This document shows positions 1 through 64,000 of a stretch of 64,000 nucleotides of DNA, one piece after another. The notes beneath the pieces were generated by a model. That model was not told where the DNA came from. It made no database searches and saw only the letters and a program-made list of their open reading frames with translations. A program made the position numbers and the translations under genes. The DNA is from Nitrospina sp. (lineage in GTDB: Bacteria > Nitrospinota > Nitrospinia > Nitrospinales > VA-1): positions 48,883 to 112,882 of the forward strand of contig JABIAY010000046.1 in assembly GCA_018653085.1 (NCBI GenBank). The letters are read 5' to 3'. How positions within the stretch are numbered: the stretch's first letter is position 1; each line of letters opens with the position of its first letter.

Positions 1-397
1 CTACTCGCGCCACTTCCCGGTAACCTGAGCTTTTAGCGATTTTTTCAAGAGGAACTGTGTTGGAAAGGGTGCGTTGCTTTCCTGTTGACTCATACACTTC
101 ATTATCAATCACAACGTGCACCAGATTCTTAGGTGCCTCTGCGGCAATCATGGCCAGCGTGCCCAGTGCCATCAACACGTTGCCATCTCCATCCAGCACA
201 ATCACCTTTCGGTCCGGTTTGCATAAAGCGACACCTAATCCAATGGAAGATGCCAGCCCCATGGAACCAATCATATAAAAATTCTCTGGCCGGTCTTTTA
301 AGTTAAACGACTCCCGGCAAATGAATCCGTTAGCATGCACCACGGGTTCATCTCCCAATAAGGGCAGTAATTCCTGAAATGCCTCAGTGCCTTTCAT
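1..397 (-). CDS. TPP-dependent decarboxylase beta subunit (sulfopyruvate/phosphonopyruvate decarboxylase, ComE-like), runs off the window edge
   Basis: Manual translation from ATG 397: MKGTEAFQELL...NFYMIGSMGLASSIGLGVAL...VIVLDGDGNVLM...VIDNEVYESTG, with the GDG...N TPP-binding motif; overlaps the alpha subunit stop. Confidence 0.8.
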   Translation of the reverse strand, partial: MKGTEAFQELLPLLGDEPVVHANGFICRESFNLKDRPENFYMIGSMGLASSIGLGVALCKPDRKVIVLDGDGNVLMALGTLAMIAAEAPKNLVHVVIDNEVYESTGKQRTLSNTVPLEKIAKSSGYREVARV

Positions 398-890
398 CAA
401 ACAGCCCTTTCTCAATGATGAGCGTGTAGGGAAGCTTTTCCTCATTAATTTTTTGCATGGCAGTTGCGAGAACCTGGTCGAAATTTTCCGGCTTTAAAAC
501 CGAGTAATCCATTCCTGCAGTTTCAAGAAGTTTTTGGCTGATGTCTCCCATGATGATGTGCTCGGGAGCATCTTTTCCACCCTGACCCCGCCAGCTCATA
601 ATGACCAAAACAGGAATCCGGTAAATCAGGTTCAGCGAGGTGAACGCGTTGAGACAATAACCCAGTCCTGAGTTCTGCATCAGCAGAACGGGCAGGGCGC
701 CGGAAAGATAGGCCCCCGCACACAGGCCCACTGCTGAATCTTCCCTCACCGATGGAATATATTTGGCGTCCTCAACTTCTTCCAGATGGGAAATCACGCC
801 TGATAACAGTGAGCAGGGAACACCGGTAAAAAACTTAAAGTTTTCCCGGATCAATCGGTCAACGAATGTTTGAGATGTAAGAGACGACAC
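384..890 (-). CDS. TPP-dependent decarboxylase alpha subunit (ComD-like / phosphonopyruvate decarboxylase N-terminal half)
   Basis: FFTGVPCSLL, REDSAVGLCAGAYL, LMQNSGLG, WRG...APEH motifs. Confidence 0.85.
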   Translation of the reverse strand: MSSLTSQTFVDRLIRENFKFFTGVPCSLLSGVISHLEEVEDAKYIPSVREDSAVGLCAGAYLSGALPVLLMQNSGLGYCLNAFTSLNLIYRIPVLVIMSWRGQGGKDAPEHIIMGDISQKLLETAGMDYSVLKPENFDQVLATAMQKINEEKLPYTLIIEKGLFDERH

Positions 891-901
891 GTAGGGTTCC
901 T

Positions 902-1834
902 TTACCAGTTTTGGATGGAGCGTTCGCCACCATATTGGCCCTGAAGTTTATGGACGAGTTTGATATATTCCACAATACCTTCTTGACCGGGAAACTCAAC
1001 GCCAAGATCCTGAGCCGCCTGACTGGACATCGGTACGCCATCTTCCCCCATGACACCTTCAACTTCGCCGAATGAATCGATGGTATCCGCAATTAATTTT
1101 CCAAGATCCATGTTATGGATATGCCCATCTACCAGGTGGTAGGTTTTTCCAGAGGCCTCCGCGTTTCCCATGATCTTCTGTATAGCCTGAACCACCGAAC
1201 CCACCGAAACATATTTGGTACTGCCCTTAACGTCCACGTTGTAATTCGTGGCGAGGAAATCAATAGTTTGAAACCATTCGGACTTGTCAAGCTGGGGGCG
1301 CACTCCATACATGGTTACTGGCCGCAGGATAGTTAAGTCAAATGCCCGGCTCTTCTGGTAATAGTGGCAAAATCCTTCGATCGAGGATTTGATGGAGCCA
1401 TAGAGACTGCTGGGCCAAACGGGGTGATTTTCATCGAGCGGGTGTTCCGCATCAACCGTAGGGAGAATTTGTCCAAACACCGTGCACGAACTCATGAAGA
1501 TCACCTGCTTGACCTTTGCCTTTTTGGCCTCTTCCAGCAAATCAAAGGAACCGTTGACATTGACCTTGATCAGTTCATCAAAAGCCTGAACCGGACCGGG
1601 AAAATGGGCCAGGTGTATCAGCACCTCCGCGTCCTGTACAAGCTTTGCAAGGGATTCCCGATCCTCCAAACCGCCAATAATAAAGTCTACATCCTCAAAG
1701 GTCTTCAAGTGTTCCACCACGCTTCCTTCACGGATCAGAGCGCGGACATTATGACCTTTCGGATTTTCTTCAACAATTTTTTTGATGAGATGGGAGCCCA
1801 ACATTCCGGTAATACCGGTGAGCGCTATATTCAT
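902..1834 (-). CDS. NAD-dependent epimerase/dehydratase (extended SDR)
   Basis: TGITGMLG Rossmann motif, IHLA, FMSS, YGSIK catalytic YxxxK; start placed at ATG 1834 after a GGAG-like RBS. Confidence 0.85.
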   Translation of the reverse strand: MNIALTGITGMLGSHLIKKIVEENPKGHNVRALIREGSVVEHLKTFEDVDFIIGGLEDRESLAKLVQDAEVLIHLAHFPGPVQAFDELIKVNVNGSFDLLEEAKKAKVKQVIFMSSCTVFGQILPTVDAEHPLDENHPVWPSSLYGSIKSSIEGFCHYYQKSRAFDLTILRPVTMYGVRPQLDKSEWFQTIDFLATNYNVDVKGSTKYVSVGSVVQAIQKIMGNAEASGKTYHLVDGHIHNMDLGKLIADTIDSFGEVEGVMGEDGVPMSSQAAQDLGVEFPGQEGIVEYIKLVHKLQGQYGGERSIQNW

Positions 1835-1989
1835 TCCTAACCTCCAGACGGAGTACCTTATCAGGTAACAGGTTGTTTCAAATGGAACTGACCGGATCGC
1901 TACTATTGGCGATGCGGCCAGTCTTTCAGGCAAAAGAATTTTTTATTATGGTGACCGGTAAAAACGAAGTCAACCTTTTTCCCAGTATT

Positions 1990-4656
1990 CTAGCTATCTT
2001 GCCAATTAAACTCGGGGAAAAGGTTCAAATGGTCTTCCCGAATAACGGCCTGGGCGGCGGCGAGGATGGCAGTGGGCACACGATAAGGGGAACAACTGAC
2101 GTAATCCAAACCCATTTTATTAAAAAAGTTTATCGATGAGGGGTCTCCACCATGCTCTCCGCATACCCCCAAATGAATATTGGGTTTGACCTTTTTTCCC
2201 TTTTCAATCGCGATACGAATCAATTGACCCACCCCATCCGTGTCCACCGTTACAAATGGGTCATGGGTCAGCAGTCCTTTTTCGAGATATTCGTTGAGGA
2301 AACTGCCGGCATCGTCCCGGCTGAGCCCGAAAGCGGTCTGGGTCAGATCGTTGGTTCCGAAGGAAAAGAAATCTGCCTCCACCGCAATTTCATCCGCCAT
2401 CAGAGCTGTCCGGGGAAGCTCGATCATGCTACCAATTTTATAATTCAGCGGCACACCGGTTTTTTGAACCACTTCTTCTGCCACTTCCATGATGAGTTCA
2501 CGCACAACTTTGAATTCATTTACATGCGCGACAAGCGGTACCATGATTTCCGGAAAAATTTTAACGCCTCTTTTGACCAGCTTGCAGGCCGCTTCCACAA
2601 TGGCCCTGACTTGCATCCGGTAAATATCCGGAAAAGTAATTCCAAGCCGGCAACCCCGATGCCCAAGCATGGGGTTAACTTCTTTCATATTTTCGATTTT
2701 TTTCCCCAGAGCCCCCGGGGATACTTTCATTTTTTTCGCCAGGTTTTTTATTTCCGCCGGAGAATTAGGCAGGAATTCATGCAAAGGGGGATCCAATAAC
2801 CGTACCGTAACGGGAAATCCCTCCATCACCTTAAAAATTTCCGTAAAATCCCCGCGTTGGATGGGAAGCAGCTTTTTCAACACCTCATCGCGGACTTTTC
2901 CGTCCTCGGCTACAATCATTTTCCGAACCAGGGAAATGCGTTCCTCATCAAAGAACATATGTTCCGTCCGGCATAACCCTATTCCTTGCGCCCCAAAATC
3001 CCGTGCCATCAATGCATCGTGCGGGGTATCGGCATTGGCTCTAATTTGCAGGGATCGGACTTCCCCTGCCCAGGTCATCATTCGCGTGAAATTACTGGTC
3101 AACCGGGACTGGATCAAAGGCACCGCCCCTTTAATCACCTGACCCGTGGTTCCATCCAAAGTAATCGAGTCCAGTTCCTTAAGCTGAATGTTTCCAAGCG
3201 TGCACTTTTTTCTTTTTACGTTAACCTCCAGAGCGTTGACTCCGGAAACGCAAGGCTTGCCCATCGCCCGGGCCACCACTGCGGCATGAGAAGTCATGCC
3301 TCCTCTGGCGGTCAGGATTCCCTGCGACACGCTCATTCCATGAATATCCTCCGGAGATGTTTCCGTGCGGACAAGAATGACCTTTTCTTTTTTCTCAGCC
3401 AGTTCCTGGGCACGCTCGGGAGTGAATACAATTTTTCCTGCCGCCGCACCGGGGGAGGCGCCCAGGCCTTTTGCCAGCAATTTCAATTTTGCTTTGGGGT
3501 CAATCATCGGATGAAAGATTTGATCCAACTGATTTGCCGGAACCCGCATCAAGGCTTCCCGTTTACTGATCAACCCCTCGTTCACCATATCGATTGCCAC
3601 TTTGATGGCCGAGGCGGCTGTGCGTTTACCAGCCCGGGTCTGCAATAAATACAGTTTCTGGTCTTCAATGGTGAACTCCAGGTCCTGCATGTCTTTGTAA
3701 TGGGTTTCCAGTTTCTGATAAACCTTTACCAGGGTCTGATATACCTGGGGCATATCCTGCTCCAGCTTTTCGATCGAGTTGGGCGTCCGGATTCCCGCAA
3801 CGACATCCTCGCCCTGGGCATTGATCATGTATTCCCCGTAAAATTTCTTTTCCCCTGTTGCCGGGTTCCGGGTAAACGCAACGCCTGTCGCGGAGGTATC
3901 TCCCATATTGCCAAACACCATGGACTGGACCGTGACCGCTGTACCCCATTCGTGCGGGATGCCATTCAGCCTCCTGTATGTTCGTGCCCGTTCCGTGTTC
4001 CAGGAATTGAAAACCGCTTCAACGGTCATGCGCAGTTGTTGCATGGAATCTTCCGGAAACTCTTCCTGGGTTGTGCGGACCACCAGAGTCTTGAACTGCT
4101 TGATGAGTGCTTTCAACTCCTGCGAAGTAAATTCTGTATCAAATTCAATTTTACGTTTTAATTTTTTCTTGGCGAGGAGCGCCTCAAACCGCTCTCCGGG
4201 AATCCCCAGCACAACATCTCCAAACATAGCAATGAACCGGCGATACGAGTCGAGCGCAAACCACTCGTTGTTGGTGCTCTTGGCCAAACCCTTAACGGTG
4301 CTATCGTTCAGCCCCAGGTTCAACACCGTATCCATCATACCGGGCATGGAAACCCGGGCACCCGATCTCACCGCGACAAGAAGGGGGTTTTCTGTATCGC
4401 CAAATTTTCTTCCCAGACCTTGTTCCAGATTTTTCAGACAGGCAAGAACTTCACTCCACAATTTAGGAGGGAGGGTATTTTTGTGCTTGAAATAGTAAAC
4501 GCAGGCTTCTGTGCTTATTGTGAATCCGGGAGGGACTTGTATTCCCAGGGAGGCCATCTCGGCAAGGTTGGCACCTTTCCCCCCCAGGAGGTTTTTCATT
4601 TCTGCATTGCCCTCGGTGTTTTCATCCCCGAAGGCGTAAATATATTTCTGCGTCAT
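1990..4656 (-). CDS. ppdK: pyruvate, phosphate dikinase
   Basis: LLGGKGANLAEM, RSGARVSMPGMMDTVLN, GGMTSHAAVVAR phospho-His, GLCRTEHMF, CGEHGG. Confidence 0.98.
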   Translation of the reverse strand: MTQKYIYAFGDENTEGNAEMKNLLGGKGANLAEMASLGIQVPPGFTISTEACVYYFKHKNTLPPKLWSEVLACLKNLEQGLGRKFGDTENPLLVAVRSGARVSMPGMMDTVLNLGLNDSTVKGLAKSTNNEWFALDSYRRFIAMFGDVVLGIPGERFEALLAKKKLKRKIEFDTEFTSQELKALIKQFKTLVVRTTQEEFPEDSMQQLRMTVEAVFNSWNTERARTYRRLNGIPHEWGTAVTVQSMVFGNMGDTSATGVAFTRNPATGEKKFYGEYMINAQGEDVVAGIRTPNSIEKLEQDMPQVYQTLVKVYQKLETHYKDMQDLEFTIEDQKLYLLQTRAGKRTAASAIKVAIDMVNEGLISKREALMRVPANQLDQIFHPMIDPKAKLKLLAKGLGASPGAAAGKIVFTPERAQELAEKKEKVILVRTETSPEDIHGMSVSQGILTARGGMTSHAAVVARAMGKPCVSGVNALEVNVKRKKCTLGNIQLKELDSITLDGTTGQVIKGAVPLIQSRLTSNFTRMMTWAGEVRSLQIRANADTPHDALMARDFGAQGIGLCRTEHMFFDEERISLVRKMIVAEDGKVRDEVLKKLLPIQRGDFTEIFKVMEGFPVTVRLLDPPLHEFLPNSPAEIKNLAKKMKVSPGALGKKIENMKEVNPMLGHRGCRLGITFPDIYRMQVRAIVEAACKLVKRGVKIFPEIMVPLVAHVNEFKVVRELIMEVAEEVVQKTGVPLNYKIGSMIELPRTALMADEIAVEADFFSFGTNDLTQTAFGLSRDDAGSFLNEYLEKGLLTHDPFVTVDTDGVGQLIRIAIEKGKKVKPNIHLGVCGEHGGDPSSINFFNKMGLDYVSCSPYRVPTAILAAAQAVIREDHLNLFPEFNWQDS

Positions 4657-4744
4657 AAAAAGAACCTAGCCAACTAACTGAAAGTAGAGGCCAAAGTGAT
4701 GTGCAAATGGAATAAAGCTAGGTTATCTGAAGGCTAGGAAGTTT

Positions 4745-6811
4745 TCAACTTTTTTTCAAAACAATGCGGGAAAAATCGGCCAACTCTGAAAACAAACCGG
4801 AAATCTGTTGAAGCAGGCAAAGCCGGTTTTTGCGTAACGAGGCATCTTCCACCATGACCATGACTTCATCGAAGAAGCTGTCAACAGCGGGTTTTATTTC
4901 TACAATTTTTTCCAGGGCCTGAGAAAATTCCTTGTTTTGAATATGCCGGAACACCGGGTCCCGAACTTTCAAGTACATCTCGAACAACTTTTTTTCGGCC
5001 GGGTCATTTAACAGTCCAGGGTCCACATCACCCACCGCCTCGTCATTCAGTATGCTGACAACTCTGCGAAAAGCAATTGCCAAAGGTTCGAAGTAGGGTT
5101 GCTTTTTCAAATCAGAAAAAGCCGCAACCTTTGCCCTGATATCAACAATGGAATCCAACCCTGTGGACAATACACAATCAATCGCGTCATAGGGAAACCC
5201 CTCTGCGTTCAAATATGTTTTGTATCGCTGAGAAAATAATTCCATCACGTGATTCCTGATGGTTTCAGGGTCCAGCTTGATTTTCGATCCCATGGAGCCG
5301 AGACTCTCCTCCACAAGACTGTCCAGCGAAACCTGCCAATTCCGGTGCAGGAAAATCTGTATGATGCCCAGTGCATTTCGTCTCAGGCCATAGGGGTCTT
5401 CAGAGCCACTGGGGATCAAACCCACCCCGATACAGCCCAGAATAGTGTCGAGCTTGTCGGCAACCGCGATAACTGCTCCCAACTCGCTTGCAGGAGGATC
5501 GTCTCCCGCAAAGGCAGGACGATAATGTTCCTTGATAGCCTGAGCGACTTCGGGCTCCTCTCCCGAATGGGCCGCGTAATATCCGCCCATGATCCCCTGC
5601 AGTTCCGGAAATTCATAAACCATCAATGTCATCAGGTCAGCTTTGCACAACTGTGCGGCTCTCAATGCCTGCGATTTCTTATCCGGGCAGGCGTGATCGG
5701 ACAAAACGCCGGCAAGATCACAAACCCTTTCCATTTTTTCATGCAAGGTTCCCAGTTTTTTCTGGAAAACGACTCCCTTCAGTGGCTCGACAAAGTCAGC
5801 CAAATTTTTCTTTTTGTCCTCATCATAGAAAAACCGGGCATCTTCCAATCGGGCACGCAAAACCCGCTCGTTGCCATTTTTGATTTCAGGTCCCGCAGAC
5901 ATATTGCTGATCGTAATGAAGCAGGGCAGTAAATTTTCTTTTCCGTCAGAGACGGGAAAGTATTTCTGGTGATACTTCATCGTCATCACCAATAATTCCT
6001 TAGGCAGTTCCAGAAAACGGGGGTCAAAATCTCCACGGATAGCAACCGGGAACTCCACCAGATAATTTACGATATTCAGCAGTTCCGTATCTTTTTCCAC
6101 AAATCCGCCAGCTTCCCGGGCAAGATTTTCAACCTGCTCAAGAATTTTCTGTTTCCTCAATTCCGGGTCAACCATCAAGAAATGGTTTGCGCTCTCTTCT
6201 AAATACGAAGCAAGGTTTTTCACTTGGAATTTATCGGGTTTTAAAAATCTATGGCCCTGCGACAGGTCACCGCACTGAATACCATCAAAACTGAACTCCA
6301 AAGGCTTGCCATCAAAGACTGCGATGATCCAATGTAAAGGCCGTGCGAAAGGGCGGGCCTTGTCTGCCCAGCGCATTTTTTTCGGGAAAGAGATATTGCC
6401 AATAAGCTGGGGAAGGAACTCATTCAGATGGTCCGGAGTAGGGCGGCCTTTTTTCTCTACACGGGCACAGACCACCTCGCCTTTCGGGGTATTATCACGA
6501 GTCAATTCAGAAACATCCAATCCCTTGCCCCTGGCAAACCCCATTGCCGCTTTGGTCGGTTCCCCCTGGTCGTCATAAGCCACAGAAACATTTGGGCCAT
6601 GAAAGAGCTCCACAATATCTTCCTGCAAGGCATCCACCCCTTTTACTGAAATCACCAACCTTCTCGGCGTGCCCAGAATCTCTGGGGCCTCGGCCTTTAT
6701 CCGGTTGCGGGAGAAAAAGGAGGCCAATTCCTCACGCATATATTCAAGGGCAGGTTGAACATATCCTGAGGGGATTTCCTCGGAGCCAATTTCTAGAAAT
6801 AATTCGGGCAT
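4745..6811 (-). CDS. glyS: glycine--tRNA ligase beta subunit
   Basis: LFLEIGSEEIP, TPRRL, GNERVLRARLEDARFFY, EFPELQGIMG, GSEDPYGLRR, C-terminal DALR domain. Confidence 0.97.
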   Translation of the reverse strand: MPELFLEIGSEEIPSGYVQPALEYMREELASFFSRNRIKAEAPEILGTPRRLVISVKGVDALQEDIVELFHGPNVSVAYDDQGEPTKAAMGFARGKGLDVSELTRDNTPKGEVVCARVEKKGRPTPDHLNEFLPQLIGNISFPKKMRWADKARPFARPLHWIIAVFDGKPLEFSFDGIQCGDLSQGHRFLKPDKFQVKNLASYLEESANHFLMVDPELRKQKILEQVENLAREAGGFVEKDTELLNIVNYLVEFPVAIRGDFDPRFLELPKELLVMTMKYHQKYFPVSDGKENLLPCFITISNMSAGPEIKNGNERVLRARLEDARFFYDEDKKKNLADFVEPLKGVVFQKKLGTLHEKMERVCDLAGVLSDHACPDKKSQALRAAQLCKADLMTLMVYEFPELQGIMGGYYAAHSGEEPEVAQAIKEHYRPAFAGDDPPASELGAVIAVADKLDTILGCIGVGLIPSGSEDPYGLRRNALGIIQIFLHRNWQVSLDSLVEESLGSMGSKIKLDPETIRNHVMELFSQRYKTYLNAEGFPYDAIDCVLSTGLDSIVDIRAKVAAFSDLKKQPYFEPLAIAFRRVVSILNDEAVGDVDPGLLNDPAEKKLFEMYLKVRDPVFRHIQNKEFSQALEKIVEIKPAVDSFFDEVMVMVEDASLRKNRLCLLQQISGLFSELADFSRIVLKKS

Positions 6812-6867
6812 ATCATTTGAACTCGGTTTAAACAATCACAAGACAACATTAGTTGGCAAAAACGGGT

Positions 6868-6895
6868 ATTATCGAACAAATATTCATAAAGTCAA
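6868..6895 (-). promoter_or_regulatory. putative sigma70 promoter for glyS
   Basis: TTGACT-16 nt-GATAAT on the minus strand, about 60 nt upstream of glyS. Confidence 0.4.
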
Positions 6896-7021
6896 CCACC
6901 AGCAGGGGGAGGTACCCATGTTCATAGCATATGTTGAAAATTTTTCAGGGTTATGCAATGTTAAGGGTTCTCTTAAAATTAATCTGAATCAAAAACCCAT
7001 GTTTCCCATTAAGGTTGTTTC

Positions 7022-9382
7022 ATGACCACCATTATTATTGTCATCATTGCGGTTGTCGTGCTGGTCGTGCTGGGTTCTAAAATATTTTCGTCGGGCTCTT
7101 CCGGCTCTTCTCGCCAGAGTGAGATGGCCCCCGGTACTAACGAGCCTTCCTCCAAAAAGGAAAAGAAAGAAAAGGCGGCCAAGTCCCCCGTTGAAAAGAG
7201 CCTGAAATTTTCCTCCGACATGGATGTCAGTGGTGCGGCCCTGTTTCGTCCCCCGCCCGAGGCCACGCTGTTCACCGGTCGAAAAGAGATATTGAAAGAA
7301 ATCGCCTCCAAGGCCACGACACGTCCGATCATGATAGGGATCAGCGGATTTTCGGGAGTCGGGAAAACCTGCCTGACCATTCCATTGAGCACCATGTTTG
7401 CCTCCCAGTATCCCGGTGCCCGCCTGTTTATAGACATGCAGGAGAATCATCCGGCTCCGCCTTCTGCGGAGGATATCATGCGGCGGATCATTTTAAAATT
7501 CCACCCTACTCAGCCCCTGCCCACTGATGAAAAAAAACTGACTAAACTGTATCGTGTGGCCTTAAAAAAACACAAAGGCATTTTGATTCTGGATAACGCC
7601 TCCGGTATTCAGCAGGTCAATCCCTTGATCCCCCCTTCTTCCTGGCTGTTAATCGTGACTTCGACCAAACCGATCATAATGCCAAAAATGGTTGCCATTG
7701 CACTGCAACCTATGGAAATTCTGGAGGCCCATACCTTATTGACCCGATGGGCTCCTGAAATCAGCCCGGCTATCAAAGAAATTTCCCTGATTTGCCAGGG
7801 CATCCCGCTGGCTCTGGAAATTACTGGCAAACTTTTTGCCATCAACTCCACCATGGCTCCGGATTATTTCGCAAAAAAATTCAAGGAAGCCCAGGAAAGC
7901 ATAGGGGGAGGCGGAGAAACGAGCAATTTAATTGATGGGGTTCGGGCCACACTGACCCTTAGCTATAATATGTTGCCGGAAAAAACCGCTCAGGTTTTCA
8001 GAAAACTTTATGTTTTTCCAGAATCTTTCACGGCAAGTGCCGCGTCCTTTATTTGTGAAGATCCTAAAGGCCTTTCACTTACCGGCTTGGAGAAGTTTGG
8101 CCTGATACAGCACAATGTCAATACCAACCGATTTTCCCTGCACCCTCAGATTAGAAAATTTATCAAGCCTTTGTTGAAATCTGCTGATCGGGCCATGGCA
8201 GAAAAACGTCTTGCTACCGAATTCATGAATGTGCTGGAAACCGCTTATCACCATATAAAAAAGGGTGGCAAAGACGCCGTAAAAGGATTCCGGTTGTTTG
8301 ACCTGGAACTCGAAAATATTAAAGCAGGCATGGAATGGGGCCGCAAACATTGTGCTCAGGATAAAGATGCGGCGCGAGTTTGCAGTGCCTACGTTGAAAA
8401 CGGGGCCACGATGATTGGCCAGCGCCTGTCCCCTGCAGAATGCATCCAGTGGTTTGAAGCGGCCCTCTCCGCCGCCAAGCTACTGGAAGACAAAGAGGCT
8501 GAAGGCCAGCATCTTCTGAACCTGGGTCAACAGTACGTTCTGCTGAACCGATCACAAGAGGCGATGGACACCCTGCAACGCGCACTCGCGTTTTGCAAAA
8601 AGGAAGGGGATATTGAAGGGCAAAGGACCGCTCTCCAGCAGTTGGTCCTGATCTGCCTGAAAAATAATAATTACAGTTTTGCCACTGAACATATGGAGGA
8701 AGACCTTGAGCTGGTGAGGGCCAGTGGGGACGAAGAAGAAGAGTTTAAACTTTTAGTGCAGCTAACAAAATTTTGTACGCAAAATAAGGAATACAATAAA
8801 GCGGTCCATACTGGGGAGAAGGCAATAGAACTGGCCACGATAAACGATGACAAGCCCCTGGAGATCACTCTGCTTCTCAGTCTGGGCAAAGGGTACGCGG
8901 AGATTGGGGAAGCGAAAAAAGCTCTCGAGAAACTTGAAATGGGCCTGGAACTTTCCGAAAGAACCAAGGGTTCACCTCTCCAGCTTGAACTGATCACGCA
9001 GGTCGGTAACGCGGCTCTCAAGGCCGGTGATATCCCCGGTGCCCTGAAGCATCTGGTAAAAGGGTTGGAAACAGTACGCAAAGCCAATAACCCGTCAACG
9101 GAAGGGTCTTTGCTGATCCAACTGGGTGAGGTCCATATGCATAACCAGGACGAGGATCAGGCTACGAAATATTTGGAAGAGGCTCAAGGCCTGTCTCAAA
9201 AAATCAAAGACCGCTTGATGGAAGGAAGAACACTGTGGGTATGGAGCCAGGCTTTGGGGAAAGCAGGCAACCTGGCAGGAGCAGTCAGCCGGGGGCAGGA
9301 GGCTCTAAAAATTTACGAAGAACTCAAAAAGATCGAAGCCAAAGACATTCGCACCCAAATTGAGAACTGGTCCAAAGACTAA
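7022..9382 (+). CDS. membrane-anchored STAND (NB-ARC-like) ATPase with C-terminal TPR repeats
   Basis: N-terminal hydrophobic helix; FTGR, Walker A GFSGVGKT, Walker B ILILDNA, GIPLAL, LSYNML, LHP; repeated TPR/SNAP-like helices. Confidence 0.85.
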   Translation: MTTIIIVIIAVVVLVVLGSKIFSSGSSGSSRQSEMAPGTNEPSSKKEKKEKAAKSPVEKSLKFSSDMDVSGAALFRPPPEATLFTGRKEILKEIASKATTRPIMIGISGFSGVGKTCLTIPLSTMFASQYPGARLFIDMQENHPAPPSAEDIMRRIILKFHPTQPLPTDEKKLTKLYRVALKKHKGILILDNASGIQQVNPLIPPSSWLLIVTSTKPIIMPKMVAIALQPMEILEAHTLLTRWAPEISPAIKEISLICQGIPLALEITGKLFAINSTMAPDYFAKKFKEAQESIGGGGETSNLIDGVRATLTLSYNMLPEKTAQVFRKLYVFPESFTASAASFICEDPKGLSLTGLEKFGLIQHNVNTNRFSLHPQIRKFIKPLLKSADRAMAEKRLATEFMNVLETAYHHIKKGGKDAVKGFRLFDLELENIKAGMEWGRKHCAQDKDAARVCSAYVENGATMIGQRLSPAECIQWFEAALSAAKLLEDKEAEGQHLLNLGQQYVLLNRSQEAMDTLQRALAFCKKEGDIEGQRTALQQLVLICLKNNNYSFATEHMEEDLELVRASGDEEEEFKLLVQLTKFCTQNKEYNKAVHTGEKAIELATINDDKPLEITLLLSLGKGYAEIGEAKKALEKLEMGLELSERTKGSPLQLELITQVGNAALKAGDIPGALKHLVKGLETVRKANNPSTEGSLLIQLGEVHMHNQDEDQATKYLEEAQGLSQKIKDRLMEGRTLWVWSQALGKAGNLAGAVSRGQEALKIYEELKKIEAKDIRTQIENWSKD

Positions 9383-9384
9383 GT

Positions 9385-10266
9385 TCAGGGTTGCAGGTGC
9401 TTTTTCAGCAGAGGAAACTCCATTGCTTCCCTCTGTTGTACATACCTTTCAGCACATAACCGAGCCAGGTTTCTTACCCGGCCTATGAACCCGGTTCGCT
9501 CCGTGACACTGATCGCTCCCCTGGCATCCAACTGATTGAAGGCATGTGAACATTTTAAAGTATAGTCGTACGCAGGCAGAACCAGTTCCTGCTCCAGCAA
9601 ACTCTTCGCTTCCGCTTCATACATATCAAACCACTGGAATAACCGCTCCTTATCCGATGCTTCAAAATTGTAACGCGAGAACTGTTTTTCCGTTTCCAGA
9701 TGAACATCGCCGTATAAAATATTTTCGTTCCATTTAAGATCATAAACATTGTCCACGTTTTGCAGGTACATGGAGATGCGTTCCAGTCCATAGGTCAACT
9801 CGGCAGTGACGGGTTTCAAGTCTATACCGCCGACCTGTTGAAAATAGGTGAACTGTGTGATTTCCATGCCATCCAGCCATACCTCCCACCCCAAACCCCA
9901 GGCCCCGAGTGTGGGTGATTCCCAATCGTCTTCTACAAAACGGATATCGTGTTTTAGTGGATCCACCCCCAATGAAGTCAGGCTTTCCAGATAAAGATCC
10001 TGCACGTCTTCAGGCGATGGCTTCAAGATGACCTGAAACTGGTAATAATGCTGAAGCCGGTTGGGATTTTCCCCGTACCTGCCATCAGCGGGCCTGCGTG
10101 AAGGCTCGACATAAGCGGCACTATAGGGCTCCGGACCCAATACACGGAAAAACGTGCAGGGGTTAAACGTCCCCGCGCCCACTTCAATGTCATAGGGCTG
10201 GTGCAGGGCACATCCCCTGGATGACCAGAAGTTTTGTAGATTAAGAATGACATCCTGAAAATTCAT
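9385..10266 (-). CDS. glyQ: glycine--tRNA ligase alpha subunit
   Basis: [52 protein letters not shown]. Confidence 0.98.
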
Positions 10267-10324
10267 AGCGTCTGGGTGTATCAAAGTTTAGCAGATAAAG
10301 TCAACCCCCCCCCTTGGCAGGAGG

Positions 10325-10912
10325 CTACTTCAAATCATCAAACTCGCGCCGAACCGATTCAATATTTTTTCGGTAACTCTCTCCATCTCCATAGCTGAAA
10401 AACTTTGAGTACCTGCCATGTACAAACCGGATTTTTCGCGCGTGCTTGATCGGACACCAGTATTGCTCGGTCCTGGCCGCTATCTCCTGAACATAACCGA
10501 TCAAGCCGTTAAAATATCCGCAATAGACACAGTTCATTTTTTCCAAGCCGTTCAGATAACTGAGGTAGTGCCGGTCGAAGACAATATAGTCTTTACGATT
10601 TACTTTAGGGATTCCATATATTGGGAAACAGATCGCCTGGTAAAAAGACATCACCATATCCATGAAAACAGCGGGAAACAAACAAGACCAGATCACCGGC
10701 GCAGTCAGAATATTTAAAATCGCCGCGTCCTTCAGGTAATGGCGGATGCGTTTGATCAGCAGACGGTGTTGCGATTTTACCTCCTGCTCAAAGCTGACCC
10801 GCTTGCGCTGGACCGTGTAAAAAAATTCTTCTTCCCCTTTTTGAAGTTCCAGGATCAACTTATGCTCCAGCTTTCGGATACCTTCCAGAATTTCCGCCAG
10901 TTTGTCGTCCAT
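10325..10912 (-). CDS. conserved hypothetical Cys-rich membrane-associated protein
   Basis: 195-aa ORF with a hydrophobic segment and NCVYCGY / EQYWCPIKH motifs. Confidence 0.7.
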   Translation of the reverse strand: MDDKLAEILEGIRKLEHKLILELQKGEEEFFYTVQRKRVSFEQEVKSQHRLLIKRIRHYLKDAAILNILTAPVIWSCLFPAVFMDMVMSFYQAICFPIYGIPKVNRKDYIVFDRHYLSYLNGLEKMNCVYCGYFNGLIGYVQEIAARTEQYWCPIKHARKIRFVHGRYSKFFSYGDGESYRKNIESVRREFDDLK

Positions 10913-11050
10913 AATTTCACCTGAATGAGTTACCCCGTATGGGGCAAACGTGATATTTTTTCAAGGCGTAGCCTTGTTGCAATTTGCCACCAGCGGCTAC
11001 GCCGGGAATCTGATAAAATTTATGTGTTAACCGCGAACAGGAGATGAATA

Positions 11051-11389
11051 TTGCATACCGTTTACAAGGCACTTTCTCCCGAAGAGGTCGAGCGCATTAT
11101 CGCATACTGCCAAAGCCACACGATACAGAATGGCGGATTGTTTGAGGTTTATCCCGGTCCGGACGGCTTAATGAAAATGGTGGTCGTCAATTCCTCTCCG
11201 GAAGATGAACCGCTGGATAAGTTTCGTCCTCTGGGAGCTTTTTACTGCAATTACCTCGGTCCCGGCATTATCTCACTGGAAGAGGAAGACCCCCACCATG
11301 AAGGCATGCCGTCGGCTAAACGCCATATCGAAGCCATCAAACAAGTGATCGACGACCTCCAGCGTGCCACTAGGCGTGGGGCCAACTAG
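11051..11389 (+). CDS. hypothetical protein; C-terminal residues encoded by the repeat element
   Basis: TTG start after GGAG; protein-like composition. Confidence 0.65.
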   Translation: MHTVYKALSPEEVERIIAYCQSHTIQNGGLFEVYPGPDGLMKMVVVNSSPEDEPLDKFRPLGAFYCNYLGPGIISLEEEDPHHEGMPSAKRHIEAIKQVIDDLQRATRRGAN

Positions 11390-11499
11390 CTATGCACATT
11401 TACCTCTGCGGGGGAGAAAATGAGCAAGCACCCATCAAGCCTCCTATACTTCTTGCTCGCCAAATAAAGTTATGTTCTCTGGGTCCAGCGTCACGCTGG
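11367..11499. repeat. modular intergenic repeat (A forward; B and D reverse)
   Basis: CCACTAGGCGTGGGGCC; reverse complement of CTTTATTTGGCGAGCAAGAAGTATAGGAGGCTTGAT; GGTCCAGCGTCACGCTGG. Confidence 0.85.
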
Positions 11500-12243
11500 T
11501 TATTCGCCGATGCGGAGGTGGACGTTTTCGCCCCGGTAAGAAAACACTACGCGATTCGATTCAATATGCGTGAGGGTAGCTGATTGAACCGTATCACCAA
11601 CACGGACTTTGCGGTTACTGCTTTCGGACGTGGCAACAAAAATGTGGTTGGAAGAACTTCCCTGAGAAAAAAAGATGATGCCTTTTACTTTCAGTTGGGG
11701 AATAGAAACTCCTCGTGTGGCCGACTCCGCAGGGAAGGCAAAAGACTCCGGTTGTTCCACCGCTAGTGTTGCGGTTTGAATCAAATCACGAATTTCGTTA
11801 ACCTCTCTATGCACCTCAGGTTCTGAAAAGGACTCGCGAATTTCCGCCACGGGCGGTGAGAAAGTCTCTACAACCGAGGGCAAATTTTCGTTGACCCTCT
11901 CTTCGTAGCGCCGCTCCTGCTCGGAAATGTTAGATAAGGGAATGCCCACTGTCGTTGCAGACCCTTTCTTGTAGGCAAGTGGTAATTTTTGTGCCGGATT
12001 CGCCTGAGGAAAATAGGTCGCTTCATTATTTTTGGCGGATGGCTTGAGCCCCCAAACCAGGGCTAAACCGATTAGGACTCCCGTTATAGCCCAGCCCGCA
12101 GACATAAATCTTTTACTGGAAACTTTGAACGGCTTGCGGGGCTTATGATCTTCTCGCAGGACAAGTTCCTTGAGATCCAGATCTTTTTCCAGCAGCCTTT
12201 TATCTTCTTCCAGTTTTTTGAGCGTCTCTAATATTGTGCTCAT
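11500..12243 (-). CDS. GspB/ExeB-like type II secretion accessory protein
   Basis: MSTILETLKKLE N-terminus, single TM helix, C-terminal KVKGII...VRVGD...IESNRVVF domain; lies downstream of ExeA. Confidence 0.75.
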   Translation of the reverse strand: MSTILETLKKLEEDKRLLEKDLDLKELVLREDHKPRKPFKVSSKRFMSAGWAITGVLIGLALVWGLKPSAKNNEATYFPQANPAQKLPLAYKKGSATTVGIPLSNISEQERRYEERVNENLPSVVETFSPPVAEIRESFSEPEVHREVNEIRDLIQTATLAVEQPESFAFPAESATRGVSIPQLKVKGIIFFSQGSSSNHIFVATSESSNRKVRVGDTVQSATLTHIESNRVVFSYRGENVHLRIGE

Positions 12244-12268
12244 TCTGTTCCGCTTTCAATAAAATAGG

Positions 12269-12400
12269 CCACTAAGCGTGGACCAGTGTGCAATCGCTTC
12301 TGGCGAGCAAAGAGTTATCTCGGCCTAATAAGCTATTGCTCATTGGGTCGCGCGTTATGTTCCTCATTTACCTTCGTGCCCCGAAGGGGTATCACGCTGG
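12269..12400 (+). repeat. modular intergenic repeat (A-B-E)
   Basis: CCACTAAGCGTGGACCAGTGTGCAATCGCTTCTGGCGAGCAAAGAGTTATCTCGGCCTAATAAGCTATTGC...CCTTCGTGCCCCGAAGGGGT. Confidence 0.85.
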
Positions 12401-12407
12401 CGCCGGT

Positions 12408-14522
12408 TTAATGTGAAACCAGTTTTGGGGTAGAGTAGATCTGTAACAGATTATACAAAAGCAATTTGCTATCGGTATTAAAGATTCCGTCATCTTTGAT
12501 GCTGTTATTACGCTGAAGCTTCATCATGGCCTGAACGGTTTTCGGGCCGTATAATGGGGCTTCTCGTCCCTGAAAATAACCCAGAAGCCTCAGATTTTTT
12601 TGTAGCCATATGGCCTCTTTGCCCCGGTAACCTATGCCAAGAGGTTCCGGTAAATTTTCAAAATCTTTCCAGAGGATAATGGCTTTGCGGGTCCAGAGGG
12701 AATCAATGATGGAAAGCGGCATTTCAATTTTATCCACAGAACCAAACACCCCGGTATTGCCTTGAATCGAAACCAGTGCCAGATATTTTGTCCCCTGGGC
12801 GTTGGGCAGGGCAATTTCAAGAAACGCCGGATAGTTCAGTGTCTTTAACCGTGCCAGCGTGCCGTTCACTTCGAACGAGGATAACTGGTAGTCTTCTTCA
12901 ATCATTTCGAGGTCTGCCTCAGTCAAATCCTGAAGGTTTCCTGTGTTCAGGTTCCAGGCTTGCAGAATCCATTTCACCGCTTCGAGCTTGCTTTCAGCCA
13001 GTGTCAGGCTGGAAAGGTAAGTCACCAGTTTTTCCGGGTAAAGAATACTCAGAGGTCCACTACTGGGAATCCTCCTTTGTAGTGATTCGTTACTCGCCGT
13101 TTTAGTTGTTGGAAAAATTTCAACGGGAGATGATGCCAGAGGCGCAGGCTGAACAGCCATTGATGACGGAGCAGAAGGACGGGGCACCAGTTCCCCCGGT
13201 GCAGACAGGTCCATCGGGTTTTCCTGGATCAACGCGGAGATGTCCTTGCCGCCGGGAGCATTTTTATTATGGTCAGGCAGAGCGAAAAAATTGATGGCAA
13301 AAAACATCAAGCCTGCGGCCAGCCCGGAAGGAAGTACCAGCTTCCAGAACTTGTCCGCCCAGGATTCAATAGGAGTCAGGTTACCAATGTCACTCACCGC
13401 CAGTTGGACTATTTTGGGTGTGATTTTTTTAGTGCTTTGGGTAAAGGCAATCAGCAGGGTGCGATCAGCAACCACGTTGATCATTCGGGGAATTCCCCGG
13501 GAATAGCGGTAAACCATTTCTACCGCTTGCCGGGAAAAGCGTACCTTGCCCTTGCCCAATGCAACATTGAGGCGGTGCTGGATATATCCCCGGGTTTCTT
13601 CCAGGTTTAAAGCCAAAAGTTCCCATTGGATGGTGATGCGCTGGCGCAATTGCCGAAGTCCCTCTTTAGCCAGGACCTTGTCCAGTTCAGGCTGGCCGAT
13701 CAAAACAATTTGAATCAGTTTTTCGGTATCGGTCTCAAGGTTGGATAGCAGGCGAAGTTGTTCCAGCACCATGGGTTCAAGATCCTGGGCTTCATCAATG
13801 ATAACCACTACCCTGTGTCCCTTGGCCCTCTCTTCGAGCAAGAAGTGATTCAGAACATCGACCAGCTTCTTTTTGCTCTTGCTTTTTCCAGGGATTCCTA
13901 ATTCCGTATTGATCGTTTGCAGTAGTTCCAATGAGTTGATGCATGGATTGAAAACATAAGCGATATTAAAGTCGGACCGAAGCTCCCGAAGAAAACTTCG
14001 ACAGATCATCGTTTTACCGGTTCCTACTTCCCCAACGATTTTTAAAAATCCGTTATTCTCCTGCAACCCATAAACCAGATGTGCCAGTACCTCTTTATGC
14101 TTGGGACTCAGGTACAGGTATTTAGGGTCCGGGGTCAGGTCGAAGGGTTTCTCGGAGAAACCAAAAAAATCCTGGTAAATATTCTGGTGTTTTGGTTTTC
14201 GAGCGTTCTCTTTTATTCCAAGAAATTTAAGTGGCCCAGGTTTATTGATTTTTGTTTCACCTGAGTCCGCATGGCCCTTTTTGACCTCAACGACCGCATC
14301 ATAAGCTTCGCGCTTCTGTTTATTGGAAAGCGTGTCATAGGCGTCCTGTGCCAGCTCAATCCGTTCCTTGAGGGTGGGCTGGTCGATGGAAGTGGATTGT
14401 CCCTCCGAGGAGTCAAACTTACCGATCAGCTTTTGATAGGCCAGGTCGATTTCCTTCTGGGTCGCCCCGGGTTGAACACCGAGCAACTGATAATAATCCG
14501 GTAACTGAACTTCACTAATCAT
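12408..14522 (-). CDS. ExeA/GspA-family AAA ATPase with N-terminal J-like domain and C-terminal peptidoglycan-binding domain
   Basis: YQDFFGFSEKPFDLTPDP, GEVGTGKT, IIDEAQ, GQPEL, GIPRMIN; N-terminal DYYQLLGV...AYDTLS; C-terminal WLQKNL...YGPKTVQAM..LQ...DG. Confidence 0.9.
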   Translation of the reverse strand: MISEVQLPDYYQLLGVQPGATQKEIDLAYQKLIGKFDSSEGQSTSIDQPTLKERIELAQDAYDTLSNKQKREAYDAVVEVKKGHADSGETKINKPGPLKFLGIKENARKPKHQNIYQDFFGFSEKPFDLTPDPKYLYLSPKHKEVLAHLVYGLQENNGFLKIVGEVGTGKTMICRSFLRELRSDFNIAYVFNPCINSLELLQTINTELGIPGKSKSKKKLVDVLNHFLLEERAKGHRVVVIIDEAQDLEPMVLEQLRLLSNLETDTEKLIQIVLIGQPELDKVLAKEGLRQLRQRITIQWELLALNLEETRGYIQHRLNVALGKGKVRFSRQAVEMVYRYSRGIPRMINVVADRTLLIAFTQSTKKITPKIVQLAVSDIGNLTPIESWADKFWKLVLPSGLAAGLMFFAINFFALPDHNKNAPGGKDISALIQENPMDLSAPGELVPRPSAPSSMAVQPAPLASSPVEIFPTTKTASNESLQRRIPSSGPLSILYPEKLVTYLSSLTLAESKLEAVKWILQAWNLNTGNLQDLTEADLEMIEEDYQLSSFEVNGTLARLKTLNYPAFLEIALPNAQGTKYLALVSIQGNTGVFGSVDKIEMPLSIIDSLWTRKAIILWKDFENLPEPLGIGYRGKEAIWLQKNLRLLGYFQGREAPLYGPKTVQAMMKLQRNNSIKDDGIFNTDSKLLLYNLLQIYSTPKLVSH

Positions 14523-14831
14523 AGTGTTTTATCCAATCGGGTTGATAACCAATTTTAATTTGCCTTTAGTAAGACTAAAAAGCCAAACCCCAATAACCTA
14601 TTGATATTTAATGTTTAATTCTTCTTGCAAAAAAATTTCCAAAAACTTTGTAAATATAATAAAAACAATAGGTTAAAGATTAGCCCTCAAAGCGCAGCAT
14701 GATTCCTAGCCTGAAGGATGACCAATAACACCTTAATATACAAATAGTTGTGCAAAATGTAAACAAAAAATCAGCGCCGGGTTGGAGAAAGCCAAAAAGC
14801 CTGCCTGTGCTAGGATGGGAAATACGACAAA

Positions 14832-15026
14832 TTGAGGTTGGAAATCGTGAGGGAATCCTCTAAAAAAATTCTTAAATGTCCGATCTGCAAGGAGCCATCG
14901 GAGAGAGATAAAAACAAAAATCCGTTTTTACCCTTTTGCTCAGAACGGTGCCGAACCCTTGACATGGGGGCGTGGCTGGATGGTAAATATGTTATCGAGG
15001 AAAACGAACCCGACTCGGAGTATTAA
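14832..15026 (+). CDS. yacG: DNA gyrase inhibitor YacG
   Basis: CPIC...PFCSERCRTLDMGAW...YVI zinc-finger signature; exact start uncertain. Confidence 0.9.
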   Translation: MRLEIVRESSKKILKCPICKEPSERDKNKNPFLPFCSERCRTLDMGAWLDGKYVIEENEPDSEY

Positions 15027-15215
15027 ACCGGGACAAACAAAATCCGCCGTAAAACCTTGCGTCTCTGCATACCTCCCCAAAACTACGGGTAACTCTGTAA
15101 ACCTAAAGTTTTTATTGGCTTGATACCTTGTTTTTTATGCAATAGTTATAGGGCAAAGTTGCGCCCACTTTAATCCCTCCTTGGCAGGAAGGGAGATATT
15201 AAAAAAACTCGAATT

Positions 15216-15256
15216 AAAAAAAGAGAACGCCGGATTTTCCGGCGTTCTCTTTTTTT
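15216..15256. terminator. bidirectional intrinsic terminator
   Basis: Perfect hairpin AAAAAAAGAGAACGCCGGA-TTT-TCCGGCGTTCTCTTTTTTT. Confidence 0.8.
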
Positions 15257-15285
15257 GCCTACAAACAATTAGTAATGGAGATGCC

Positions 15286-15999
15286 ATGAGCAAAGCAGTA
15301 TTAGGAAGAAAACCTGTTAAGGCCTATGGAGGAAACGGGCGATCCGCAATTTATGAATATGGCGATGGGACAGGTTTTATGAGAAACAGCGGATCAATAA
15401 CCTGGAGAAACTTTAATCCGGGGGCTATTAACAGTGGAGATTTTTCAAAAAGGCATAGCTCAATCGGAAATAATGGGCGCTTTGCCGTGTTCCCGGATTA
15501 CGAAACAGGCAGAAACGCAACATACGATTTATTACGCGCGTCATCATACAATGAGCTGACTCTAGCTCAAGCTATTTCTAGATATGCGCCTAAAAAAGAT
15601 AATAACGACACAGAAGCCTACATCAGGCATGTCGTTTCATTTGCCGGCCTCGGGCGCGATCAGTCGATGGCTGATTTAACAGAGAGAGAACGCTGGTCTA
15701 TTGTCGATGCAATAATAGAGAAAGAAGTATATGAAGCGGGTGATATTGTTGCTCTTTCCAATATTAAAAAGAAATACAAATGGCGAATGCCAAAAGACGA
15801 AAGTGCAAGGGAGAACCACAAAGCAAGAGATGGAAATATTTATAGTTGGGACAATCCTCCCGAAGACGGTCACCCCAGTGAAGCCCCCGGATGCAGGTGC
15901 TGGGCCGAGGCATATGAGTTTCCGCGTGTAGAAAAAGCCTCGCCCCCACGGCTAGTGGTGGCTACACATCGTTCAGCGGGGCATTCATCGTTCTTATAA
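15286..15999 (+). CDS. phage-like protein: lysozyme-like (NPG motif) domain fused to a Mu gpF-type minor head domain
   Basis: WRNFNPGAI...FAVFPDYETG...TLAQAISRYAP..DNNDTEAY, then KYKWR...H..RDG.IYSWDNPP..GHP....GCRC; ATG 15286 after GGAG. Confidence 0.65.
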   Translation: MSKAVLGRKPVKAYGGNGRSAIYEYGDGTGFMRNSGSITWRNFNPGAINSGDFSKRHSSIGNNGRFAVFPDYETGRNATYDLLRASSYNELTLAQAISRYAPKKDNNDTEAYIRHVVSFAGLGRDQSMADLTERERWSIVDAIIEKEVYEAGDIVALSNIKKKYKWRMPKDESARENHKARDGNIYSWDNPPEDGHPSEAPGCRCWAEAYEFPRVEKASPPRLVVATHRSAGHSSFL

Positions 16000-17113
16000 A
16001 AACTTCGAGGATTTGTTTCTGGTAAAGCACCACGGCAATATCCATCATGCCATCGTGGTTGAAGTCCGCTCCGGTGATGGAGCGGGGCTGAGACCCCACG
16101 ACATAATTAAAATGTGGGTAAACAAACGATCCGTCTCCCCTTCCCGGAATTACGGATATGCTCCCCCCTCTGCGGTTACAGACAACAATATCGGGAACCT
16201 TGTCGCCGGTGAAATCCCCCACAACTATATTATGCGGCCCTTTTTCTCCGGCAAAGTCATCCAGCCTGGAAAACGCACCCTTGCCATCTCCCATATAAAT
16301 ACTGAGACTGTCCTTCATCGGACTTGACGCGATCAGGTCTGTCTTGCCATCCAGGTTCATATCGTGGTGAATGATGAAGGAGGACTGGTGGCCGCCGGCA
16401 ATTTTTTTGGGTGGCATGAAAGTTCCATCTCCATTGCCCAAAAACATTTTGATATGCTTCACCTTGACTGCGTTGAGTGCCATGGCGATATCCTGATTTC
16501 CATCTTTGTTGTAATCGTCGACGGTTATGTATGCGGGAGTAGGGCCTGCCTGGTAGGCTTCGGCGACTTTAAAAGTTCCGTCTCCCACCCCAAGAAGAAT
16601 GATCAGTTTATTGAAACGCAGAGTCACCGCGAGATCGATATTTTCATCGTTATTGAAATCGCCTGCGGCAATCGCGATGGGAAGTCGTCCCACCTTCACT
16701 TCGGTCTTCAGCCGGAACAGTCCGTCTTTCTGCCCGAGAATGATGGATACATTTCCATCGCCATAGTTGCATAAAGCGATATCGGGAATGCGGTCGCCAT
16801 TAAAGTCCGCCACATCCAGGGCAAAAGGTTCGCGACCGGTTTCAATAGTCTGCGGACTTTTGAAGGTGCCATCACCGATGCCTTCCAGAAAAGTCAGGGA
16901 ATTCCCCGCCGAGTTGACCACCAGAAGATCTGGGAATTCATCGTTGTTCATGTCGTGGGCCAATACCACTTCTGGTTTTTCCCCGACCTTATAGGCAACC
17001 GGCAGAGCAAACAAATCTGGTGCTGGCTGGCTTTCCCCGCAACCGGATAAGAGAAGAGCCCCTAATAAAGAAAGTAGAATTTTTATTTGCAAACGCACCA
17101 ATTTTGTCTCCAT
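15962..17113 (-). CDS. FG-GAP/VCBS repeat lipoprotein (beta-propeller)
   Basis: Lipobox LSGC; seven DxNxDGxxDL...GxGDGTF repeats. Confidence 0.9.
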   Translation of the reverse strand: METKLVRLQIKILLSLLGALLLSGCGESQPAPDLFALPVAYKVGEKPEVVLAHDMNNDEFPDLLVVNSAGNSLTFLEGIGDGTFKSPQTIETGREPFALDVADFNGDRIPDIALCNYGDGNVSIILGQKDGLFRLKTEVKVGRLPIAIAAGDFNNDENIDLAVTLRFNKLIILLGVGDGTFKVAEAYQAGPTPAYITVDDYNKDGNQDIAMALNAVKVKHIKMFLGNGDGTFMPPKKIAGGHQSSFIIHHDMNLDGKTDLIASSPMKDSLSIYMGDGKGAFSRLDDFAGEKGPHNIVVGDFTGDKVPDIVVCNRRGGSISVIPGRGDGSFVYPHFNYVVGSQPRSITGADFNHDGMMDIAVVLYQKQILEVFIRTMNAPLNDV

Positions 17114-17138
17114 AGTTTTTTTCGATCCTGCGTCCCAT

Positions 17139-17280
17139 CACTAGCCGTGGGGGTAACGTGCACGTTATATTTTTCCTTAGCCTTCGTGCCCCGGAGGGGT
17201 AATAACCCTCGCTGGCGAGCAAAGAGTTATCTCAGCTTAAAAAGTAATTGCTATACTCCCTCCCACGGGAGTGGGCTAGC
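17139..17280 (+). repeat. modular intergenic repeat (A-like, E, B, C)
   Basis: CACTAGCCGTGGGG...CCTTCGTGCCCCGGAGGGGT...TGGCGAGCAAAGAGTTATCTCAGCTTAA...CCCTCCCACGGGAGTGGG. Confidence 0.85.
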
Positions 17281-17396
17281 GGAGGTTCTCCGCTAAAACG
17301 ATTTTTTGTTTATACAGGATGCCTCGAAACTTGTAAACGAATTTGAAAAAATGCTACAATTTTCAATAGTTTATAGCATATTCACGTCCCCATAAA

Positions 17397-18104
17397 ATGC
17401 CCTGCCATCATTATTTAAAATCTGTTTTTTTCATCGGCTTTTTATTCCTTACAGGATGCCAGAGTTTCCAATACGACCCCTGGCCCGATACCGGGGAAGG
17501 GGTGTATCACACAGTACAAAAAGGCCAGACCCTGTATCGCATTGCCAAAACCTATGAACTGGATGTGAAAGTTTTGCAACGCGCCAACCATATCGGAGAC
17601 CCCTCAAAACTCAAGGAGGGAACCCGGTTGTGGATACCGGGGGCCCGCAGGGTTTTGCAGATACCCGACAAGCCCCACCCACATACCGCAAAAAAGAAAA
17701 CATCGCCGACTGTCAAACCCCGCAAGGGTTTTTTCATCTGGCCCACCAAGGGAACATTGACTTCCCGGTTCGGGATGCGAAACGGGCGCAAACATGAAGG
17801 GATCGATATTGCGGCTCCCAAGGGGACCCCTGTGCATTCCGCCGCGGATGGTAAGGTGGTGTTTAGTGGATGGGGGCCCACCGGCTATGGAAAAATGGTC
17901 ATCATAAAACACAAGCATCACCTGACCACCCTTTATGCGCACAACTCAAAACTTCTTGTTAAAAAAGGAAGCCGGGTCAAGCAGGGACAAAGAATCTCCC
18001 TGATGGGAAACACTGGCCGATCTACCGGACCCCATCTCCATTTTGAAGTGCGAAATGATACACACCCAAAAGATCCTATAAAATATCTGTCCGTTAAAAG
18101 ATAA
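17397..18104 (+). CDS. LysM + M23 peptidase lipoprotein (NlpD-like)
   Basis: Lipobox LTGC, LysM YHTVQKGQTLYRIA, HEGID, YAHN, GRSTGPHLHFEVR. Confidence 0.9.
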   Translation: MPCHHYLKSVFFIGFLFLTGCQSFQYDPWPDTGEGVYHTVQKGQTLYRIAKTYELDVKVLQRANHIGDPSKLKEGTRLWIPGARRVLQIPDKPHPHTAKKKTSPTVKPRKGFFIWPTKGTLTSRFGMRNGRKHEGIDIAAPKGTPVHSAADGKVVFSGWGPTGYGKMVIIKHKHHLTTLYAHNSKLLVKKGSRVKQGQRISLMGNTGRSTGPHLHFEVRNDTHPKDPIKYLSVKR

Positions 18105-18179
18105 AGTTTTCTTTTTCTCTAATCTCTGATAAAAAAACAACGGTGCAATGCCAACGCGAACTTTAAGAAAGGTGAGACC

Positions 18180-18701
18180 ATGGAATCTGTGAAACAAATC
18201 ATCCGTGATATTCCGGACTTTCCCAAAGAGGGAATCATCTTTAAAGACATCACTCCGCTTCTGGGCGACCCCGTGGCGTTTCAGAAAACGATTAACTCCC
18301 TGAAGGATCGTTACGCGGACAAGCCGGTGGATGCGGTGGTTGGTGTGGAAGCACGCGGATTTATCTTTGCCTCAGCTTTGGCCTATGCACTGGGCACCGG
18401 AATGATCATGGTTCGAAAACCGGGCAAACTGCCCTACAAAACCTTCCAGGAAACCTACTCCCTGGAATACGGAACCGACACCGTTGAAATTCATCAGGAT
18501 GCATTGCGCTCAGGACAAAATATTATCGTCATTGATGATGTGCTGGCTACAGGAGGAACTCTGTCAGCCACCCTCGATTTGATCCAGAAAAATTTTGAAA
18601 ATATAAATATTCTGGAAGCCGTATTCCTGATCGAACTGGACTTCCTCAAGGGCCGGGAAAAACTCAAAGACACCCCCATCTACTCAATGATCCACTACTA
18701 G
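18180..18701 (+). CDS. apt: adenine phosphoribosyltransferase
   Basis: PDFPKEGIIFKDITPL, EARGF, RKPGKLP, LEYG, IDDVLATGGT. Confidence 0.97.
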   Translation: MESVKQIIRDIPDFPKEGIIFKDITPLLGDPVAFQKTINSLKDRYADKPVDAVVGVEARGFIFASALAYALGTGMIMVRKPGKLPYKTFQETYSLEYGTDTVEIHQDALRSGQNIIVIDDVLATGGTLSATLDLIQKNFENINILEAVFLIELDFLKGREKLKDTPIYSMIHY

Positions 18702-18755
18702 CCCACTCCCGTGGGGGGGGATGGCAAGAGCCCATCAAGCCGAGCTAACCTATGC
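18702..18755 (-). repeat. modular intergenic repeat (partial B-C, reverse)
   Basis: CCCACTCCCGTGGG...GGCAAGAGCCCATCAAGCCGAG between the convergent apt and DUF4911 genes. Confidence 0.75.
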
Positions 18756-19013
18756 TTACCTGTCAACGCTATTGCTTATTGCCTTCCCCGCTAAGGGACG
18801 GAAGGGGATTTCCTTTGCAAGGGCTTCGGTGAGCTTGCGAACATCTTCCAGGTAATCGGGAGAGATCATGAGTTCAATAATTCCACGGGAGGGGTCCAGC
18901 GTTCGCACTACCGCCAGTTCTTCGTATCCCTCAAAAATGCTGACGATGTATGCGATGTCTTTTTTATCGACTTCAACCTGCCATTGAATAGAATCGGTAT
19001 GCACTGCCATCAC
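18756..19013 (-). CDS. DUF4911 family protein
   Basis: [27 protein letters not shown]; coupled to mnmG. Confidence 0.75.
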
Positions 19014-20881
19014 CTTTTCTCAGCGAGAATACGTTTTTCCAAGAGCAACATGATCAGGCTGATGGCTGATGGTGTGACTCCCGAAATGCGTCCTGCCTGC
19101 CCTAATGTAACCGGGCGAATTTCTTCAAGTTTCTGCACCACTTCGTGGGAGAGTCCGGAAACCCCCTGATACTGGAACTCATCCGGTATGGGGTAGCTTT
19201 CCAGTTTCTTCTGCCGGGCTACCATCTGATTTTGCCGGGTGATGAACCCTTCATATTTTACGCGGATCTCCACTTGCTCGCCGACCAATTGTGGCACACC
19301 CTCACCTTCGAATGCCCGGAGCAACCTGTCATGCGAAACTTCAGGTCGACGGAGCAGACCACCAAGGGTAGTGGGATTTCTCAATTCGTGAATACCCAAA
19401 GTAGACAACCGGGCAAGTGTTTGCGGGTTGGGTACCACTGCCGTCTTTTCCAGCCTTTTTATCTCTCTGTCGACTGCGCGGTATTTTTCCATACATTTTT
19501 CAAGTAATGTTTTATCCACCAGACCCAGATCATGACCCTTTTGCATCAACCGCTCATCGGCATTATCCTGCCTTAAAATCAGCCGGTATTCAGCCCGAGA
19601 GGTGAACATGCGGTAAGGCTCCTGCGTGCCCTTGGTCACCAGGTCATCAATGAGTACACCGATATAACTATCCATGCGGGTGAGCAAAAACGGTTTTCGT
19701 TTTTGCGCCTTGAGGGCGGCATTGATCCCCGCCACGATTCCCTGACCTGCCGCTTCTTCATAACCGGAGGTGCCATTGATTTGACCGGCGTGGAACAATC
19801 CACTTACCCGTTTGGTCTCCAATGCCGGAGTGAGTTGCGTAGGGGGAACAAAATCGTATTCCACGGCGTAGCCGGGTAAGACAATTTCGGCCTGTTCCAG
19901 ACCCGGAATCGTTTGCACAAACTGCAACTGCACCTCCTCGGCAAGACTGGTGGAAATACCGTTCGGATAAATCCAGTCCGTATTGAGACCTTCGGGTTCC
20001 AGAAAAATATTATGCGAATTCTTATCCGGAAACTTTACTACCTTATCTTCTATGGAGGGGCAATAGCGCGGACCGACTCCATCTATCACACCGCTGTATA
20101 ACGGCGACAAATGCATGTTGTCACGGATGACCTGCGCGGTTCGCTCATTGGTTGCAGTGAGGTAGCAGGGCACCTGTTTTAAGTCAAGGCGGGAAGTCGA
20201 AAACGAAAAGGGTCGCGGTACCTCATCACCGGGCTGAATGGTACACTGGCTGAAGTCGATACTGTCCCGCTTCAAACGTGGCGGGGTTCCTGTTTTCAAG
20301 CGGCCCAACTCAAATCCGGCAGATAAAAACGATTGCGATAATTTGGTGGAAGGTTTTTCTCCTACCCGTCCAGCCGGCCTGCTTTCCAGTCCAAGGTGTA
20401 TCAGCCCGTTCAAAAAGGTTCCTGTTGTGATGACCACGCAGGCGGCCTGAATTTCGGTGCCCTTTGCAGTCCGCACTCCTTTAATAGTGGAATTCTCAAT
20501 AATCAGTTCATCGACTTCTTCAAAGAGCAGGTCGAGGTTTTCGGTATTTTCCAGAACCCGGCGCATGGCATTTTTGTAACGATCCTTGTCAGCCTGAGCC
20601 CTGAAACCATGTACCGCCGGACCCTTGGACATGTTCAGCACCCGGAACTGGATTCCCGTCTCATCAATGATTTTAGCCATCTCGCCGCCGAGCGCATCTA
20701 TTTCGCGCACAATATGGCCTTTGCCCACCCCGCCAATAGCAGGGTTGCAGGGCATCAGGGCGATTTTGTCCGCTTCCAGGGTGATCATCATAGTGGAGCA
20801 CCCCATGCGCGCCGAGGCCAGGGCCGCTTCGCAACCTGCGTGCCCACCGCCGATAACAATTACGTCAACCTTTTTCATCAA
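19010..20881 (-). CDS. mnmG: tRNA uridine-5-carboxymethylaminomethyl synthesis enzyme MnmG (GidA)
   Basis: [50 protein letters not shown]. Confidence 0.98.
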
Positions 20882-20924
20882 ATTTGAACCGGATGGGTGA
20901 ATGAACTATCTATAGTACAACAGT

Positions 20925-21857
20925 TCAGGGTGAAAATAGAAGTTTGAGTTTGAGCCGGAGGGAATCGTCCGCACTTTGGGTGGCGGAACCTGTCAGATGA
21001 CGAAAAGCGGAGCGAACCAGTCCTGCTAAAAATGTCACCTTGTATAAGGAACGTAAAATAAAATTCCAGCCGCAGGAATAATATTTAGAGTAGAAATAAA
21101 GGTTACTTTTATAGGTTTCCACAATGACCTTTTCCCGATGCTCCGGTTGATGCGTGCTCTGACCCAGGAGGTGCTTGACCGATGTTTCGGGGAAGTAGCA
21201 TATTTTTTGTTCGGCTTTTCGGGTTCGCCTGCAAAAATCATCTTCTTCATTGTACAAAAAATGTTTTTCATCGAGGAGGCCGACAGATTCCATGATTGTT
21301 CTGCGAATGAAGAAACAGGATCCACCAACCGCTTCCACTTCGCGGGGGCCCTTTCCGACCATGCCTTTGAATTCATCGGCAGGATTGTATTTCCCAAGAA
21401 TCTTAAGCAAAGCATCTTCCGGACTGTCTTGCCATAAGCGCATGGGAAAGGGGTGATCAGACTGGTCGATGATTTGTGGGCTGAGCACGGAAAACTCTTC
21501 GTTCTCGTTAAGAAATTGAACGATTTTGAAAAAACTGTTTTCCATCAGAACCGTATCACTGTTTAGAAGAACAACAAAGCGACCACGGCTTTCCCTGAAG
21601 GCTTGGTTGGCGGCCGAAGAGAGGCCCTTGTTTTCCTGATTGCGTATTAATTGAATCTGTGGAAATTTTTTTGATACAGCGTCGGCACTCCCGTCTATAG
21701 ACGCGTTGTCTACAACAAAGATTTCGCTCTCCAGACCAATGGTGTTTGTTTGCACCGATTCCAAACAGTCGAGCAAAAGGTCGCGTGTATTGAAGCTGAC
21801 AACGACAATCGAAAGATCGAGGGTGGGTAGGTGAGAAAATGGTGATGTGTCTACCAT
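20925..21857 (-). CDS. glycosyltransferase family 2
   Basis: SIVVVSFN, VVDNASIDGS, LLNSD, DEKHFLYNEEDDFC. Confidence 0.9.
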   Translation of the reverse strand: MVDTSPFSHLPTLDLSIVVVSFNTRDLLLDCLESVQTNTIGLESEIFVVDNASIDGSADAVSKKFPQIQLIRNQENKGLSSAANQAFRESRGRFVVLLNSDTVLMENSFFKIVQFLNENEEFSVLSPQIIDQSDHPFPMRLWQDSPEDALLKILGKYNPADEFKGMVGKGPREVEAVGGSCFFIRRTIMESVGLLDEKHFLYNEEDDFCRRTRKAEQKICYFPETSVKHLLGQSTHQPEHREKVIVETYKSNLYFYSKYYSCGWNFILRSLYKVTFLAGLVRSAFRHLTGSATQSADDSLRLKLKLLFSP

Positions 21858-21871
21858 GACAACCTGATCCG

Positions 21872-22096
21872 TTAAAGCTTTTGGGAGATCACTTCCTCGA
21901 TTATAGGAAGAGTCTGCATGGACTTTACTTCATCCAAAGTCAGAGCGATTTTGAATTCCTCTTCCATGGCGGCTACCATGGTCATATGGGCGAAGGAGTC
22001 CCATTCCGGTGTGTTGTCTGGAGAAGAAACATCGGTCAACTCATCCGAGTCAACATCGATAGCGGTGGCCAAAATTTCGCGAAGTTTAGTTTTCAT
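21872..22096 (-). CDS. acyl carrier protein (FkbH-associated type)
   Basis: Acidic 74-aa protein with a WDSFAH phosphopantetheine site and EEEFKI. Confidence 0.85.
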   Translation of the reverse strand: MKTKLREILATAIDVDSDELTDVSSPDNTPEWDSFAHMTMVAAMEEEFKIALTLDEVKSMQTLPIIEEVISQKL

Positions 22097-24362
22097 GTCG
22101 TAACATTTTAATATGGCTCGGCAACGAAACAGAGTTTTTTTCAAGGTTCAAGGTAAAAACTTTTTCTTGAGGATTGTCGGCCATGGTTTCGAATCCCGCA
22201 TCGGGATAAAAGCTTTCTGCAATCTGGTTCTTTCGGGTCGGGAAATATCGCCCAACGACATTTTTAATGTGGTCTTCGCTGGCCTTCCGGAAAATATCAT
22301 AAAGAAAAGCATTCTCGATACCTCTGCCGATAACACGACAACTCATTAAAAATGTGTCGAGTTCCCATGAATCGTTTTCGACACGGACAATACAGGCTCC
22401 AACGATACCATGGTCTCCGAAACGGTCCCCGGACTTCAGGAAATACACCCGGCTTTTTTCCGACTCGGCAAACGCCCGGATATCTGCTTCGCTGTATCGT
22501 TGTGTAGTGAGATTGAATTGGTTGGTTCGTTGCGTCAGTTGGGCAACCCGGGGAATGGAAAAGGAGTCGGCAGGTTGAATCACCACCTGGGTTTTTAATG
22601 ATTCAAGATAGCTATCGAGCTCTGTTGCCTGGTCCTTGAGGTGTCTGCGCTTGTCTTCTGTCTGGTAAAGGTGGGTTCTGTTTTTATCTTCTTCCGTGAG
22701 ATGTAAGGTTTCAAAGACACCCAGGCTTAGTAGCGTGCGGGTATATTCAGAACAATCCTCCGGCACCTCAATGGTCAGAACCTCGGGCATTTGCTGGCGA
22801 ATCAGCAAGCGTTCCGCCGGGTTGTCGTCAAAGAATACGAAGCTACTCAGTCCCAGATTGAGTTCATCGGCGATTTCTCTCAGGTTTTGTGCTTTATCAT
22901 TCCAGTTGGTCCGGATGCAGGCAAAATCGGAAAGCTTCAATTGCATATCGGGGTGTTTTTCAAACGCCTCGCGAACCAGGTCGGGATCATTTTTGCTGTT
23001 GATGGCCAGGATGATTCCGCGCCGCTGCAAAGCTTTTACAGCCTTCTGAAATTCGTAGAAAGCGTTTCCAGGAGGTTCCAATCCCAACTCAATTCCCTCA
23101 AGCCCCTCTTCTCCCAGGATGCCACCCCAGAGAGTATTGTCAAGATCCAGGACGAGGCATTTTTTGGTTTTGCCCCCAACAGGCCTTACGAAACGCATCA
23201 GTTCGCGGGCCATATCTGGAAGAGCTTGATCCGGAATAATCATTTTGGCCAGGTAGCGCATTTTTTCGTTTGCGCAGGTTGTTTTACCGCAGTTGGAAAG
23301 TACTTTCTCTGTGTCCAGAATGTGAAACCGTTGCGGATTGGATCGGGTCTGGCTCAAAAGATGATCATTCATTTTACCCAGAATCTCTTTTTGCCCACTT
23401 CCCATTTTAGAGTCGTACACACCCATATAATAATCACTCGGGAGTAAAAAGTTGCTGACAACAAGGTGAGACTTGGAAAGATCGAGAAATTTGTTGCACA
23501 GAGCTTCCACGTGTTTAAGTTTGTCCTCTGCCAAGTGAAAACGTTTTTCAGGCAGGATATCAAAAAATTTGTTAAACAACTCCGGAGAAAGAGTCTGGCT
23601 ATCCAGAAATAGAAAAGTGATTGCCGGGTCAAAGTTAAATAACCCTGAGTTGGCGTCTGCCATTTCCTGAATATATTGATCGTATCCGCCAAAATAAAAT
23701 TTCGGTTGAATGGACTGCTTGAAGCACTCCGCTTCCAAAAAATCCTTAATGGGCTCAATGGTAAAGTTGCCGATAAAGGCGATGGAGAGATTTTTGAAAC
23801 TAAGCGAATTTGTCTTTAGAAGAGACTTGACTCTCTTGATGAATATGCGCGCGCCCATGATTGAAGATCGCAAGTCATAGTATTGCGAATAATAACTGAC
23901 GGCTTTATCGGGTTGCGATTTGGCGTAGAGGTCTCCCAATAAGAGATAGGGGTCCGGATAAGAGCTGTCTTTTTGAATAGCTCCTTCCAGAAAATTTTCA
24001 GCTTGTTGGGAATCGTTCAAATTCAGGCAGGAAGACCCTGCCAATGTTAGTGCAACCTGGCTTTCCCCCAGGATACTTTCGTATTGTTTGAAGAGCTCAT
24101 TTGCGGATTGATACTGCTTGTTTTTTTCATAAGCCTGGAGCAAAACAATGGCAGGCTCTACCAGGTGGTGATTTTTAATTTGCCGCCCCTTGCTGAAGAC
24201 CTCTTCAAGTTTTTCTCTGGCCATGGAAAGATAACCTCTCTCCACCAAAAAACGTATTTCCTGACAACCAGCAGTCAGTTCCATTTCCGCTCGGGTGGCC
24301 GGGTCTAAACCTTCGGGTGAGGACGGGTTCAGGGCATCTGATTTTAAGATCGGTTTGGCCAT
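22086..24362 (-). CDS. FkbH-like glyceryl-ACP synthase (HAD-IIIC) with N-terminal TPR region
   Basis: LVLDLDNTLWGG, SKND, FFDDNPAE, QRTNQFNLT, DRFGDHG, MSCRV. Confidence 0.92.
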   Translation of the reverse strand: MAKPILKSDALNPSSPEGLDPATRAEMELTAGCQEIRFLVERGYLSMAREKLEEVFSKGRQIKNHHLVEPAIVLLQAYEKNKQYQSANELFKQYESILGESQVALTLAGSSCLNLNDSQQAENFLEGAIQKDSSYPDPYLLLGDLYAKSQPDKAVSYYSQYYDLRSSIMGARIFIKRVKSLLKTNSLSFKNLSIAFIGNFTIEPIKDFLEAECFKQSIQPKFYFGGYDQYIQEMADANSGLFNFDPAITFLFLDSQTLSPELFNKFFDILPEKRFHLAEDKLKHVEALCNKFLDLSKSHLVVSNFLLPSDYYMGVYDSKMGSGQKEILGKMNDHLLSQTRSNPQRFHILDTEKVLSNCGKTTCANEKMRYLAKMIIPDQALPDMARELMRFVRPVGGKTKKCLVLDLDNTLWGGILGEEGLEGIELGLEPPGNAFYEFQKAVKALQRRGIILAINSKNDPDLVREAFEKHPDMQLKLSDFACIRTNWNDKAQNLREIADELNLGLSSFVFFDDNPAERLLIRQQMPEVLTIEVPEDCSEYTRTLLSLGVFETLHLTEEDKNRTHLYQTEDKRRHLKDQATELDSYLESLKTQVVIQPADSFSIPRVAQLTQRTNQFNLTTQRYSEADIRAFAESEKSRVYFLKSGDRFGDHGIVGACIVRVENDSWELDTFLMSCRVIGRGIENAFLYDIFRKASEDHIKNVVGRYFPTRKNQIAESFYPDAGFETMADNPQEKVFTLNLEKNSVSLPSHIKMLRHEN

Positions 24363-24363
24363 A

Positions 24364-25122
24364 TCACATTATGTTTCCGCCGCAGACGGGAAGATTTACT
24401 CCTGTTACAAAACGGGATGGATTGGAAAGCAGAAAGAGTACCGCATTTGAAATGTCGGAGCATTCCGTGTTTCGCTTTAGCGGAGTTCCCTCGGCAAAAG
24501 ACTGCTTAAACGATTCGGGCATATGACTCACCATGTCGGTTTCGGTCAATCCCGGCGAGACCATGTTGACGTTGACTCCGAAGGGAGCCAGTTCGACAGC
24601 CAGGCATTTCGAGAACCCGACCAGAGCATATTTTGCGGTGACGTAGGTGGCCATGGCAATAGGTGGCAGGCCGAATGTAAATTGAGTCGCTATATTGACA
24701 ATGCTTCCCCTGCGGTTTTTCATCATCAACGCGCCAACGCTTTTAGAACAGTTGAACGCCGATTTGACACCTGCTTCAAAACAGGACTGAAAATCATCCC
24801 AGTCCGTTTTTACGATCTTTTTGCTGACGATTCCCGGTCCGACATTATTGACCAAAATGGTTGGCGCACCGAACTGCTCCACCGTTTGGGACAGCAGGCT
24901 CTGAACATCCTCAAACTGGGTAACATCTGCCCGAACTGCCAATGCGGTTCCACCGGACTGATTAATTTTAGCAACCAGGGCATTCGCCTGTTCCTCGCTT
25001 TCTCGATAGTTGACGATCACACGGCATCCAGCCGAAGCCAGGGTCATCGCAATGTCCGCCCCGATGCCTCTGCCGGCACCAGTCACGATGGCGATTTCAT
25101 TTTCCATTTCCCTATTCATCAT
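24364..25122 (-). CDS. FabG-like short-chain dehydrogenase/ketoreductase
   Basis: TGAGRGIG, LVNN, YVTAK, VSPGLTETDM. Confidence 0.88.
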   Translation of the reverse strand: MMNREMENEIAIVTGAGRGIGADIAMTLASAGCRVIVNYRESEEQANALVAKINQSGGTALAVRADVTQFEDVQSLLSQTVEQFGAPTILVNNVGPGIVSKKIVKTDWDDFQSCFEAGVKSAFNCSKSVGALMMKNRRGSIVNIATQFTFGLPPIAMATYVTAKYALVGFSKCLAVELAPFGVNVNMVSPGLTETDMVSHMPESFKQSFAEGTPLKRNTECSDISNAVLFLLSNPSRFVTGVNLPVCGGNIM

Positions 25123-25549
25123 TAATGGTTCCTTCGTTGAGAGGAGGGCACAGGACTCTGGCGGTGCCTGTCAAAACATTTTCAGCGTTTTGATTTGTGA
25201 CGGCGATTTTAAGAACCAACATTTGGGAACTAACCACCTTTTGTATAACAATGGCCGTTATCTGGATTGTATCATCAATCGCGACCGTCTTTTTAAAGTT
25301 CAACTCCTGACTGAGGTAGAGTGCCCCCGGCCCGGGAAGTTGCATTCCAACAACCGTGGATATGAAGGAGGCCGTCAACATTCCATGGACCACCCTTTTC
25401 TTGAACCCGGCTTTAGAGGCAAAGCCAGCATCCATATGTAGCGGGTTGGTGTCGCCTGTGAGTTCGGCAAATGTTTGTACGTCTTTTTCTGTGACGGTGT
25501 GGCGAAGCGAAGCTTCACGACCAATTTGTATCGCATCGAAATCGAGCAT
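25112..25549 (-). CDS. MaoC-family (R)-specific dehydratase
   Basis: FAELTGDTNPLH, VHGML, LPGPG, YLSQELNF. Confidence 0.9.
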   Translation of the reverse strand: MLDFDAIQIGREASLRHTVTEKDVQTFAELTGDTNPLHMDAGFASKAGFKKRVVHGMLTASFISTVVGMQLPGPGALYLSQELNFKKTVAIDDTIQITAIVIQKVVSSQMLVLKIAVTNQNAENVLTGTARVLCPPLNEGTINDE

Positions 25550-25557
25550 GAAACGAA

Positions 25558-26079
25558 CTATCTCCTTTTAGTCATAGATAGTTTTCGACTTCCAGAGACA
25601 ACAATCGAATCTTCCGGCACCCGGCCGGTAACGACCACACCGGAACCGATGATTACATTGTCTCCAATATGGGCTCCAGCCAGAATGGACGAGTTGGCTC
25701 CGATCCAAACGTTCTTCCCGATCACAATGTCCTTCTCATTGATAGGTTGTTCGGTGTACGACTCTTTAGAGAAAAAGGAATGATTGGATGAAATAATGAT
25801 GGTTCCCGGTCCCACTCCCGTATTGTCTCCAACAGTTATTTTAGAGTTTGGCGATGCCCAGATACAGCAGTTCATATCTAGGACGATCTTATTCCCCAGA
25901 TGAATATTTTTTTCAAAACGCAGGGACACGGTAGGATGGATTTCCGGATCAGTGCCGACCTGAAGGTTTTTCAGGGGCAACACATGCTCGTACAAATAAT
26001 ACACGAGCCAACGGAACAGCTCCCTGTAGAGATGGGGGCTGGTGATAATCTGAAGTAGTCTAATGGATTTTCCCGCCAT
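25558..26079 (-). CDS. hexapeptide-repeat (left-handed beta-helix) acyltransferase
   Basis: ITVGDNTGVGPG, SSNH, IVIGKNVWIGANSSILAGAHIGDNVIIG. Confidence 0.88.
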   Translation of the reverse strand: MAGKSIRLLQIITSPHLYRELFRWLVYYLYEHVLPLKNLQVGTDPEIHPTVSLRFEKNIHLGNKIVLDMNCCIWASPNSKITVGDNTGVGPGTIIISSNHSFFSKESYTEQPINEKDIVIGKNVWIGANSSILAGAHIGDNVIIGSGVVVTGRVPEDSIVVSGSRKLSMTKRR

Positions 26080-26851
26080 GGAATTGAGTTAGGATATTTT
26101 CTTGTTCTTTGGAATCGGCTTGAAACAAAGCTTCCGCATGTCGGAACTGGTTATTCGAACCGAGGGCGCGGAACCGGTTCAGTGATTGGGTCATTTCAGC
26201 AAAGTTGTCGATGTCTTTTTGCGAACGATACACTCGGATCGCTTCCAGCTTTTTGTCAATGACATCGGATATGTCTACTAGCTGGTTGTGGATCATAGCG
26301 GTCCAGATTTCATAGAAGAATACATGTTCCACCGGTTTTTGTCTGACCGCGTTGACAACGATGGCCGCTGTTGCCATGTGGTCGGGATGGTTATCCAGAA
26401 AAAAGGGCAGATAAACCGTGTCGGGTTTGACTTCATCAAGAATTCCCTCTACTTGTCGGACAGCTTCCTGGGTGGTTCGGAGTTGACGATCAGGATGGCC
26501 TAGAAAAATCAACCGATCAATTCCGAGAATTTGGGCCGCGGCCTCGGCTTCCTGTTTGCGAATCTGGACGATATCATTCGCATCATTGCCATTGCTGTCG
26601 CATTTCGACCCATCCGTCATAAAAACTGCGGTTAAATGATGTCCCTTCTGGTGATGTTTATAAAGTGTTCCGCCGCAACCGATGGATTCATCATCGCAAT
26701 GCGGCGAAAAAACCAAAATATTTTCACCTGGAGGAAGATCCGTTATCAAACCAGGAGACAACGAGGAAAGCGCATGGGTGAATTCATAATATTTGGAAAC
26801 GATACTGTTCCTGCGCGTGGCAAGTAGTCCTTTAAGGAAATTTTTGATCAC
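26060..26851 (-). CDS. PIG-L/LmbE family N-acetylglucosaminyl deacetylase
   Basis: SPHCDDESIGCGG, HPDH, YRSQ, AEA. Confidence 0.9.
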   Translation of the reverse strand: MIKNFLKGLLATRRNSIVSKYYEFTHALSSLSPGLITDLPPGENILVFSPHCDDESIGCGGTLYKHHQKGHHLTAVFMTDGSKCDSNGNDANDIVQIRKQEAEAAAQILGIDRLIFLGHPDRQLRTTQEAVRQVEGILDEVKPDTVYLPFFLDNHPDHMATAAIVVNAVRQKPVEHVFFYEIWTAMIHNQLVDISDVIDKKLEAIRVYRSQKDIDNFAEMTQSLNRFRALGSNNQFRHAEALFQADSKEQENILTQFHGGKIH

Positions 26852-26854
26852 TGT

Positions 26855-28030
26855 TCAGCTGATGAAATTTCGGGTGGATACAAGTTCGCCATCTTCATTA
26901 TAGTACACCTTCAGGTTCTGCCAACCTAGATGGAGATCGCAGTCTTGGCAAGTTGGGATCTCGAACCTTTTTCGTTGGACCATTTTTTCGCGCAATTCGG
27001 TTAACACCGGTCCATTCCAGATTTCCTCAATGGTTTTTTCTTGAAGATCTCCCAACACTTCGGTGGCAAACATGTCGACGCAACAAAGAACCACACGACC
27101 GTCCCAGTTAACGACCAGCCATTTCCAAAGTTGATTGCATGGAGCCGAGTTGGTTAAATTGAACTGTTTGTGGTTAAAAGTTTTTGTTATATCGGATCGA
27201 TCCATATGTTCTTCATAGAATGAATCCTTATTGAATTCTCCCGCCCAGTTGGAAATACTATCTTCCTCGATGGGAGTAACTTCAACAGTACATCGGTGAG
27301 AAGTTATTTTTGAAAACAGTTCGTGCTCCATGGTTTTCTTTCGGGAAAGCGAGGATTTGACACGAAAGTTTACCCGGACCGGACTTTGAGCCGCATCGTT
27401 CAATTCCAGAAATTTTAAAATGTTGGTACGCACAACGTCGTAGCTCATTTTTTTAATTTCTTCAAAAGTGGTTTTTTCCAGTTCATCCAGACTGATTTCA
27501 ACATCCACTCCATTTTCAATCAACATGGATGATATTTTTTCGTTCAGGAAAAAGGCGTTGGTGAGCAGTTCGGTTTTGTGGATTGAGGGGAATTGCTTTA
27601 AATATTCGATTTTCTCGACAAACGTTTTGTCCATCAATGGCTCACCGAAGGTACCAAATCGGATGACCCCGCCACGAGTTGCATAATTATCTATAATCTT
27701 TTTAAAAAGCGACATCTTCATTGCCCCAAGGTTCTCAAGTTTAGGTTGGGGGCACCATGTGCATTTGGCATTGCATCGATTTGTGATATCGAGGACCAGA
27801 GCCTTCGGCCACTCTGCCAGGGTGTCGGCAAGAGGCTTTACCGTAATATCGAACAGGGGCGACTCATACGCTCGCCGACGGAAATAATCCATTTCCTGGA
27901 AAAACGGCAGTTTTTTGATCCATGATTTTACAATCTCTTTAATGATGAAGCCTCTGGTGAGTTGTTTTGCCGGCTCATGTATTTGGACTCTTGCGAAAGG
28001 ACGAGGGTTGGTCTGGGTGAGACGGTTCAC
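26855..28030 (-). CDS. radical SAM protein with SPASM/twitch domain
   Basis: CNAKCTWC, FGEPL, C-terminal PC...VNWDGRVVLCC...IWNG...CQDC. Confidence 0.9.
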   Translation of the reverse strand: MNRLTQTNPRPFARVQIHEPAKQLTRGFIIKEIVKSWIKKLPFFQEMDYFRRRAYESPLFDITVKPLADTLAEWPKALVLDITNRCNAKCTWCPQPKLENLGAMKMSLFKKIIDNYATRGGVIRFGTFGEPLMDKTFVEKIEYLKQFPSIHKTELLTNAFFLNEKISSMLIENGVDVEISLDELEKTTFEEIKKMSYDVVRTNILKFLELNDAAQSPVRVNFRVKSSLSRKKTMEHELFSKITSHRCTVEVTPIEEDSISNWAGEFNKDSFYEEHMDRSDITKTFNHKQFNLTNSAPCNQLWKWLVVNWDGRVVLCCVDMFATEVLGDLQEKTIEEIWNGPVLTELREKMVQRKRFEIPTCQDCDLHLGWQNLKVYYNEDGELVSTRNFIS

Positions 28031-28124
28031 GATATTGAGGACCTTGAGGGGGTAATTTGATTACCTTATCGGGTATTTTATACCATTTGTTGAGATTTTT
28101 GTGAGATTAGGGGGGAAACTTTCC

Positions 28125-29267
28125 CTATATTTCATCCAGAACGGATTGGTAGATTTCTGTCATTTCCCGGGCGGATTGATCCCAGGAAAAACGTTGGCGC
28201 ACCAATTCTTGTCCGGCGTCTGCAAGGGTCTGAGCCCGACCCGGATTTTCCAGTTTTTCGAGGATAGCACGGTAAAGCGCCGGGATATTTCCGGGCGATA
28301 CCAGAGTTCCTGTCACCCCATCGTTAATGAATTCCGGAAGTGCTCCCACCCGGGTTGCAATGATAGGTAGCCCCGCCCCCATCGCTTCTGCCATGGACAA
28401 GCCGAAACTCTCGATGCGGGAGGGGAAAACCCCAACTGCGCATTTGCTGGTGAATTGTTGAAGGGCACTGGCATCCATCCAGCCGTGGAAAGTGACCCGA
28501 TCCGACACCCCCAGTTCCTCCGCCTGTTTGCGGTAGGATTCGGTCATGTTGCCTTCTCCGATCAAGTGGAGTCGGACCTCCGGAACCCGCCCCGCAACCT
28601 CTTTCAACGTGCGGAGAAGTTCGGGAATCCCTTTTTCGTCTTCCATCCGCCCCCACAACACCAGATCCTTTGAACCCTCAGCCTGCCTTGTTGCCTCGAG
28701 CCAGGTGGAATCTATTCCGGGAGAAACCACCGTCACTTTTTTTCCTTTTTTATTTCTTAACCCTTTTAGAACCAGTTTTTTTGAAAACTCGCTGAAGGTG
28801 ATGACCCTGGATGCGTTGAAAGCCGAGGAACGTAATAAATAATTGTTGAGCGTTTTTAAAAAAGATAGAGGGCGCAACATTCCGCGAATCATCCCAGTTT
28901 CCGGGATCGCACAAGAGTGGTTGGTAAACAGGTAACCGGCCTTGAATTTCCTGGCAATCTCGCTGGCAAAAAATGCCTCTTCGGCATTGCCATGCACAAT
29001 ATCGAACCGCTCCCATTTCATCAGGCGCTTCAAGGCGCGGTAATAGGAAAAAATGTCCAGGTTCAGCGTGGCGCAATGAAAATGGGAGGTCCAGTGCACG
29101 GTATAAGGGGGTTTTGCTGAAATCTTTTCGCCGGGACTTTTAGAATAAAGCACATGAACATCATGCCCCATTCTCTGTAAAGCGCAGGCAAGATGATGCA
29201 CGGCAATCTGACCACCCCCCTTGAATTTAGACCAGGGAGAAGAATAAATGGTAAGGCAAATTTTCAT
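28125..29267 (-). CDS. glycosyltransferase family 4
   Basis: GGGQ, GRMEDEKG, PSRIESFGLSMAEAMGAG, FSWD. Confidence 0.9.
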   Translation of the reverse strand: MKICLTIYSSPWSKFKGGGQIAVHHLACALQRMGHDVHVLYSKSPGEKISAKPPYTVHWTSHFHCATLNLDIFSYYRALKRLMKWERFDIVHGNAEEAFFASEIARKFKAGYLFTNHSCAIPETGMIRGMLRPLSFLKTLNNYLLRSSAFNASRVITFSEFSKKLVLKGLRNKKGKKVTVVSPGIDSTWLEATRQAEGSKDLVLWGRMEDEKGIPELLRTLKEVAGRVPEVRLHLIGEGNMTESYRKQAEELGVSDRVTFHGWMDASALQQFTSKCAVGVFPSRIESFGLSMAEAMGAGLPIIATRVGALPEFINDGVTGTLVSPGNIPALYRAILEKLENPGRAQTLADAGQELVRQRFSWDQSAREMTEIYQSVLDEI

Positions 29268-29554
29268 TCCACAACCATGGGGTCAATTAGTTTCTGGATT
29301 TGAGCTTCCAGCCTCATAGATTATAAGGGAAATACCATTTGTTTTTTATTAATTTTCTACCAACCCTTTAAAGTACCCAACCCCATAAACCGTTAAGGTT
29401 TAAGAGTCTGCTTTATATAAAACAAACTAAACGAAAACAGATTTTCTCCATTGCAAACGACAACTGGAAGCATGTGGGAAACCAGATTGCAGTGTGGTAA
29501 CATTTATCGTAGTTAAAAACCTTTGTTTCGTACTTGGTTTTTGGAGCCCTGCTA

Positions 29555-31162
29555 TTGACGACCCGCGATTTTAAAATCACCCTCATTACCTCCATCTCCG
29601 ATATTCAGCGTTCCTACATGCCCTGGAACCTGATGACCCTGGTTTCGGTTTGCCGCCAGGAAGGAATCAACGCCGATCTGATCGATGTTAAAACGGATCA
29701 AGGTCCCGATCACGCTTACAAAACAATTTTTGAAAAATTGGCGGAAGATGTTCCGGATGTGGTGGGCCTGCCGTGCTCCACCGTTGATGTTACGGATGTC
29801 AGACGAATCGCAACCGATTTAAAACGCTGCTACCCGGATATTAAAATCGTTGTGGGAGGAATACACGCGACGATGTATCCGGATGATTTTTTTGAAGAGG
29901 ACTATGGAATCGACTACGTTGTCACCGGTTACGGAGAAATCCCTTTAACACGCCTCCTTAAAGCTCTGCGGTCCGGGGATGATCCGGCCATTCCCAAAAT
30001 ACCCAATCTGACGTTTAAAGATGCATCGGGTGTAGTGACCACCGAAACCGCCAATGAGCAATATGATCTGGCGCTGCTCCCCAAAATGGATTTTGGGATG
30101 CTGGACATGAACTACTATATACGCCCGATGGAAGACCTGGTTCGAGGCGTTCCTATAACCGGCATGACCATTTATACTACGAGAGGGTGCCCGTTCAAAT
30201 GCTCCTTTTGTGTATCCGGCGGATTGTGGGAAATCGTCAAATCGGTTCAATACAAGACAGTTGATTACGTTGTCGATGAATTGGAATATTTCAAGAAGAC
30301 TTTTCATATAGACGGTTTTTATATTTACGATGATGTTTTTATTCTGAATAAGAAGTTTGCGATGGCAGTCTGCGATGAAATCATACGCCGCAAATTGAAT
30401 CTGGTTTGGGGATGTCAGAGTACGGTACATGTGGTGGACGAGGAGATTGCAGAAAAAATGGCTGAGGCGGGTTGTGTGCAGATGGACTTTGGTGTTGAGT
30501 CCGGTTCGCAGTCCCAGTTGGAACGCATGAATAAATCGTGGGCCAAGCAGGATAAGACGGTGGAGGCTTTTAAAATCTGTCGTAAAAACGGGATCAGAAC
30601 CCTGGCCAACTGGATGTTCAACGGACCACAGGAAACGGAGGCAGATGTCAACGCAACGTTTGAGTTCGCAAAACGCATCAGCGCGAATACGAATGTCTTC
30701 AGCTTCTACATTCCTTATCCCGGTGGCGGCGATGCAGAGCCTTTCTGGAAAGACAAAAAAGTAGATGTTGCGCTATTTGAAAACTTTTCTCGCGGAATGA
30801 GTTGGAAACAGCACTTGGAAACCGTTGACAATAATTTCCGGCAGAGCCAGCACAACATGAAGTTTGTGGATATGTATAAACGCATTGTCCGGGAGTTTCC
30901 CGTTCGCTCCAATTTTCATCTTAAATTTTCACTTTCCTGGTTGAAGCATTTCAACGACCTGATTTCATGGGTTTACAGCCCGTGGTTTTGGGGTGTCCTC
31001 CTCAGGAGCAAACACAAGCCGGCCTATATCAAATGGTTTGTGAAGAGGATAAAAGGTCTACTGCCGCAAATGAAAGTCAGCTTTGAAGATAAGATGGATC
31101 TCCATCTTTCGGAAACTCTGAAACCCACCAACACCCCTGGCCAAACCGTGCGGATAGAGTAA
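29555..31162 (+). CDS. cobalamin-dependent (class B) radical SAM protein
   Basis: B12-binding domain PDVVG...VVGGIHAT...GYGEIP; TRGCPFKCSFC; FGVESGSQ; TTG start at 29555 after GGAG. Confidence 0.9.
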   Translation: MTTRDFKITLITSISDIQRSYMPWNLMTLVSVCRQEGINADLIDVKTDQGPDHAYKTIFEKLAEDVPDVVGLPCSTVDVTDVRRIATDLKRCYPDIKIVVGGIHATMYPDDFFEEDYGIDYVVTGYGEIPLTRLLKALRSGDDPAIPKIPNLTFKDASGVVTTETANEQYDLALLPKMDFGMLDMNYYIRPMEDLVRGVPITGMTIYTTRGCPFKCSFCVSGGLWEIVKSVQYKTVDYVVDELEYFKKTFHIDGFYIYDDVFILNKKFAMAVCDEIIRRKLNLVWGCQSTVHVVDEEIAEKMAEAGCVQMDFGVESGSQSQLERMNKSWAKQDKTVEAFKICRKNGIRTLANWMFNGPQETEADVNATFEFAKRISANTNVFSFYIPYPGGGDAEPFWKDKKVDVALFENFSRGMSWKQHLETVDNNFRQSQHNMKFVDMYKRIVREFPVRSNFHLKFSLSWLKHFNDLISWVYSPWFWGVLLRSKHKPAYIKWFVKRIKGLLPQMKVSFEDKMDLHLSETLKPTNTPGQTVRIE

Positions 31163-31240
31163 GGTATACCGCTGGAGGTAATAGGGCTAACAGTGCGCAA
31201 GAGCACCGTGTTATTGCTACCTGCCACCCACGCTAGTGGG

Positions 31241-31327
31241 TGGTGCCGAAGAGAAGACTCGAACTTCCACACCCTTTCGGGCACATGAACCTGAATCATG
31301 CGCGTCTACCAATTCCGCCACTTCGGC
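31241..31327 (-). tRNA. tRNA-Leu (anticodon CAG)
   Basis: GCCGAAGTGGCGGAATTGGTAGACGCG CATGA-TTCAGGT-TCATG, long variable arm, GTTCGAGTC, CCA end. Confidence 0.96.
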
Positions 31328-31448
31328 ATATCTTTTCAATCAGTTGCGGAGAACCTCCGCCGGCAAATAGTACTGGCTCAAAGTTGAGGGCGTATTATAA
31401 CAAATTCCTATGGAATTGAAATGCCAATTGATCCGGGATATTAAGGCA

Positions 31449-32510
31449 TCATTTATTTGCGGTTTCTGTGTGTTCCAATCCCGCCTCCGCTTCCTCTTCC
31501 GCTTTGATCAAAGACTGCATCGACATATGATCTCTAAAAATAAAAAATAACCCTCCGGCAATCAAAACTATAAAGCCTGCCGCCCAGGCAACCATACCAA
31601 AACTAACGGCTGTCACCTCAGCTTCTCCCATAATTTCATGCAGAGCAATCAAAACTCCCGCATTAAAAGATCCCAGAAAACCCGGGGTAGGAAGTATCGT
31701 TATAAGAACACAAACCATAACGGTTAATAATAGTATGGAATCCAAGGATTTATTTTGCAGATCAAAAGCAAAATAAAAGGGGTAGTAGGTTGCGACAAAT
31801 AATGCCCACAACGCTAAAGACCAAAAAATGATCTGAGCTAGAGCACTGGGGTCTTTGATTATTTTGCATCCCAGGGCAAATTCCCCGACCATGAATAAAA
31901 TCTTTTCCTTCCATTTATCCGGGAGAGGTTTTGCCAGCCACCCTATACAGGATTTAACTTGCTCCTCTTTGTAAGCCAAAGAAAACATAAAACATAGCAG
32001 ACCCACAACCACTATTCCGCAAAACTTGCCAAACCCTGCCAGCATGGATTGAACAGATACTCCGGAAAAGGTCAGTTGCGGGTCAAACATATCTACATTG
32101 ACCACAAAGACCCATACAAACAGGATCAGCAGACAGATTAAATCAAACAAGCGCTCCACAATTATGGTGGAAAAAGCACCCGCAAAAGTAATGTCGTGTT
32201 TTTTCCCCACCAGATAAGCACGAAGGAATTCCCCTGCACGGGCAGGAAGGATGTTTCCCATAAAACCGATCATCAGGGGCGCATAAATATCATTAACCGG
32301 GATTTGTTTAAACGGGCGAAGTAGAATTTGCCAACGATAGGCACGGACCACATAGGTCAAAATAATTATTCCCAATGCCGGAAAAATATAAACCAACTCC
32401 GCTTCTTTAAAAGAAGCGACCAGTTCATCCAATGAAATGTTGCGCAAGGTGTAATAAAGTGCTCCCGCTGCAATGGCGAGACCAATCAATAACTGGCGAG
32501 CTTTTTTCAA
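31449..32510 (-). CDS. lysylphosphatidylglycerol synthase TM-domain / flippase-like membrane protein (UPF0104)
   Basis: RAYRWQILL, GNILPARAGEFLR, STIIVERLFD, LPTPGFLG; multiple TM helices. Confidence 0.85.
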   Translation of the reverse strand: MKKARQLLIGLAIAAGALYYTLRNISLDELVASFKEAELVYIFPALGIIILTYVVRAYRWQILLRPFKQIPVNDIYAPLMIGFMGNILPARAGEFLRAYLVGKKHDITFAGAFSTIIVERLFDLICLLILFVWVFVVNVDMFDPQLTFSGVSVQSMLAGFGKFCGIVVVGLLCFMFSLAYKEEQVKSCIGWLAKPLPDKWKEKILFMVGEFALGCKIIKDPSALAQIIFWSLALWALFVATYYPFYFAFDLQNKSLDSILLLTVMVCVLITILPTPGFLGSFNAGVLIALHEIMGEAEVTAVSFGMVAWAAGFIVLIAGGLFFIFRDHMSMQSLIKAEEEAEAGLEHTETANK

Positions 32511-33436
32511 GTTTTCTTCTCCAGTATTTTCCTGGTATTTTCAATATCCTGACTTATCTGAACGACCAGATCGTCAGCGGACTTGAACTCTATTTCACTG
32601 CGAATGCGTGCCACAAACTGCACTTCAATTTCATGACGGTAGATCACTTGATTAAAATCGAAAATATGCACCTCGACACTTAATCGATCGCGATGAAAGG
32701 TGGGGTTAAACCCGATATTGGCAACCGCATCATAGGACTTGTTTTCATAAACAACCCGAACCGCATACACCCCTGTTCCGGGTATCTGGACCTTACTGGT
32801 ATCAATGTTGGCGGTTGGGAATCCAATAGCCTGCCCGGTTTTATAGCCGGAAATAACCGGGCCTGTTATGGAATAATCCCTGCCCAGGAACTGGCTTGCT
32901 GTTTCTACCTGCCCGGCCTCTATCAGTTCCCGCACATGAGAACTGCTGACGGTATGTTCATTGAGCTTGAAGGGCTCCACTACATGAACCTGAAAGCTAA
33001 ATTCCTCTCCCATCTTTTTGAGGTAAGGAATTGTCCCTTCCCTGCCTCGACCAAAAGCGTAGTCGAAGCCAACTACAATCTCCTTCACCCCTATTTTTTC
33101 AAAAAGAATATTTTTGGAAAAATCACGAGGTTGCTGGTCCGCGAACTGTCTGGTGAAGTCAGCGCAAATGACCAGATTGATTCCGCAGGAATCAATCAAT
33201 TCCATCTTTTTATGGAAATGAGTCAACAGGGGGGGTACTTTTTCCGGCGCAATGATCTTTAATGGATGCGGCTCGAAGGTGAACGCAATGGACGTACCTT
33301 TATGCGCCAAAGCCAATTCCGCCGCTTTACGGAACAGGGTCTGATGGCCCACATGGACTCCGTCAAAATTGCCAATCGCCATCACAGGATATGGAATGGG
33401 GCCGGTTATATTTTTTGTTCCTCTAATAATTCTCAT
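32507..33436 (-). CDS. ribF: bifunctional riboflavin kinase/FAD synthetase
   Basis: IGNFDGVHVGH, TFEPHP, VSSS, GFPTANI, GFNPTF, EVHIFDF. Confidence 0.97.
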   Translation of the reverse strand: MRIIRGTKNITGPIPYPVMAIGNFDGVHVGHQTLFRKAAELALAHKGTSIAFTFEPHPLKIIAPEKVPPLLTHFHKKMELIDSCGINLVICADFTRQFADQQPRDFSKNILFEKIGVKEIVVGFDYAFGRGREGTIPYLKKMGEEFSFQVHVVEPFKLNEHTVSSSHVRELIEAGQVETASQFLGRDYSITGPVISGYKTGQAIGFPTANIDTSKVQIPGTGVYAVRVVYENKSYDAVANIGFNPTFHRDRLSVEVHIFDFNQVIYRHEIEVQFVARIRSEIEFKSADDLVVQISQDIENTRKILEKKT

Positions 33437-33568
33437 AAAACTGACCTTATACTACCTTAAACCTCTTATTATTCAAGGCCCATGGGAAATAACCCGGGGG
33501 AGTTCTGATGACAATTGCCCCTCTAATCTGCTAGAATGGCTTTCATCGGAACAATATGGAGTGTTTGA

Positions 33569-33865
33569 ATGTTTGATATCGGATTTTTTGAACTGATGAT
33601 TTTAATGGGTATCGCCGTTGTGGTGATTGGCCCACAAAACCTTCCCAAACTCGCAAAAGCCATCGGTAAAGGCTGGGGCGAGTTCCAAAATACTTTCAGC
33701 GGCCTGAAAAAAGAAGTTATGGATGAAGCGGAAGGACTCAAGCAAACCGTCAACATCGATGCGCTGGAACAAGACATCAGTGCCGCAACAAAAGTCGATG
33801 TGGATGTCAATCTTTCAGCCGCCGATCTGGATATTGCCGGCGACCTGAGAAAAAAAGACGACTAA
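33569..33865 (+). CDS. tatB: twin-arginine translocase TatB/TatA subunit
   Basis: MFDIGFFELMIL..IAVVVIGPQNLPKLAK. Confidence 0.8.
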   Translation: MFDIGFFELMILMGIAVVVIGPQNLPKLAKAIGKGWGEFQNTFSGLKKEVMDEAEGLKQTVNIDALEQDISAATKVDVDVNLSAADLDIAGDLRKKDD

Positions 33866-33868
33866 CCA

Positions 33869-33963
33869 CCACTAGGCGTGGGGCCAGTGTGCCGTCGCTT
33901 TATTTGGCGAGCAAAGAGTTGTCTCGGCGCAATCAAGCTCTTGCCCAGTTGCCTCCCCTGCTA
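33869..33963 (+). repeat. modular intergenic repeat (A-B)
   Basis: CCACTAGGCGTGGGGCCAGTGTGCCGTCGCTTTATTTGGCGAGCAAAGAGTTGTCTCGGCGCAATCAAGCTCTTGCC, 3 nt after the tatB stop. Confidence 0.9.
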
Positions 33964-33983
33964 ATTCCCTTCTGGAATATTCA

Positions 33984-34364
33984 ATGATAAGTTCCGTAAC
34001 GTTTCACCCTTTCATTTCCCATTTCTCCCCTGCTTTATTCGTTGCCGGATTAGCCCTGCTTTTTCTGGCTCACAAAAAAAATGATGAAAAATTGAAAGCC
34101 GCAGGAGCTTTTAATTTAAGCTTGGGTCTTTTAGCCGCTATAGCCGCCGATTTTTCCGGGATGGTCTCCGTTGATATTAACTTGCTTACCGTTGTGGCGG
34201 TTGAAGGGCATCAGGGCTACTCCTTCCTGTTTACGATCCTTTATGGATTCTCTACCGGCTACGCCTACACCAACGCCTTCTCCAGAACTGCGTTGGGATA
34301 TTATATGGCAGGATTCCTGGCAATGGGCATTTGCCTGTTTTCCGGCTACCAACTGGTTTTTTAG
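33984..34364 (+). CDS. DUF2231-like 4-TM membrane protein
   Basis: FHPFISHF, EGHQ, SGYQLVF; hydrophobic. Confidence 0.65.
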   Translation: MISSVTFHPFISHFSPALFVAGLALLFLAHKKNDEKLKAAGAFNLSLGLLAAIAADFSGMVSVDINLLTVVAVEGHQGYSFLFTILYGFSTGYAYTNAFSRTALGYYMAGFLAMGICLFSGYQLVF

Positions 34365-34371
34365 TAGCCTG

Positions 34372-34785
34372 TTAGTGTGTTGAAACTCCGAAGCGATGAA
34401 CCAGTTCCCCACCGAAGTAACCGGTGATGAGAACACAAACCCCTCCCACAGCGATGATCAGGAAATACAAAATCCGGGGTTTACGCAGGTAACGGGAAAC
34501 AAGCATTGCGGAAATAAATACTCCGGCAGTAATAAACGCAAACTTCAGGTGGGTCGCTAGAAAGTCCCTGAACTTTTCCGTATTTTCCAGGCTGATCATT
34601 CCCAGGAACCCTACAATCAGAACCGGGAACAAACACAGGAACCCTAAGCGGATGTTGAATCGGCCTGCGGTTTCTGCCACTTCGTCTTTCCGCAGGGCAC
34701 CATAAATTTCAAACACTACTCCGCTGGTCAACAAGCCCACGGGAAAGTGAACGATCAAGGGATGAAGCTTGGCAAAGAAAACCAT
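34372..34785 (-). CDS. DUF2231-family membrane protein
   Basis: LHPLIVHFPVGLL, TGYFGGELVHRFGV. Confidence 0.8.
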   Translation of the reverse strand: MVFFAKLHPLIVHFPVGLLTSGVVFEIYGALRKDEVAETAGRFNIRLGFLCLFPVLIVGFLGMISLENTEKFRDFLATHLKFAFITAGVFISAMLVSRYLRKPRILYFLIIAVGGVCVLITGYFGGELVHRFGVSTH

Positions 34786-34789
34786 GAAA

Positions 34790-35596
34790 TTATTTTCTAC
34801 CGGGCGCGGTCCGGCGGCGGTCCACTTCAGCCAGGATGATGCCTGCCGCTACCGATACGTTGAGGGACTGCCCTTTTCCGGGAATACGGACCAGAGTATC
34901 GCACCGTTGTTTGACCCGGCTTGAGAGCCCCTCCTGTTCATTTCCCATTACCACCACTGCGGGAAATTTAATTTTAGCACTGGAAAGAGTTTCTTTTGCA
35001 TCTGCATCTGCACCCACGACAAACCAGCCCTGCTCCCGACAATCTCTTAATGAGGAAGAAAGATCAGTGCTGGTAAATATGCGAACCGTTTCAAGTCCTC
35101 CTTCGGCCACTCTCGCGGCGGAAGAGGGAATAGCCGAAACCTTTCCGTTGCCGGGAACCATCAAACCCTCCACGCCAAAAAATGCGCAAGTCCGCAAAAT
35201 CGCTCCCTGGTTATGCGGGTTATCAATTCCGTCTAACGCCACCACCAGACCCTTGTCGGGCATTTTTCCACGGATCAGTCGATGCGCGGATTCCGGCATA
35301 AGAGGTTGGACTACCATCACTATCCCCTCATGGTGAACACCTGAGGCGACTTTATTAAGGGACTCCTGATCCAGTTGGCGGTAAGGAATTTTATTTTCCC
35401 CACAAAAAGCTTTCACCTCTTTCAACTGGGAGGTCCGGGCGCGACTGAAAAACAAACGCAAGAGACTTTTCGGTCTGGCCTTGAACGCGCTCATGCAGGC
35501 GTTCCAGCCATAGAGGGTGAACTCTTCCTGCTTTTTATATTGTTTGCGCACCCGGTCGGCACGTGTTTTTACGAATTCTTTCTTTTCTTGATTCAA
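34790..35596 (-). CDS. TrmH/SpoU-family RNA methyltransferase
   Basis: HEG, LDGIDNPHNQGAILRT, MGNEQEGL, SLNVSVAAGI. Confidence 0.9.
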   Translation of the reverse strand: MNQEKKEFVKTRADRVRKQYKKQEEFTLYGWNACMSAFKARPKSLLRLFFSRARTSQLKEVKAFCGENKIPYRQLDQESLNKVASGVHHEGIVMVVQPLMPESAHRLIRGKMPDKGLVVALDGIDNPHNQGAILRTCAFFGVEGLMVPGNGKVSAIPSSAARVAEGGLETVRIFTSTDLSSSLRDCREQGWFVVGADADAKETLSSAKIKFPAVVVMGNEQEGLSSRVKQRCDTLVRIPGKGQSLNVSVAAGIILAEVDRRRTAPGRK

Positions 35597-35650
35597 CTAG
35601 TATCCCCTGAAAAATTTTTACTCTAACCACAAACAAAGCAATTGCAAATT

Positions 35651-35669
35651 GAGTCCAGCGTCACGCTGG
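35651..35669. repeat. repeat module D
   Basis: GAGTCCAGCGTCACGCTGG, 3 nt beyond the dus stop. Confidence 0.75.
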
Positions 35670-35672
35670 TGG

Positions 35673-36722
35673 CTAACCGTGACCGCCCATCATGAACGCT
35701 TCACTATCTTCAAAGCAGGGAGTGGGAAGGCGCGCAACCTGGTTGAAAAAGTTTTCCGCTTGTTGCATGACCTCTGCCGCTGAATAGCACTCAAACATAT
35801 TTTTTCTGAACTTTGCCGCGCCAGGGTAGCCGAATGCCAGCCAGGAAGAAAACTTTCGCAACAAAATAAGAATGGAGCGGGTATCGTAATTTTCGCGCAA
35901 TCCATTCAAATAACGGTTGAGCAGTTCGATGCTGGAACGTTGGGCATCCACACCGACACATTCTTTGAATATCCAGGGATTTCGCAAAGCCCCGCGACCG
36001 ATCATCACTGCATCCACCCCGGTGTCCTGCAATCTTCGTTTTGCCTGATCGGCACTGCGAATATCTCCATTGCCGATAATCGGTAATTTCGCCCTGTTTT
36101 TGACTTCGGCGATGAGGTCCCAGTTCGCCTTGCCCTCATAGCCCTGGGCGCGGGTACGCCCATGAATAGCTACCCACTCGCAACCTGAATTGTAAGCCGC
36201 CTGCACGCATTCATGAATGGTCAGCTCATTTTCGTTCCAACCTGTTCTCATTTTGACGGTGAGAGGCAGACGAATCCCTTTTTTAATAGTGGAGAGGAAA
36301 GTTTCCAAATAAGCCGGGTCACGCATCAATGCCGCCCCGCATCCTTTTTTCACCACTTTTTTTACCGGGCAACCCATATTGATATCGACAAAATCCGCTC
36401 CCGTCTCTTCCACCACGTTCACTGCCTGAACGATGTCCTCCGGCGACTCGCCGAAAAGCTGAACCCCGACAATTGTTCCGGGATTTTTATGAATGCGCAT
36501 CATTTTTCGGGTCTTCTCGGAATTGTAAAAAAGCCCTTTCGCCGACACCAGTTCTGAAATCAAGACACCCGCCAGCATTTCATCCATCAACTGACGGAAG
36601 CAGACATCGGTGATCCCCGCCATGGGGGCCAGCCAGAACGGGCCCCTGGCACGCGTTATCAAGCCTGCTTGAGTCTGCGGCAAGGAAGAGTCCGATAAAT
36701 GTGACGATTGCATTAAGTTCAT
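35673..36722 (-). CDS. dusB: tRNA-dihydrouridine synthase (DusB-like)
   Basis: LAPMAGITD, QLFG, DINMGCPV, IHGRT, GNGDI, MIGRG. Confidence 0.88.
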   Translation of the reverse strand: MNLMQSSHLSDSSLPQTQAGLITRARGPFWLAPMAGITDVCFRQLMDEMLAGVLISELVSAKGLFYNSEKTRKMMRIHKNPGTIVGVQLFGESPEDIVQAVNVVEETGADFVDINMGCPVKKVVKKGCGAALMRDPAYLETFLSTIKKGIRLPLTVKMRTGWNENELTIHECVQAAYNSGCEWVAIHGRTRAQGYEGKANWDLIAEVKNRAKLPIIGNGDIRSADQAKRRLQDTGVDAVMIGRGALRNPWIFKECVGVDAQRSSIELLNRYLNGLRENYDTRSILILLRKFSSWLAFGYPGAAKFRKNMFECYSAAEVMQQAENFFNQVARLPTPCFEDSEAFMMGGHG

Positions 36723-37753
36723 AGCCGCTCTATATCTGAGTCACCTAAAAAAGATTGAAAATGTGAAGGAGGTGGCACATTAAGTTCCAGATAACGATCA
36801 AAACATTGGAACCTCAGCTTCCAGGCATGCAGTCCATATTCATAACTTCCCGAGTCCCCTTCACCATAAACATCGTCATTTAAAATTGGTAAACCCTGAC
36901 TGGATAAATGCACGCGAATCTGATTGGTTCTGCCCGATAAGGGAGTCACTCTTAAAACCGAATGAGTGGAGGTGGAGGTCAACCTCTCTACCTGGGTAGT
37001 CGCGGGTTTTACATTCCTGACTCCCTCACCCACCCCCCGCTGTGCCCCTGCCACTACTCCGATAGGTGCGGTCACGGTGAACTGATCTTCCTTTGGCTTT
37101 CCCCTGACCACAGCCAGATATTCTTTTTGTATCCGGTGGCTTTGAAACTCTTTCATTAAAAAACCTGCCGCTTGACGGGAGCGTGCAAACACGATCAGCC
37201 CGGTAGTGGTTGCATCCAGCCGCTGTACAGGACGTGGAATCTCCTCGGGAAACGCTTTCTTCAAAACTTCCGTCATGCTGTTCTGAAAATACCGTCCGCT
37301 CGGGTGCACAGGAATAGGCGCAGGTTTATTGAACACCCGGATATGCCTGTCTTGATAAACCACAGTCAACCTGCGATCCGCAGGAGGTTCCTGACGAACC
37401 CCCGCATGGGTGATGATGCGATCCCCCTCATTAAGGATACTACCGGGACGGGCCTTATTCCCGTTCACCATGATATCCCCGTTTAATATCTGTGCGATCC
37501 AGGCTTCCCGACTCTGATAGGGAAACCGCGATGAAAAATATTGTTCTACGACCAAACCATGATATTCGGGCGCGATTGTGGATTTATAAATCTGCTGAGA
37601 TGCCGGGGGCTGGTAAAGTGCGTTCACCAGATCATCTTGATGGCGACTGGTCGCAGGAGACGCAGATAGCAAGGACTCGTTAAGCCGAGACAACCCTTTG
37701 TCAGCCAGAGAAAGCGATGGCACACTGGCCCCACGCCGAGTGGCTAGTTCCAT
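36719..37753 (-). CDS. RluA-family pseudouridine synthase; start either ATG 37753 (through the repeat) or GTG 37627
   Basis: S4-like region, NKPAPIPVHP, QRLDATTTG, KEYLAVV, GRTNQIRVHL, LHA. Confidence 0.88.
   Translation of the reverse strand: MELATRRGASVPSLSLADKGLSRLNESLLSASPATSRHQDDLVNALYQPPASQQIYKSTIAPEYHGLVVEQYFSSRFPYQSREAWIAQILNGDIMVNGNKARPGSILNEGDRIITHAGVRQEPPADRRLTVVYQDRHIRVFNKPAPIPVHPSGRYFQNSMTEVLKKAFPEEIPRPVQRLDATTTGLIVFARSRQAAGFLMKEFQSHRIQKEYLAVVRGKPKEDQFTVTAPIGVVAGAQRGVGEGVRNVKPATTQVERLTSTSTHSVLRVTPLSGRTNQIRVHLSSQGLPILNDDVYGEGDSGSYEYGLHAWKLRFQCFDRYLELNVPPPSHFQSFLGDSDIERL
37653..37743 (-). repeat. modular repeat (A-B), in frame with the RluA ORF
   Basis: Reverse complement CCACTCGGCGTGGGGCCAGTGTGCCATCGCTTTCTCTGGCTGACAAAGGGTTGTCTCGGCTTAACGAGTCCTTGC immediately after the yqgE-like TAG. 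Confidence 0.9.
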
Positions 37754-38316
37754 TGAGGGTTGACGGGAGCGTTTATCAGGTATTCGTAATCCTTGCCCAT
37801 GGACTTGACGGCATGAGCCCAGATGCTATCTTCATTTTCCTGAAAAACAAATTCGCTCTGGGCCTCACAGGTAAGCCAGCTGAGCCGGTCCATCTCGCCT
37901 GCAAGCTGGCCCGCACCCCAACCGGAATAACCCATATAGAATCTGATATTTTTTTCCGGATCTTCAATCCGTGTCATTAAGTTATCCAGCAGTTCCCAGC
38001 TCATTCCCATATAGACTCCATCACAAATGGCATCCAGTTCCGGCAAAGGCGTTTTTGATTGGCAAAGGTAAAAGACCTGTGAGGGAGACACCGGGCCTCC
38101 GATAAAAATTTTCCCGGAGTGGGAGCCCGACACACCCACTTCTTCAAAAACCTCTTTGGCGCTGATCGGGGCAAGCCGGTTAATCACCAGGCCAAACGAA
38201 CCCTGTTCGTCATGATTGCATAACAACACAACCGTCCGGGAAAAATTGGGATCCGGCAAGACAGGATTAGCGATAAGGAAATAGCCTTTCCCATACTGCT
38301 CATTAGATGCTGACAT
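37744..38316 (-). CDS. YqgE/AlgH family protein
   Basis: LPDPNFSRTVV, GLVIN, GGPV, GYSGWGAGQL..E. Confidence 0.92.
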   Translation of the reverse strand: MSASNEQYGKGYFLIANPVLPDPNFSRTVVLLCNHDEQGSFGLVINRLAPISAKEVFEEVGVSGSHSGKIFIGGPVSPSQVFYLCQSKTPLPELDAICDGVYMGMSWELLDNLMTRIEDPEKNIRFYMGYSGWGAGQLAGEMDRLSWLTCEAQSEFVFQENEDSIWAHAVKSMGKDYEYLINAPVNPQWN

Positions 38317-38327
38317 AGGATTTTAAA

Positions 38328-38948
38328 TTACAGGTTCAGGGACTGGAGTTTTTTAAAGTTGGGGCCTGTCCTGGCCTCTTCTTGCCCCTCAGCGGAAGAA
38401 AAATTATTGTCCAAAGCAATACTTGCCAGTTCGGGAAAATTTTTCGATCGGGAAAGGGCCAATATGCCATCATTCCCAATTTCGTTCTGAGCCAGATCCA
38501 GATCCTCAACTTTTTTCAACTGGTTCTCCTGAGCAAGGATAATTGCCCCCTCATCCTTTATGCAATTCCGGTAGAGGTTGAGGGATTTGACCTTTTGCAA
38601 TGATTTCGAGTTTACCAATGACCGGATGCCTTCCGGCCCTATGTCGTTACCTCCAAGCTCCAGCCAGTTGACTTTGGAAAATAACTCAGTCTCAGCCAAC
38701 AGCTTGACTCCGGCATCACCAATACGATTGCCTCCAAGGTTTAAGCGCCGTACTTTGGAAACACGCTCATCCCGGCTAATGATCGTCATACCATTGGGTC
38801 CAATGCAATAGCCTTTCAAGTTCAAGTCTTTACCGTCTGGCGTGAGCGTTTCGGAGATCACTTTTTCCATGATTTCCTGCAATTTTTCACCGGTAAAACT
38901 GCACGGTTCCGCAGGTTTATAAATATCAAAATGTGTAATGGAAGGCAT
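38328..38948 (-). CDS. leucine-rich repeat protein (RI-like)
   Basis: Repeated LxLxxNxIGxxG units. Confidence 0.85.
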   Translation of the reverse strand: MPSITHFDIYKPAEPCSFTGEKLQEIMEKVISETLTPDGKDLNLKGYCIGPNGMTIISRDERVSKVRRLNLGGNRIGDAGVKLLAETELFSKVNWLELGGNDIGPEGIRSLVNSKSLQKVKSLNLYRNCIKDEGAIILAQENQLKKVEDLDLAQNEIGNDGILALSRSKNFPELASIALDNNFSSAEGQEEARTGPNFKKLQSLNL

Positions 38949-39064
38949 TAAATCCCCTTTAATTTAAGATAAAAGCGTTCTAATCCCCTGACAATTCAAA
39001 AGGGTAAATTAGCAAAACAAACAAAAAAAACGACTAATTCGATTTCAAACAGGCTATTATAAGG

Positions 39065-39093
39065 TTGACAGAAAATCAATTATATTTTAAATT
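39065..39093 (+). promoter_or_regulatory. sigma70 promoter for hisI-hisG
   Basis: TTGACA-17 nt-TAAATT. Confidence 0.65.
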
Positions 39094-39104
39094 TCCAAGC
39101 TTCA

Positions 39105-39370
39105 CCACTAGGCGTGGGGCCAGTGTGCCATCGCTTTATTTGGCGAGCAAGGAGTTGTCTCGGCGCAATCAAGCTCTTGCCCAGTTCCCTCCCACGGGAG
39201 TGGGTGGCGGGCAAAGAGTTGTCTCGGCTTAACGAGTCTCTGCTATTTGCCTCCCCTGCTAAAGGGCCACTAGGCCCGGCTAAGCGTCCGGTGGCTACTG
39301 CAATGGCTTTTATTGGCTAGCGGCGACTCATATCGGCTTAACGAGTTTCTGCCGTGGGCCTCCTGCCAAG
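39105..39370 (+). repeat. cluster of three modular repeat units (A-B-C, B, A-like, B) upstream of hisI
   Basis: CCACTAGGCGTGGGGCCAGTGTGCC...GAGTTGTCTCGG (twice), CCCTCCCACGGGAGTGGG, and a third degenerate B (GCAATGGCTTTTATTGGC...TCGGCTTAACGAG). Confidence 0.9.
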
Positions 39371-39432
39371 AGGTAATTAACTGAAATTTCGGCGCATTTT
39401 GGTTGCGTTTTAACGTATTCAGAGGAGTTTTT

Positions 39433-39804
39433 ATGAAATTGGATTTTGATAAAATGGGCGGTCTTGTCCCAGCCATCATTCAGGATGCTAAAACCGGCAA
39501 GGTTCTGATGCTTGCGTACATGAACCCAATTGCCTGGGAAAAGACCCTGGAAACCGGGAAAGCCTGGTTCTACAGCCGGTCACGCGACAAGCAATGGATG
39601 AAAGGTGAAGAAAGCGGCAATGTGCAGATCGTCAAGGAAGTGTTTGTCGATTGCGATGACGACACGGTTCTGCTGAAAGTCGAGCAGGTGGGCAATGCCG
39701 CCTGTCATAAAGGTTACACCAGTTGTTTTTTCAGAAAAGTAAACGGTGACGTGAAAATCATCGAAGAAAAAGTTTTCGATCCGGAAAAAGTCTATAAGAA
39801 GTAG
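39433..39804 (+). CDS. hisI: phosphoribosyl-AMP cyclohydrolase
   Basis: [34 protein letters not shown]. Confidence 0.97.
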
Positions 39805-39844
39805 TCCCCCTATAAATAATTTATCTTAAGAAAGAAGACAATCC

Positions 39845-40723
39845 ATGAGTGGTAACGTATTAAAGCTGGGAATTCCCAAAGGAAGTCTGGAAGAAGCAAC
39901 GGTAAAACTTTTTGGTCGAGCCGGTTACAACATCCGTATTAAGAGCCGGTCCTATTTCCCCAGCATTGATGACGATGAAATCGAATGCATGTTGATCCGT
40001 GCCCAGGAAATAGCGCGTTATGTAGCAGATGGGGTGCTGGATGCAGGGCTGACGGGTAAAGACTGGATTCTCGAGAACCGGGCCGATGTCGAAGAGATCG
40101 CGCCTCTGGTTTATTCAAAGGTTTCTGCCAAGCCAGTACGCTGGGTGCTGTGTGTTCCCAACGACTCCAAAATCCAATCCGTTAAAGATATGCAAGGCAA
40201 GCGCATCGCCACCGAAGTGGTGAACCTGACCACAGACTGGCTGAAAGGCCATGGCGTGACCGCCAATGTCGAGTTTTCATGGGGAGCCACCGAAGTTAAA
40301 GCTCCCAAACTGGTGGATGCCATTGTTGAAGTTACCGAGACCGGGTCTTCCCTCAAGGCTAATAACCTGCGTATTGTGGATACCCTGATGGAATCGACCA
40401 CTCGCTTCATCATGAACAAAGAAGCCAGCCAGGACCAGTGGAAGAGGAATAAAGTCGACCGCCTTGTTTTGATGTTGCAGGGAGCCATGGCCGCGAACGG
40501 TCGAGTGGGACTGATGATGAACGCGCCGAAACAAAATCTCGATGCGATAATCAATATTTTCCCGCCAGGAAAAAAACCCACCATCTCTGAACTCAGCGAC
40601 AAGGACTGGGTGGCCCTGAATGTGATTCTGGAAGAAAAACTGGTGCGGGATTTTGTTCCCGATCTTAAAAACATCGGCGCTGAAGATATCGTTGAATACC
40701 CGTTAAACAAAATCATCCACTAG
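39845..40723 (+). CDS. hisG: ATP phosphoribosyltransferase (long form)
   Basis: [37 protein letters not shown]-terminal regulatory domain. Confidence 0.97.
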
Positions 40724-40817
40724 CCACTAGGCGTGGGGCCAGTGTGCCGTCGCTTTATTTGGCGAGCAAAGAGCTGTCTCGGCTTAAAAAAGCCATTGCC
40801 AGTTTACCCCTCCGGGG
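40724..40817 (+). repeat. modular intergenic repeat (A-B-partial C)
   Basis: Starts directly after the hisG TAG; CCACTAG occurs twice in tandem. Confidence 0.9.
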
Positions 40818-40964
40818 CATGAAGTTTATGGATGGGGATATAACACCCTCTCCGGGGAGTGAGTCGCTGGGAAATGGTCAGAACGTTATGGCGCGAGCGA
40901 TGATCATTGCCTTCTGGATGAGATTTTTCAAGCCCCTCCCTAAGTTAATGAACCGGGTTACCGT

Positions 40965-41684
40965 ATGAAAGACCCCAACTCAGAGTCACAGGAAACTGAA
41001 TCCTCCTCCCCAGAGGAGGAGGCCACACAAAACAACACAGAAACTGAATTTGAGGAACAGGAGGTCTTGCCTCCGGCAGAGAAAAAAAAATCCGGGGCAG
41101 GAAAAATCTTTTTATTTCTGGTTTTCGTTCTGGCAGGCTCAGGCGGGTATTTATATTTCAACAATCTCATTCCCGCTGAAATTTTAAACCTCGTTTTCCC
41201 GCAACCGAGCTCATCCCCTGCGTTGATAGCCACAATACCGCCAACCCCTCTACCGGAGGAAGCAGTTGTCGAGCCGGAGGTTGTCGCGCCGGAAGTTATC
41301 GAAAACTCTGAGCCTGTTGCTGAAGAAGTCGAGGTTGTTATTCCTGAGCCTCCTGCTGTTCCCCCTGTGCTTTCTGAAGCCCCGCATGTCAGTGGCAGTC
41401 CCGCTGAATCCTTTCCAGCAATCCGGGTCTCCGGTAATAATTCTGATCAAGGTTCGGAAGCAAAAGAGGAAGAATATTTGCAGGATACGGCACCTATTGT
41501 TCCTCCTGTTGAGGAACTCCCTGAACCTCCTGAACCCGTTGAGGAGCCTGCGCCCTTAGCGGAGCGCAACGAATCCGTTCAGGCCTATCTCGACTTCATC
41601 GAGTCTTCAGTGCAGAAGCTGGGGGAGTGGATTAGAGAGGGTTTTAATCTGGGCTGGGATTATTTAAAGAACCAGTTGGGGTAA
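40965..41684 (+). CDS. hypothetical single-TM protein, Pro/Glu-rich
   Basis: TM helix IFLFLVFVLAGSGGYLYF and an acidic low-complexity linker. Confidence 0.75.
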   Translation: MKDPNSESQETESSSPEEEATQNNTETEFEEQEVLPPAEKKKSGAGKIFLFLVFVLAGSGGYLYFNNLIPAEILNLVFPQPSSSPALIATIPPTPLPEEAVVEPEVVAPEVIENSEPVAEEVEVVIPEPPAVPPVLSEAPHVSGSPAESFPAIRVSGNNSDQGSEAKEEEYLQDTAPIVPPVEELPEPPEPVEEPAPLAERNESVQAYLDFIESSVQKLGEWIREGFNLGWDYLKNQLG

Positions 41685-41695
41685 GTTTCCTTCCT

Positions 41696-42484
41696 TCAAA
41701 CAAACCTTAGGGGAAACTTTTTTGAGATCAAGCCCGCCTCGTGGCAAAGGGACTGAAAATGCATGAGCCCTTCCATCTCTTCTTCTCCAAAATCGTAACG
41801 GATTTTATTCTTGAGATAGTCCCGTAATAAAAATATTGGATGGCCGGTTTTATTTGCCTGGATCTTGGCAATTGTATCTAGATTTTGCAGTCCTTCCTGT
41901 TTGGCATCCAGCAGGGTTTGAATGATTCCACTTTCCACCTTGATGTCTTCCCGGACCGCGATCACAGCGTGAACAAAAGTTTTCTCCGTCCGAGTGAACC
42001 ACTCTTCACTGAGGTCATAAATCGACAGATCTTCTTTGGAAAAACCCAAAGCCTGATCACCAATGATCAATGCGGCATCATTGTTATGGAGCATCTTTTC
42101 CAGATCGGGTTCCTGCCGGGTCAGCTTGAGTCCTGCTGAAAACACTTCAGAGTAAAGTATGCGAAGTAGCGCGATAGAGGTTCTTGACCGGTCATCCAGC
42201 GCCAAAGAACGGATAGCATTAAGAGGCACCTTGGAGACCAGCAAAACAGTTCCCACCTTGTTTCTGGATGAAATAGAAATATTGGGTAGTAGCCGGAAAC
42301 GGTCGGCCTGCTTTAAATATTCAATGGCAGGAATCATGGCCATATCCAGCTTTCCATTGGACAATTGATCGGCCAATTGTGCCGGAGAATTGGTTCTGAT
42401 CTCCAATCCTGCCTCTGAAGCCCGTTTCATCAAGGGCTCCAAAAGCGGTTGTGAATTTATAAAATCGTGGATTCCCAACAGCAA
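41696..42484 (-). CDS. mqnA: chorismate dehydratase (futalosine menaquinone pathway)
   Basis: FINSQPL, PAQLA..L, SRTSIALL, LIIGDQAL, DLSEEW...FVHAV; TTG start at 42484 after AAGGA. Confidence 0.85.
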   Translation of the reverse strand: MLLGIHDFINSQPLLEPLMKRASEAGLEIRTNSPAQLADQLSNGKLDMAMIPAIEYLKQADRFRLLPNISISSRNKVGTVLLVSKVPLNAIRSLALDDRSRTSIALLRILYSEVFSAGLKLTRQEPDLEKMLHNNDAALIIGDQALGFSKEDLSIYDLSEEWFTRTEKTFVHAVIAVREDIKVESGIIQTLLDAKQEGLQNLDTIAKIQANKTGHPIFLLRDYLKNKIRYDFGEEEMEGLMHFQSLCHEAGLISKKFPLRFV

Positions 42485-42501
42485 GGAACAGGTTCCTTTC
42501 C

Positions 42502-42538
42502 AAAAAGAAAAAGGGATGGGGGAAACCCCCATCCCTTT
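42502..42538 (-). terminator. intrinsic terminator after hppA
   Basis: AAAGGGATGGGGG-TTT-CCCCCATCCCTTT followed by a U-rich tract on the minus strand. Confidence 0.8.
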
Positions 42539-42556
42539 AGTTTGATTTTAACTCTG

Positions 42557-44641
42557 CTACAGAAAAAATGGAGCCATTACCAAGGACACGATAGACATCA
42601 GCTTGATCAAAATGTTCATCGCTGGGCCGGAGGTGTCTTTGAGCGGATCCCCAACCGTATCTCCTACTACTGTAGCGTGGTGAGCAGGGGAACCTTTACC
42701 GCCGAGGTTGCCAGCTTCCACATATTTTTTTGCGTTATCCCAGGCACCGCCGCCGTTGGACATGAACAGCGCCAGCGTAACACCGGAAAGTGTGGCACCC
42801 ATCAGCATTCCACCCAGCGCTTCCGCCCCAAGCAACCAACCAACAATGATAGGCATGAGGAAAGCTACCACACCCGGAGCGACCATCTCTCTCAAGGCCG
42901 CCTGGGTACTGATATCAATACAACGGGCACTGTCGGGTTTGCCGGTACCTTCCATCAATCCTGGAATCTCACGGAATTGGCGGCGGATTTCTTCAACCAT
43001 GACCATAGCGGCCTCACCTACTGAATTCATAGTGAGAGCGGCTACATAAAAGGGAATCACTCCGCCTATGAAGACGCCAATGACAACCGTCGTTTGGGTA
43101 ATATCAATCGAATCGATGTGTGCCGCCTGGGTGAAAGCCGCAAACAGGGCCAGCGCCGTCAGAGCCGCAGAACCAATCGCAAAACCTTTACCGATCGCGG
43201 CAGTGGTGTTACCTACCTGATCCAGCCCATCGGTGATTTTTCGGGTTTCTTCTCCCAGTCCGGCCATTTCAGAAATTCCACCGGCGTTATCAGCAATCGG
43301 TCCGTAGGCATCCACCGACATGGTGATTCCCACTGTTGCCAGCATTCCTACTGCCGCAAGAGCTACGCCGTAAAGACCCGCAAATTCGGCACTCACAAAA
43401 ATCGTCAATGCAATGATCAGGATAGGCACAACGCAACTTTCCATTGCCACCGCAAGACCCGTGATCATGACCGTTGCAACGCCTGTTTTGCTTGCCTCCG
43501 CGATGCGGACGACTGGCTTGCCAGCCGTGTAATACTCGGTAATCAGTCCAATGCCGATTCCTGCCAGACAACCAAACAGCAGGGCGACAAAAATACCTGA
43601 AGGCAGGCCCATGACCTTGATCAGGAAAAAAGCGACAAACAACATGGAGCCTGCGCTGATAAAAGTACAATTGCGCAATGCGGCGGAAGGGTCCATGCCT
43701 CCTAAAGCAGTCATGGCCCGGATTCCCAGGACAGATGCAACCAGGCCGATCATAGCTATCAGAATCGGCAAGGCCATGTATTCGAATTGCATGGTTGCCA
43801 TTCCCGCTCCGATAGCAATGGTCGCGATCATGGAACCACAATAGGACTCAAAAATATCCGCACCCAGACCCGCAGTATCGCCAACACAGTCTCCTACGTT
43901 GTCGGCAATAACCCCTGGGTTTCTAGGATCGTCTTCCGGGATTCCTGCTTCTACCTTACCCACCAGATCGGAACCGACATCGGCGGTTTTGGTATAGATG
44001 CCTCCGCCCACACGAGCGAACAAGGCAATGGAACTGGCGCCCATGGCGAATCCGCTGATAACACCAATCGAGTCTCCCCGGCCAAACAAGGTGAACAATC
44101 CTCCAACTCCGATCAGGCCCAGGCTAGCTACACAAAGTCCCATAACAGCACCGCCGTTAAACGCGATATTGAGAGCTTTTGCCTGGCCGCCATCTAAAGC
44201 GGCCTGAGAAGTTCGCACCCCGGAGGTGGTCGCCGCATTCATACCAAAATATCCTGCAAGCATGGAGCACCCGGCCCCTACTGCATAGGCAACCGCAGTC
44301 CAAAAACCTATCCACACGCCTTTTTGCACGGAAATCAAAACCAATAGCAGGACGAACACCGCACCCACAAAATAGCCAAGCATTTTATATTCTCTGGAAA
44401 GAAAAACCATTGCTCCTTCATGGATAGCATCGGCAATTTCAGTCATTTTTTCATTTCCTGCCGGTTCATCATCCACACCTTCAAAAAGTTTCCAGGCGAT
44501 GATGAGTCCGAACACTCCAAACAAAACTGACATATAAACAAATTTCTGTGATGCGTCTAAAGCGGCCATCACCAGATACAAGATCATGGCAAAGCCGATG
44601 AAGAGCATTTCCCCTTTGTGTTCCGATAACATTCTGTTCAA
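42557..44641 (-). CDS. hppA: membrane-bound pyrophosphatase, K+-dependent, probably Na+-translocating
   Basis: [67 protein letters not shown]. Confidence 0.95.
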
Positions 44642-45195
44642 TCCTCCGTTGATTTTGATCGTTTATTTAATTCTTTGAGCGCCGCTTCCACTGCTTGCAC
44701 CGCTTGTTCCATAGCCTCGTTTATCAGGCCCGAATCTTCTTCATCAAATGGGGACAACACATAATCGACGATATCATCTTTATCTTCGGGTCGACCGATT
44801 CCCACGCGAACCCGAGCAAACTCTCCGGTCCGTATGGACTGAATCGTTGATCGAATCCCCCGTTGCCCACCATCGCCCCCTTTGAACTTTTTTTTAATCT
44901 TGCCAAGAGGGAGGTCAATATCATCATGAATCACCAGCAACTGCTCTGGTGAAAGACTAAAAGCGGAAAGCAACGACTTCGCCGCTTTTCCGCTTTCATT
45001 CATATAGGTCATTGGTTTCGCGATAACAACTTCGAGCCCTTCCACTTCCCCTTTTCCATATAGGGAGGCATATTTGTGGCGTTCCAACCGAATGTTATAT
45101 TTGTCGGCCAGATTATCTGCCACCCAAAACCCGGCGTTGTGCCGGGTCAGCTCGTAGCGTGGTCCGGGGTTGCCCAGACCTAAAATCAAGAACAC
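44638..45195 (-). CDS. pth: peptidyl-tRNA hydrolase
   Basis: [31 protein letters not shown]. Confidence 0.96.
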
Positions 45196-45198
45196 CTT

Positions 45199-45849
45199 TT
45201 ATTTGTCTTCTTTCTTCCCGGCATCATCAGCCGGTTCTGAGGCGGCGGCTTCTGCGCCTTCTTCGCCTTCTGCGCCTTCTTCACCTTCAGGTTTTTCTTC
45301 TTTCACTTTTTCTTCGTGAAGAGTCAACACCACATCAGTGGGGAGATTGATAACTTCCACATCTCCTTCCACCACCAGATCGGATACGTGAATCGTCTGA
45401 TCGAGTTGTACCTCATGCATGGGAAACTCAATTTTTTCAGGGATGTTCTTAGGGATGCTTTCTACTTCCAGCAGACGAATGATATGGTTGATAATCCCGC
45501 CTTGTTTTTCGCCTGGGGCAGTACCCACAAGCACAACAGGAACCTTGACCTTGATTTTTTTCGTTATATCGACTTCCAGGAAATCCGCATGCAACCAACC
45601 CGGCTTCAACGGATGGGACTGGTATTCCTTCAACACCACATTCCGGCTGGAGTCCCCTTCGATATTGAGTTCAATCAAAGTATTACGACCCTTTTCTTCA
45701 AGGAGCTTTTTCAGTTCCTTGGGGTCAACACTCAGGTTGAGGTTATCTTTTAATCCATACATCACCGCAGGCATGGCGTCATCGTTTCTAACATCCCGCG
45801 TGGCAGATTTGCCGGTTGCTTTCCTTAATTTTCCTGCTAAAGCTGACAT
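45199..45849 (-). CDS. rplY: 50S ribosomal protein L25/Ctc
   Basis: PAVMYG, QSHP...HADF, VPV..VG..PG..GG, IHVSDL; sits in the prs-rplY-pth order. Confidence 0.95.
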   Translation of the reverse strand: MSALAGKLRKATGKSATRDVRNDDAMPAVMYGLKDNLNLSVDPKELKKLLEEKGRNTLIELNIEGDSSRNVVLKEYQSHPLKPGWLHADFLEVDITKKIKVKVPVVLVGTAPGEKQGGIINHIIRLLEVESIPKNIPEKIEFPMHEVQLDQTIHVSDLVVEGDVEVINLPTDVVLTLHEEKVKEEKPEGEEGAEGEEGAEAAASEPADDAGKKEDK

Positions 45850-45916
45850 TCTATACTCCAATCCATGTGATAAAAGCTATGAGCGTGCGCCGTACTCACC
45901 GCACAAGCCCGATTTT

Positions 45917-46882
45917 TTATTCCTTGGTTGAGTCGAATAACGAACTGACCGAGGTTTCCTCGTGAATCCTTAAAATCGCTTCTCCGAGCAACGACGCAAC
46001 TGAAAGCACCTTGATCTTCGGGTTATTCTCAAGCCCGTTTGTCAAAGGAATACTGTTTGTCGTTACCACCGATTTGATCGGAGAGTTACTGATACGCTCC
46101 GCCGCAGGACCGGAAAGAACCGCATGGGAACAACAGGCATGAACCTCATTTGCTCCTGCCCCCAACAACGCATCCGTTGCCTCCATGAGAGTTCCTGCGG
46201 TATCAATCATATCGTCCACAATAAACGCCACCTTGCCCTTTACGTCACCAATAATATTCATGGCTTTGGCTTCGTTGGGGATATCCCGGCGTTTATCGAT
46301 AATGGCCAAAGAGGTATCCAACCTTTTAGCAAATGCTCTGGCCCGTTCCACTCCACCTGCATCAGGCGAAATCACTATCAAATTCGGCAAAGCGAGTTCG
46401 CGAATATAATCAATCAGCACATTCATGGCGAACAGGTGATCCACGGGAATATTGAAGAACCCCTGAATCTGTCCGGCATGCAGATCGACCGTTAATACCC
46501 GATCCGTTCCGGCCGTTTCCAGCAAATCGGCAACCAGTTTGGAGGTAATTGGTACCCTGGGTTCGCATTTGCGATCCTGGCGCGCATAACCGTAATAAGG
46601 GATCACCGCTGTGATCCTTTTTGCTGATGACCGGCGCAAGGCATCGATCATAATCAGCAGTTCCATCAAATTGGTATTGCCGGGATAACAAGTCGGCTGA
46701 ACAACAAAAACGTCTCTGCCGCGAACATTTTCTTCGATCCGCACATAAATCTCCTTGTCGGAGAAATCGCGAACCACCGTTTTTCCCAAAGGTATGTCGA
46801 GATATTTACAAATATTTTCCGCCAAAGACGGATTAGCCCGACCTGAAAATAAAAGCATCCGTCCGTTATCGCTAGAATACAT
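45917..46882 (-). CDS. prs: ribose-phosphate pyrophosphokinase
   Basis: [42 protein letters not shown]. Confidence 0.98.
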
Positions 46883-46907
46883 ATTCTAAAAAATTCCTAT
46901 AAAAATC

Positions 46908-46983
46908 TGGCTGGGGCGGGAGGACTCGAACCTCCGAATGCAGGAATCAAAATCCTGTGTCTTAGCCACTTGACGACGCCCCA
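46908..46983 (-). tRNA. tRNA-Gln (anticodon TTG)
   Basis: TGGGGCGTCGTCAAGTGGCTAAGACA CAGGA-TTTTGAT-TCCTG ...GGTTCGAGTCC...CCA; canonical ispE-tRNA-Gln-prs synteny. Confidence 0.96.
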
Positions 46984-47100
46984 AAGTATAAAAACTCAAT
47001 TTGTGTCCACGCATCAAAGCTTTATGTCCAACCACTAGCGTGAGTAGAGAATTCAATGACTACAAACCCGCCAACACCCTGTGGGCATAAGGATTAGTAG

Positions 47101-47994
47101 CTACCGCAACATTTCCTCAGGATATAATTCAGATAAGCTGACAATACTTTCAGCTAAAAACAGCCTGAATTTTCCACCCTCCAACCGGGTGTACGCAGTT
47201 TTCGCTGTTTCGAGATTGTCAAACAGGCCAAAGACAGTGGAGCCGCTTCCTGAAAGGAGTGCTCCTTTTGCGCCGAAAGCAAGGAACTGCTTTTTTATCG
47301 CAAAAATCTCCGGATACTCTTGAAATACAACAGGTTCCAAGTCATTAGTCCAGGCCGCCCCCAACTGGGCAAACTCCGAGCGCAAAAGAAAATTTTTCAA
47401 AATGCTAATATTATTTTCCTGCTTTGTCAACTTCAAATTTAGATTTCCGTACACCCAGGCCGTAGACACGGGAAATCCAGGATAAACCATTAGAATATAA
47501 AACTTAAGGGAACTGTCTACCGGCTCCAGAATTTCCCCCCGGCCTCTTCCTATAGCGCAGGGGGAAAGCAGGAAAAAAGGTACATCGGAACCCAGTTCAG
47601 AAGCCATCAAAATCAGCTCTTCCCGTTTTAATTCCAAGTCCCATAAGAAATTAAGTCCTAATAAAACTCCGGCGGCATTGCCACTGCCCCCTCCTAACCC
47701 GGCCCCATGGGGAATATTTTTTTTTAAATGGATCCTTGCCCCCTTGCATCGATCAGGAAAACGGGTTTGCAACAAACGGGCGGCTTTGATGACCAGGTTT
47801 CCTTCATCGGTAGGAATATCCGGTTGGTTACAGGTCAACTCCAACCCATCGGCAAGACATTCTATTTTGATCTCATCACACCAGTTCACCATTTGGAACA
47901 GGGTTTCGAGTTCATGAAAACCGTCTTCACGCTTACCAAGCATATGGAGCCCGAGGTTTACTTTGGCAGGTGTTTTAAAAGCAATGGCTGTCAT
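47101..47994 (-). CDS. ispE: 4-diphosphocytidyl-2-C-methyl-D-erythritol kinase
   Basis: PAKVNLGL, KNIPHGAGLGGGSGNAA, LGSDVPFF, SGSGSTVFG. Confidence 0.97.
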   Translation of the reverse strand: MTAIAFKTPAKVNLGLHMLGKREDGFHELETLFQMVNWCDEIKIECLADGLELTCNQPDIPTDEGNLVIKAARLLQTRFPDRCKGARIHLKKNIPHGAGLGGGSGNAAGVLLGLNFLWDLELKREELILMASELGSDVPFFLLSPCAIGRGRGEILEPVDSSLKFYILMVYPGFPVSTAWVYGNLNLKLTKQENNISILKNFLLRSEFAQLGAAWTNDLEPVVFQEYPEIFAIKKQFLAFGAKGALLSGSGSTVFGLFDNLETAKTAYTRLEGGKFRLFLAESIVSLSELYPEEMLR

Positions 47995-48803
47995 TGGCTG
48001 TTCAAGGAAGAAACGGGTTTGAGGAGTTGAAACGTATCCGGGGAGAGCCCATGATTGATAACAGGATTTTTATATTTTACTCGAATGGTTTCCTGTTTTT
48101 CAGGAAACGATAATGTCACCAGATGAGGAAAATCGTAACCCTCGACTTTGGCATATTCCTGCCACTTAACCGAATAGATAGAGCGCTCCCCCAGTTTTCG
48201 GGTCATCTCAAGAGGAAGCAGAGTCATGGCGGAAAACCGAATCGTTACACGTCCTCCGCGCTGGATATCGGTTAGCCGCAGGATGTATTGTGTCTGATCT
48301 GAATTCAAGCGCGAATCCAAAACCTCAAGAAACTCAAGTCTTGGTACATAACCAATAAAAATCCGAAGGTGTTCACGAAAGTCCAACCGTATCCCCAGCA
48401 TTTTTTTCATCAGGGATTCGACTTCCGCTCCAGAATAATACCTGCCATTAGTCGGATTAAAAAATACAGTCCTGCCCTTATGATAAGTGAAAACTCCCAT
48501 GGCCTGACCAAACACGCCATAGGTGTCCACCCGGATAGACTGGTTATTCTGAATTAACAGTGTTTGGCGGAATGTTTGCTTCAGCTTTTGGCCCAGAAAG
48601 GTGGTGCGGGTAAAAGACTTGAGATTGCTAATTTTCCCTGCCCGGTTTTTCAGCCTTTTTAAAACGTAACCGGTGGTGATGGAATCTTTTAATAGATGAG
48701 GAGCAACCGGTTCAACGCGGGGCTGACAACCCCCAAGTATTAAAATAAAAACGAGAAGTCTTAAAAATGGATGGCGGATGCTTGGTAACAGATAGGAAGT
48801 CAA
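47991..48803 (-). CDS. LolB-like/DUF4292 lipoprotein
   Basis: Lipobox LGGC; occupies the lolB position between the TPR gene and ispE. Confidence 0.65.
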   Translation of the reverse strand: MTSYLLPSIRHPFLRLLVFILILGGCQPRVEPVAPHLLKDSITTGYVLKRLKNRAGKISNLKSFTRTTFLGQKLKQTFRQTLLIQNNQSIRVDTYGVFGQAMGVFTYHKGRTVFFNPTNGRYYSGAEVESLMKKMLGIRLDFREHLRIFIGYVPRLEFLEVLDSRLNSDQTQYILRLTDIQRGGRVTIRFSAMTLLPLEMTRKLGERSIYSVKWQEYAKVEGYDFPHLVTLSFPEKQETIRVKYKNPVINHGLSPDTFQLLKPVSSLNSQ

Positions 48804-48817
48804 CGGGTCTTTTTAAT

Positions 48818-48944
48818 GGAAGCTTTGCATAACCCGAGATTCTTCGTCACGTTGTTCCTCAGAATGACAAAATAGTTCTTTATTGTCATGCTGAGCTTGT
48901 CGAAGCATCTCGCTTTTCTGCTTTATTGGTTTACGCAAAGGTCC
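48818..48944. repeat. REPIN/MITE-like long imperfect hairpin
   Basis: Ends CTTTGCATAA / TTACGCAAAG; internal pairings GAGATTCTTCG/CGAAGCATCTC and CTCAGAATGACAA/TTGTCATGCTGAG. Confidence 0.7.
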
Positions 48945-48950
48945 CCTTAC

Positions 48951-50753
48951 TTAATAGTTCTGTTGTAAAAGGTTTCGCGCTTTGTCGATTTTATTTTTAA
49001 GCGTTTTGGGGTCCGGCAACTCTCCACCCAAATCGCCTTTTGGGTTCACCGTTAGAAACAGGCTGTTTTGCCACGCCCCACTGGCCTCATCATAGTTTTT
49101 CAGGGAGAACAAAATATCTCCAAGATGGTCATAAAGAACCGGGTCTGGATCGGTATAGATCATTGCCTTCTGAATTTGCGCTAACGCTTTCTCTGACTCA
49201 CCTTTTTTGAAATATATCCAACCCAGACTGTCGAGGAAATAGCCATTACGAGGCTGGGTTGTCAGGGCCTTCTTCAAGTGTACGAGGGCCTGATCAAGAT
49301 CATACCCCTCCAGCGCGTACATATAGCCTAAAAAATTATGCGCGTTGGAGTGCAAGGGGTTTAACTCAATCGCCAGCCTCATATTTTCCATGGCTCCTTT
49401 GTAATCCCCTGCCTTTTCCATCAGGGCTCCCAACTCAAAATAATAGGAATCTTTTTGAGGGCTCAAGGCCAAGGCTTTGCCCATGTATTCAATTGCCTTG
49501 TCATTTTCATTTTGGGCCATATAGGCCAGCGCCAGCGAGTGATAAAGCTGGTCGTTGTTCGGTTCCATTTCAACAGCTTTAATGAGCAGGGGCACCGACT
49601 TTTCTGTCTTTTTCATCAAGCTGTAGAGCCGTGCCGTATAAAGGATAATATCGATAGATTCCGGCTCCAGCTTCATGAGTTTTTCAAACTCCTTTACGGC
49701 TATATCCAGACGACCGTGGATTTCATAAATTCGGGCCATGAGAACATGCGGATCCTTGTAATCGTGCTCGGCGGCAACAAGTTGAAACTCTTCCAACGCT
49801 CGCATGTATAAAGTTTGCTCAAAATAAATCGTTGCGATGCGCATATGGATATTGGGCTGCTTCTCCAAGCTGGCGGGAATGCCTTCAACCTGAGAACGGT
49901 TCGGGTTCAAAGAACCCGAAGCGTGAAGCTGTGAAACTCGTTCCTTAATGAAGTCGTTATCTGGCTTCAGTTTTAACAACAGTCCATACTCTTTCAATGC
50001 GTCAATAGTTCTACCCTGACGCTCGAGCACCCAGGCTAAATGGTGTCGGGCCTGGAGCAGGTTGGGTTTCAAGGCGATAGCCTTTTCGAGACTGTTCGAG
50101 GCTTCCTCCAATTGACCGGCGCGCAAATGGGCTCGGCCCAGGTAAAACTGTACAAGAGGATTATTGGGTTCTACCATCGCCCCTTTTTTATACTCCCCCA
50201 AAGCCTGGTCAAACTGCCCCTGGCTCTCCAACAGGGAACCTTTCAATAACGGTGCCCGGGCATTGTCTGGGGAAACCTGGCTGACCCTGTCATAATGTGT
50301 GATGGCCTCTTCCAACTCACCCCGGCCGGCTAAAATATCCCCCAGGATCATCTCAATCTCTTCATTTTCAGGGAAACGGGTCAGTGCATCTCGACTGGCC
50401 TGAACAGCCTCGTCCAGTTGACCGGTGCGAAGGAGCAAGCGGATCCATTTCTCCTGGAATCTTTCTGCATCCGGGTCATGCTGGACCACTTTCTTATAAT
50501 GCGAAGCGGCCTGCTCCAACTGATATGTTTTTTCCGCCTTCATAGCCATCAGGTAATGGTAATAAGAACGGGGATCCCGTGTATCCAGCGTCTGCGAATT
50601 TTGTTTTTTATTTTCAAATGACTTGACCGCGTAAGACGAAGACAGGTCAGCATTTGTTGAGTATGGGGCGGGTGTCGCACAGCTCGCCAGAAAAAAGATC
50701 ATCAACAACCATGCATTCGACTTGCTAAACTTTCCTCTAGCTGTGGCTCTCAT
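48951..50753 (-). CDS. TPR-repeat lipoprotein
   Basis: Lipobox LASC; many TPRs; NFLGY, FLDSLGW, DHLGD C-terminal motifs. Confidence 0.9.
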   Translation of the reverse strand: MRATARGKFSKSNAWLLMIFFLASCATPAPYSTNADLSSSYAVKSFENKKQNSQTLDTRDPRSYYHYLMAMKAEKTYQLEQAASHYKKVVQHDPDAERFQEKWIRLLLRTGQLDEAVQASRDALTRFPENEEIEMILGDILAGRGELEEAITHYDRVSQVSPDNARAPLLKGSLLESQGQFDQALGEYKKGAMVEPNNPLVQFYLGRAHLRAGQLEEASNSLEKAIALKPNLLQARHHLAWVLERQGRTIDALKEYGLLLKLKPDNDFIKERVSQLHASGSLNPNRSQVEGIPASLEKQPNIHMRIATIYFEQTLYMRALEEFQLVAAEHDYKDPHVLMARIYEIHGRLDIAVKEFEKLMKLEPESIDIILYTARLYSLMKKTEKSVPLLIKAVEMEPNNDQLYHSLALAYMAQNENDKAIEYMGKALALSPQKDSYYFELGALMEKAGDYKGAMENMRLAIELNPLHSNAHNFLGYMYALEGYDLDQALVHLKKALTTQPRNGYFLDSLGWIYFKKGESEKALAQIQKAMIYTDPDPVLYDHLGDILFSLKNYDEASGAWQNSLFLTVNPKGDLGGELPDPKTLKNKIDKARNLLQQNY

Positions 50754-50793
50754 CTGTTGTCCTAAAATATGGATGAATATTCTTCAGAGCGTA

Positions 50794-51180
50794 TCAGGCA
50801 ACTGCCTTAAATACAATACTGTTTAGCAATGCTTCTCCTGCCCTGCTGTTTATTTCCTGCATGATTTTCTTTTTTAAAGAAGCTAAAACCGGTACCCACT
50901 CTTTACCCTGAACCCTGACGTGGAGTGTTCCCCGAGTCACCTTGTCGACAGCGGAAACCCCGGCGATTTCCTTTCCCACAACCAGGTTCCAGTGATAAGT
51001 CAGCCATTCCTTTTGGTTGTCCTTGGAAAACATTTCATCGGGAAGAGACTGAAAAAGAACCGACCTTATTTCCGACCAGTTCCCGCTTGCACCCTGTTTT
51101 ATTTTCTTGACCATAGACGCTACAACGGGAAAGGGTTTGACCCACCCCCCTATTTTAGCTATCTTAACGTCTAATGGCAA
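50794..51180 (-). CDS. DUF721/DciA-family protein
   Basis: W..VVGKEIA, GTLHVRV...W...L, I...IN; start uncertain. Confidence 0.7.
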   Translation of the reverse strand: MPLDVKIAKIGGWVKPFPVVASMVKKIKQGASGNWSEIRSVLFQSLPDEMFSKDNQKEWLTYHWNLVVGKEIAGVSAVDKVTRGTLHVRVQGKEWVPVLASLKKKIMQEINSRAGEALLNSIVFKAVA

Positions 51181-51197
51181 ATTACATTAGAAGTTGC

Positions 51198-51301
51198 AAA
51201 TCACCCCAGCCCCTCGTAATGTTCAGCCCTGGCACTCATGCCCGGAACGGGTACTTTGAAAAAGAGGGGTCCGTTGAAACTCCCCCTCCCACGGGAGTGG
51301 G
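51198..51301. repeat. interrupted copy of the 53806 element plus repeat module C
   Basis: AAATCACCCCAGCCCCTC [39-nt insert] TTTGAAAAAGAGGGGTCCGTTGAA...CCCTCCCACGGGAGTGGG. Confidence 0.8.
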
Positions 51302-51306
51302 CCACT

Positions 51307-52611
51307 ATGAACAAACATAAAGACATATTGCCTTCTCCAGACCCTCGACTGGCCCAATTGGAACAGCGGGTCGATCAGTTGGAGACCTGCTACAAAATTA
51401 CCTCCCTTATCAATTCCGAGCTGAACCTCTCCCATCTGCTTGACACGATCATGAATGTTGCCAAAAAGGTCATGAATGCTGATGCCTGTAGTCTGCTGCT
51501 GGTGGACGAAGAGACGGATGAGTTGGTGTTTCAAGTCGCTCTGAGCGAGGTAGGTGAAAAAATAAAAACCATGGTCCGGCTGAAAATGGGTGAAGGCATT
51601 GCCGGAACCGTAGCCAAGACAGGTGAATCCCTTATTATAGAAGATGCCTACCAGCATCCCCAATTCAATCCGGCTTATGACAAAAAATCCGGCTTCCAAA
51701 CCGGTTCTATTTTATGTTCACCGCTTAAGGCAAAAGGTAACATTCTTGGGGTCTGCCAGGTAATTCATGGGAAAAGCCAGGGTCGGGTGTTCCAGCAAAG
51801 TGACCTGGAACTTTTTCTCCTGCTCTGCGACAGTGCCGCTCTGGCTATTCATAACGCGCGCATGCATCTGGTGCTTATGGAAAACCAACGCATGGAAAAA
51901 GACATGGAATTCGCGCAATCGGTGCAGGAAAGTTTCCTGCCAACCTCCACCCCGCAACATGCGCATTTTACTTTTGCCGCCCAAACCCACGCGGCCCAGG
52001 TGGTGGGAGGCGATTATTATGATTTCATCCCTTTTGAAAACGAACTGCTCGGCATTGTCCTGGGAGATGTTTCCGGAAAAGGAGTGCCTGCCGCTCTACA
52101 AATGGCCCGATTGATGAGCGATTTTCGTTATATTTCACAAGTCGATCCGGCACCCGAAAAGGTGCTGACCCAGATTAACAACACGCTCTGCGAAAGATCC
52201 TATCGGGGTATGTTCACTACAGCAGTATTCTGCCTGCTGGATATGAAAAATAGAAAACTAAGTGTCGCCAACGGCGGCCACCTGTCGCTTCTTTTAAAAA
52301 GAGAAAACTCTATTCAAGAGATCGGTTCTGCCAGCGGTACACCCTTGGGCGTCCTCCCTAATATGCAATACAGTCAAGAGGAATACTCTCTTCAAAGCGG
52401 GGATGAGATTCTTATTTTTACCGATGGGGTGACCGAACCCAAAAACAAACAGCAGGAGGAATTCGGATTGGACCGGTTGAAAAACATGTTTGCGGATCAC
52501 GCGGGCTCGCCGGAAGAGTTTCTGCAAAACCTGGAAAACTCCATCAAACTATTTATAGGCGATGCCCCCCAATTTGACGACCTGACCTCCCTTACATTTA
52601 AAGCTCTGTAA
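51307..52611 (+). CDS. GAF + PP2C (SpoIIE/RsbU-like) serine phosphatase
   Basis: GEGIAG.VA GAF domain; VGGDYYD, GDVSGKG, FTDGVTE, DDLT. Confidence 0.92.
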   Translation: MNKHKDILPSPDPRLAQLEQRVDQLETCYKITSLINSELNLSHLLDTIMNVAKKVMNADACSLLLVDEETDELVFQVALSEVGEKIKTMVRLKMGEGIAGTVAKTGESLIIEDAYQHPQFNPAYDKKSGFQTGSILCSPLKAKGNILGVCQVIHGKSQGRVFQQSDLELFLLLCDSAALAIHNARMHLVLMENQRMEKDMEFAQSVQESFLPTSTPQHAHFTFAAQTHAAQVVGGDYYDFIPFENELLGIVLGDVSGKGVPAALQMARLMSDFRYISQVDPAPEKVLTQINNTLCERSYRGMFTTAVFCLLDMKNRKLSVANGGHLSLLLKRENSIQEIGSASGTPLGVLPNMQYSQEEYSLQSGDEILIFTDGVTEPKNKQQEEFGLDRLKNMFADHAGSPEEFLQNLENSIKLFIGDAPQFDDLTSLTFKAL

Positions 52612-52663
52612 AAGGAATGGCTCCTCGTTAAATAGCATTGCTATCGATTTATTGGGATTCAAG

Positions 52664-52692
52664 TTGACCCGTTTTAGCCACATGAATATAAT
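52664..52692 (+). promoter_or_regulatory. sigma70 promoter
   Basis: TTGACC-17 nt-TATAAT upstream of 52738. Confidence 0.7.
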
Positions 52693-52737
52693 TCACGGTG
52701 GGGTGGATAAACTTTAATACTGAACTATTGGAAAACT

Positions 52738-53706
52738 ATGACAACGATTGACAAAGATGAACTGGATTCATTGATCCAGAGCGAGTGGAATTATCTGGAG
52801 TCCGAGAAAGGTGGGTGGAGTCTTCTTGAGGGAAAGCAGGATTTGGAAGTACTGGAACATGTCTTGCGCTGTATCCTGCATCTGGATCTGACCGAGGAAA
52901 GGCCCCGGGAATTCAAGGAGTGCGTCAAGGTGCAAAATCCGGATGGCGGCTGGTCTAAAGAATCCCACACCGATAAAACCTCAATGTGGATCACCACTTT
53001 TGTTGGACTCAAACTCTGCCGGGGCAACCTGATTCTCAAGGACCCGGAAATTCAGGCCACAGTTGATAAGACCCTGGAATATGTCCTGTCCATGCAGGAA
53101 GAGGACGGGCATTGGGCCGATCCTGAGTGGTCCCATCTGGATACAACCTGTTCGGTCACTTGCTTTCTGACCATTTATCAGGTCACCCAGGATAAAACCG
53201 ATGATGAGCGCATCAATAAAGCCCGCATCAGGGGTTTCGAGTTCATTGCGAAATGGCAAAGGGATTCAGGGCTCTGGAAGGATGAAACATTTCACCCTGC
53301 AGGCATTGAGACCACCGCGCATTTGATGCAGTACACCCTGGTTCCCGCCTACTTCATGGACAAAATCGACTACGCCGGAAAAATGTGCATGGATGCGGCG
53401 GAATCGATGGTCGCCGCGCAAGCTGAAAACGGTAGCTGGGATGATGAAAATACCGACCATACTATGGATGCCTGCCGAAATCTTATGCTGGTTTCGGATA
53501 CCTTCAAGACCAAGAAAAAATACGCTCCGGTGATTGAAAAAGGCGTGCGATGGTTGATGGATATTAAAAATAAACAGGGGTGGGGAGACTTCCCGCAGGA
53601 ACCCAGCAACATCGAACGCTCCGCAGATGGATTGGACACTCTACTCAAGTTCCGGCGTTACGATAAGGGTGAACCCATGTCACATTTCTGGGCTTTTTCT
53701 AAATAA
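52738..53706 (+). CDS. prenyltransferase/squalene-cyclase repeat (QW-motif) alpha-barrel protein
   Basis: QNPDGGW, QEEDGHW, QRDSGLW, QAENGSW repeats. Confidence 0.8.
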   Translation: MTTIDKDELDSLIQSEWNYLESEKGGWSLLEGKQDLEVLEHVLRCILHLDLTEERPREFKECVKVQNPDGGWSKESHTDKTSMWITTFVGLKLCRGNLILKDPEIQATVDKTLEYVLSMQEEDGHWADPEWSHLDTTCSVTCFLTIYQVTQDKTDDERINKARIRGFEFIAKWQRDSGLWKDETFHPAGIETTAHLMQYTLVPAYFMDKIDYAGKMCMDAAESMVAAQAENGSWDDENTDHTMDACRNLMLVSDTFKTKKKYAPVIEKGVRWLMDIKNKQGWGDFPQEPSNIERSADGLDTLLKFRRYDKGEPMSHFWAFSK

Positions 53707-53790
53707 CCACTCGGCGTGGGGCCGACTGGCAATAGCTTTTACTGGCAAGCGAGAAGTATAGGCGGCTTAATGAGCTCTTGCCAGCTCCCT
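53707..53790 (+). repeat. modular intergenic repeat (A-B)
   Basis: CCACTCGGCGTGGGGCCGACTGGCAATAGCTTTTACTGGCAAGCGAGAAGTATAGGCGGCTTAATGAGCTCTTGCC directly after TAA. Confidence 0.88.
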
Positions 53791-53805
53791 TTTAAGTAAA
53801 AAAAC

Positions 53806-53880
53806 AAATCCCCCCAACCCCCTTCGTGGAAGGGGGGCTTCAATGGACCCCTCTTTTACAAAGAGGGGCTGGGGTGATTT
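53806..53880. repeat. double-hairpin REP-like element with AAATC...GATTT ends
   Basis: CCCCCTTC-GTG-GAAGGGGG and CCCCTCTTT-TAC-AAAGAGGGG hairpins. Confidence 0.8.
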
Positions 53881-53926
53881 AGAACCTCCTGCATAATATC
53901 CGGGTTAGGCCGATAAAGTTTTTTTT

Positions 53927-54682
53927 ATGGAAGCAGTCATATTACTTGCCGGTTACGGCTCCCGTCTGGACAGGCAGGACCTGCCTCATAAAGCACTTCT
54001 GCCTTTCGGCGAGGAGACACTCCTTTCCCGTCACCTGAAATGCCTGCAGGCTCTTGGCATCCGCAAAATCCATCTTGTCCTGGGGCACAACGCCTCGGCA
54101 CTGCAAGCCTATGTGCAGGACCTCAACCTGGACCTGTCCATACATTTCATCGATAACCCGGTCTACCGCACCACCGGCAACACCTTGTCAATGGTGATGG
54201 GACTCAAACATTGTCAGGATGAAACCTTGATTCTTGATGGCGATGTCCTGTATCCACCCCAGGCCCTGCTCGATTATGTCCAAAAAGCACCACGCTCTTC
54301 ATTCGCATTAATACCCGCCGACATCGACAACGCAGAATGCGCCAAAGTTTTATTGAATCCTTCAGGAACCATCCACGCGTTCATCACCAAACGGGAACTC
54401 ACCAACGAGGAAAAATCCGGTTTCGGTTTCGGCGGTGAGGCAATCGGATTTTTCGTGCTCCGTCAGGAAGATGTCCCGCAGTTTGTCGCTCTGTATGAAA
54501 ATAATGAGCCCACCTACCGACCGGTTCTTTGGGAAATCCCGTTCACCGATTTCGCCTGCAACACCCCCCTGCACCCCTGGCATATTACCCAGAATGGTTG
54601 CTTTGAAATAGATACCCAGGAAGACTATTTTGCCGCTTTGAACCACTTCCAATCCCACCCGGACCTATACCAGCTCCCGTAG
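53927..54682 (+). CDS. NTP transferase (LicC/phosphocholine cytidylyltransferase-like)
   Basis: ILLAGYGSRL, HKALL, NPVY.TTGN..S, LDGD, EIDTQED. Confidence 0.85.
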   Translation: MEAVILLAGYGSRLDRQDLPHKALLPFGEETLLSRHLKCLQALGIRKIHLVLGHNASALQAYVQDLNLDLSIHFIDNPVYRTTGNTLSMVMGLKHCQDETLILDGDVLYPPQALLDYVQKAPRSSFALIPADIDNAECAKVLLNPSGTIHAFITKRELTNEEKSGFGFGGEAIGFFVLRQEDVPQFVALYENNEPTYRPVLWEIPFTDFACNTPLHPWHITQNGCFEIDTQEDYFAALNHFQSHPDLYQLP

Positions 54683-54880
54683 TTATAAAATTTAACAATC
54701 GAGTGTAAAGATGTATGAAAAAACGATCACTTATGTGTCTAGTTATAAATTTTATTTAACTTCTGCAAAATCCACGGTCAGGTTTAAATTTTTTTTGCAC
54801 ATTTTTTTGGTAAAAAACCCCTTTTAAATACAGCGGGTTAAAGCCTTCCCTCCTGATAACACCCCATATTATCGCCTCAT

Positions 54881-54896
54881 TGGTATCCTTTTTGCT
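54881..54896 (+). promoter_or_regulatory. putative sigma54 (-24/-12) promoter
   Basis: TGGTATCCTTTTTGCT gives GG-N10-GC spacing, inside a long AT-rich upstream region. Confidence 0.55.
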
Positions 54897-54947
54897 TTTT
54901 AAAGAAAGGAAGCACCGAAGACATAATTTTAAAAAGGATTAAATTGG

Positions 54948-55250
54948 GTGAATGTTATGCAAGGCATGAATGAAAGCGTTGAGTTTCTCGCAAATGAGAT
55001 GTTTTTGATTTCCCTCGGGCAAATTGGGTTTATGTTTCTGGCCTGTTTTCTTTGCCTGCTCTACGGAAAATATAAAACGGGACTGCTGGTCTCTTATTTC
55101 TTTATTTTTTATTGGGGCTTTGTTTCCAACCGTATTTACTGGATGGAATTATTTGGTGACTCAGGGATAGGGCTCATGGTGTATTTTTTCTGTGCCGCCA
55201 GCCTGGCTCTGATTGGAGTCGTCAGCTTTTTCCAGCAAGACCACCGCTAG
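54948..55250 (+). CDS. small hypothetical 3-TM membrane protein
   Basis: Hydrophobic 100-aa ORF with an AAGGA RBS. Confidence 0.7.
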   Translation: MNVMQGMNESVEFLANEMFLISLGQIGFMFLACFLCLLYGKYKTGLLVSYFFIFYWGFVSNRIYWMELFGDSGIGLMVYFFCAASLALIGVVSFFQQDHR

Positions 55251-55340
55251 CCAGCGTGACGCTGGACCCAATGAGCCGTGGCGTTTACTACTGGTAAAAA
55301 GTTGTCTCGGCTGAAAAAGCCATTGCTCACACCCTCCCAC
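55251..55340 (+). repeat. modular intergenic repeat (D-B-partial C)
   Basis: CCAGCGTGACGCTGGACCC directly after TAG; AGTTGTCTCGGCTGAAAAAGCCATTGC; CCCTCCCAC. Confidence 0.85.
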
Positions 55341-55411
55341 AGCAATAGGCGGCTCACTCCCTCACAGGAGCAGGTGTACGTAACGGCAAAGCCTGCGTTC
55401 ACGAGCCGCAA

Positions 55412-55445
55412 AAAAACTTCCCCCCTGATAAGGGGGGAAGTTTTT
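55412..55445. terminator. bidirectional intrinsic terminator
   Basis: AAAAACTTCCCCCCT-GATA-AGGGGGGAAGTTTTT. Confidence 0.75.
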
Positions 55446-55513
55446 ATCGGTGTCTATCTGTGTTCATCGGTGGTTAATTTTTTAAAACCCTTCCCGACTT
55501 TCATTCCATCTAA

Positions 55514-56254
55514 ATGGGAGTAAAATCTGAAGCAGGATTTCTAATCGGGAGCGAGCTATTGCCTTTATCATCTTTCAAAGCGGTTTTTTTTGATGTCGGG
55601 GGAACCCTGATCCGCGTTCACCCTTCGGTCGGAGACGTCTATGCCCGACACGCACGCCCCTTCGGCTATTCTGGCTCCGTCCAGGATTTAAATGAAGGGT
55701 TCCGCGAACAATGGAAGAAAATGGGCGGCATCGAGTCTCTCGGCAATCAGAGCGGAGCCGAAGCGGAAAGAAAGTTTTGGCACAAACTTGTTTATGAGGT
55801 GTTTCAACCGCTGGGTGGACTCGACCGGTTTGAGGAATACTTCGACCTCATTTTTGAAGCGTTTCGTGAAAAATCCAACTGGCGGGTTTATGAAGATGTG
55901 ATCGAGTCAAATATTCTTGAAACCTTAAAAAAAAGAGGTGTTGTGTTAGGCGTGATTTCTAACTGGGATTCGCGGTTGATTTCCACCTTGGAAAATATAG
56001 GTCTTGCGCGTTATTTTGATTTTATCCTTCCCTCCGCCATGATCGGCTCGGCAAAACCCGATAAAAAAATATTTGAGGAAGCGTTAAAACGAAGCGGGGT
56101 CGCGCCCCATGAAGCCTGCCATATCGGCGATGAAATTCGCACCGATGTGGAGGGTGCCCAGCGTGTTGGCATTCATTCTATTCTGTTGGATCGGGATAAC
56201 CGTTTTAAGAATGCGGAAACAACTAAAGTCACTTCATTTCTGGAGTTGGTTTGA
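55514..56254 (+). CDS. HAD-IA family hydrolase (REG-2-like)
   Basis: FFDVGGTL, ISNWDSRL, KPD..IF, HIGD...DVEGA. Confidence 0.9.
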   Translation: MGVKSEAGFLIGSELLPLSSFKAVFFDVGGTLIRVHPSVGDVYARHARPFGYSGSVQDLNEGFREQWKKMGGIESLGNQSGAEAERKFWHKLVYEVFQPLGGLDRFEEYFDLIFEAFREKSNWRVYEDVIESNILETLKKRGVVLGVISNWDSRLISTLENIGLARYFDFILPSAMIGSAKPDKKIFEEALKRSGVAPHEACHIGDEIRTDVEGAQRVGIHSILLDRDNRFKNAETTKVTSFLELV

Positions 56255-56327
56255 AGACCCAAAAGGGAGAGCCTCACATAAGTCGTCTTTGCGAACGAAG
56301 TGAAGCAATCCAGAAGGTTTTACTGTT

Positions 56328-56346
56328 GAGTCCAGCGTCACGCTGG
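56328..56346. repeat. repeat module D
   Basis: GAGTCCAGCGTCACGCTGG between convergent genes. Confidence 0.75.
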
Positions 56347-56373
56347 CGGGGCCGCCGGAGGCATCGGCAGGTT

Positions 56374-56883
56374 TTACGCTTTATGGCCTTTTACGCCATC
56401 CAGCTTGGCATTTTTAAAGCTGGCATCTTTGGTAACAGTAGAGGTCAAATCTGCTTTGGAGAGATTGGCTCCATGAAAAGAGACGGCAGTGCAGTCGCTT
56501 TGCCTCATATCACAACCCACCATGGAGGCAAAGGTCATGCTGGCTTTTTTGCATTTTGCCTTGAGGAACTTCGCTCCTTCCATTTTGGCGCGGCTGAACG
56601 AAGCATTTTCCAGGTTGGTGAGACACAGGTCGGCTTCTTTTAAATTGGCCTCACTAAAATCGGCATCCCTCATGTCGGAACTTCGGAAATTACATTTGGA
56701 TAAAAAGGATTTGTTGAACTTGGCCTTTTTCAGCGAACAATTGCTGAAATTGGTAGCGGCAATCGTTCTCTCACTGAAATCAAAACCGTTAAGATCCAAC
56801 CCGGAAAAATCCATATTAGTGAAATGAGTCTGCGACTCATCGTCAAGCATTGCTTTTATTTTTGCCACCGTTGTATTAGCCAT
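56374..56883 (-). CDS. pentapeptide repeat protein
   Basis: Tandem A(D/N)(L/F)xx repeats. Confidence 0.9.
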   Translation of the reverse strand: MANTTVAKIKAMLDDESQTHFTNMDFSGLDLNGFDFSERTIAATNFSNCSLKKAKFNKSFLSKCNFRSSDMRDADFSEANLKEADLCLTNLENASFSRAKMEGAKFLKAKCKKASMTFASMVGCDMRQSDCTAVSFHGANLSKADLTSTVTKDASFKNAKLDGVKGHKA

Positions 56884-56964
56884 TGAGTCCCTTTGGTCAA
56901 TTCAAATCTGTATCTGCTAAATATAGCTGGTCACAACAACCTTGACAAGAAGTAATTTATTTCC

Positions 56965-58503
56965 CTAAATATTAAGCCTTTTGGGCTGATCCCCGTCCTC
57001 GAAAGACCCCGCTAACCGTATTTTTTTTCGACTCTTCCAGAGTTCCAGGGCCAATAAAACGTAAAATGGGAGGTATTCCACCCAGGGAATCCACAGGCTG
57101 AATTCCTGCAGTTCCTGGTAGTCAAAATAAAAGTCCAGGTAATAGAACCCTACTAGTCCGGTCAAAACAATCCACGCCCGTCCGGGAAATATACACAAAA
57201 AGGGCACTACCCAGCAGAGATACCACGGGTTTTGCACCGGACTCAGAAGAAAGACCAGCGCCATGATCCAGAAAAATCCGCGCACAAATTCCACAGGCTG
57301 TTCAATAAGGGAGACTCTCCTGTACAGGAGCCACAATAAAACCCCGGTTAAGGTGATAACGACCGAAACCTTGCTCAGGAAAATCGGTAGAGGATTAGAC
57401 AGAATCATTTCATTCCCGCCCAGAACACTCTCAAAAATGAAAACCAGAATGGCAAAAATGCTGTCGTTGCTCTGCCAGTATAAGGTGAAGGCTTTAAGCC
57501 CATCGAACATCTGCAACCCGATTCCCATAAAGGGTAGGTATCCCAAAGCGATTACCGCTAGAAATAAAACACTGTTCCGCAGGAGAGCCAACCGGGCTCT
57601 TTTTTTATCCTGCGACATTTTTTCATAACAGGCCTGAAGGTATAAGGGGAACAAAATTATAGGATACAGTTTTCCCAGGAAGCTGAAGGCCAGAAACAGG
57701 GTCGCCAGGGTGTGGCGATGGCTGACCAGAAAATAGATGGAACCGCAGAGCAGGGATATCCCGATGATATCCAAATGGGTTGAGTTAAAAGTTTCCTTGA
57801 TTACCAGAGGACTCCAGAAGTAAATCAGGCAACCGGCTTTATCCCGTCCCAGCCTGGAAAGAATGCCGATGATAAAACCCAACGCCATAACATCAAAAAT
57901 TAAAAACCCTACCCGCATGGCGATGATGCTGTCGGGTTTTAGCTGATGCACCAGGCGAAATACAAACTGCGCCATCGGCGGATAGATCGTTGCCACATCC
58001 GGATGGTTCACCCGGTCCAGATTTTTAAGAGACTGGGGCGACTCCCATTTTAACGCATCCAATTGCTCCAGTTCGCGCTCGTTGCGCTCGACATAAGTTT
58101 CATAATAGTTTTCCGGATTCTGAATTCTCAGTTCCTTGAAGTTGTGCACTTCGGCAGGGGCGTATTCAAATGGATTGATCCCCTGCGCGAACACTTTTCC
58201 ATCCCACAAATAGCGGTATACGTCATCCTCTTGAATCTGCTGGGAGGGGAGGATGGCAACACGAAACAACAGGCCGAACACAATGACCATCCAGAAAATG
58301 CCCCGGTCTCCGGGACGCTTGTGCACAAAAAACCAGGTCAGGCCATAAAGTATTGACAGGGAAAAATAAACAGCGAGATAGGTGAGGAGGGGTCTTTCTG
58401 AATATCCTTCTCCCCAGTTGAATTGCCGGGAAAGCTGGGTCAGGAAACTATAAAGCAGGAGGCTCGCTATCCCCGTCAGCAGGATCGGAAGGCGGGAACG
58501 CAT
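56965..58503 (-). CDS. GT-C-type membrane glycosyltransferase (GT87/DUF2029-like)
   Basis: EDDVYRYLWDG, TIYPP, WSPL..KE...S.HLD, VQNPWY; many TM helices. Confidence 0.75.
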   Translation of the reverse strand: MRSRLPILLTGIASLLLYSFLTQLSRQFNWGEGYSERPLLTYLAVYFSLSILYGLTWFFVHKRPGDRGIFWMVIVFGLLFRVAILPSQQIQEDDVYRYLWDGKVFAQGINPFEYAPAEVHNFKELRIQNPENYYETYVERNERELEQLDALKWESPQSLKNLDRVNHPDVATIYPPMAQFVFRLVHQLKPDSIIAMRVGFLIFDVMALGFIIGILSRLGRDKAGCLIYFWSPLVIKETFNSTHLDIIGISLLCGSIYFLVSHRHTLATLFLAFSFLGKLYPIILFPLYLQACYEKMSQDKKRARLALLRNSVLFLAVIALGYLPFMGIGLQMFDGLKAFTLYWQSNDSIFAILVFIFESVLGGNEMILSNPLPIFLSKVSVVITLTGVLLWLLYRRVSLIEQPVEFVRGFFWIMALVFLLSPVQNPWYLCWVVPFLCIFPGRAWIVLTGLVGFYYLDFYFDYQELQEFSLWIPWVEYLPFYVLLALELWKSRKKIRLAGSFEDGDQPKRLNI

Positions 58504-58509
58504 GCCAAG

Positions 58510-59394
58510 CTAGGGAGTGCGGGCAAAAGAGCTCTGCCCCTCCAGGGTTTTCAACTGTTCTTTTTCGTGCTCGGAAAGGATTTTATAAATTTCCAGAATG
58601 CTCCGGTGAATATAGGGGTCGTCATTTTTCAGAGCCAGTGCTGACCAGTAACGGGAGAGGGCTTCTTTGAACATGGTTTTTTTCTTATACAGGTCTCCCA
58701 GCTTGACATAAACATCCAACCGGTCCGGCTCCAGAACTGAAACCCTTTCAAAAAAGTTCACCGCCTCAAGATAATCTCCTGACCGCTCATACTCCGCACC
58801 CAGAGTTTCCAGGTATGCGGGGTTCTCTGTTTCCAGATCGCTGGCCTGTCTCAGATGCTCAACACCTGTAGCGAATTTTTCCTGCTTCAGGTGCAATCGC
58901 CCTAACCGGTAGTGGGTGAGCGCATGCCGGTTATCAATGCTCAAGGCTTTCAGGTAATTTTTCTCCGCCTCGGCAAGCTTTCCTTCCCGCTCCTTAAACT
59001 CGCCCAATGCGCTCAGAGGATAGGCCGAGTCTGGATTTTTATTTGCCGCGGTTTCAAGTTGCTCAAAAGCTTCTTCGTGGTTTCCCTTGTTGTAAAAAAT
59101 TCCCGCCAGATTAATGCGGCTGAAAGAGTCTTCGATGATTTTCAGGACATCCTGGTACAGTTTTTCAGCCTGGTCGGTTTTGCCTTGATCCTGATACACG
59201 ACTGCCAGGTTGTACATGGCGAACGTGTCATTGGTATTTTGTCTGAGAGCCAGTTTGTATTCTTCAATCGCCTTGGCGTAGTCCTGATTGTCATAATGCT
59301 CCACGCCCTTGTTGAAATGGCTGTTTATCGGGGCGGGAACATTGGCGCAACCAAAAAAAAGTATTGCCACTAATATGTTGAGAAAATTTCTCAT
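58510..59394 (-). CDS. TPR-repeat lipoprotein
   Basis: Lipobox FFGC; tandem TPRs. Confidence 0.85.
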   Translation of the reverse strand: MRNFLNILVAILFFGCANVPAPINSHFNKGVEHYDNQDYAKAIEEYKLALRQNTNDTFAMYNLAVVYQDQGKTDQAEKLYQDVLKIIEDSFSRINLAGIFYNKGNHEEAFEQLETAANKNPDSAYPLSALGEFKEREGKLAEAEKNYLKALSIDNRHALTHYRLGRLHLKQEKFATGVEHLRQASDLETENPAYLETLGAEYERSGDYLEAVNFFERVSVLEPDRLDVYVKLGDLYKKKTMFKEALSRYWSALALKNDDPYIHRSILEIYKILSEHEKEQLKTLEGQSSFARTP

Positions 59395-59400
59395 CGTTGC

Positions 59401-60510
59401 CTAATTGACCTTGTCCAGACGTTTCATGCGCAGTTCCGGTTGGCCCGGAGCCGTGGCCTCTGCCTGAGGAACAACCGCTTCATCGGATTTGCGGACCAGT
59501 TTCCAGGGATTGCGTTTCAGGTCTTCGGTCAGGGATTTCAAGTTCCGCGACGTTTCGTTCATGTTCTGGAGAAGCTGAAGCAGGTTCCTGCGGTTTTCTA
59601 TCATGATCGAATTGCTCTGGCCCAGGGTTTCCCCAACAGTAGTCGCGGTACGGTCTATATCCAGAGTGATTTCCCGCGCATTAGTTTCCATGCTATTGAT
59701 CAAGCTGGTTACACCCGGTCGGGTGTCAGCAAGCAGGATTTCCATTTCCCGCGTCAGGTTATGCATCTGGTCAATGGTCTCGCGGATGCCTGCATCCTTG
59801 TCGGTGAACAGTTTGTCGGTTTTTTCCGAAACCGAAGCCGCGTGGTCCAGAGTGGTTTGCAGTTTGCCGCTGTTTTTATCTAGCATGTTGGAAACTTTTT
59901 CGGAAATCTTCAGGACATTTTCCATATTGGCCCGGACATATTTGCGGTTCTCCGTCAATATCGTATCCACATTAGCGAGAGAGGTCCGCACATCTTTCAA
60001 TGTGGCCCGACCATCGACAACGAGTTCTTCAGTTAATTGGGTAAAACGCCGGATCTCCAGCACCACCTCGGTAGCCATATCGCCGATCTTGGCAATTTCA
60101 AACGAGTCTTCTCCGAGCAACTCCTCACCTTCCCCTAAAGGCGGCGAGCCCTGGGTGCCGGGTCGCACATCAATATAGAGTCCGCCCATCAGCCCGGAAG
60201 TTTTGATCATGGCAACAGAATTCTTTTTAATGGTGATCTTGGGGTTGATCTCTGCCACCACGGCAACCCGATCCTGGCTTTTATCATCGCCCAGCAGTTC
60301 GATGTCCCGGACCGAGCCAATGTCGAGCCCGGCATAGCGTACCGGCGCACCCACTTCCATCCCACCGGTGAAATTGAACACGATGCGCAACACCCTCCTG
60401 GGCTTGAAGTAGTCCTGAATATTTCCCAGCATAAAGATCATAACGATCAGGCCCAACATGCTGACGAAAATAAAAAACCCGGCTTTAATTTCTGAGGAAC
60501 GGTATTCCAT
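59401..60510 (-). CDS. mlaD: MlaD/MCE-family protein with long helical C-terminus
   Basis: GGMEVGAPVRYAGLDIGSV, TSGLMG..YIDV.PG, NPW. Confidence 0.85.
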   Translation of the reverse strand: MEYRSSEIKAGFFIFVSMLGLIVMIFMLGNIQDYFKPRRVLRIVFNFTGGMEVGAPVRYAGLDIGSVRDIELLGDDKSQDRVAVVAEINPKITIKKNSVAMIKTSGLMGGLYIDVRPGTQGSPPLGEGEELLGEDSFEIAKIGDMATEVVLEIRRFTQLTEELVVDGRATLKDVRTSLANVDTILTENRKYVRANMENVLKISEKVSNMLDKNSGKLQTTLDHAASVSEKTDKLFTDKDAGIRETIDQMHNLTREMEILLADTRPGVTSLINSMETNAREITLDIDRTATTVGETLGQSNSIMIENRRNLLQLLQNMNETSRNLKSLTEDLKRNPWKLVRKSDEAVVPQAEATAPGQPELRMKRLDKVN

Positions 60511-60513
60511 AAT

Positions 60514-61320
60514 TTAGACTCGGCTCATTTCTTTAAGTTCTTCTCCATAATCGGTCATGCTTTTGCTGAACGGAATGGGTCCGTCCGGACTGCCTTCGAT
60601 AAACTGGGTCACTTTAGGATCATTGCTGTTTCTGATTTCTTCCGGCGTTCCCTCTGCGATGATCTTGCCTTTAAACAGCATAATGATTTTATCCGAAATA
60701 CGCATGGCACTGGGGATTTCGTGCGTGACCACCACCGAGGTGATGCCCATTTTCTTGCTGAGGTCCATGATCAGCTTGTCAATCACACCAATGGAAATTG
60801 GGTCCAGTCCGGCTGACGGTTCATCATAAAAAACAATTTTAGGGTCCAAAGCGATGGCCCGGGCCAAGGCAATGCGCTTGATCATGCCGCCGGAAAGCTG
60901 GGACGGCTTGAGGTGCTCAGCCCCTCTTAGTCCGACCATTTCCAGTTTCATTTTGACCATGATAAGAATGGTGCCTTCGTTGAGGTCGGTATGTTCCCGC
61001 ATGGGCAAGGCTACATTGTCCTCCACCGTCAGGGAGTTGAACAGGGCCCCACTCTGGAACATGATGCCGAATTTTTTGCGGACTCTGTTGATCGCCTCGC
61101 CCCTGAGATGAGTGGCTTCTTCATCGTCGATCCAGATTTCTCCCGAGTCGGGACGATAGGCCCCTATCAAATGCTTGAGGACGGTGCTCTTGCCACTGCC
61201 GCTACCGCCGATGATGGAAGTGATCTGGCCCTTTTCCATGTGGGCGTTGAAATCTTCCAGCACGGTGATGCGTTTGTCGCCTTCCCCAAACGATTTTCTC
61301 AGGTTCTTAACACGTATCAT
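60514..61320 (-). CDS. mlaF: MlaF/Mkl ABC transporter ATPase
   Basis: GGSGSGKS, FQSGALFNSLTV, LSGGM, YDEPSAGLDP. Confidence 0.9.
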   Translation of the reverse strand: MIRVKNLRKSFGEGDKRITVLEDFNAHMEKGQITSIIGGSGSGKSTVLKHLIGAYRPDSGEIWIDDEEATHLRGEAINRVRKKFGIMFQSGALFNSLTVEDNVALPMREHTDLNEGTILIMVKMKLEMVGLRGAEHLKPSQLSGGMIKRIALARAIALDPKIVFYDEPSAGLDPISIGVIDKLIMDLSKKMGITSVVVTHEIPSAMRISDKIIMLFKGKIIAEGTPEEIRNSNDPKVTQFIEGSPDGPIPFSKSMTDYGEELKEMSRV

Positions 61321-62138
61321 CAGAGTACAAAGAAAAATAAAGATGTGAATATCAGATCGGCGATGATCACCAGAATCATCGAGACCACCACTGCGGTACG
61401 GGTATTCTGCCCGACCATTTCCGCTCCGCCTTCGATAATGAAAGCCATGTAACTGCCAACCATGACGATGATGACGGCGAACACCGCGCTCTTGACCAGC
61501 CCGGTCACCACATCTTTAATCACCATCGCGTCCAGCGAGTTGTTGACATACGTCACCGGGTCGATTCCTAATGTGGTGACACCAATCAAAAACCCGCCTA
61601 AAATTCCCATCAGGTCTGCCATGATGGTCAGACACGGGAGCATAATTAAAAGAGCCAGAAACCGGGGAGTGATTAAAAACTTTACCGGATTCAATGCCAT
61701 GATCTCAAGAGCCAGAATCTCATCGGAAACTTTCATCGTTCCCATTTCGGCGGTGAACGCGGCCCCAACCCGACCGGACATGACCAGCGCTGTCATCAAC
61801 GGTCCCAACTCACGCAAAATGGCAACGCCTACCAAAGCGCCGACAAACTCCAGAGCTCCCAACCGGCTCAACTGATGCGCCGACTGAAACGCAAGAATGA
61901 CCCCGATCAGAAACGAAACCAGAAAAACGATGGTGGTGGACTTGACCCCAACCTCCTCCATCTGCGTCCACACCGGGCGCCATTTATTGGGTTTGCCACG
62001 CAGGGGTTCTATAAAGGTGCAATACAAAGTGGCACGGGTGAGATAATACAATCCGCTGATTTCCTTGAAAAAACTTTCAAAGACACCGGCAAATTCGAAT
62101 CCCCTTCTCCCGATAAATCCAAAAAATGTTCTGACCAT
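61320..62138 (-). CDS. mlaE: MlaE ABC transporter permease
   Basis: RELGPLMTA, GRVGAAFTAEMGTMKVSDEI, GGAEMVG..T..AVV. Confidence 0.92.
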   Translation of the reverse strand: MVRTFFGFIGRRGFEFAGVFESFFKEISGLYYLTRATLYCTFIEPLRGKPNKWRPVWTQMEEVGVKSTTIVFLVSFLIGVILAFQSAHQLSRLGALEFVGALVGVAILRELGPLMTALVMSGRVGAAFTAEMGTMKVSDEILALEIMALNPVKFLITPRFLALLIMLPCLTIMADLMGILGGFLIGVTTLGIDPVTYVNNSLDAMVIKDVVTGLVKSAVFAVIIVMVGSYMAFIIEGGAEMVGQNTRTAVVVSMILVIIADLIFTSLFFFVL

Positions 62139-62174
62139 GAATCTCTCCCCGAGCGGCGAACCGCCGCAGGTAAC

Positions 62175-62434
62175 TTGCAATCACTTTTGCTGGCAAGCAA
62201 AGAGAGATCTCGGCTTAATGAAGCCCTTGCCCTTTGCTTTCCCGGCGTGCTCTGACGAACCTCATATTTAGAAGCCCAACGGTTATTGTTCGCCTAAAAG
62301 GTTCTGACCTATTGCCTATCGGGGCTACCCGACCCACTCCCGTGGGAGGGGTAAACTAGCAACCACTCTTCAAGCCGAGCTAAACTTTAGTTTGCCAGAA
62401 AAAGCTATTGCACACTGGCCCCACGCCTAGTGGG
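62175..62434. repeat. two modular repeat units in opposite orientation (B forward; A-B-C reverse)
   Basis: TGCAATCACTTTTGCTGGCAAGCAAAGAGAGATCTCGGCTTAA; CCCACTCCCGTGGGAGGG...AAGCTATTGCACACTGGCCCCACGCCTAGTGGG. Confidence 0.88.
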
Positions 62435-62762
62435 CGAGGGCTTGTTCTTTTGAATCGAAAACTTCAAATACTGTTAGCAGGCGTGCGATCTCAAACACGT
62501 CCTTGACGCCGGGAGTTAAAGCCGCAAGCCGAAACTTGTTGTTGCTACTGTGGCTCCACTGCAATCCCTCTACAAGAGTGGCTATCCCGGAACTGTCGAT
62601 ATAGGAAACTCCCGACAAATCCACAACGACAACCTTATTGTTGTTTTGAAATAGGGGAGTCAAAGCATCTCGCATCTGCGTTGAAGAACTCATATCAATA
62701 TCGCCGCTGACTGTTATCGTCACCGAACCCTCGGTCTTATCCAGTTTTAAATCTATGGCCAT
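62427..62762 (-). CDS. STAS-domain anti-sigma factor antagonist
   Basis: GDID, VVDLSGVSYIDSSGIATLV, VFEIARL. Confidence 0.92.
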   Translation of the reverse strand: MAIDLKLDKTEGSVTITVSGDIDMSSSTQMRDALTPLFQNNNKVVVVDLSGVSYIDSSGIATLVEGLQWSHSSNNKFRLAALTPGVKDVFEIARLLTVFEVFDSKEQALAH

Positions 62763-62764
62763 GG

Positions 62765-63208
62765 TTATCCCTTGTCCTTATCGTGCGCGGAGGTAAGTTC
62801 GGTTTTTAATTTTTTCATCATGGTCAGCAAAGTCCCCTTCGCCCGGTTGGTGCAATAGCTGACCTCGTCCATAATTTCATTCATAAAATGCGTGCCCAGT
62901 CCGCCTGGTTTTATGTCATCCAGGCGACGCGGTTTTATCTGGCTGGTGTCGCATTGCTTGCCGTAGTCGCGAATCTGAACCTTGAAGTCATCTCCCTCGA
63001 TGGTAAAGGTAGCCTCGATGGGTTCATCGCAGGGGCCATCGTAACCATGCTTGATAACATTTGCGCAAGCCTCATCCACACAAAGGATCAGGCGACGGGC
63101 CGTATCAGCGGGAACCTCATGGCTGTCCAAAAGTTCCTGCAAAACTTTACGGATCAACCCCAGATATTTGGGATCGCCCGGAATAGATAATTTTATCGGT
63201 GGGGCCAT
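62765..63208 (-). CDS. RsbW/SpoIIAB-like anti-sigma factor serine kinase
   Basis: VDEACANVIKHGY, IRDYG, GGLG..FM...MD.V. Confidence 0.9.
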   Translation of the reverse strand: MAPPIKLSIPGDPKYLGLIRKVLQELLDSHEVPADTARRLILCVDEACANVIKHGYDGPCDEPIEATFTIEGDDFKVQIRDYGKQCDTSQIKPRRLDDIKPGGLGTHFMNEIMDEVSYCTNRAKGTLLTMMKKLKTELTSAHDKDKG

Positions 63209-63368
63209 AGTATCAACTTATTGGTTTTTAAAAAGAGAAGCCGGTAGATTCCAGAATCCACCATTATTCAATGATATCACCCGCTAGCGCGGGAGGCAAC
63301 CCACTACGTGGGAGGAAGCACTGAGGGGCTAAAAAAAGGGCAAGTGGTTCCGATCCCTGAACAATGCC

Positions 63369-63414
63369 GGGTCCAGCGTCACGCTGGTTGCTAGTCGGCC
63401 CCACGCCTAGTGGG
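63369..63414 (-). repeat. modular intergenic repeat (A-D, reverse)
   Basis: GGGTCCAGCGTCACGCTGG...GGCCCCACGCCTAGTGGG. Confidence 0.85.
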
Positions 63415-63430
63415 TTGCGTTTTTCGTGGG

Positions 63431-64000
63431 TCAGTTGACCAGTTTGGAATATTTTTTGGAGATCCAGCCTTTTTTGCCTTTTTGGTACTCAATCAGGAAC
63501 CAGTCTTTAGACTCCTGAAAAACCGGCACAACCGAATCTTTGGGAAGCTGCGCCACTACTTTGGACCGGGCATCCGGTGTCTCCCGCACTCTAAGCGGGG
63601 TGGCTCGGGTCATAATCCGCACCCGTTTTGTCGGCTTGGGTTCAGGGGCTGGCGGGGACACCATGGCTGGTTGTTCCCGTTTCATTTCCATACCCGGATC
63701 AGGAACCGGCTCGGTCATAGGGGGTTCAGGCTGTTTCATCGCTGGCGACTCAGGTGTTTCTTCTTCCATCACAGGATCCATCATTTCATCCTGCATCTCT
63801 TCGGACATTTCCTCGTCGTCAGGTTTCTCAGTCTCCGCTACGATTTCTATTGTTTCTTTGCGAATAGGCGGAGCAGGGGGTACCGTTTCCATCGGTTCCG
63901 GGACAAAAACTTCGGGGACCATAGCCTCATCCAGAGACCGGGTGGGCCTTTGCCCGGGAACGGGCTCACCCTGCATTTCCGGGAATTCTCCCAGTGGGGC
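63431..64000 (-). CDS. Pro/Glu-rich protein with C-terminal bacterial SH3 domain, 5' end outside the window
   Basis: LRVRETP....KVV..L......W..I......GWIS; the frame stays open to the window edge. Confidence 0.8.
   Translation of the reverse strand, partial: APLGEFPEMQGEPVPGQRPTRSLDEAMVPEVFVPEPMETVPPAPPIRKETIEIVAETEKPDDEEMSEEMQDEMMDPVMEEETPESPAMKQPEPPMTEPVPDPGMEMKREQPAMVSPPAPEPKPTKRVRIMTRATPLRVRETPDARSKVVAQLPKDSVVPVFQESKDWFLIEYQKGKKGWISKKYSKLVN

Follow-up and report, generated by a model that had tools for sequence, protein, structure and literature searches.

The intergenic regions of this Nitrospina genome carry a mosaic, REP/BIME-like repeat family that is specific to the Nitrospinaceae; the family is new, while its kind is familiar among bacterial repeats. 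On balance, we think that these repeats are best explained as non-autonomous units that are moved in trans. A first-pass annotation of the window (the whole stretch of 64,000 nt analyzed here) had described modular palindromic repeats and proposed a lineage-specific REP/BIME-like mobile element or a structured RNA system. That interpretation as a whole is partly supported: the repeat class, the lineage restriction and the mobility agree with our results, and a structured RNA made of the central body of the repeat does not.

Modular Organization of the Repeats

All five modules that had been named, A to E, recur in the window far above chance. Hairpin A gave nine matches with up to two mismatches (none in 100 shuffles), hairpin C gave five (none in shuffles) and E gave three (0.03 in shuffles). 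Because D is nearly palindromic and scores on both strands, its 11 rows of matches represent five clear loci plus one two-mismatch row at 12998 (shuffle mean 0.11). For B, a profile made from genome copies found 14 copies. Every copy start given by the first-pass annotation, from 11367 to 63369 and including 62175/62333, holds at least one module (Table 1). That list lacked an A′ variant at 15942 and two further copies of B, at 39205 and 39299. Short A-like variants had also been reported beside both tRNA genes in the window, which is true of one of the two: a head of this type and the start of B lie 3′ of tRNA-Leu, and nothing similar flanks tRNA-Gln. At 48812-48949, the window also contains a genuine MITE with IS5-like ends.

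Table 1. Repeat modules in the window, with the state of the site in relatives or its surroundings where recorded.
Position	Strand	Modules	Site
11367-11499		Hairpin A 11367-11383 (+), inverted B 11411-11487 (-), hairpin D 11485-11499	
12269-12400	+	A variant CCACTAAGCGTGG, B 12281-12344, D-type hairpin with loop split by E 12371-12390	
15942-15958	-	Solitary A-type head variant	
17139-17296	+	A-type head CACTAGCCGTGGGGG, E 17181-17200 nested in 5′ part of B, B 17197-17266, head C 17258-17275, GCGGAGG..CTCCGC hairpin	
18702-18790	-	Inverted unit: head C 18702-18719, B 18712-18784, F-like head	
31210-31240	-	A-like head CCCAC TAGC GTGGG and start of B body	Adjoins tRNA-Leu
33869-33964	+	A 33869-33885, B 33877-33959, partial F head	Diverged orthologous copy in most relatives
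35635-35670		B 3′ end, hairpin D 35655-35669	Between Dus and SpoU-methylase genes; empty (4 nt) in two relatives
37640-37743	-	Inverted unit: A 37727-37743, B 37656-37735, 3′ hairpin	Kept in closest relative, G063
39105-39380	+	Array: A, B, C, partial B 39205-39257, F, partial A, G-type head, B 39299-39362	Between conserved promoter-like site and hisI/hisG; takes the place of ~100 nt of spacer found in eight relatives
40724-40864	+	A, B, inverted E, further hairpin (141 nt)	Directly 3′ of hisG stop codon
51284-51301	+	Solitary head C	
53707-53806	+	A 53707-53723, then B 53715-53790	
55251-55340	+	D 55251-55265, then B 55263-55338	
56332-56346		Hairpin D in a stretch of ~88 nt	Stretch missing from G063
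62160-62242	+	G-type head, then B 62169-62242	
62333-62433	-	Complete 101-nt A-B-C unit	
63373-63413	-	Hairpin D 63373-63387 and inverted A 63397-63413	

Each repeat unit spans about 100 nt, has a direction, and runs from a 5′ hairpin head of type A, D or G through a moderately conserved body B of ~65 nt to a 3′ head (C or F). The order proposed earlier, with A or D followed by B and C, proved true genome-wide among 305 near-full units, in which the 5′ head was of type A in 136, D in 37 and G in 20, and the 3′ head was of type F in 52 and C in 35. Module E is a separate mini-element of ~40 nt that nests within heads and bodies, at differing places in at least six host contexts. Tandem arrays with a period of 97-98 nt are present in this genome and in one relative.

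Copy Number and Genomic Position

The 3.16-Mb genome yielded 417 profile matches for B, and hairpin A occurs in 171 exact copies, or 300 when up to two mismatches are allowed. Repeats with at least five paralogous matches make up 42 kb, about 10% of the intergenic DNA, and are found in 439 of the 1865 intergenic regions. The copies are scattered through a syntenic background of housekeeping genes, and the units lie mainly at gene 3′ ends. Using the crude gene coordinates of a length-greedy ORF caller, we placed 395 copies of B (129 convergent, 207 tandem and 59 divergent, compared with baseline counts of 423, 1863 and 428 regions, respectively), with 22 further copies near contig edges excluded. 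In the 207 tandem contexts, B was co-oriented with its flanking genes 134 times and antisense 73 times (35%). More than half of the match lay within a crudely called ORF for 55 of the 417 copies of B, and 74 of the 300 copies of A provide the TAG stop of a co-oriented ORF. The replication-strand bias was weak (odds ratio 1.55, p = 0.046). The repeats are also a practical nuisance, as the listed metagenome contig pieces (from two DNA runs) stop at or near them.

Covarying Heads and a Body Without a Conserved Fold

The head stems stay paired through compensatory changes. Perfect hairpins of at least 4 bp were found in 271 of 305 5′ heads and 236 of 305 3′ heads, compared with 189 of 610 shuffled heads, and the stems were of 66 distinct sequences at the 5′ end and 74 at the 3′ end. 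Among 290 A-related copies (81 further unrelated pattern matches were left out), 219 had the major stem, 30 had changed on both sides with Watson-Crick pairing kept (five stem types), 5 had wobble pairs, and 36 were broken. Loops were TAGGC, TAGC and TCGGC in 5′ heads and GCTA, GGCTA and GGGA in 3′ heads, which have the opposite orientation. Pairwise identity was ~92% for heads and 70% for B, with ascertainment bias in these values. Of the 136 units with an A head, 15 combined A with A. We rejected a REPIN-type doublet symmetry, as the mean similarity of a 5′ head to the reversed 3′ head of the same unit (5.05) was below that of random pairings (5.59).

Body B is not a conserved RNA fold. It had been suggested that B diverges in sequence while keeping a terminal stem, and its ends are indeed complementary over 10 nt (paired cells amount to 75% across 282 copies and to 76% across 13 window copies), though only at the level of column composition. 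Pairing in 74.6% of cells, against 74.7 ± 0.3% in shuffles, is what column composition predicts, and the stem is therefore not maintained by compensation. Just two of the 10 stem pairs had changed on both sides, and the top mutual-information pairs in B were all local. RNAalifold returned −3.08 kcal/mol for 13 copies and no structure for ~280 copies, and whole units folded as DNA no better than shuffles (z-scores of −0.4 to −1.5). Covariation is thus found in the short head stems and not in B. An Rfam search of the window yielded only two tRNAs at the gathering threshold and nothing in 38950-41000 at E values up to 1, and none of the seven terminator-like sites in 33000-41500 lay within a repeat. 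RNA-library contigs reach into or across some sites (e.g., 35562-36092 and 40090-40753), although a contig is evidence of neither a transcript nor its ends, and stretches lacking contig cover are uninformative. A putative IHF site, in the form of a motif that fits the IHF consensus, lies at a fixed place in one subfamily of B (42 of 417 copies).

Empty, Filled, and Remodeled Sites

Mobility of the repeats had been proposed, and both empty and filled orthologous sites exist, as does polymorphism in metagenomes. Relatives differ by entire units, which lie at the foot of older hairpins in some genomes and are missing from others. The sole clean single-unit indel that we saw is the unit at 62333-62433, which is absent from three of the four aligned relatives (G063, G053, and G073); in the fourth, G068, a different unit occupies the same junction. 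In this single clean case the junction is flush, with no target-site duplication and at most one ambiguous base, and either insertion or excision could account for the difference. In G053, three of the window sites that were compared are empty.

Sites are also remodeled in place. Many of the differences between genomes are replacements and not clean insertions, for example at 38949 and 40724, and could have arisen by recombination alone. Site 40724 is polymorphic in ocean metagenomes, where contigs carry a 10-nt older hairpin instead of the 141-nt block. Long-range "joints" in the metagenome comparison were rejected as rearrangements; they jump over thousands of bases and arise where one repeat copy matches another. 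The nearest paralogue of a unit had a median identity of 84.6%, and 17 of 287 units had a dispersed paralogue at 95-98% identity. No dispersed pair was at least 98% identical, which argues against very recent activity. An earlier maximum paralogue identity of 0.917 was discarded because it included flanks and gap penalties.

Search for a Mobilizing Enzyme

The earlier statement that the window holds no transposase was checked in part. The 28 ORFs adjoining repeats encode ordinary housekeeping domains, and the assembly (94.9% complete) had no match to the five families Y1_Tnp, TnpB-type, DDE_Tnp_1, rve, and IS110. Multi-copy IS elements may be unassembled here, since IS5-like and rve elements do occur in several copies in closed relatives. 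Two such elements examined in relatives (one IS5-like, one rve) have ends unlike B or the heads.

A RAYT or other Y1 gene flanked by the modules was found neither in this genome nor in the relatives examined. PF01797 found nothing in this genome; of the 22 genomes in the genus, 7 gave matches. Three closed relatives have no Y1 gene, and two of them have 54 and 87 copies of A. At the 10 Y1 loci of the genus, no module or B occurs within 1.5 kb of the Y1 match, and an unrelated inverted repeat of 27 nt brackets the RAYT-like gene of G053. We have for now rejected a RAYT as the mobilizer, with no Y1 in the genome and no modules beside the Y1 genes of relatives. This genome does contain solo copies of the inverted repeat that accompanies the RAYT-like gene (five exact, nine with up to two mismatches).

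Hairpin A lies on both sides of 26 genes, and the 20 of these that were scanned with Pfam are housekeeping genes except for one recombinase-like gene. Its product is IntI/XerA-like and has no catalytic tyrosine segment, and the gene is syntenic and occurs also in genera without hairpin A. For these reasons, it was not adopted as the mobilizer.

Distribution and Novelty

The family is lineage-specific, as had been proposed: of 120 genomes from the phylum, 40 contain hairpin A, and nearly all of these belong to two genera. The copy number of the hairpin within one genus ranges from 0 to 247. When exact matches to the B core were sought across 185,579 species, 70 of the 80 matches listed were Nitrospina, Nitrospinaceae or Nitrospinota records, and the remaining 10 were single matches in unrelated taxa. 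Our literature search found no description of this repeat family.

Origin and Significance of the Repeats

Our preferred explanation is that the units are non-autonomous DNA elements that would move via single-stranded hairpin intermediates, mobilized by an enzyme acting in trans that would not be the inverted-repeat-flanked RAYT-like gene of the genus. Slippage and recombination between short shared hairpins after insertion could then shuffle, truncate, and concatenate the modules, and effects at the RNA level, such as 3′ end protection, would be a by-product. The same mosaics might instead come from host slippage, template switching, and gene conversion on pre-existing GC-rich hairpins at gene ends, with no dedicated mobility. 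Such an origin would suit the orthologous sites that often have different module sets and are not simply filled or empty, the exchange of 10 nt for 141 nt at 40724, the partial B in the 39105 array that is joined at a repeated TGGC motif, the free combination of 5′ and 3′ heads, and an assembly with no transposase and no unit pair at least 98% identical. We nevertheless consider it unlikely, given a flush 101-nt unit that is missing in three relatives and replaced by a different unit at the exact junction in a fourth, the nesting of E at many unrelated positions, a range of 0 to 247 copies in one genus, and ~400 dispersed copies among syntenic housekeeping genes, which require an efficient copying route.

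It is very unlikely that the repeats are functional RNA elements under structural selection, whether as 3′-UTR stabilizers, terminators or a small-RNA family. The structured RNA reading of B fails on the lack of covariation, on folding at shuffle level, on the lack of an Rfam match even at E values up to 1 in 38950-41000, on the seven terminator-like sites of 33000-41500, all of which lie outside repeats, and on an orientation of only 134 to 73 that leaves 35% of tandem copies antisense. This weighs more, in our view, than the preference for gene 3′ ends, the GNNA-type tetraloops that 3′ heads have on the sense strand of B, the covarying head stems, the co-oriented majority in tandem contexts, or the RNA-library contigs at some sites, as contigs cannot prove a transcript. 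It seems highly improbable that the B units are ordinary MITEs, which would make them deletion derivatives of a DDE insertion sequence that mobilizes them, bounded by terminal inverted repeats and target duplications. In favor of such an origin, the two ends of B show ~75% complementarity across 10 nt, the window does hold one genuine MITE whose ends are IS5-like, and the multi-copy IS5-like and rve elements of closed relatives could be missed in a draft assembly; however, the clean junction has no target duplication, the ends of the two examined IS elements do not resemble B or the heads, the unit is bounded by its outer hairpins and not by the complementary ends of B, and it is directional with a different head at each end. 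A quite unlikely variant is that the units are active mini-elements that target the foot of hairpins without target duplication, using an enzyme that is neither RAYT nor IS200-type; this may be a factor, of the host or domesticated, that recognizes short hairpins rich in GC whose loops are of the CTAG or GNNA type. If this were true, the strong conservation of the heads would reflect present-day recognition by that factor, and one candidate for binding the hairpins would be the XerA/IntI-like protein, which is catalytically truncated.

These repeats account for about a tenth of the intergenic DNA in an abundant marine nitrite oxidizer. They sit on gene ends, supply stop codons and differ between species and co-occurring strains, and therefore drive the turnover of gene ends and UTRs in the Nitrospinaceae. 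As a well-populated example of REP-like elements without a repeat-flanked RAYT, they could help to find the mover of "orphan" REPs.

Comparison With Known Systems

Elements of the IS200/IS605 type have different subterminal hairpins at their ends, need no terminal inverted repeats, make no target duplication, insert beside a short specific site, and excise precisely. By analogy, all of these properties would fit the clean indel at 62333-62433. In contrast, the assembly has no TnpA (Y1) or TnpB, the Nitrospina units are far smaller, and their weak strand bias is far from that of IS200/IS605-type elements. We rejected integron attC arrays, since syntenic housekeeping genes separate the dispersed copies and the sole head-bracketed IntI/XerA-like gene lacks the catalytic tyrosine segment.

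The assignment to the REP/BIME-like class held. The repeats are high-copy (taken as >100 per genome) and extragenic, have alternating hairpin units and conserved linkers, occur as tandem arrays, and lie preferentially at the 3′ ends of genes. Like them, the BIMEs of enterobacteria are high-copy and extragenic, alternate hairpin units with conserved linkers, occur singly and in tandem, and lie 3′ of genes. We know of no sequence similarity between the two. Binding by IHF, gyrase and Pol I is a further trait of REP/BIME repeats; one BIME linker carries an IHF site, to which the IHF-like motif of one B subfamily may be a parallel. Parts of PMC2817692 define the BIME as REP hairpins plus conserved linkers; the Nitrospina "linker," B, differs in being the longest and most recognizable part of the unit. 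The Nitrospina heads also differ in coming in dozens of stem variants, with stems of 4-7 bp, whereas passages of PMC3733652 give palindromes of 20-40 bp.

The REPIN-RAYT systems of Pseudomonas and E. coli share with our repeats units of ~100 nt built around two hairpins, the lack of target duplication, copy numbers that differ between relatives, and the presence of RAYT-like genes in the genus. However, one head of a Nitrospina unit is not the inverted form of the other. REPINs almost always flank a RAYT gene, according to sections of PMC5581495, whereas no module-flanked Y1 gene was found here and the RAYT-like genes of relatives have the unrelated 27-nt inverted repeat.

GTAG/CGTC-tagged REPs, as portrayed in portions of Di Nocera et al. 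(2013; PMC3733652), are likewise small GC-rich palindromes 3′ of genes, between tandem and convergent ORFs, with some over gene ends. We found no conserved unpaired GTAG/CGTC tag at the foot of hairpin A, where the upstream flank is variable and the conserved tail is GGCC; the recurrent tetranucleotide in Nitrospina is CTAG, within loops, and D holds CGTC only at the center of its palindrome. The same portions of that study describe RAYT genes whose long flanking inverted repeats have no relation to REPs, and REP families that have no dedicated transposase. Both of these observations agree with the situation in Nitrospina.

Modules and distribution of the repeat family

The modular repeat family observed in the first-pass annotation was confirmed. 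All five modules named there are real, with window matches far exceeding those of dinucleotide shuffles: hairpin A had 9 matches at up to 2 mismatches (shuffles 0), hairpin C had 5 (shuffles 0), the mini-element E had 3 (shuffles 0.03), and hairpin D had five clear loci and one further, doubtful match at 2 mismatches (shuffles 0.11). A profile built from genome copies of the body module B found 14 window copies, and a head-body-head order was visible on direct reading at five sites. A module is present at each position that had been listed. The A-like variants described near both tRNA genes held for tRNA-Leu, where an A-like head follows the gene, and not for tRNA-Gln.

The window's own genome assembly (G000; 3.16 Mb, 47% GC, 78 contigs, rated 94.9% complete) contains 171 exact copies of A and 300 at up to 2 mismatches, 241 copies of D and 55 of C (both at up to 2 mismatches), and 417 copies of B by iterated profile. 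In a self-comparison of intergenic DNA, stretches with five or more paralogous hits added up to 42 kb, or about 10% of the total, and were distributed over 439 of 1865 intergenic regions. The gene positions behind the genome-scale counts were called with a crude length-greedy ORF method (2792 ORFs, 88% coding).

Of 120 genomes of the phylum, 40 contain hairpin A at up to 1 mismatch. It is carried by 21 of the 22 other genomes of the window's genus, and a second genus has it in 10 of 17 genomes. Copy numbers range from 0 to 247 per genome and are highest in the window's genome. An 18-nt B-core pattern searched in one genome per species matched at least 92 stretches. Among the 80 matches listed, 70 were from Nitrospina, Nitrospinaceae, Nitrospinales or Nitrospinota records, and the other 10 were chance-like single hits in unrelated taxa. 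Searches of the full-text literature open without subscription turned up no paper that ties Nitrospina or Nitrospinaceae to REP, REPIN, BIME, RAYT or MITE.

Anatomy of the unit

We sorted all A copies and all 305 near-full B copies with their flanks. The unit is directional, running from a 5' head hairpin through a short linker and the ~65-nt body B to a 3' head hairpin, and units also form head-to-tail arrays with a period of 97-98 nt. Among the 305 near-full units, the 5' head was A in 136, D in 37 and G-type in 20, and the 3' head was F-type in 52 and C in 35, with many more heads in minor classes. Of the 305 heads at each end, 271 at the 5' end and 236 at the 3' end form perfect hairpins of at least 4 bp, versus 189 of 610 shuffled heads; 66 distinct stems occurred among the 5' heads and 74 among the 3' heads. 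Because 5' loops are mainly TAGGC, TCGGC and TAGC and 3' loops mainly GCTA, GGCTA and GGGA, the two heads of a unit face opposite ways. They are not mutual inverted copies, and heads of the same unit are less similar than random pairings.

Mini-element E (87 copies at up to 3 mismatches) is a separate element. Since its host positions vary, part of the module shuffling reported in the first-pass annotation is nesting. Many copies of hairpin A are followed by a second body type (GGTACTGCATTGCCC...CTCAAGCGCAATACTTT), usually with a CCCCCTGATAAGGGGG-type hairpin pair next. The window also holds a separate 138-nt MITE, whose ends correspond to the inverted repeats of an IS5-like element (1192 bp, 7 copies in a closed relative); it is absent from one DNA contig and one RNA-library contig of ocean metagenomes.

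Constraint on heads and body

The heads are under constraint to form hairpins, at the DNA or the RNA level. Among 290 related copies of hairpin A, the stem is CCAC/GTGG in 219, and 30 carry both-side changes that preserve pairing, in five stem types (e.g., CCGC/GCGG, CTAC/GTAG, GCAC/GTGC); wobble pairs were found in 5 of the 290 and broken stems in 36. Pairwise identity is ~92% for heads, a figure inflated by head selection, versus ~70% for B.

B is not a conserved fold. Its terminal stem had been thought to be kept despite divergence, but over 282 distinct copies 74.6% of cells formed standard pairs, the level of column shuffles (74.7 +/- 0.3%); slid registers paired at 26-50%. The complementarity of the ends of B is a conserved consensus feature without maintenance by compensation, and the 30 strongest coupled column pairs in B are all local subfamily markers. 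For 13 window copies, RNAalifold gave -3.08 kcal/mol, and the named stem had both-side changes in 2 of 10 pairs with 76% of cells pairing. The median folding z-score was -0.85 for B alone, and z ranged from -0.40 to -1.53 for six whole units folded as DNA. The window repeats had no match in Rfam, and no terminator-like site in 33000-41500 lies inside a repeat. Of the two interpretations originally offered, the lineage-specific REP/BIME-like mobile family stands, and the structured RNA, with neither covariation nor a stable fold in B and no Rfam match, has no support.

In one B subfamily (42 of 417 copies), AATCAAGCNCTTG occupies a fixed position. This motif fits an IHF consensus, and its density per kb is ~22 times that in the genome at large.

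Genomic position and gene ends

B copies are over-represented between convergent genes, with 129 of the 395 placed copies versus 423 of 2714 intergenic regions, and show no enrichment in divergent regions (59 copies), although these are the longest. In tandem contexts, B runs in the direction of the genes in 134 copies and against it in 73. Of 300 A copies, 74 end a co-oriented ORF with an in-frame TAG, and only 1 does so for an ORF in the opposite direction. The genome has fewer CTAG sites than expected (2113 versus ~3144), and 957 of them touch the 12% of the genome that is non-coding or stop-codon. The repeats of the window neighbor ordinary housekeeping genes (including TatA, Dus, HisI, HisG, MnmG, DciA and MlaE), and window synteny with relatives is conserved.

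Between hisI/hisG and a conserved sigma-70-like promoter match, a repeat array substitutes for ~100 nt of spacer found in 8 relatives; given this placement, the array is probably part of the 5' UTR. The longest ORF of a pseudouridine synthase spans another repeat, and because its Pfam domain begins only at residue 139, translation probably starts downstream of the repeat.

Positions of features in the window and in the window's genome (G000; contig:position)
Feature	Position	Detail
A-B-C unit	62333-62433	101 nt
Region of promoter match and repeat array next to hisI/hisG	39065-39402	promoter match 39065-39093
Pseudouridine-synthase longest ORF	36719-37753	spans repeat at 37640-37743
AATCAAGCNCTTG in B subfamily	33930-33942, 39166-39178	window examples
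Separate MITE	48812-48949	138 nt
Second body type	G000:C46:258274, C55:49944	examples
E		inside B, two positions
E		loop of hairpin D
E		within head A; head-B junction
E		second body type
E		unrelated MITE
Solo 27-nt inverted repeat	C24:10720, C44:423/446, C48:17592, C52:10200, others	G000 contigs
XerA/IntI-like tyrosine-recombinase homologue	G000:C15:18589-19374	locus L142/L160; 261 aa

Gain, loss and remodelling

We compared 16 window sites with the syntenic DNA of relatives at ~75-93% identity. Old copies are present at some sites (e.g., 33869, 37653), module sets differ between species at many (e.g., 40724, 12269, 38949), and one relative, G053, has three empty sites (12269, 17139, 35651). 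The check for mobility suggested in the first-pass annotation thus found both empty and filled orthologous sites. The cleanest case of presence and absence among those compared is the A-B-C unit, which three relatives (G063, G053 and G073) lack; their junctions are flush and show no target duplication. At exactly this junction, which lies at the foot of an older GCTA-loop hairpin, a further relative (G068) carries another unit, whose outer head differs and whose B is much more diverged. The flush absence and the different unit at the same junction indicate either that a unit was precisely excised or that insertion at this one hairpin foot was repeated.

At 40724, a 10-nt older hairpin replaces the 141-nt A-B-E block of the window in one DNA contig from an ocean metagenome (run X10); the same hairpin stands there in one ocean-metagenome contig from an RNA library (run X15) and in several relatives. 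The nearest dispersed paralogue of a unit has a median identity of 84.6%, and in 17 of 287 units this identity is 95-98%. None reached 98% or more, so there is no sign of very recent bursts.

Search for a mobiliser and origin of the repeats

The RAYT/TnpA(Y1) gene flanked by modules that the first-pass annotation had suggested looking for was found neither in G000 nor at 10 Y1 loci of relatives. The assembly has no Y1_Tnp, TnpB-type, DDE_Tnp_1, rve or IS110 match, and no module or B lies within 1.5 kb of the Y1 match at the 10 fetched loci. Of 22 genomes in the genus, 7 have a Y1 gene; the three single-contig genomes have none, and two of these carry 54 and 87 A copies. The RAYT-like Y1 gene of G053 encodes a 325-aa product that has, besides its Y1_Tnp domain, a weak DnaA_C-like match. 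A 27-nt inverted repeat unrelated to the modules brackets this gene. Solo copies of this repeat (5 exact, 9 at up to 2 mismatches) occur in G000, which has no Y1 gene, several of them within ~1 kb of contig ends.

Closed relatives contain multi-copy IS5-like and rve elements; the ends of the two elements examined are unlike B or its heads. Hairpin A brackets 26 genes, and the 20 scanned were housekeeping except for one XerA/IntI-like recombinase homologue. This protein stops just past the LLG(H/R) box and so lacks the catalytic tyrosine segment. Its gene is present as one syntenic copy in 51 of 120 phylum genomes, including genera without hairpin A, and on these grounds the protein is not regarded as the mobiliser. 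In the window's genus, head hairpins colonise the 5' UTR and stop codon of the gene. In the second genus, hairpin A is present in 9 of 9 genomes with the gene versus 1 of 8 without it, related genomes being non-independent.

Most likely, whole units would move in a hairpin-dependent manner without target duplication, by means of an enzyme acting in trans, and local slippage and recombination would remodel them afterwards. The main rival keeps only the recombination and has the host's own activity account for the repeats. REPINs almost always flank their RAYT gene, according to PMC5581495; PMC3733652 describes both RAYT genes with flanking inverted repeats unrelated to REPs and REP families without a dedicated transposase. 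The Nitrospina family belongs with the REP families of this last kind, and its interest is mainly that of a well-populated REP-like family whose repeat flanks no RAYT gene. The opposed heads of its unit resemble the orientation of REPs in a BIME, and the Nitrospina repeats are a new family within the already known REP/BIME-like class.

Follow-up and report, generated by a model that had tools for sequence, protein, structure and literature searches.

A candidate C3 hydroxy-acyl tailoring insert in a glycosyltransferase and radical-SAM operon of Nitrospina sp.

Six adjoining genes of Nitrospina sp., encoding a PIG-L-family deacetylase, a hexapeptide acyltransferase, a MaoC-type dehydratase, a short-chain dehydrogenase/reductase (SDR), an FkbH-like loader and an acyl carrier protein (ACP), were found within an operon of GT4 glycosyltransferase, radical-SAM and GT2 glycosyltransferase genes. 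That these six genes constitute an optional tailoring insert in a Nitrospinales glycoconjugate operon, placing a C3 hydroxy-acyl group onto a deacetylated amino sugar, is to our judgement an evenly balanced proposition. In the best reading of the locus, the donor for the N-acyl swap would be lactyl-ACP or glyceryl-ACP.

Organization of the locus

The window, i.e. the whole stretch of 64000 nucleotides that was analysed, contains the genes listed in Table 1. The seven genes from the deacetylase to GT2 were located on the minus strand where the initial annotation had placed them, each with the domain assigned to it (Pfam, NCBIfam). The tight coupling described for them was also found: adjacent genes overlap by 11–20 nt or are separated by gaps of 1–14 nt and are translationally coupled, the ACP gene overlapping the stop of the FkbH gene by 11 nt. 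The extent of the unit had to be revised; its seven genes stood, but its coordinates were too narrow, since the radical-SAM gene (26855–28030), which lies 3 nt upstream of the PIG-L gene, and the GT4 gene (28125–29267) had been missed.

Table 1. Coordinates and domain assignments of the genes described (positions within the window).
Feature	Position	Strand	Domain evidence
GT2 glycosyltransferase	20925..21857	-	Pfam Glycos_transf_2 3.1e-24
Dedicated acyl carrier protein, 74 aa, ATG start	21872..22096	-	Weak ACP matches
FkbH-like loader, TPR + FkbH_N + HAD-IIIC + GNAT-fold, 758 aa	22086..24362	-	Pfam FkbH_N, TIGR01686
FabG-like short-chain dehydrogenase/reductase (SDR)	24364..25122	-	Pfam adh_short_C2 4e-53
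MaoC-type (R)-hydratase/dehydratase	25112..25549	-	Pfam MaoC_dehydratas 2.9e-24
Hexapeptide (left-handed beta-helix) acyltransferase	25558..26079	-	Pfam Hexapep 3e-13
PIG-L/LmbE-family N-deacetylase	26060..26851	-	Pfam PIG-L 1.3e-33
Radical-SAM enzyme with BtrN-like twitch (short SPASM) domain	26855..28030	-	Pfam Radical_SAM, SPASM
GT4 glycosyltransferase	28125..29267	-	Pfam Glycos_transf_1 1.2e-34, Glyco_transf_4
LPG_synthase_TM flippase-like membrane protein	31449..32510	-	Pfam 1.6e-41

Ketosynthase, NRPS and MBOAT domains, already reported as lacking, were not detected in any of the 64 ORFs of the window that were scanned, and the operon itself holds no acceptor gene, exporter, polymerase or polyprenyl-phosphate transferase. 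The numbers of promoters and terminators predicted (17 and 18, respectively) were close to those expected by chance (14.8 and 16.5). The GC content gave no island signal (0.447–0.484 in the locus, 0.433–0.515 in the window). Metatranscriptome contigs from four runs match all the genes with 0 mismatches, which is weak evidence as DNA carry-over is possible; one contig of 1350 nt covers the hexapeptide, PIG-L and radical-SAM genes, and in individual runs some stretches of the locus had no contig.

Distribution and synteny

Orthologues of the radical-SAM gene were found in 38 of 120 genomes of the phylum, in a total of 39 loci. In these 38 genomes it usually neighbours GT4, GT2 or the two together, often with MnmG adjoining. 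The full set of six genes between the radical-SAM and GT2 genes was present in eight loci (five read fully, two partly and one inferred from coordinates only), in eight Nitrospinales genomes including that of the window, so that the co-occurrence in other genomes on which the original proposal had been made to depend was observed. The remaining architectures were GT4–radical-SAM–GT2 (14/39), GT4–radical-SAM (7/39), radical-SAM–GT2 (5/39), radical-SAM alone within the sequence fetched (3/39), and radical-SAM–PIG-L–hexapeptide–GT2 without the FkbH module (2/39, genomes G033 and G074). The FkbH module without the PIG-L and hexapeptide genes was never seen in this operon among the 39 loci.

Four fully read relatives show this gene set in synteny, and 5/5 metagenome loci with a close relative of the hexapeptide gene have these neighbours as well; the gene run is therefore not a chance arrangement. 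In genomes of the same genus, GT4–GT2 or GT4–radical-SAM–GT2 occupy the same site beside MnmG. In their distribution, the six genes resemble an optional insert in a glycosyltransferase operon, which would be expected of the tailoring pathway put forward in the initial annotation. The copies of G033 and G074 nest among full-set copies, which is consistent with secondary loss (unrooted tree). No TIGR01686 match was found anywhere in the assembly of G074 (90% complete), and the PIG-L and hexapeptide pair can therefore apparently work with another donor.

Sets of MaoC, SDR, FkbH and ACP genes were also found in eight loci from several phyla, accompanied by an MBOAT protein in four, a GNAT protein in two, a PKS in one and no recognised partner in the last one. 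A wider tblastn scan of 80 distant FkbH loci with single window proteins, an insensitive search, recovered ACP in 15, MaoC in nine, FabG in seven, PIG-L in one and radical-SAM in one. No published description of MaoC-SDR-FkbH-ACP modules was found in a literature search.

The glycosyltransferase and radical-SAM core

The GT4 protein shares 80–90% identity with its counterparts in genomes of the same genus, and its gene adjoins the radical-SAM gene in 21 of the 39 loci, the window's own not counted. Four of five genomes of other families that were checked hold an unlinked orthologue with 49–52% identity.

The radical-SAM protein is the best conserved member of the operon (58–71% identity in the four fully read relatives). 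It shows the cluster motif Cys86-x3-Cys90-x2-Cys93, and its top solved match in a profile search was BtrN (E 1.7e-16, 63 bits, stretches 79–176 and 297–365). In a gap-free alignment, C298, C317, C361 and C364 pair with the auxiliary-cluster cysteines of BtrN; passages of PMC10337720 treat the function of BtrN in butirosin biosynthesis and describe its Cys4 auxiliary cluster. With 391 aa, the protein is about 140 residues longer than BtrN. Its structure model (mean pLDDT 54.4, built from eight sequences) was too poor for a fold search, and a look-up in the ESM Atlas returned generic radical-SAM/SPASM clusters only. According to its cysteine motifs, it is a BtrN-like twitch-domain enzyme, for which oxidation of a secondary sugar or cyclitol alcohol would be predicted.

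A radical-SAM/SPASM maturase with a GT2 acting as peptide glycosyltransferase could alternatively mature a ribosomal peptide, as might be suggested by the Pfam SPASM match (60.8 bits), by low-scoring matches of the radical-SAM protein to peptide maturases and by a faint resemblance of GT2 to SunS. We regard this as highly improbable: only five conserved cysteines follow residue 296, rather than the seven-cysteine SPASM motif, and four of them are in the register of the BtrN auxiliary ligands; no PqqD/RRE match was obtained (Pfam), no small ORF is common to six loci within the 450 nt preceding the radical-SAM gene, and this gene usually neighbours two glycosyltransferases.

GT2 shares 42–57% identity with GT2 of the same genus over residues 1–190 and 82–93% over residues 251–310, and the nucleotide similarity to genomes of the same genus stops near position 21284. 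On this sequence evidence GT2 is a mosaic, in which the predicted catalytic N-terminal part belongs to the insert and the C-terminal part is that of the genus itself. The LPG_synthase_TM gene adjoins GT4–radical-SAM in five loci (L129, L134, L140, L142 and L147) and is also present in genomes of the same genus without GT4 and GT2; its product is a candidate partner for the core enzymes.

The FkbH-like loader, ACP, MaoC and SDR

The FkbH-like protein scored 326.4 bits with TIGR01686 (cut-off 146.65; residues 399–725, model positions 2–320 of 323) and 64 bits with the HAD-IIIC model TIGR01681 (cut-off 35.75) of NCBIfam. Its TPR region gave a weak Pfam match, and structure 3SLR matches residues 175–559. 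HAD phosphatases are characterized by the motifs DxDxT, S/T, K and DD; the first one reads LDLDNT in this protein, and residues D406, D408, S456, K490, D512 and D513 each reach a conservation of 97% or more in 118 relatives. Residues 555–758 adopt a GNAT fold in the predicted structure (pLDDT 91.6), in which Cys675, inside an S-C-R-x-x-G-R motif, is kept in 118/118 relatives. No invariant Ser or His was found in the FkbH_N domain across the same 118 relatives. The protein is a member of the FkbH family by model score and HAD motifs, and the use of 1,3-bisphosphoglycerate and the loading of ACP are predicted functions. Long FkbH-like proteins (about 600 aa) are very common, with at least 8000 clusters at E ≤ 1e-10. 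The ACP reached at most 25.6 bits with the ACP models of NCBIfam, all sub-threshold, and its W-D-S34 motif is invariant in 6/6 orthologues.

The identities first given for FkbH, MaoC and SDR agree with the family hallmarks that they keep. All 15 aligned MaoC copies keep the GDxNPxH hydratase motif, of which Asp33 and His38 are the catalytic residues. The SDR is below every FabG cut-off in NCBIfam and keeps YxxxK, and Thr replaces the catalytic Ser in six of seven Nitrospinales copies, that of the window included. MaoC (PF01575) and the SDR belong to the ordinary 3-hydroxyacyl/3-oxoacyl type and are not homologous to the PKS DH and KR domains known for lactyl-ACP formation. These points weigh against the proposed scheme, as do the weak ACP scores and the lack of an acceptor, exporter or polyprenyl-phosphate transferase gene in the operon. 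Glyceryl-ACP is itself a 3-hydroxyacyl thioester.

Both families normally use 3-hydroxy- or 3-oxoacyl thioesters, and bacterial amino sugars often bear 3-hydroxybutanoyl amides. MaoC and the SDR might consequently handle a C4 unit (3-hydroxybutyryl, from acetoacetyl- or crotonyl-CoA or -ACP), the decoration being N-3-hydroxybutanoyl and FkbH having a different role. This is very unlikely, as neither the operon nor the window holds a ketosynthase or thiolase to build a C4 unit on ACP, MaoC and SDR travel together with FkbH and ACP in the eight loci from several phyla, and the glyceryl thioester belongs to the same 3-hydroxyacyl class.

The deacetylase and the acyltransferase

The PIG-L protein obtained 116.7 bits against a Pfam cut-off of 28.2, and carries the motifs HCDD (residues 51–54) and HPDH (155–158), the metal-binding His/Asp motifs of the family. 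Its closest solved relatives are diacetylchitobiose deacetylase and BshB. The top NCBIfam match was BshB1, with 110.6 bits under a cut-off of 182.5, and it is not a BshB1 equivalog.

The hexapeptide gene is the sole transferase candidate within the insert (Pfam) and adjoins the PIG-L gene in most copies; His100 of its product is invariant in 13/13 copies. In family and structure searches, the enzyme was closest to maltose, galactoside and polysialic-acid O-acetyltransferases over residues 43–164, with 70 bits for the maltose and 57 bits for the galactoside O-acetyltransferase model, both under their cut-offs. The match to the LpxD model TIGR01853 (32.4 bits, cut-off 242.5) covers one repeat only, and N-acyltransferases, QdtC and LpxD among them, align to its last repeats only. 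By the LpxD and LpxA models, the enzyme does not qualify as an ACP-dependent N-acyltransferase of the LpxA/LpxD type.

These top matches favour an acetyl-CoA-dependent O-acetyltransferase, which together with PIG-L would leave a free amine and an O-acetyl group, the FkbH-ACP product being delivered by an unlinked transferase or by FkbH itself. In G033 and G074 the pair occurs with no FkbH module, and G074 has no FkbH-family match at all, which points in the same direction. On the other hand, the insert holds no second acyltransferase, FkbH_N shows no invariant Ser or His across 118 relatives, and the FkbH module was never found without the hexapeptide gene in this operon. In the five copies of family f3 (L093, L094, L107, L115 and L116) the ACP gene lies between the PIG-L and hexapeptide genes, directly after the latter. 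We consider the O-acetyltransferase assignment an unlikely alternative to transfer of the C3 hydroxy-acyl group by the hexapeptide enzyme.

Proposed pathway

The analysis establishes which genes are present, their motifs and folds, the nesting of the syntenic architectures and the mosaic junction of the insert; all substrates and products of the scheme are predictions. FkbH would take 1,3-bisphosphoglycerate, its HAD domain would strip the 3-phosphate, and its GNAT-fold domain would carry the glyceryl group on the candidate Cys675 and pass it to Ser34 of ACP. Passages of PMC9057759 describe the mechanism of OzmB, and these and passages of PMC3679948 give the presumed chemistry of FkbH/OzmB-type enzymes, from 1,3-bisphosphoglycerate to a glyceryl-S-enzyme and on to glyceryl-ACP; FkbH loading modules yield D-lactate-ACP according to a table in PMC7901079. 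MaoC would dehydrate glyceryl-ACP to enol-pyruvoyl/pyruvoyl-ACP, and the SDR would reduce pyruvoyl-ACP to lactyl-ACP. PIG-L would strip the N-acetyl group from a GlcNAc-type residue set by GT4, and the hexapeptide acyltransferase would take the C3 hydroxy-acyl group off ACP and place it on the freed amine or, less probably, on a hydroxyl. GT2, whose catalytic part would have arrived with the insert, may add the next sugar. The radical-SAM enzyme would oxidise or epimerise a sugar carbon whether the insert is present or absent.

Two candidates for the scaffold were set aside. Inositol was rejected as the acceptor: a search for inositol-1-phosphate synthase yielded nothing in G000 (95% complete) and G004 and a match in the operon-less G006, giving no link. 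A nonulosonic-acid target was likewise discarded, NeuB-family genes being present, unlinked, in 5/5 cassette genomes and in 9/14 controls, an uninformative distribution.

More tentatively, GT4, the BtrN-type oxidase/epimerase and GT2 could produce a new envelope glycolipid or pseudo-oligosaccharide, in which some lineages would swap N-acetyl for lactate by a PKS-free FkbH route; we hold this possible rather than probable.

Comparison with known systems

The Nitrospina protein shares with FkbH/OzmB of the methoxymalonyl-ACP and tetronate pathways the HAD-IIIC domain and a C-terminal transferase domain passing TIGR01686, a small dedicated ACP adjoining in both cases, and presumably the conversion of 1,3-bisphosphoglycerate to glyceryl-ACP. 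It differs in size (758 aa versus 366 aa for OzmB), by an extra TPR region, and by an FkbH_N domain resembling that of the unstudied BF1531 (3SLR). Unlike those pathways, the Nitrospina locus has no FkbI/J/K/G-type oxidases or methyltransferase, no ketosynthase and no PKS.

The proposed order, from glyceryl-ACP through dehydration and alpha-keto reduction to lactyl-ACP, is that of the lactate-starter loading modules (FkbH-DH-KR-ACP) of trans-AT PKSs, such as those for bryostatin and FR901464. Those modules use PKS DH and KR domains, whereas in Nitrospina a free-standing MaoC protein with a single hot-dog fold would carry out the dehydration and a classical SDR the reduction. With these enzymes, and with no ketosynthase to use its product, the Nitrospina set is not a member of these modules, although it may work alike. 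In one distant locus (L025), a free-standing MaoC-SDR-FkbH-ACP set lies beside a PKS.

The butirosin enzymes BtrM, BtrD, BtrN, BtrI and BtrH offer a further parallel. Both sets comprise a glycosyltransferase of the GT4 type, a deacetylase of the PIG-L family and a radical-SAM enzyme with a twitch domain, and in butirosin, as predicted for Nitrospina, ACP carries an alpha-hydroxy-acyl group destined for an amine of a sugar-like scaffold. The acyl chain would be made by FkbH in Nitrospina and from glutamate in butirosin, and the transferase is a hexapeptide protein instead of BtrH. This parallel in parts would suggest that the product is a small soluble glycoside comparable to aminoglycosides, mycothiol or bacillithiol, rather than a surface glycan or glycolipid. 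BtrN as top solved match, the nearest solved relatives of GT4, which include MshA and BshA as well as PimA, the BshB1 family as best match of PIG-L, and an operon without membrane protein, exporter or polymerase point the same way. We judge such a product clearly unlikely: unlike butirosin, the locus has neither a 2-deoxy-scyllo-inosose synthase (cyclitol synthase) nor an aminotransferase, the search of G000 and G004 gave no inositol-1-phosphate synthase, all family scores are under equivalog cut-offs, and the core lies at a fixed chromosomal site across genera, with the flippase-like membrane protein adjoining in five loci.

Deacetylate-then-reacylate routes are known from NodC/NodB/NodA with the NodF ACP, LpxC/LpxD, and Orf2*/Orf11* of teicoplanin; ACP is the source of the acyl group in Nod factor and lipid A synthesis, and LpxD, like the Nitrospina acyltransferase, is of the hexapeptide type. 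The order would be shared, with GlcNAc being placed, the amine freed by a deacetylase and a new acyl group installed. The Nitrospina donor would be a C3 hydroxy-acid, in contrast to the fatty acid of the Nod and Lpx routes, and its deacetylase family differs from NodB and LpxC.

An FkbH-domain gene within a glycan locus is also found in Campylobacter jejuni, in which cj1302 is part of the flagellin glycosylation locus according to passages of PMC7099621. Passages of PMC3068675 describe, in a strain with that locus, a glycan with di-O-methylglyceric-acid pseudaminic acid, in which the acyl group derives from glycerate. The sugar is a nonulosonic acid, and these passages neither tie cj1302 to the glycerate decoration nor report MaoC/SDR, PIG-L or radical-SAM partners.

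Significance

In the searchable literature, FkbH appears almost solely in polyketide and nonribosomal peptide contexts. In this locus of abundant marine nitrite oxidisers, a BtrN-type radical-SAM enzyme is associated with ordinary glycosyltransferases in a setting other than antibiotic biosynthesis. Sugars with lactyl or glyceroyl amides are known compounds, for which the insert, if the proposal is true, would provide candidate genes. The operon forms a natural series (core only, core with deacetylase and acyltransferase, and core with the full donor module), and the comparison of organisms along it could reveal the contribution of the module to the glycoconjugate. If the more tentative reading of a new envelope glycolipid or pseudo-oligosaccharide is correct, polyketide starter chemistry, aminoglycoside-style radical-SAM chemistry and a Nod-factor-style acyl swap would meet for the first time in one small operon, and would serve a primary cell component.

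Gene Organization and Domain Content

Nine closely packed genes, from GT4 to GT2, were located on the minus strand of the window. They comprise a core operon (GT4, a BtrN-like radical-SAM gene and GT2) and a six-gene insert. From the radical-SAM gene through GT2, adjacent genes are 1–14 nt apart or overlap by 11–20 nt, and MnmG lies 43 nt downstream of GT2. The domains named in the initial annotation were all matched in Pfam and NCBIfam, and, as it had stated, no ketosynthase, NRPS or MBOAT domain was detected in the 64 window ORFs scanned. The gene run was also recovered as reported, except that its left border had been placed too tightly, the unit being larger.

Features of the tailoring locus and its surroundings (window positions)
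Feature	Position	Strand	Assignment
GT2	20925-21857	-	core operon
ACP, 74 aa	21872-22096	-	insert
TPR-FkbH, 758 aa	22086-24362	-	insert
FabG-like SDR	24364-25122	-	insert
MaoC	25112-25549	-	insert
Hexapeptide transferase (Hexapep)	25558-26079	-	insert
PIG-L	26060-26851	-	insert
Radical-SAM/SPASM gene (rSAM)	26855-28030	-	core operon
Sigma-70-type promoter match	26924-26897	-	
Hairpin	28108-28127		
GT4	28125-29267	-	core operon
B12-binding radical-SAM gene	29534-31162	+	
tRNA-Leu(CAG)	31241-31327	-	
Repeat, ~100 nt	33864-33964		

The hairpin, with an 8-bp stem, lies in the 95 nt that separate the stop of GT4 from the radical-SAM start. The promoter match (TTGGCA, 16 nt, TATAAT; 11/12 near-consensus) came from a scan at chance level overall; situated within the radical-SAM 3' end just upstream of PIG-L, it could give the insert a separate drive.

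Metatranscriptome contigs from four runs of four studies matched every gene of the locus with zero mismatch and bridged the GT2/ACP/FkbH, FkbH/SDR, MaoC/Hexapep and Hexapep/PIG-L/rSAM junctions. Since these contigs are strandless and library DNA is not excluded, they are only a hint that the insert is expressed.

Characteristics of the Encoded Proteins

Only FkbH exceeded a curated NCBIfam cut-off (326.4 bits on TIGR01686, cut-off 146.65); the others scored under the equivalog cut-offs, and thus none is taken as an orthologue of a named enzyme. Among solved structures, FkbH residues 175–559 matched only the unstudied Bacteroides protein BF1531. The HAD motif residues were conserved among 118 FkbH relatives and Cys675 in all 118, while the FkbH_N region showed no conserved Ser or His among them. 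For the confident model of residues 555–758 (pLDDT 91.6) the top structural matches were all GNAT acetyltransferases, and Cys675 directly precedes an R-x-x-G-x-G loop, the pantetheine-binding loop of GNAT proteins. The position of Cys675 in this GNAT-fold domain fits the published OzmB scheme, in which phosphoglyceryl-S-enzyme is formed, phosphate is removed and glyceryl is passed to the ACP (PMC9057759).

The ACP motif W-D-S34 was kept in 6/6 orthologues and the Asp/His hydratase motif in 15/15 MaoC copies. The SDR retains YxxxK, with Thr at the Ser position in six of seven Nitrospinales copies, and has a proline-rich loop in common with SDRs of distant modules. PIG-L retains its metal motifs and is similar to GlcNAc-glycoside deacetylases. 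The hexapeptide protein, whose His100 was kept in 13/13 copies, is closest to sugar O-acetyltransferases. The best solved relative of the radical-SAM protein is BtrN (E 1.7e-16), with four cysteines in register with the auxiliary-cluster ligands of BtrN; a Pfam scan and a check for shared small ORFs upstream in six loci gave no sign of a peptide substrate.

Distribution in Related Genomes

A search of the 22 other same-genus genomes yielded no FkbH. Two other families of the order have full-length orthologues (48–59% identity), six genomes in all, and an FkbH relative with 65% identity is labelled Nitrospinales by its source. The expectation that the genes co-occur elsewhere was borne out: rSAM, PIG-L, Hexapep, MaoC, SDR, FkbH, ACP and GT2, hereafter the full set, were syntenic at four of those orthologues (51–71% identity). 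In another Nitrospinales family (f3) the ACP gene is relocated directly behind the hexapeptide gene. When metagenomes were scanned with the hexapeptide alignment, seven of 166 pattern matches proved to be relatives; the five close ones (51–88% identity) all had the same neighbours, to the contig limits, one having no ACP between FkbH and GT2, and the two distant ones were unrelated sugar loci.

A profile search of 120 phylum genomes gave radical-SAM orthologues (>600 bits, or a split match) in 38, and all 39 loci were read or located.

Architectures of the radical-SAM loci
Architecture	Loci	Remarks
Full set	8	5 fully read, 2 partly, 1 inferred from one-contig coordinates alone
rSAM-PIG-L-Hexapep-GT2	2	genomes G033, G074
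GT4-rSAM-GT2	14	
rSAM-GT2	5	
GT4-rSAM	7	
rSAM alone	3	within fetched sequence, often at contig ends

Several loci run RibF, flippase-like LPG_synthase_TM protein, GT4, rSAM, (GT2), MnmG in this order; GT4 orthologues were present but unlinked in four of five other-family genomes checked. In the full-set genome G032 (contig C41, 16432–17612) the radical-SAM orthologue was matched as two overlapping pieces, one containing TAA, and may be broken or mis-assembled.

Origin of the Insert

At the corresponding position, four genomes of the genus have GT4-GT2 or GT4-rSAM-GT2; compared with the window, GT4 is 80–90% and MnmG 86–95% identical, but GT2 only 62–65%. In two further genomes of the genus GT2 is reduced to a C-terminal remnant. 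The window GT2 is a mosaic, with 42–57% identity to same-genus proteins over residues 1–190 and 82–93% over residues 251–310, and nucleotide similarity with these genomes ends near 21284, so recombination brought the six genes, along with the GT2 catalytic part, into a pre-existing operon.

The stretch that separates GT4 from the tRNA/flippase genes is a variable hot spot, since relatives have unrelated cargo there (Sel1 proteins, a restriction-modification methylase, AbiJ). In the window, tRNA-Leu is flanked by the flippase-like gene and the B12-binding radical-SAM gene, the latter having no same-genus match among the matches listed. The ~100-nt repeat has many copies in this genome and its relatives (88–97% identity).

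The FkbH Module Outside the Operon

Around 80 distant FkbH loci (32–45% identity), single-protein tblastn matched MaoC in nine and FabG in seven. A Pfam scan of seven of these loci and of L096, a locus of the same order, recovered MaoC and FkbH in all eight, mostly also SDR and ACP; the module neighbours were MBOAT (four), GNAT (two), a type I PKS with thioesterase (one) and no recognised partner (one). In the genome under study, a second, distant FkbH-like gene (27% identity; contig C13, locus L095, 9731–14614) stands beside ACP and MBOAT genes, two B12 radical-SAM genes and GDSL-like and SASA esterase-like genes; it belongs to a different version of the module, one that probably O-acylates. 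These pairings indicate that the donor module is portable and combined with different transferases. On an Acetivibrio MAG contig (L025, 20–11199), free-standing FkbH, ACP, MaoC and SDR genes come immediately behind a pair of type I PKS genes followed by ACP and thioesterase genes, and this four-gene set may feed a polyketide synthase.

Proposed Pathway and Significance

The initial reading, in which lactyl- or glyceryl-ACP replaces the N-acetyl group of an amino sugar, is the best fit when widened to the larger unit. FkbH would load the ACP with glycerate from 1,3-bisphosphoglycerate, and MaoC and SDR would convert glyceryl-ACP to lactyl-ACP; the dehydration would have the regiochemistry usual for MaoC, because glyceryl-ACP is a 3-hydroxyacyl thioester. 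The same conversion is performed by discrete-domain DH and KR in FR901464 biosynthesis. PIG-L would free the amine of a GlcNAc-type residue for acylation by the hexapeptide enzyme, and GT4, the radical-SAM enzyme and GT2 would build and modify the scaffold, with or without acyl decoration.

This reading has weak points. One is the O-acetyltransferase-like character of the hexapeptide protein. Another is the reduced operon of G033 and G074, in which PIG-L and Hexapep stand on their own and the FkbH module is missing; the G074 genome gave no FkbH-family match. In an unrooted tree the hexapeptide proteins of these two genomes fall within the full-set copies, and, although the genomes are of different families, the proteins differ at only a few alignment positions (loci L126 and L137), which suggests a recent transfer of the reduced operon.

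Among the listed open-access papers dealing with FkbH, titles and abstracts point to polyketides, nonribosomal peptides or their producers, the sole exception being cj1302, an FkbH-domain gene of a Campylobacter jejuni flagellar glycosylation locus mentioned in one line (PMC7099621). In that strain a di-O-methylglyceric acid group is present on the flagellin glycan (PMC3068675).

The six-gene tailoring insert is real and conserved. Nod factor, lipid A, teicoplanin and butirosin provide precedents for its tailoring logic, and PKS starter units for its donor chemistry. No description was found in the open-access literature, beyond which subscription papers may describe such modules, of the combination that is new here: free-standing FkbH, ACP, MaoC and SDR together with a PIG-L/hexapeptide pair inside an operon of GT4, BtrN-like radical-SAM and GT2 genes.
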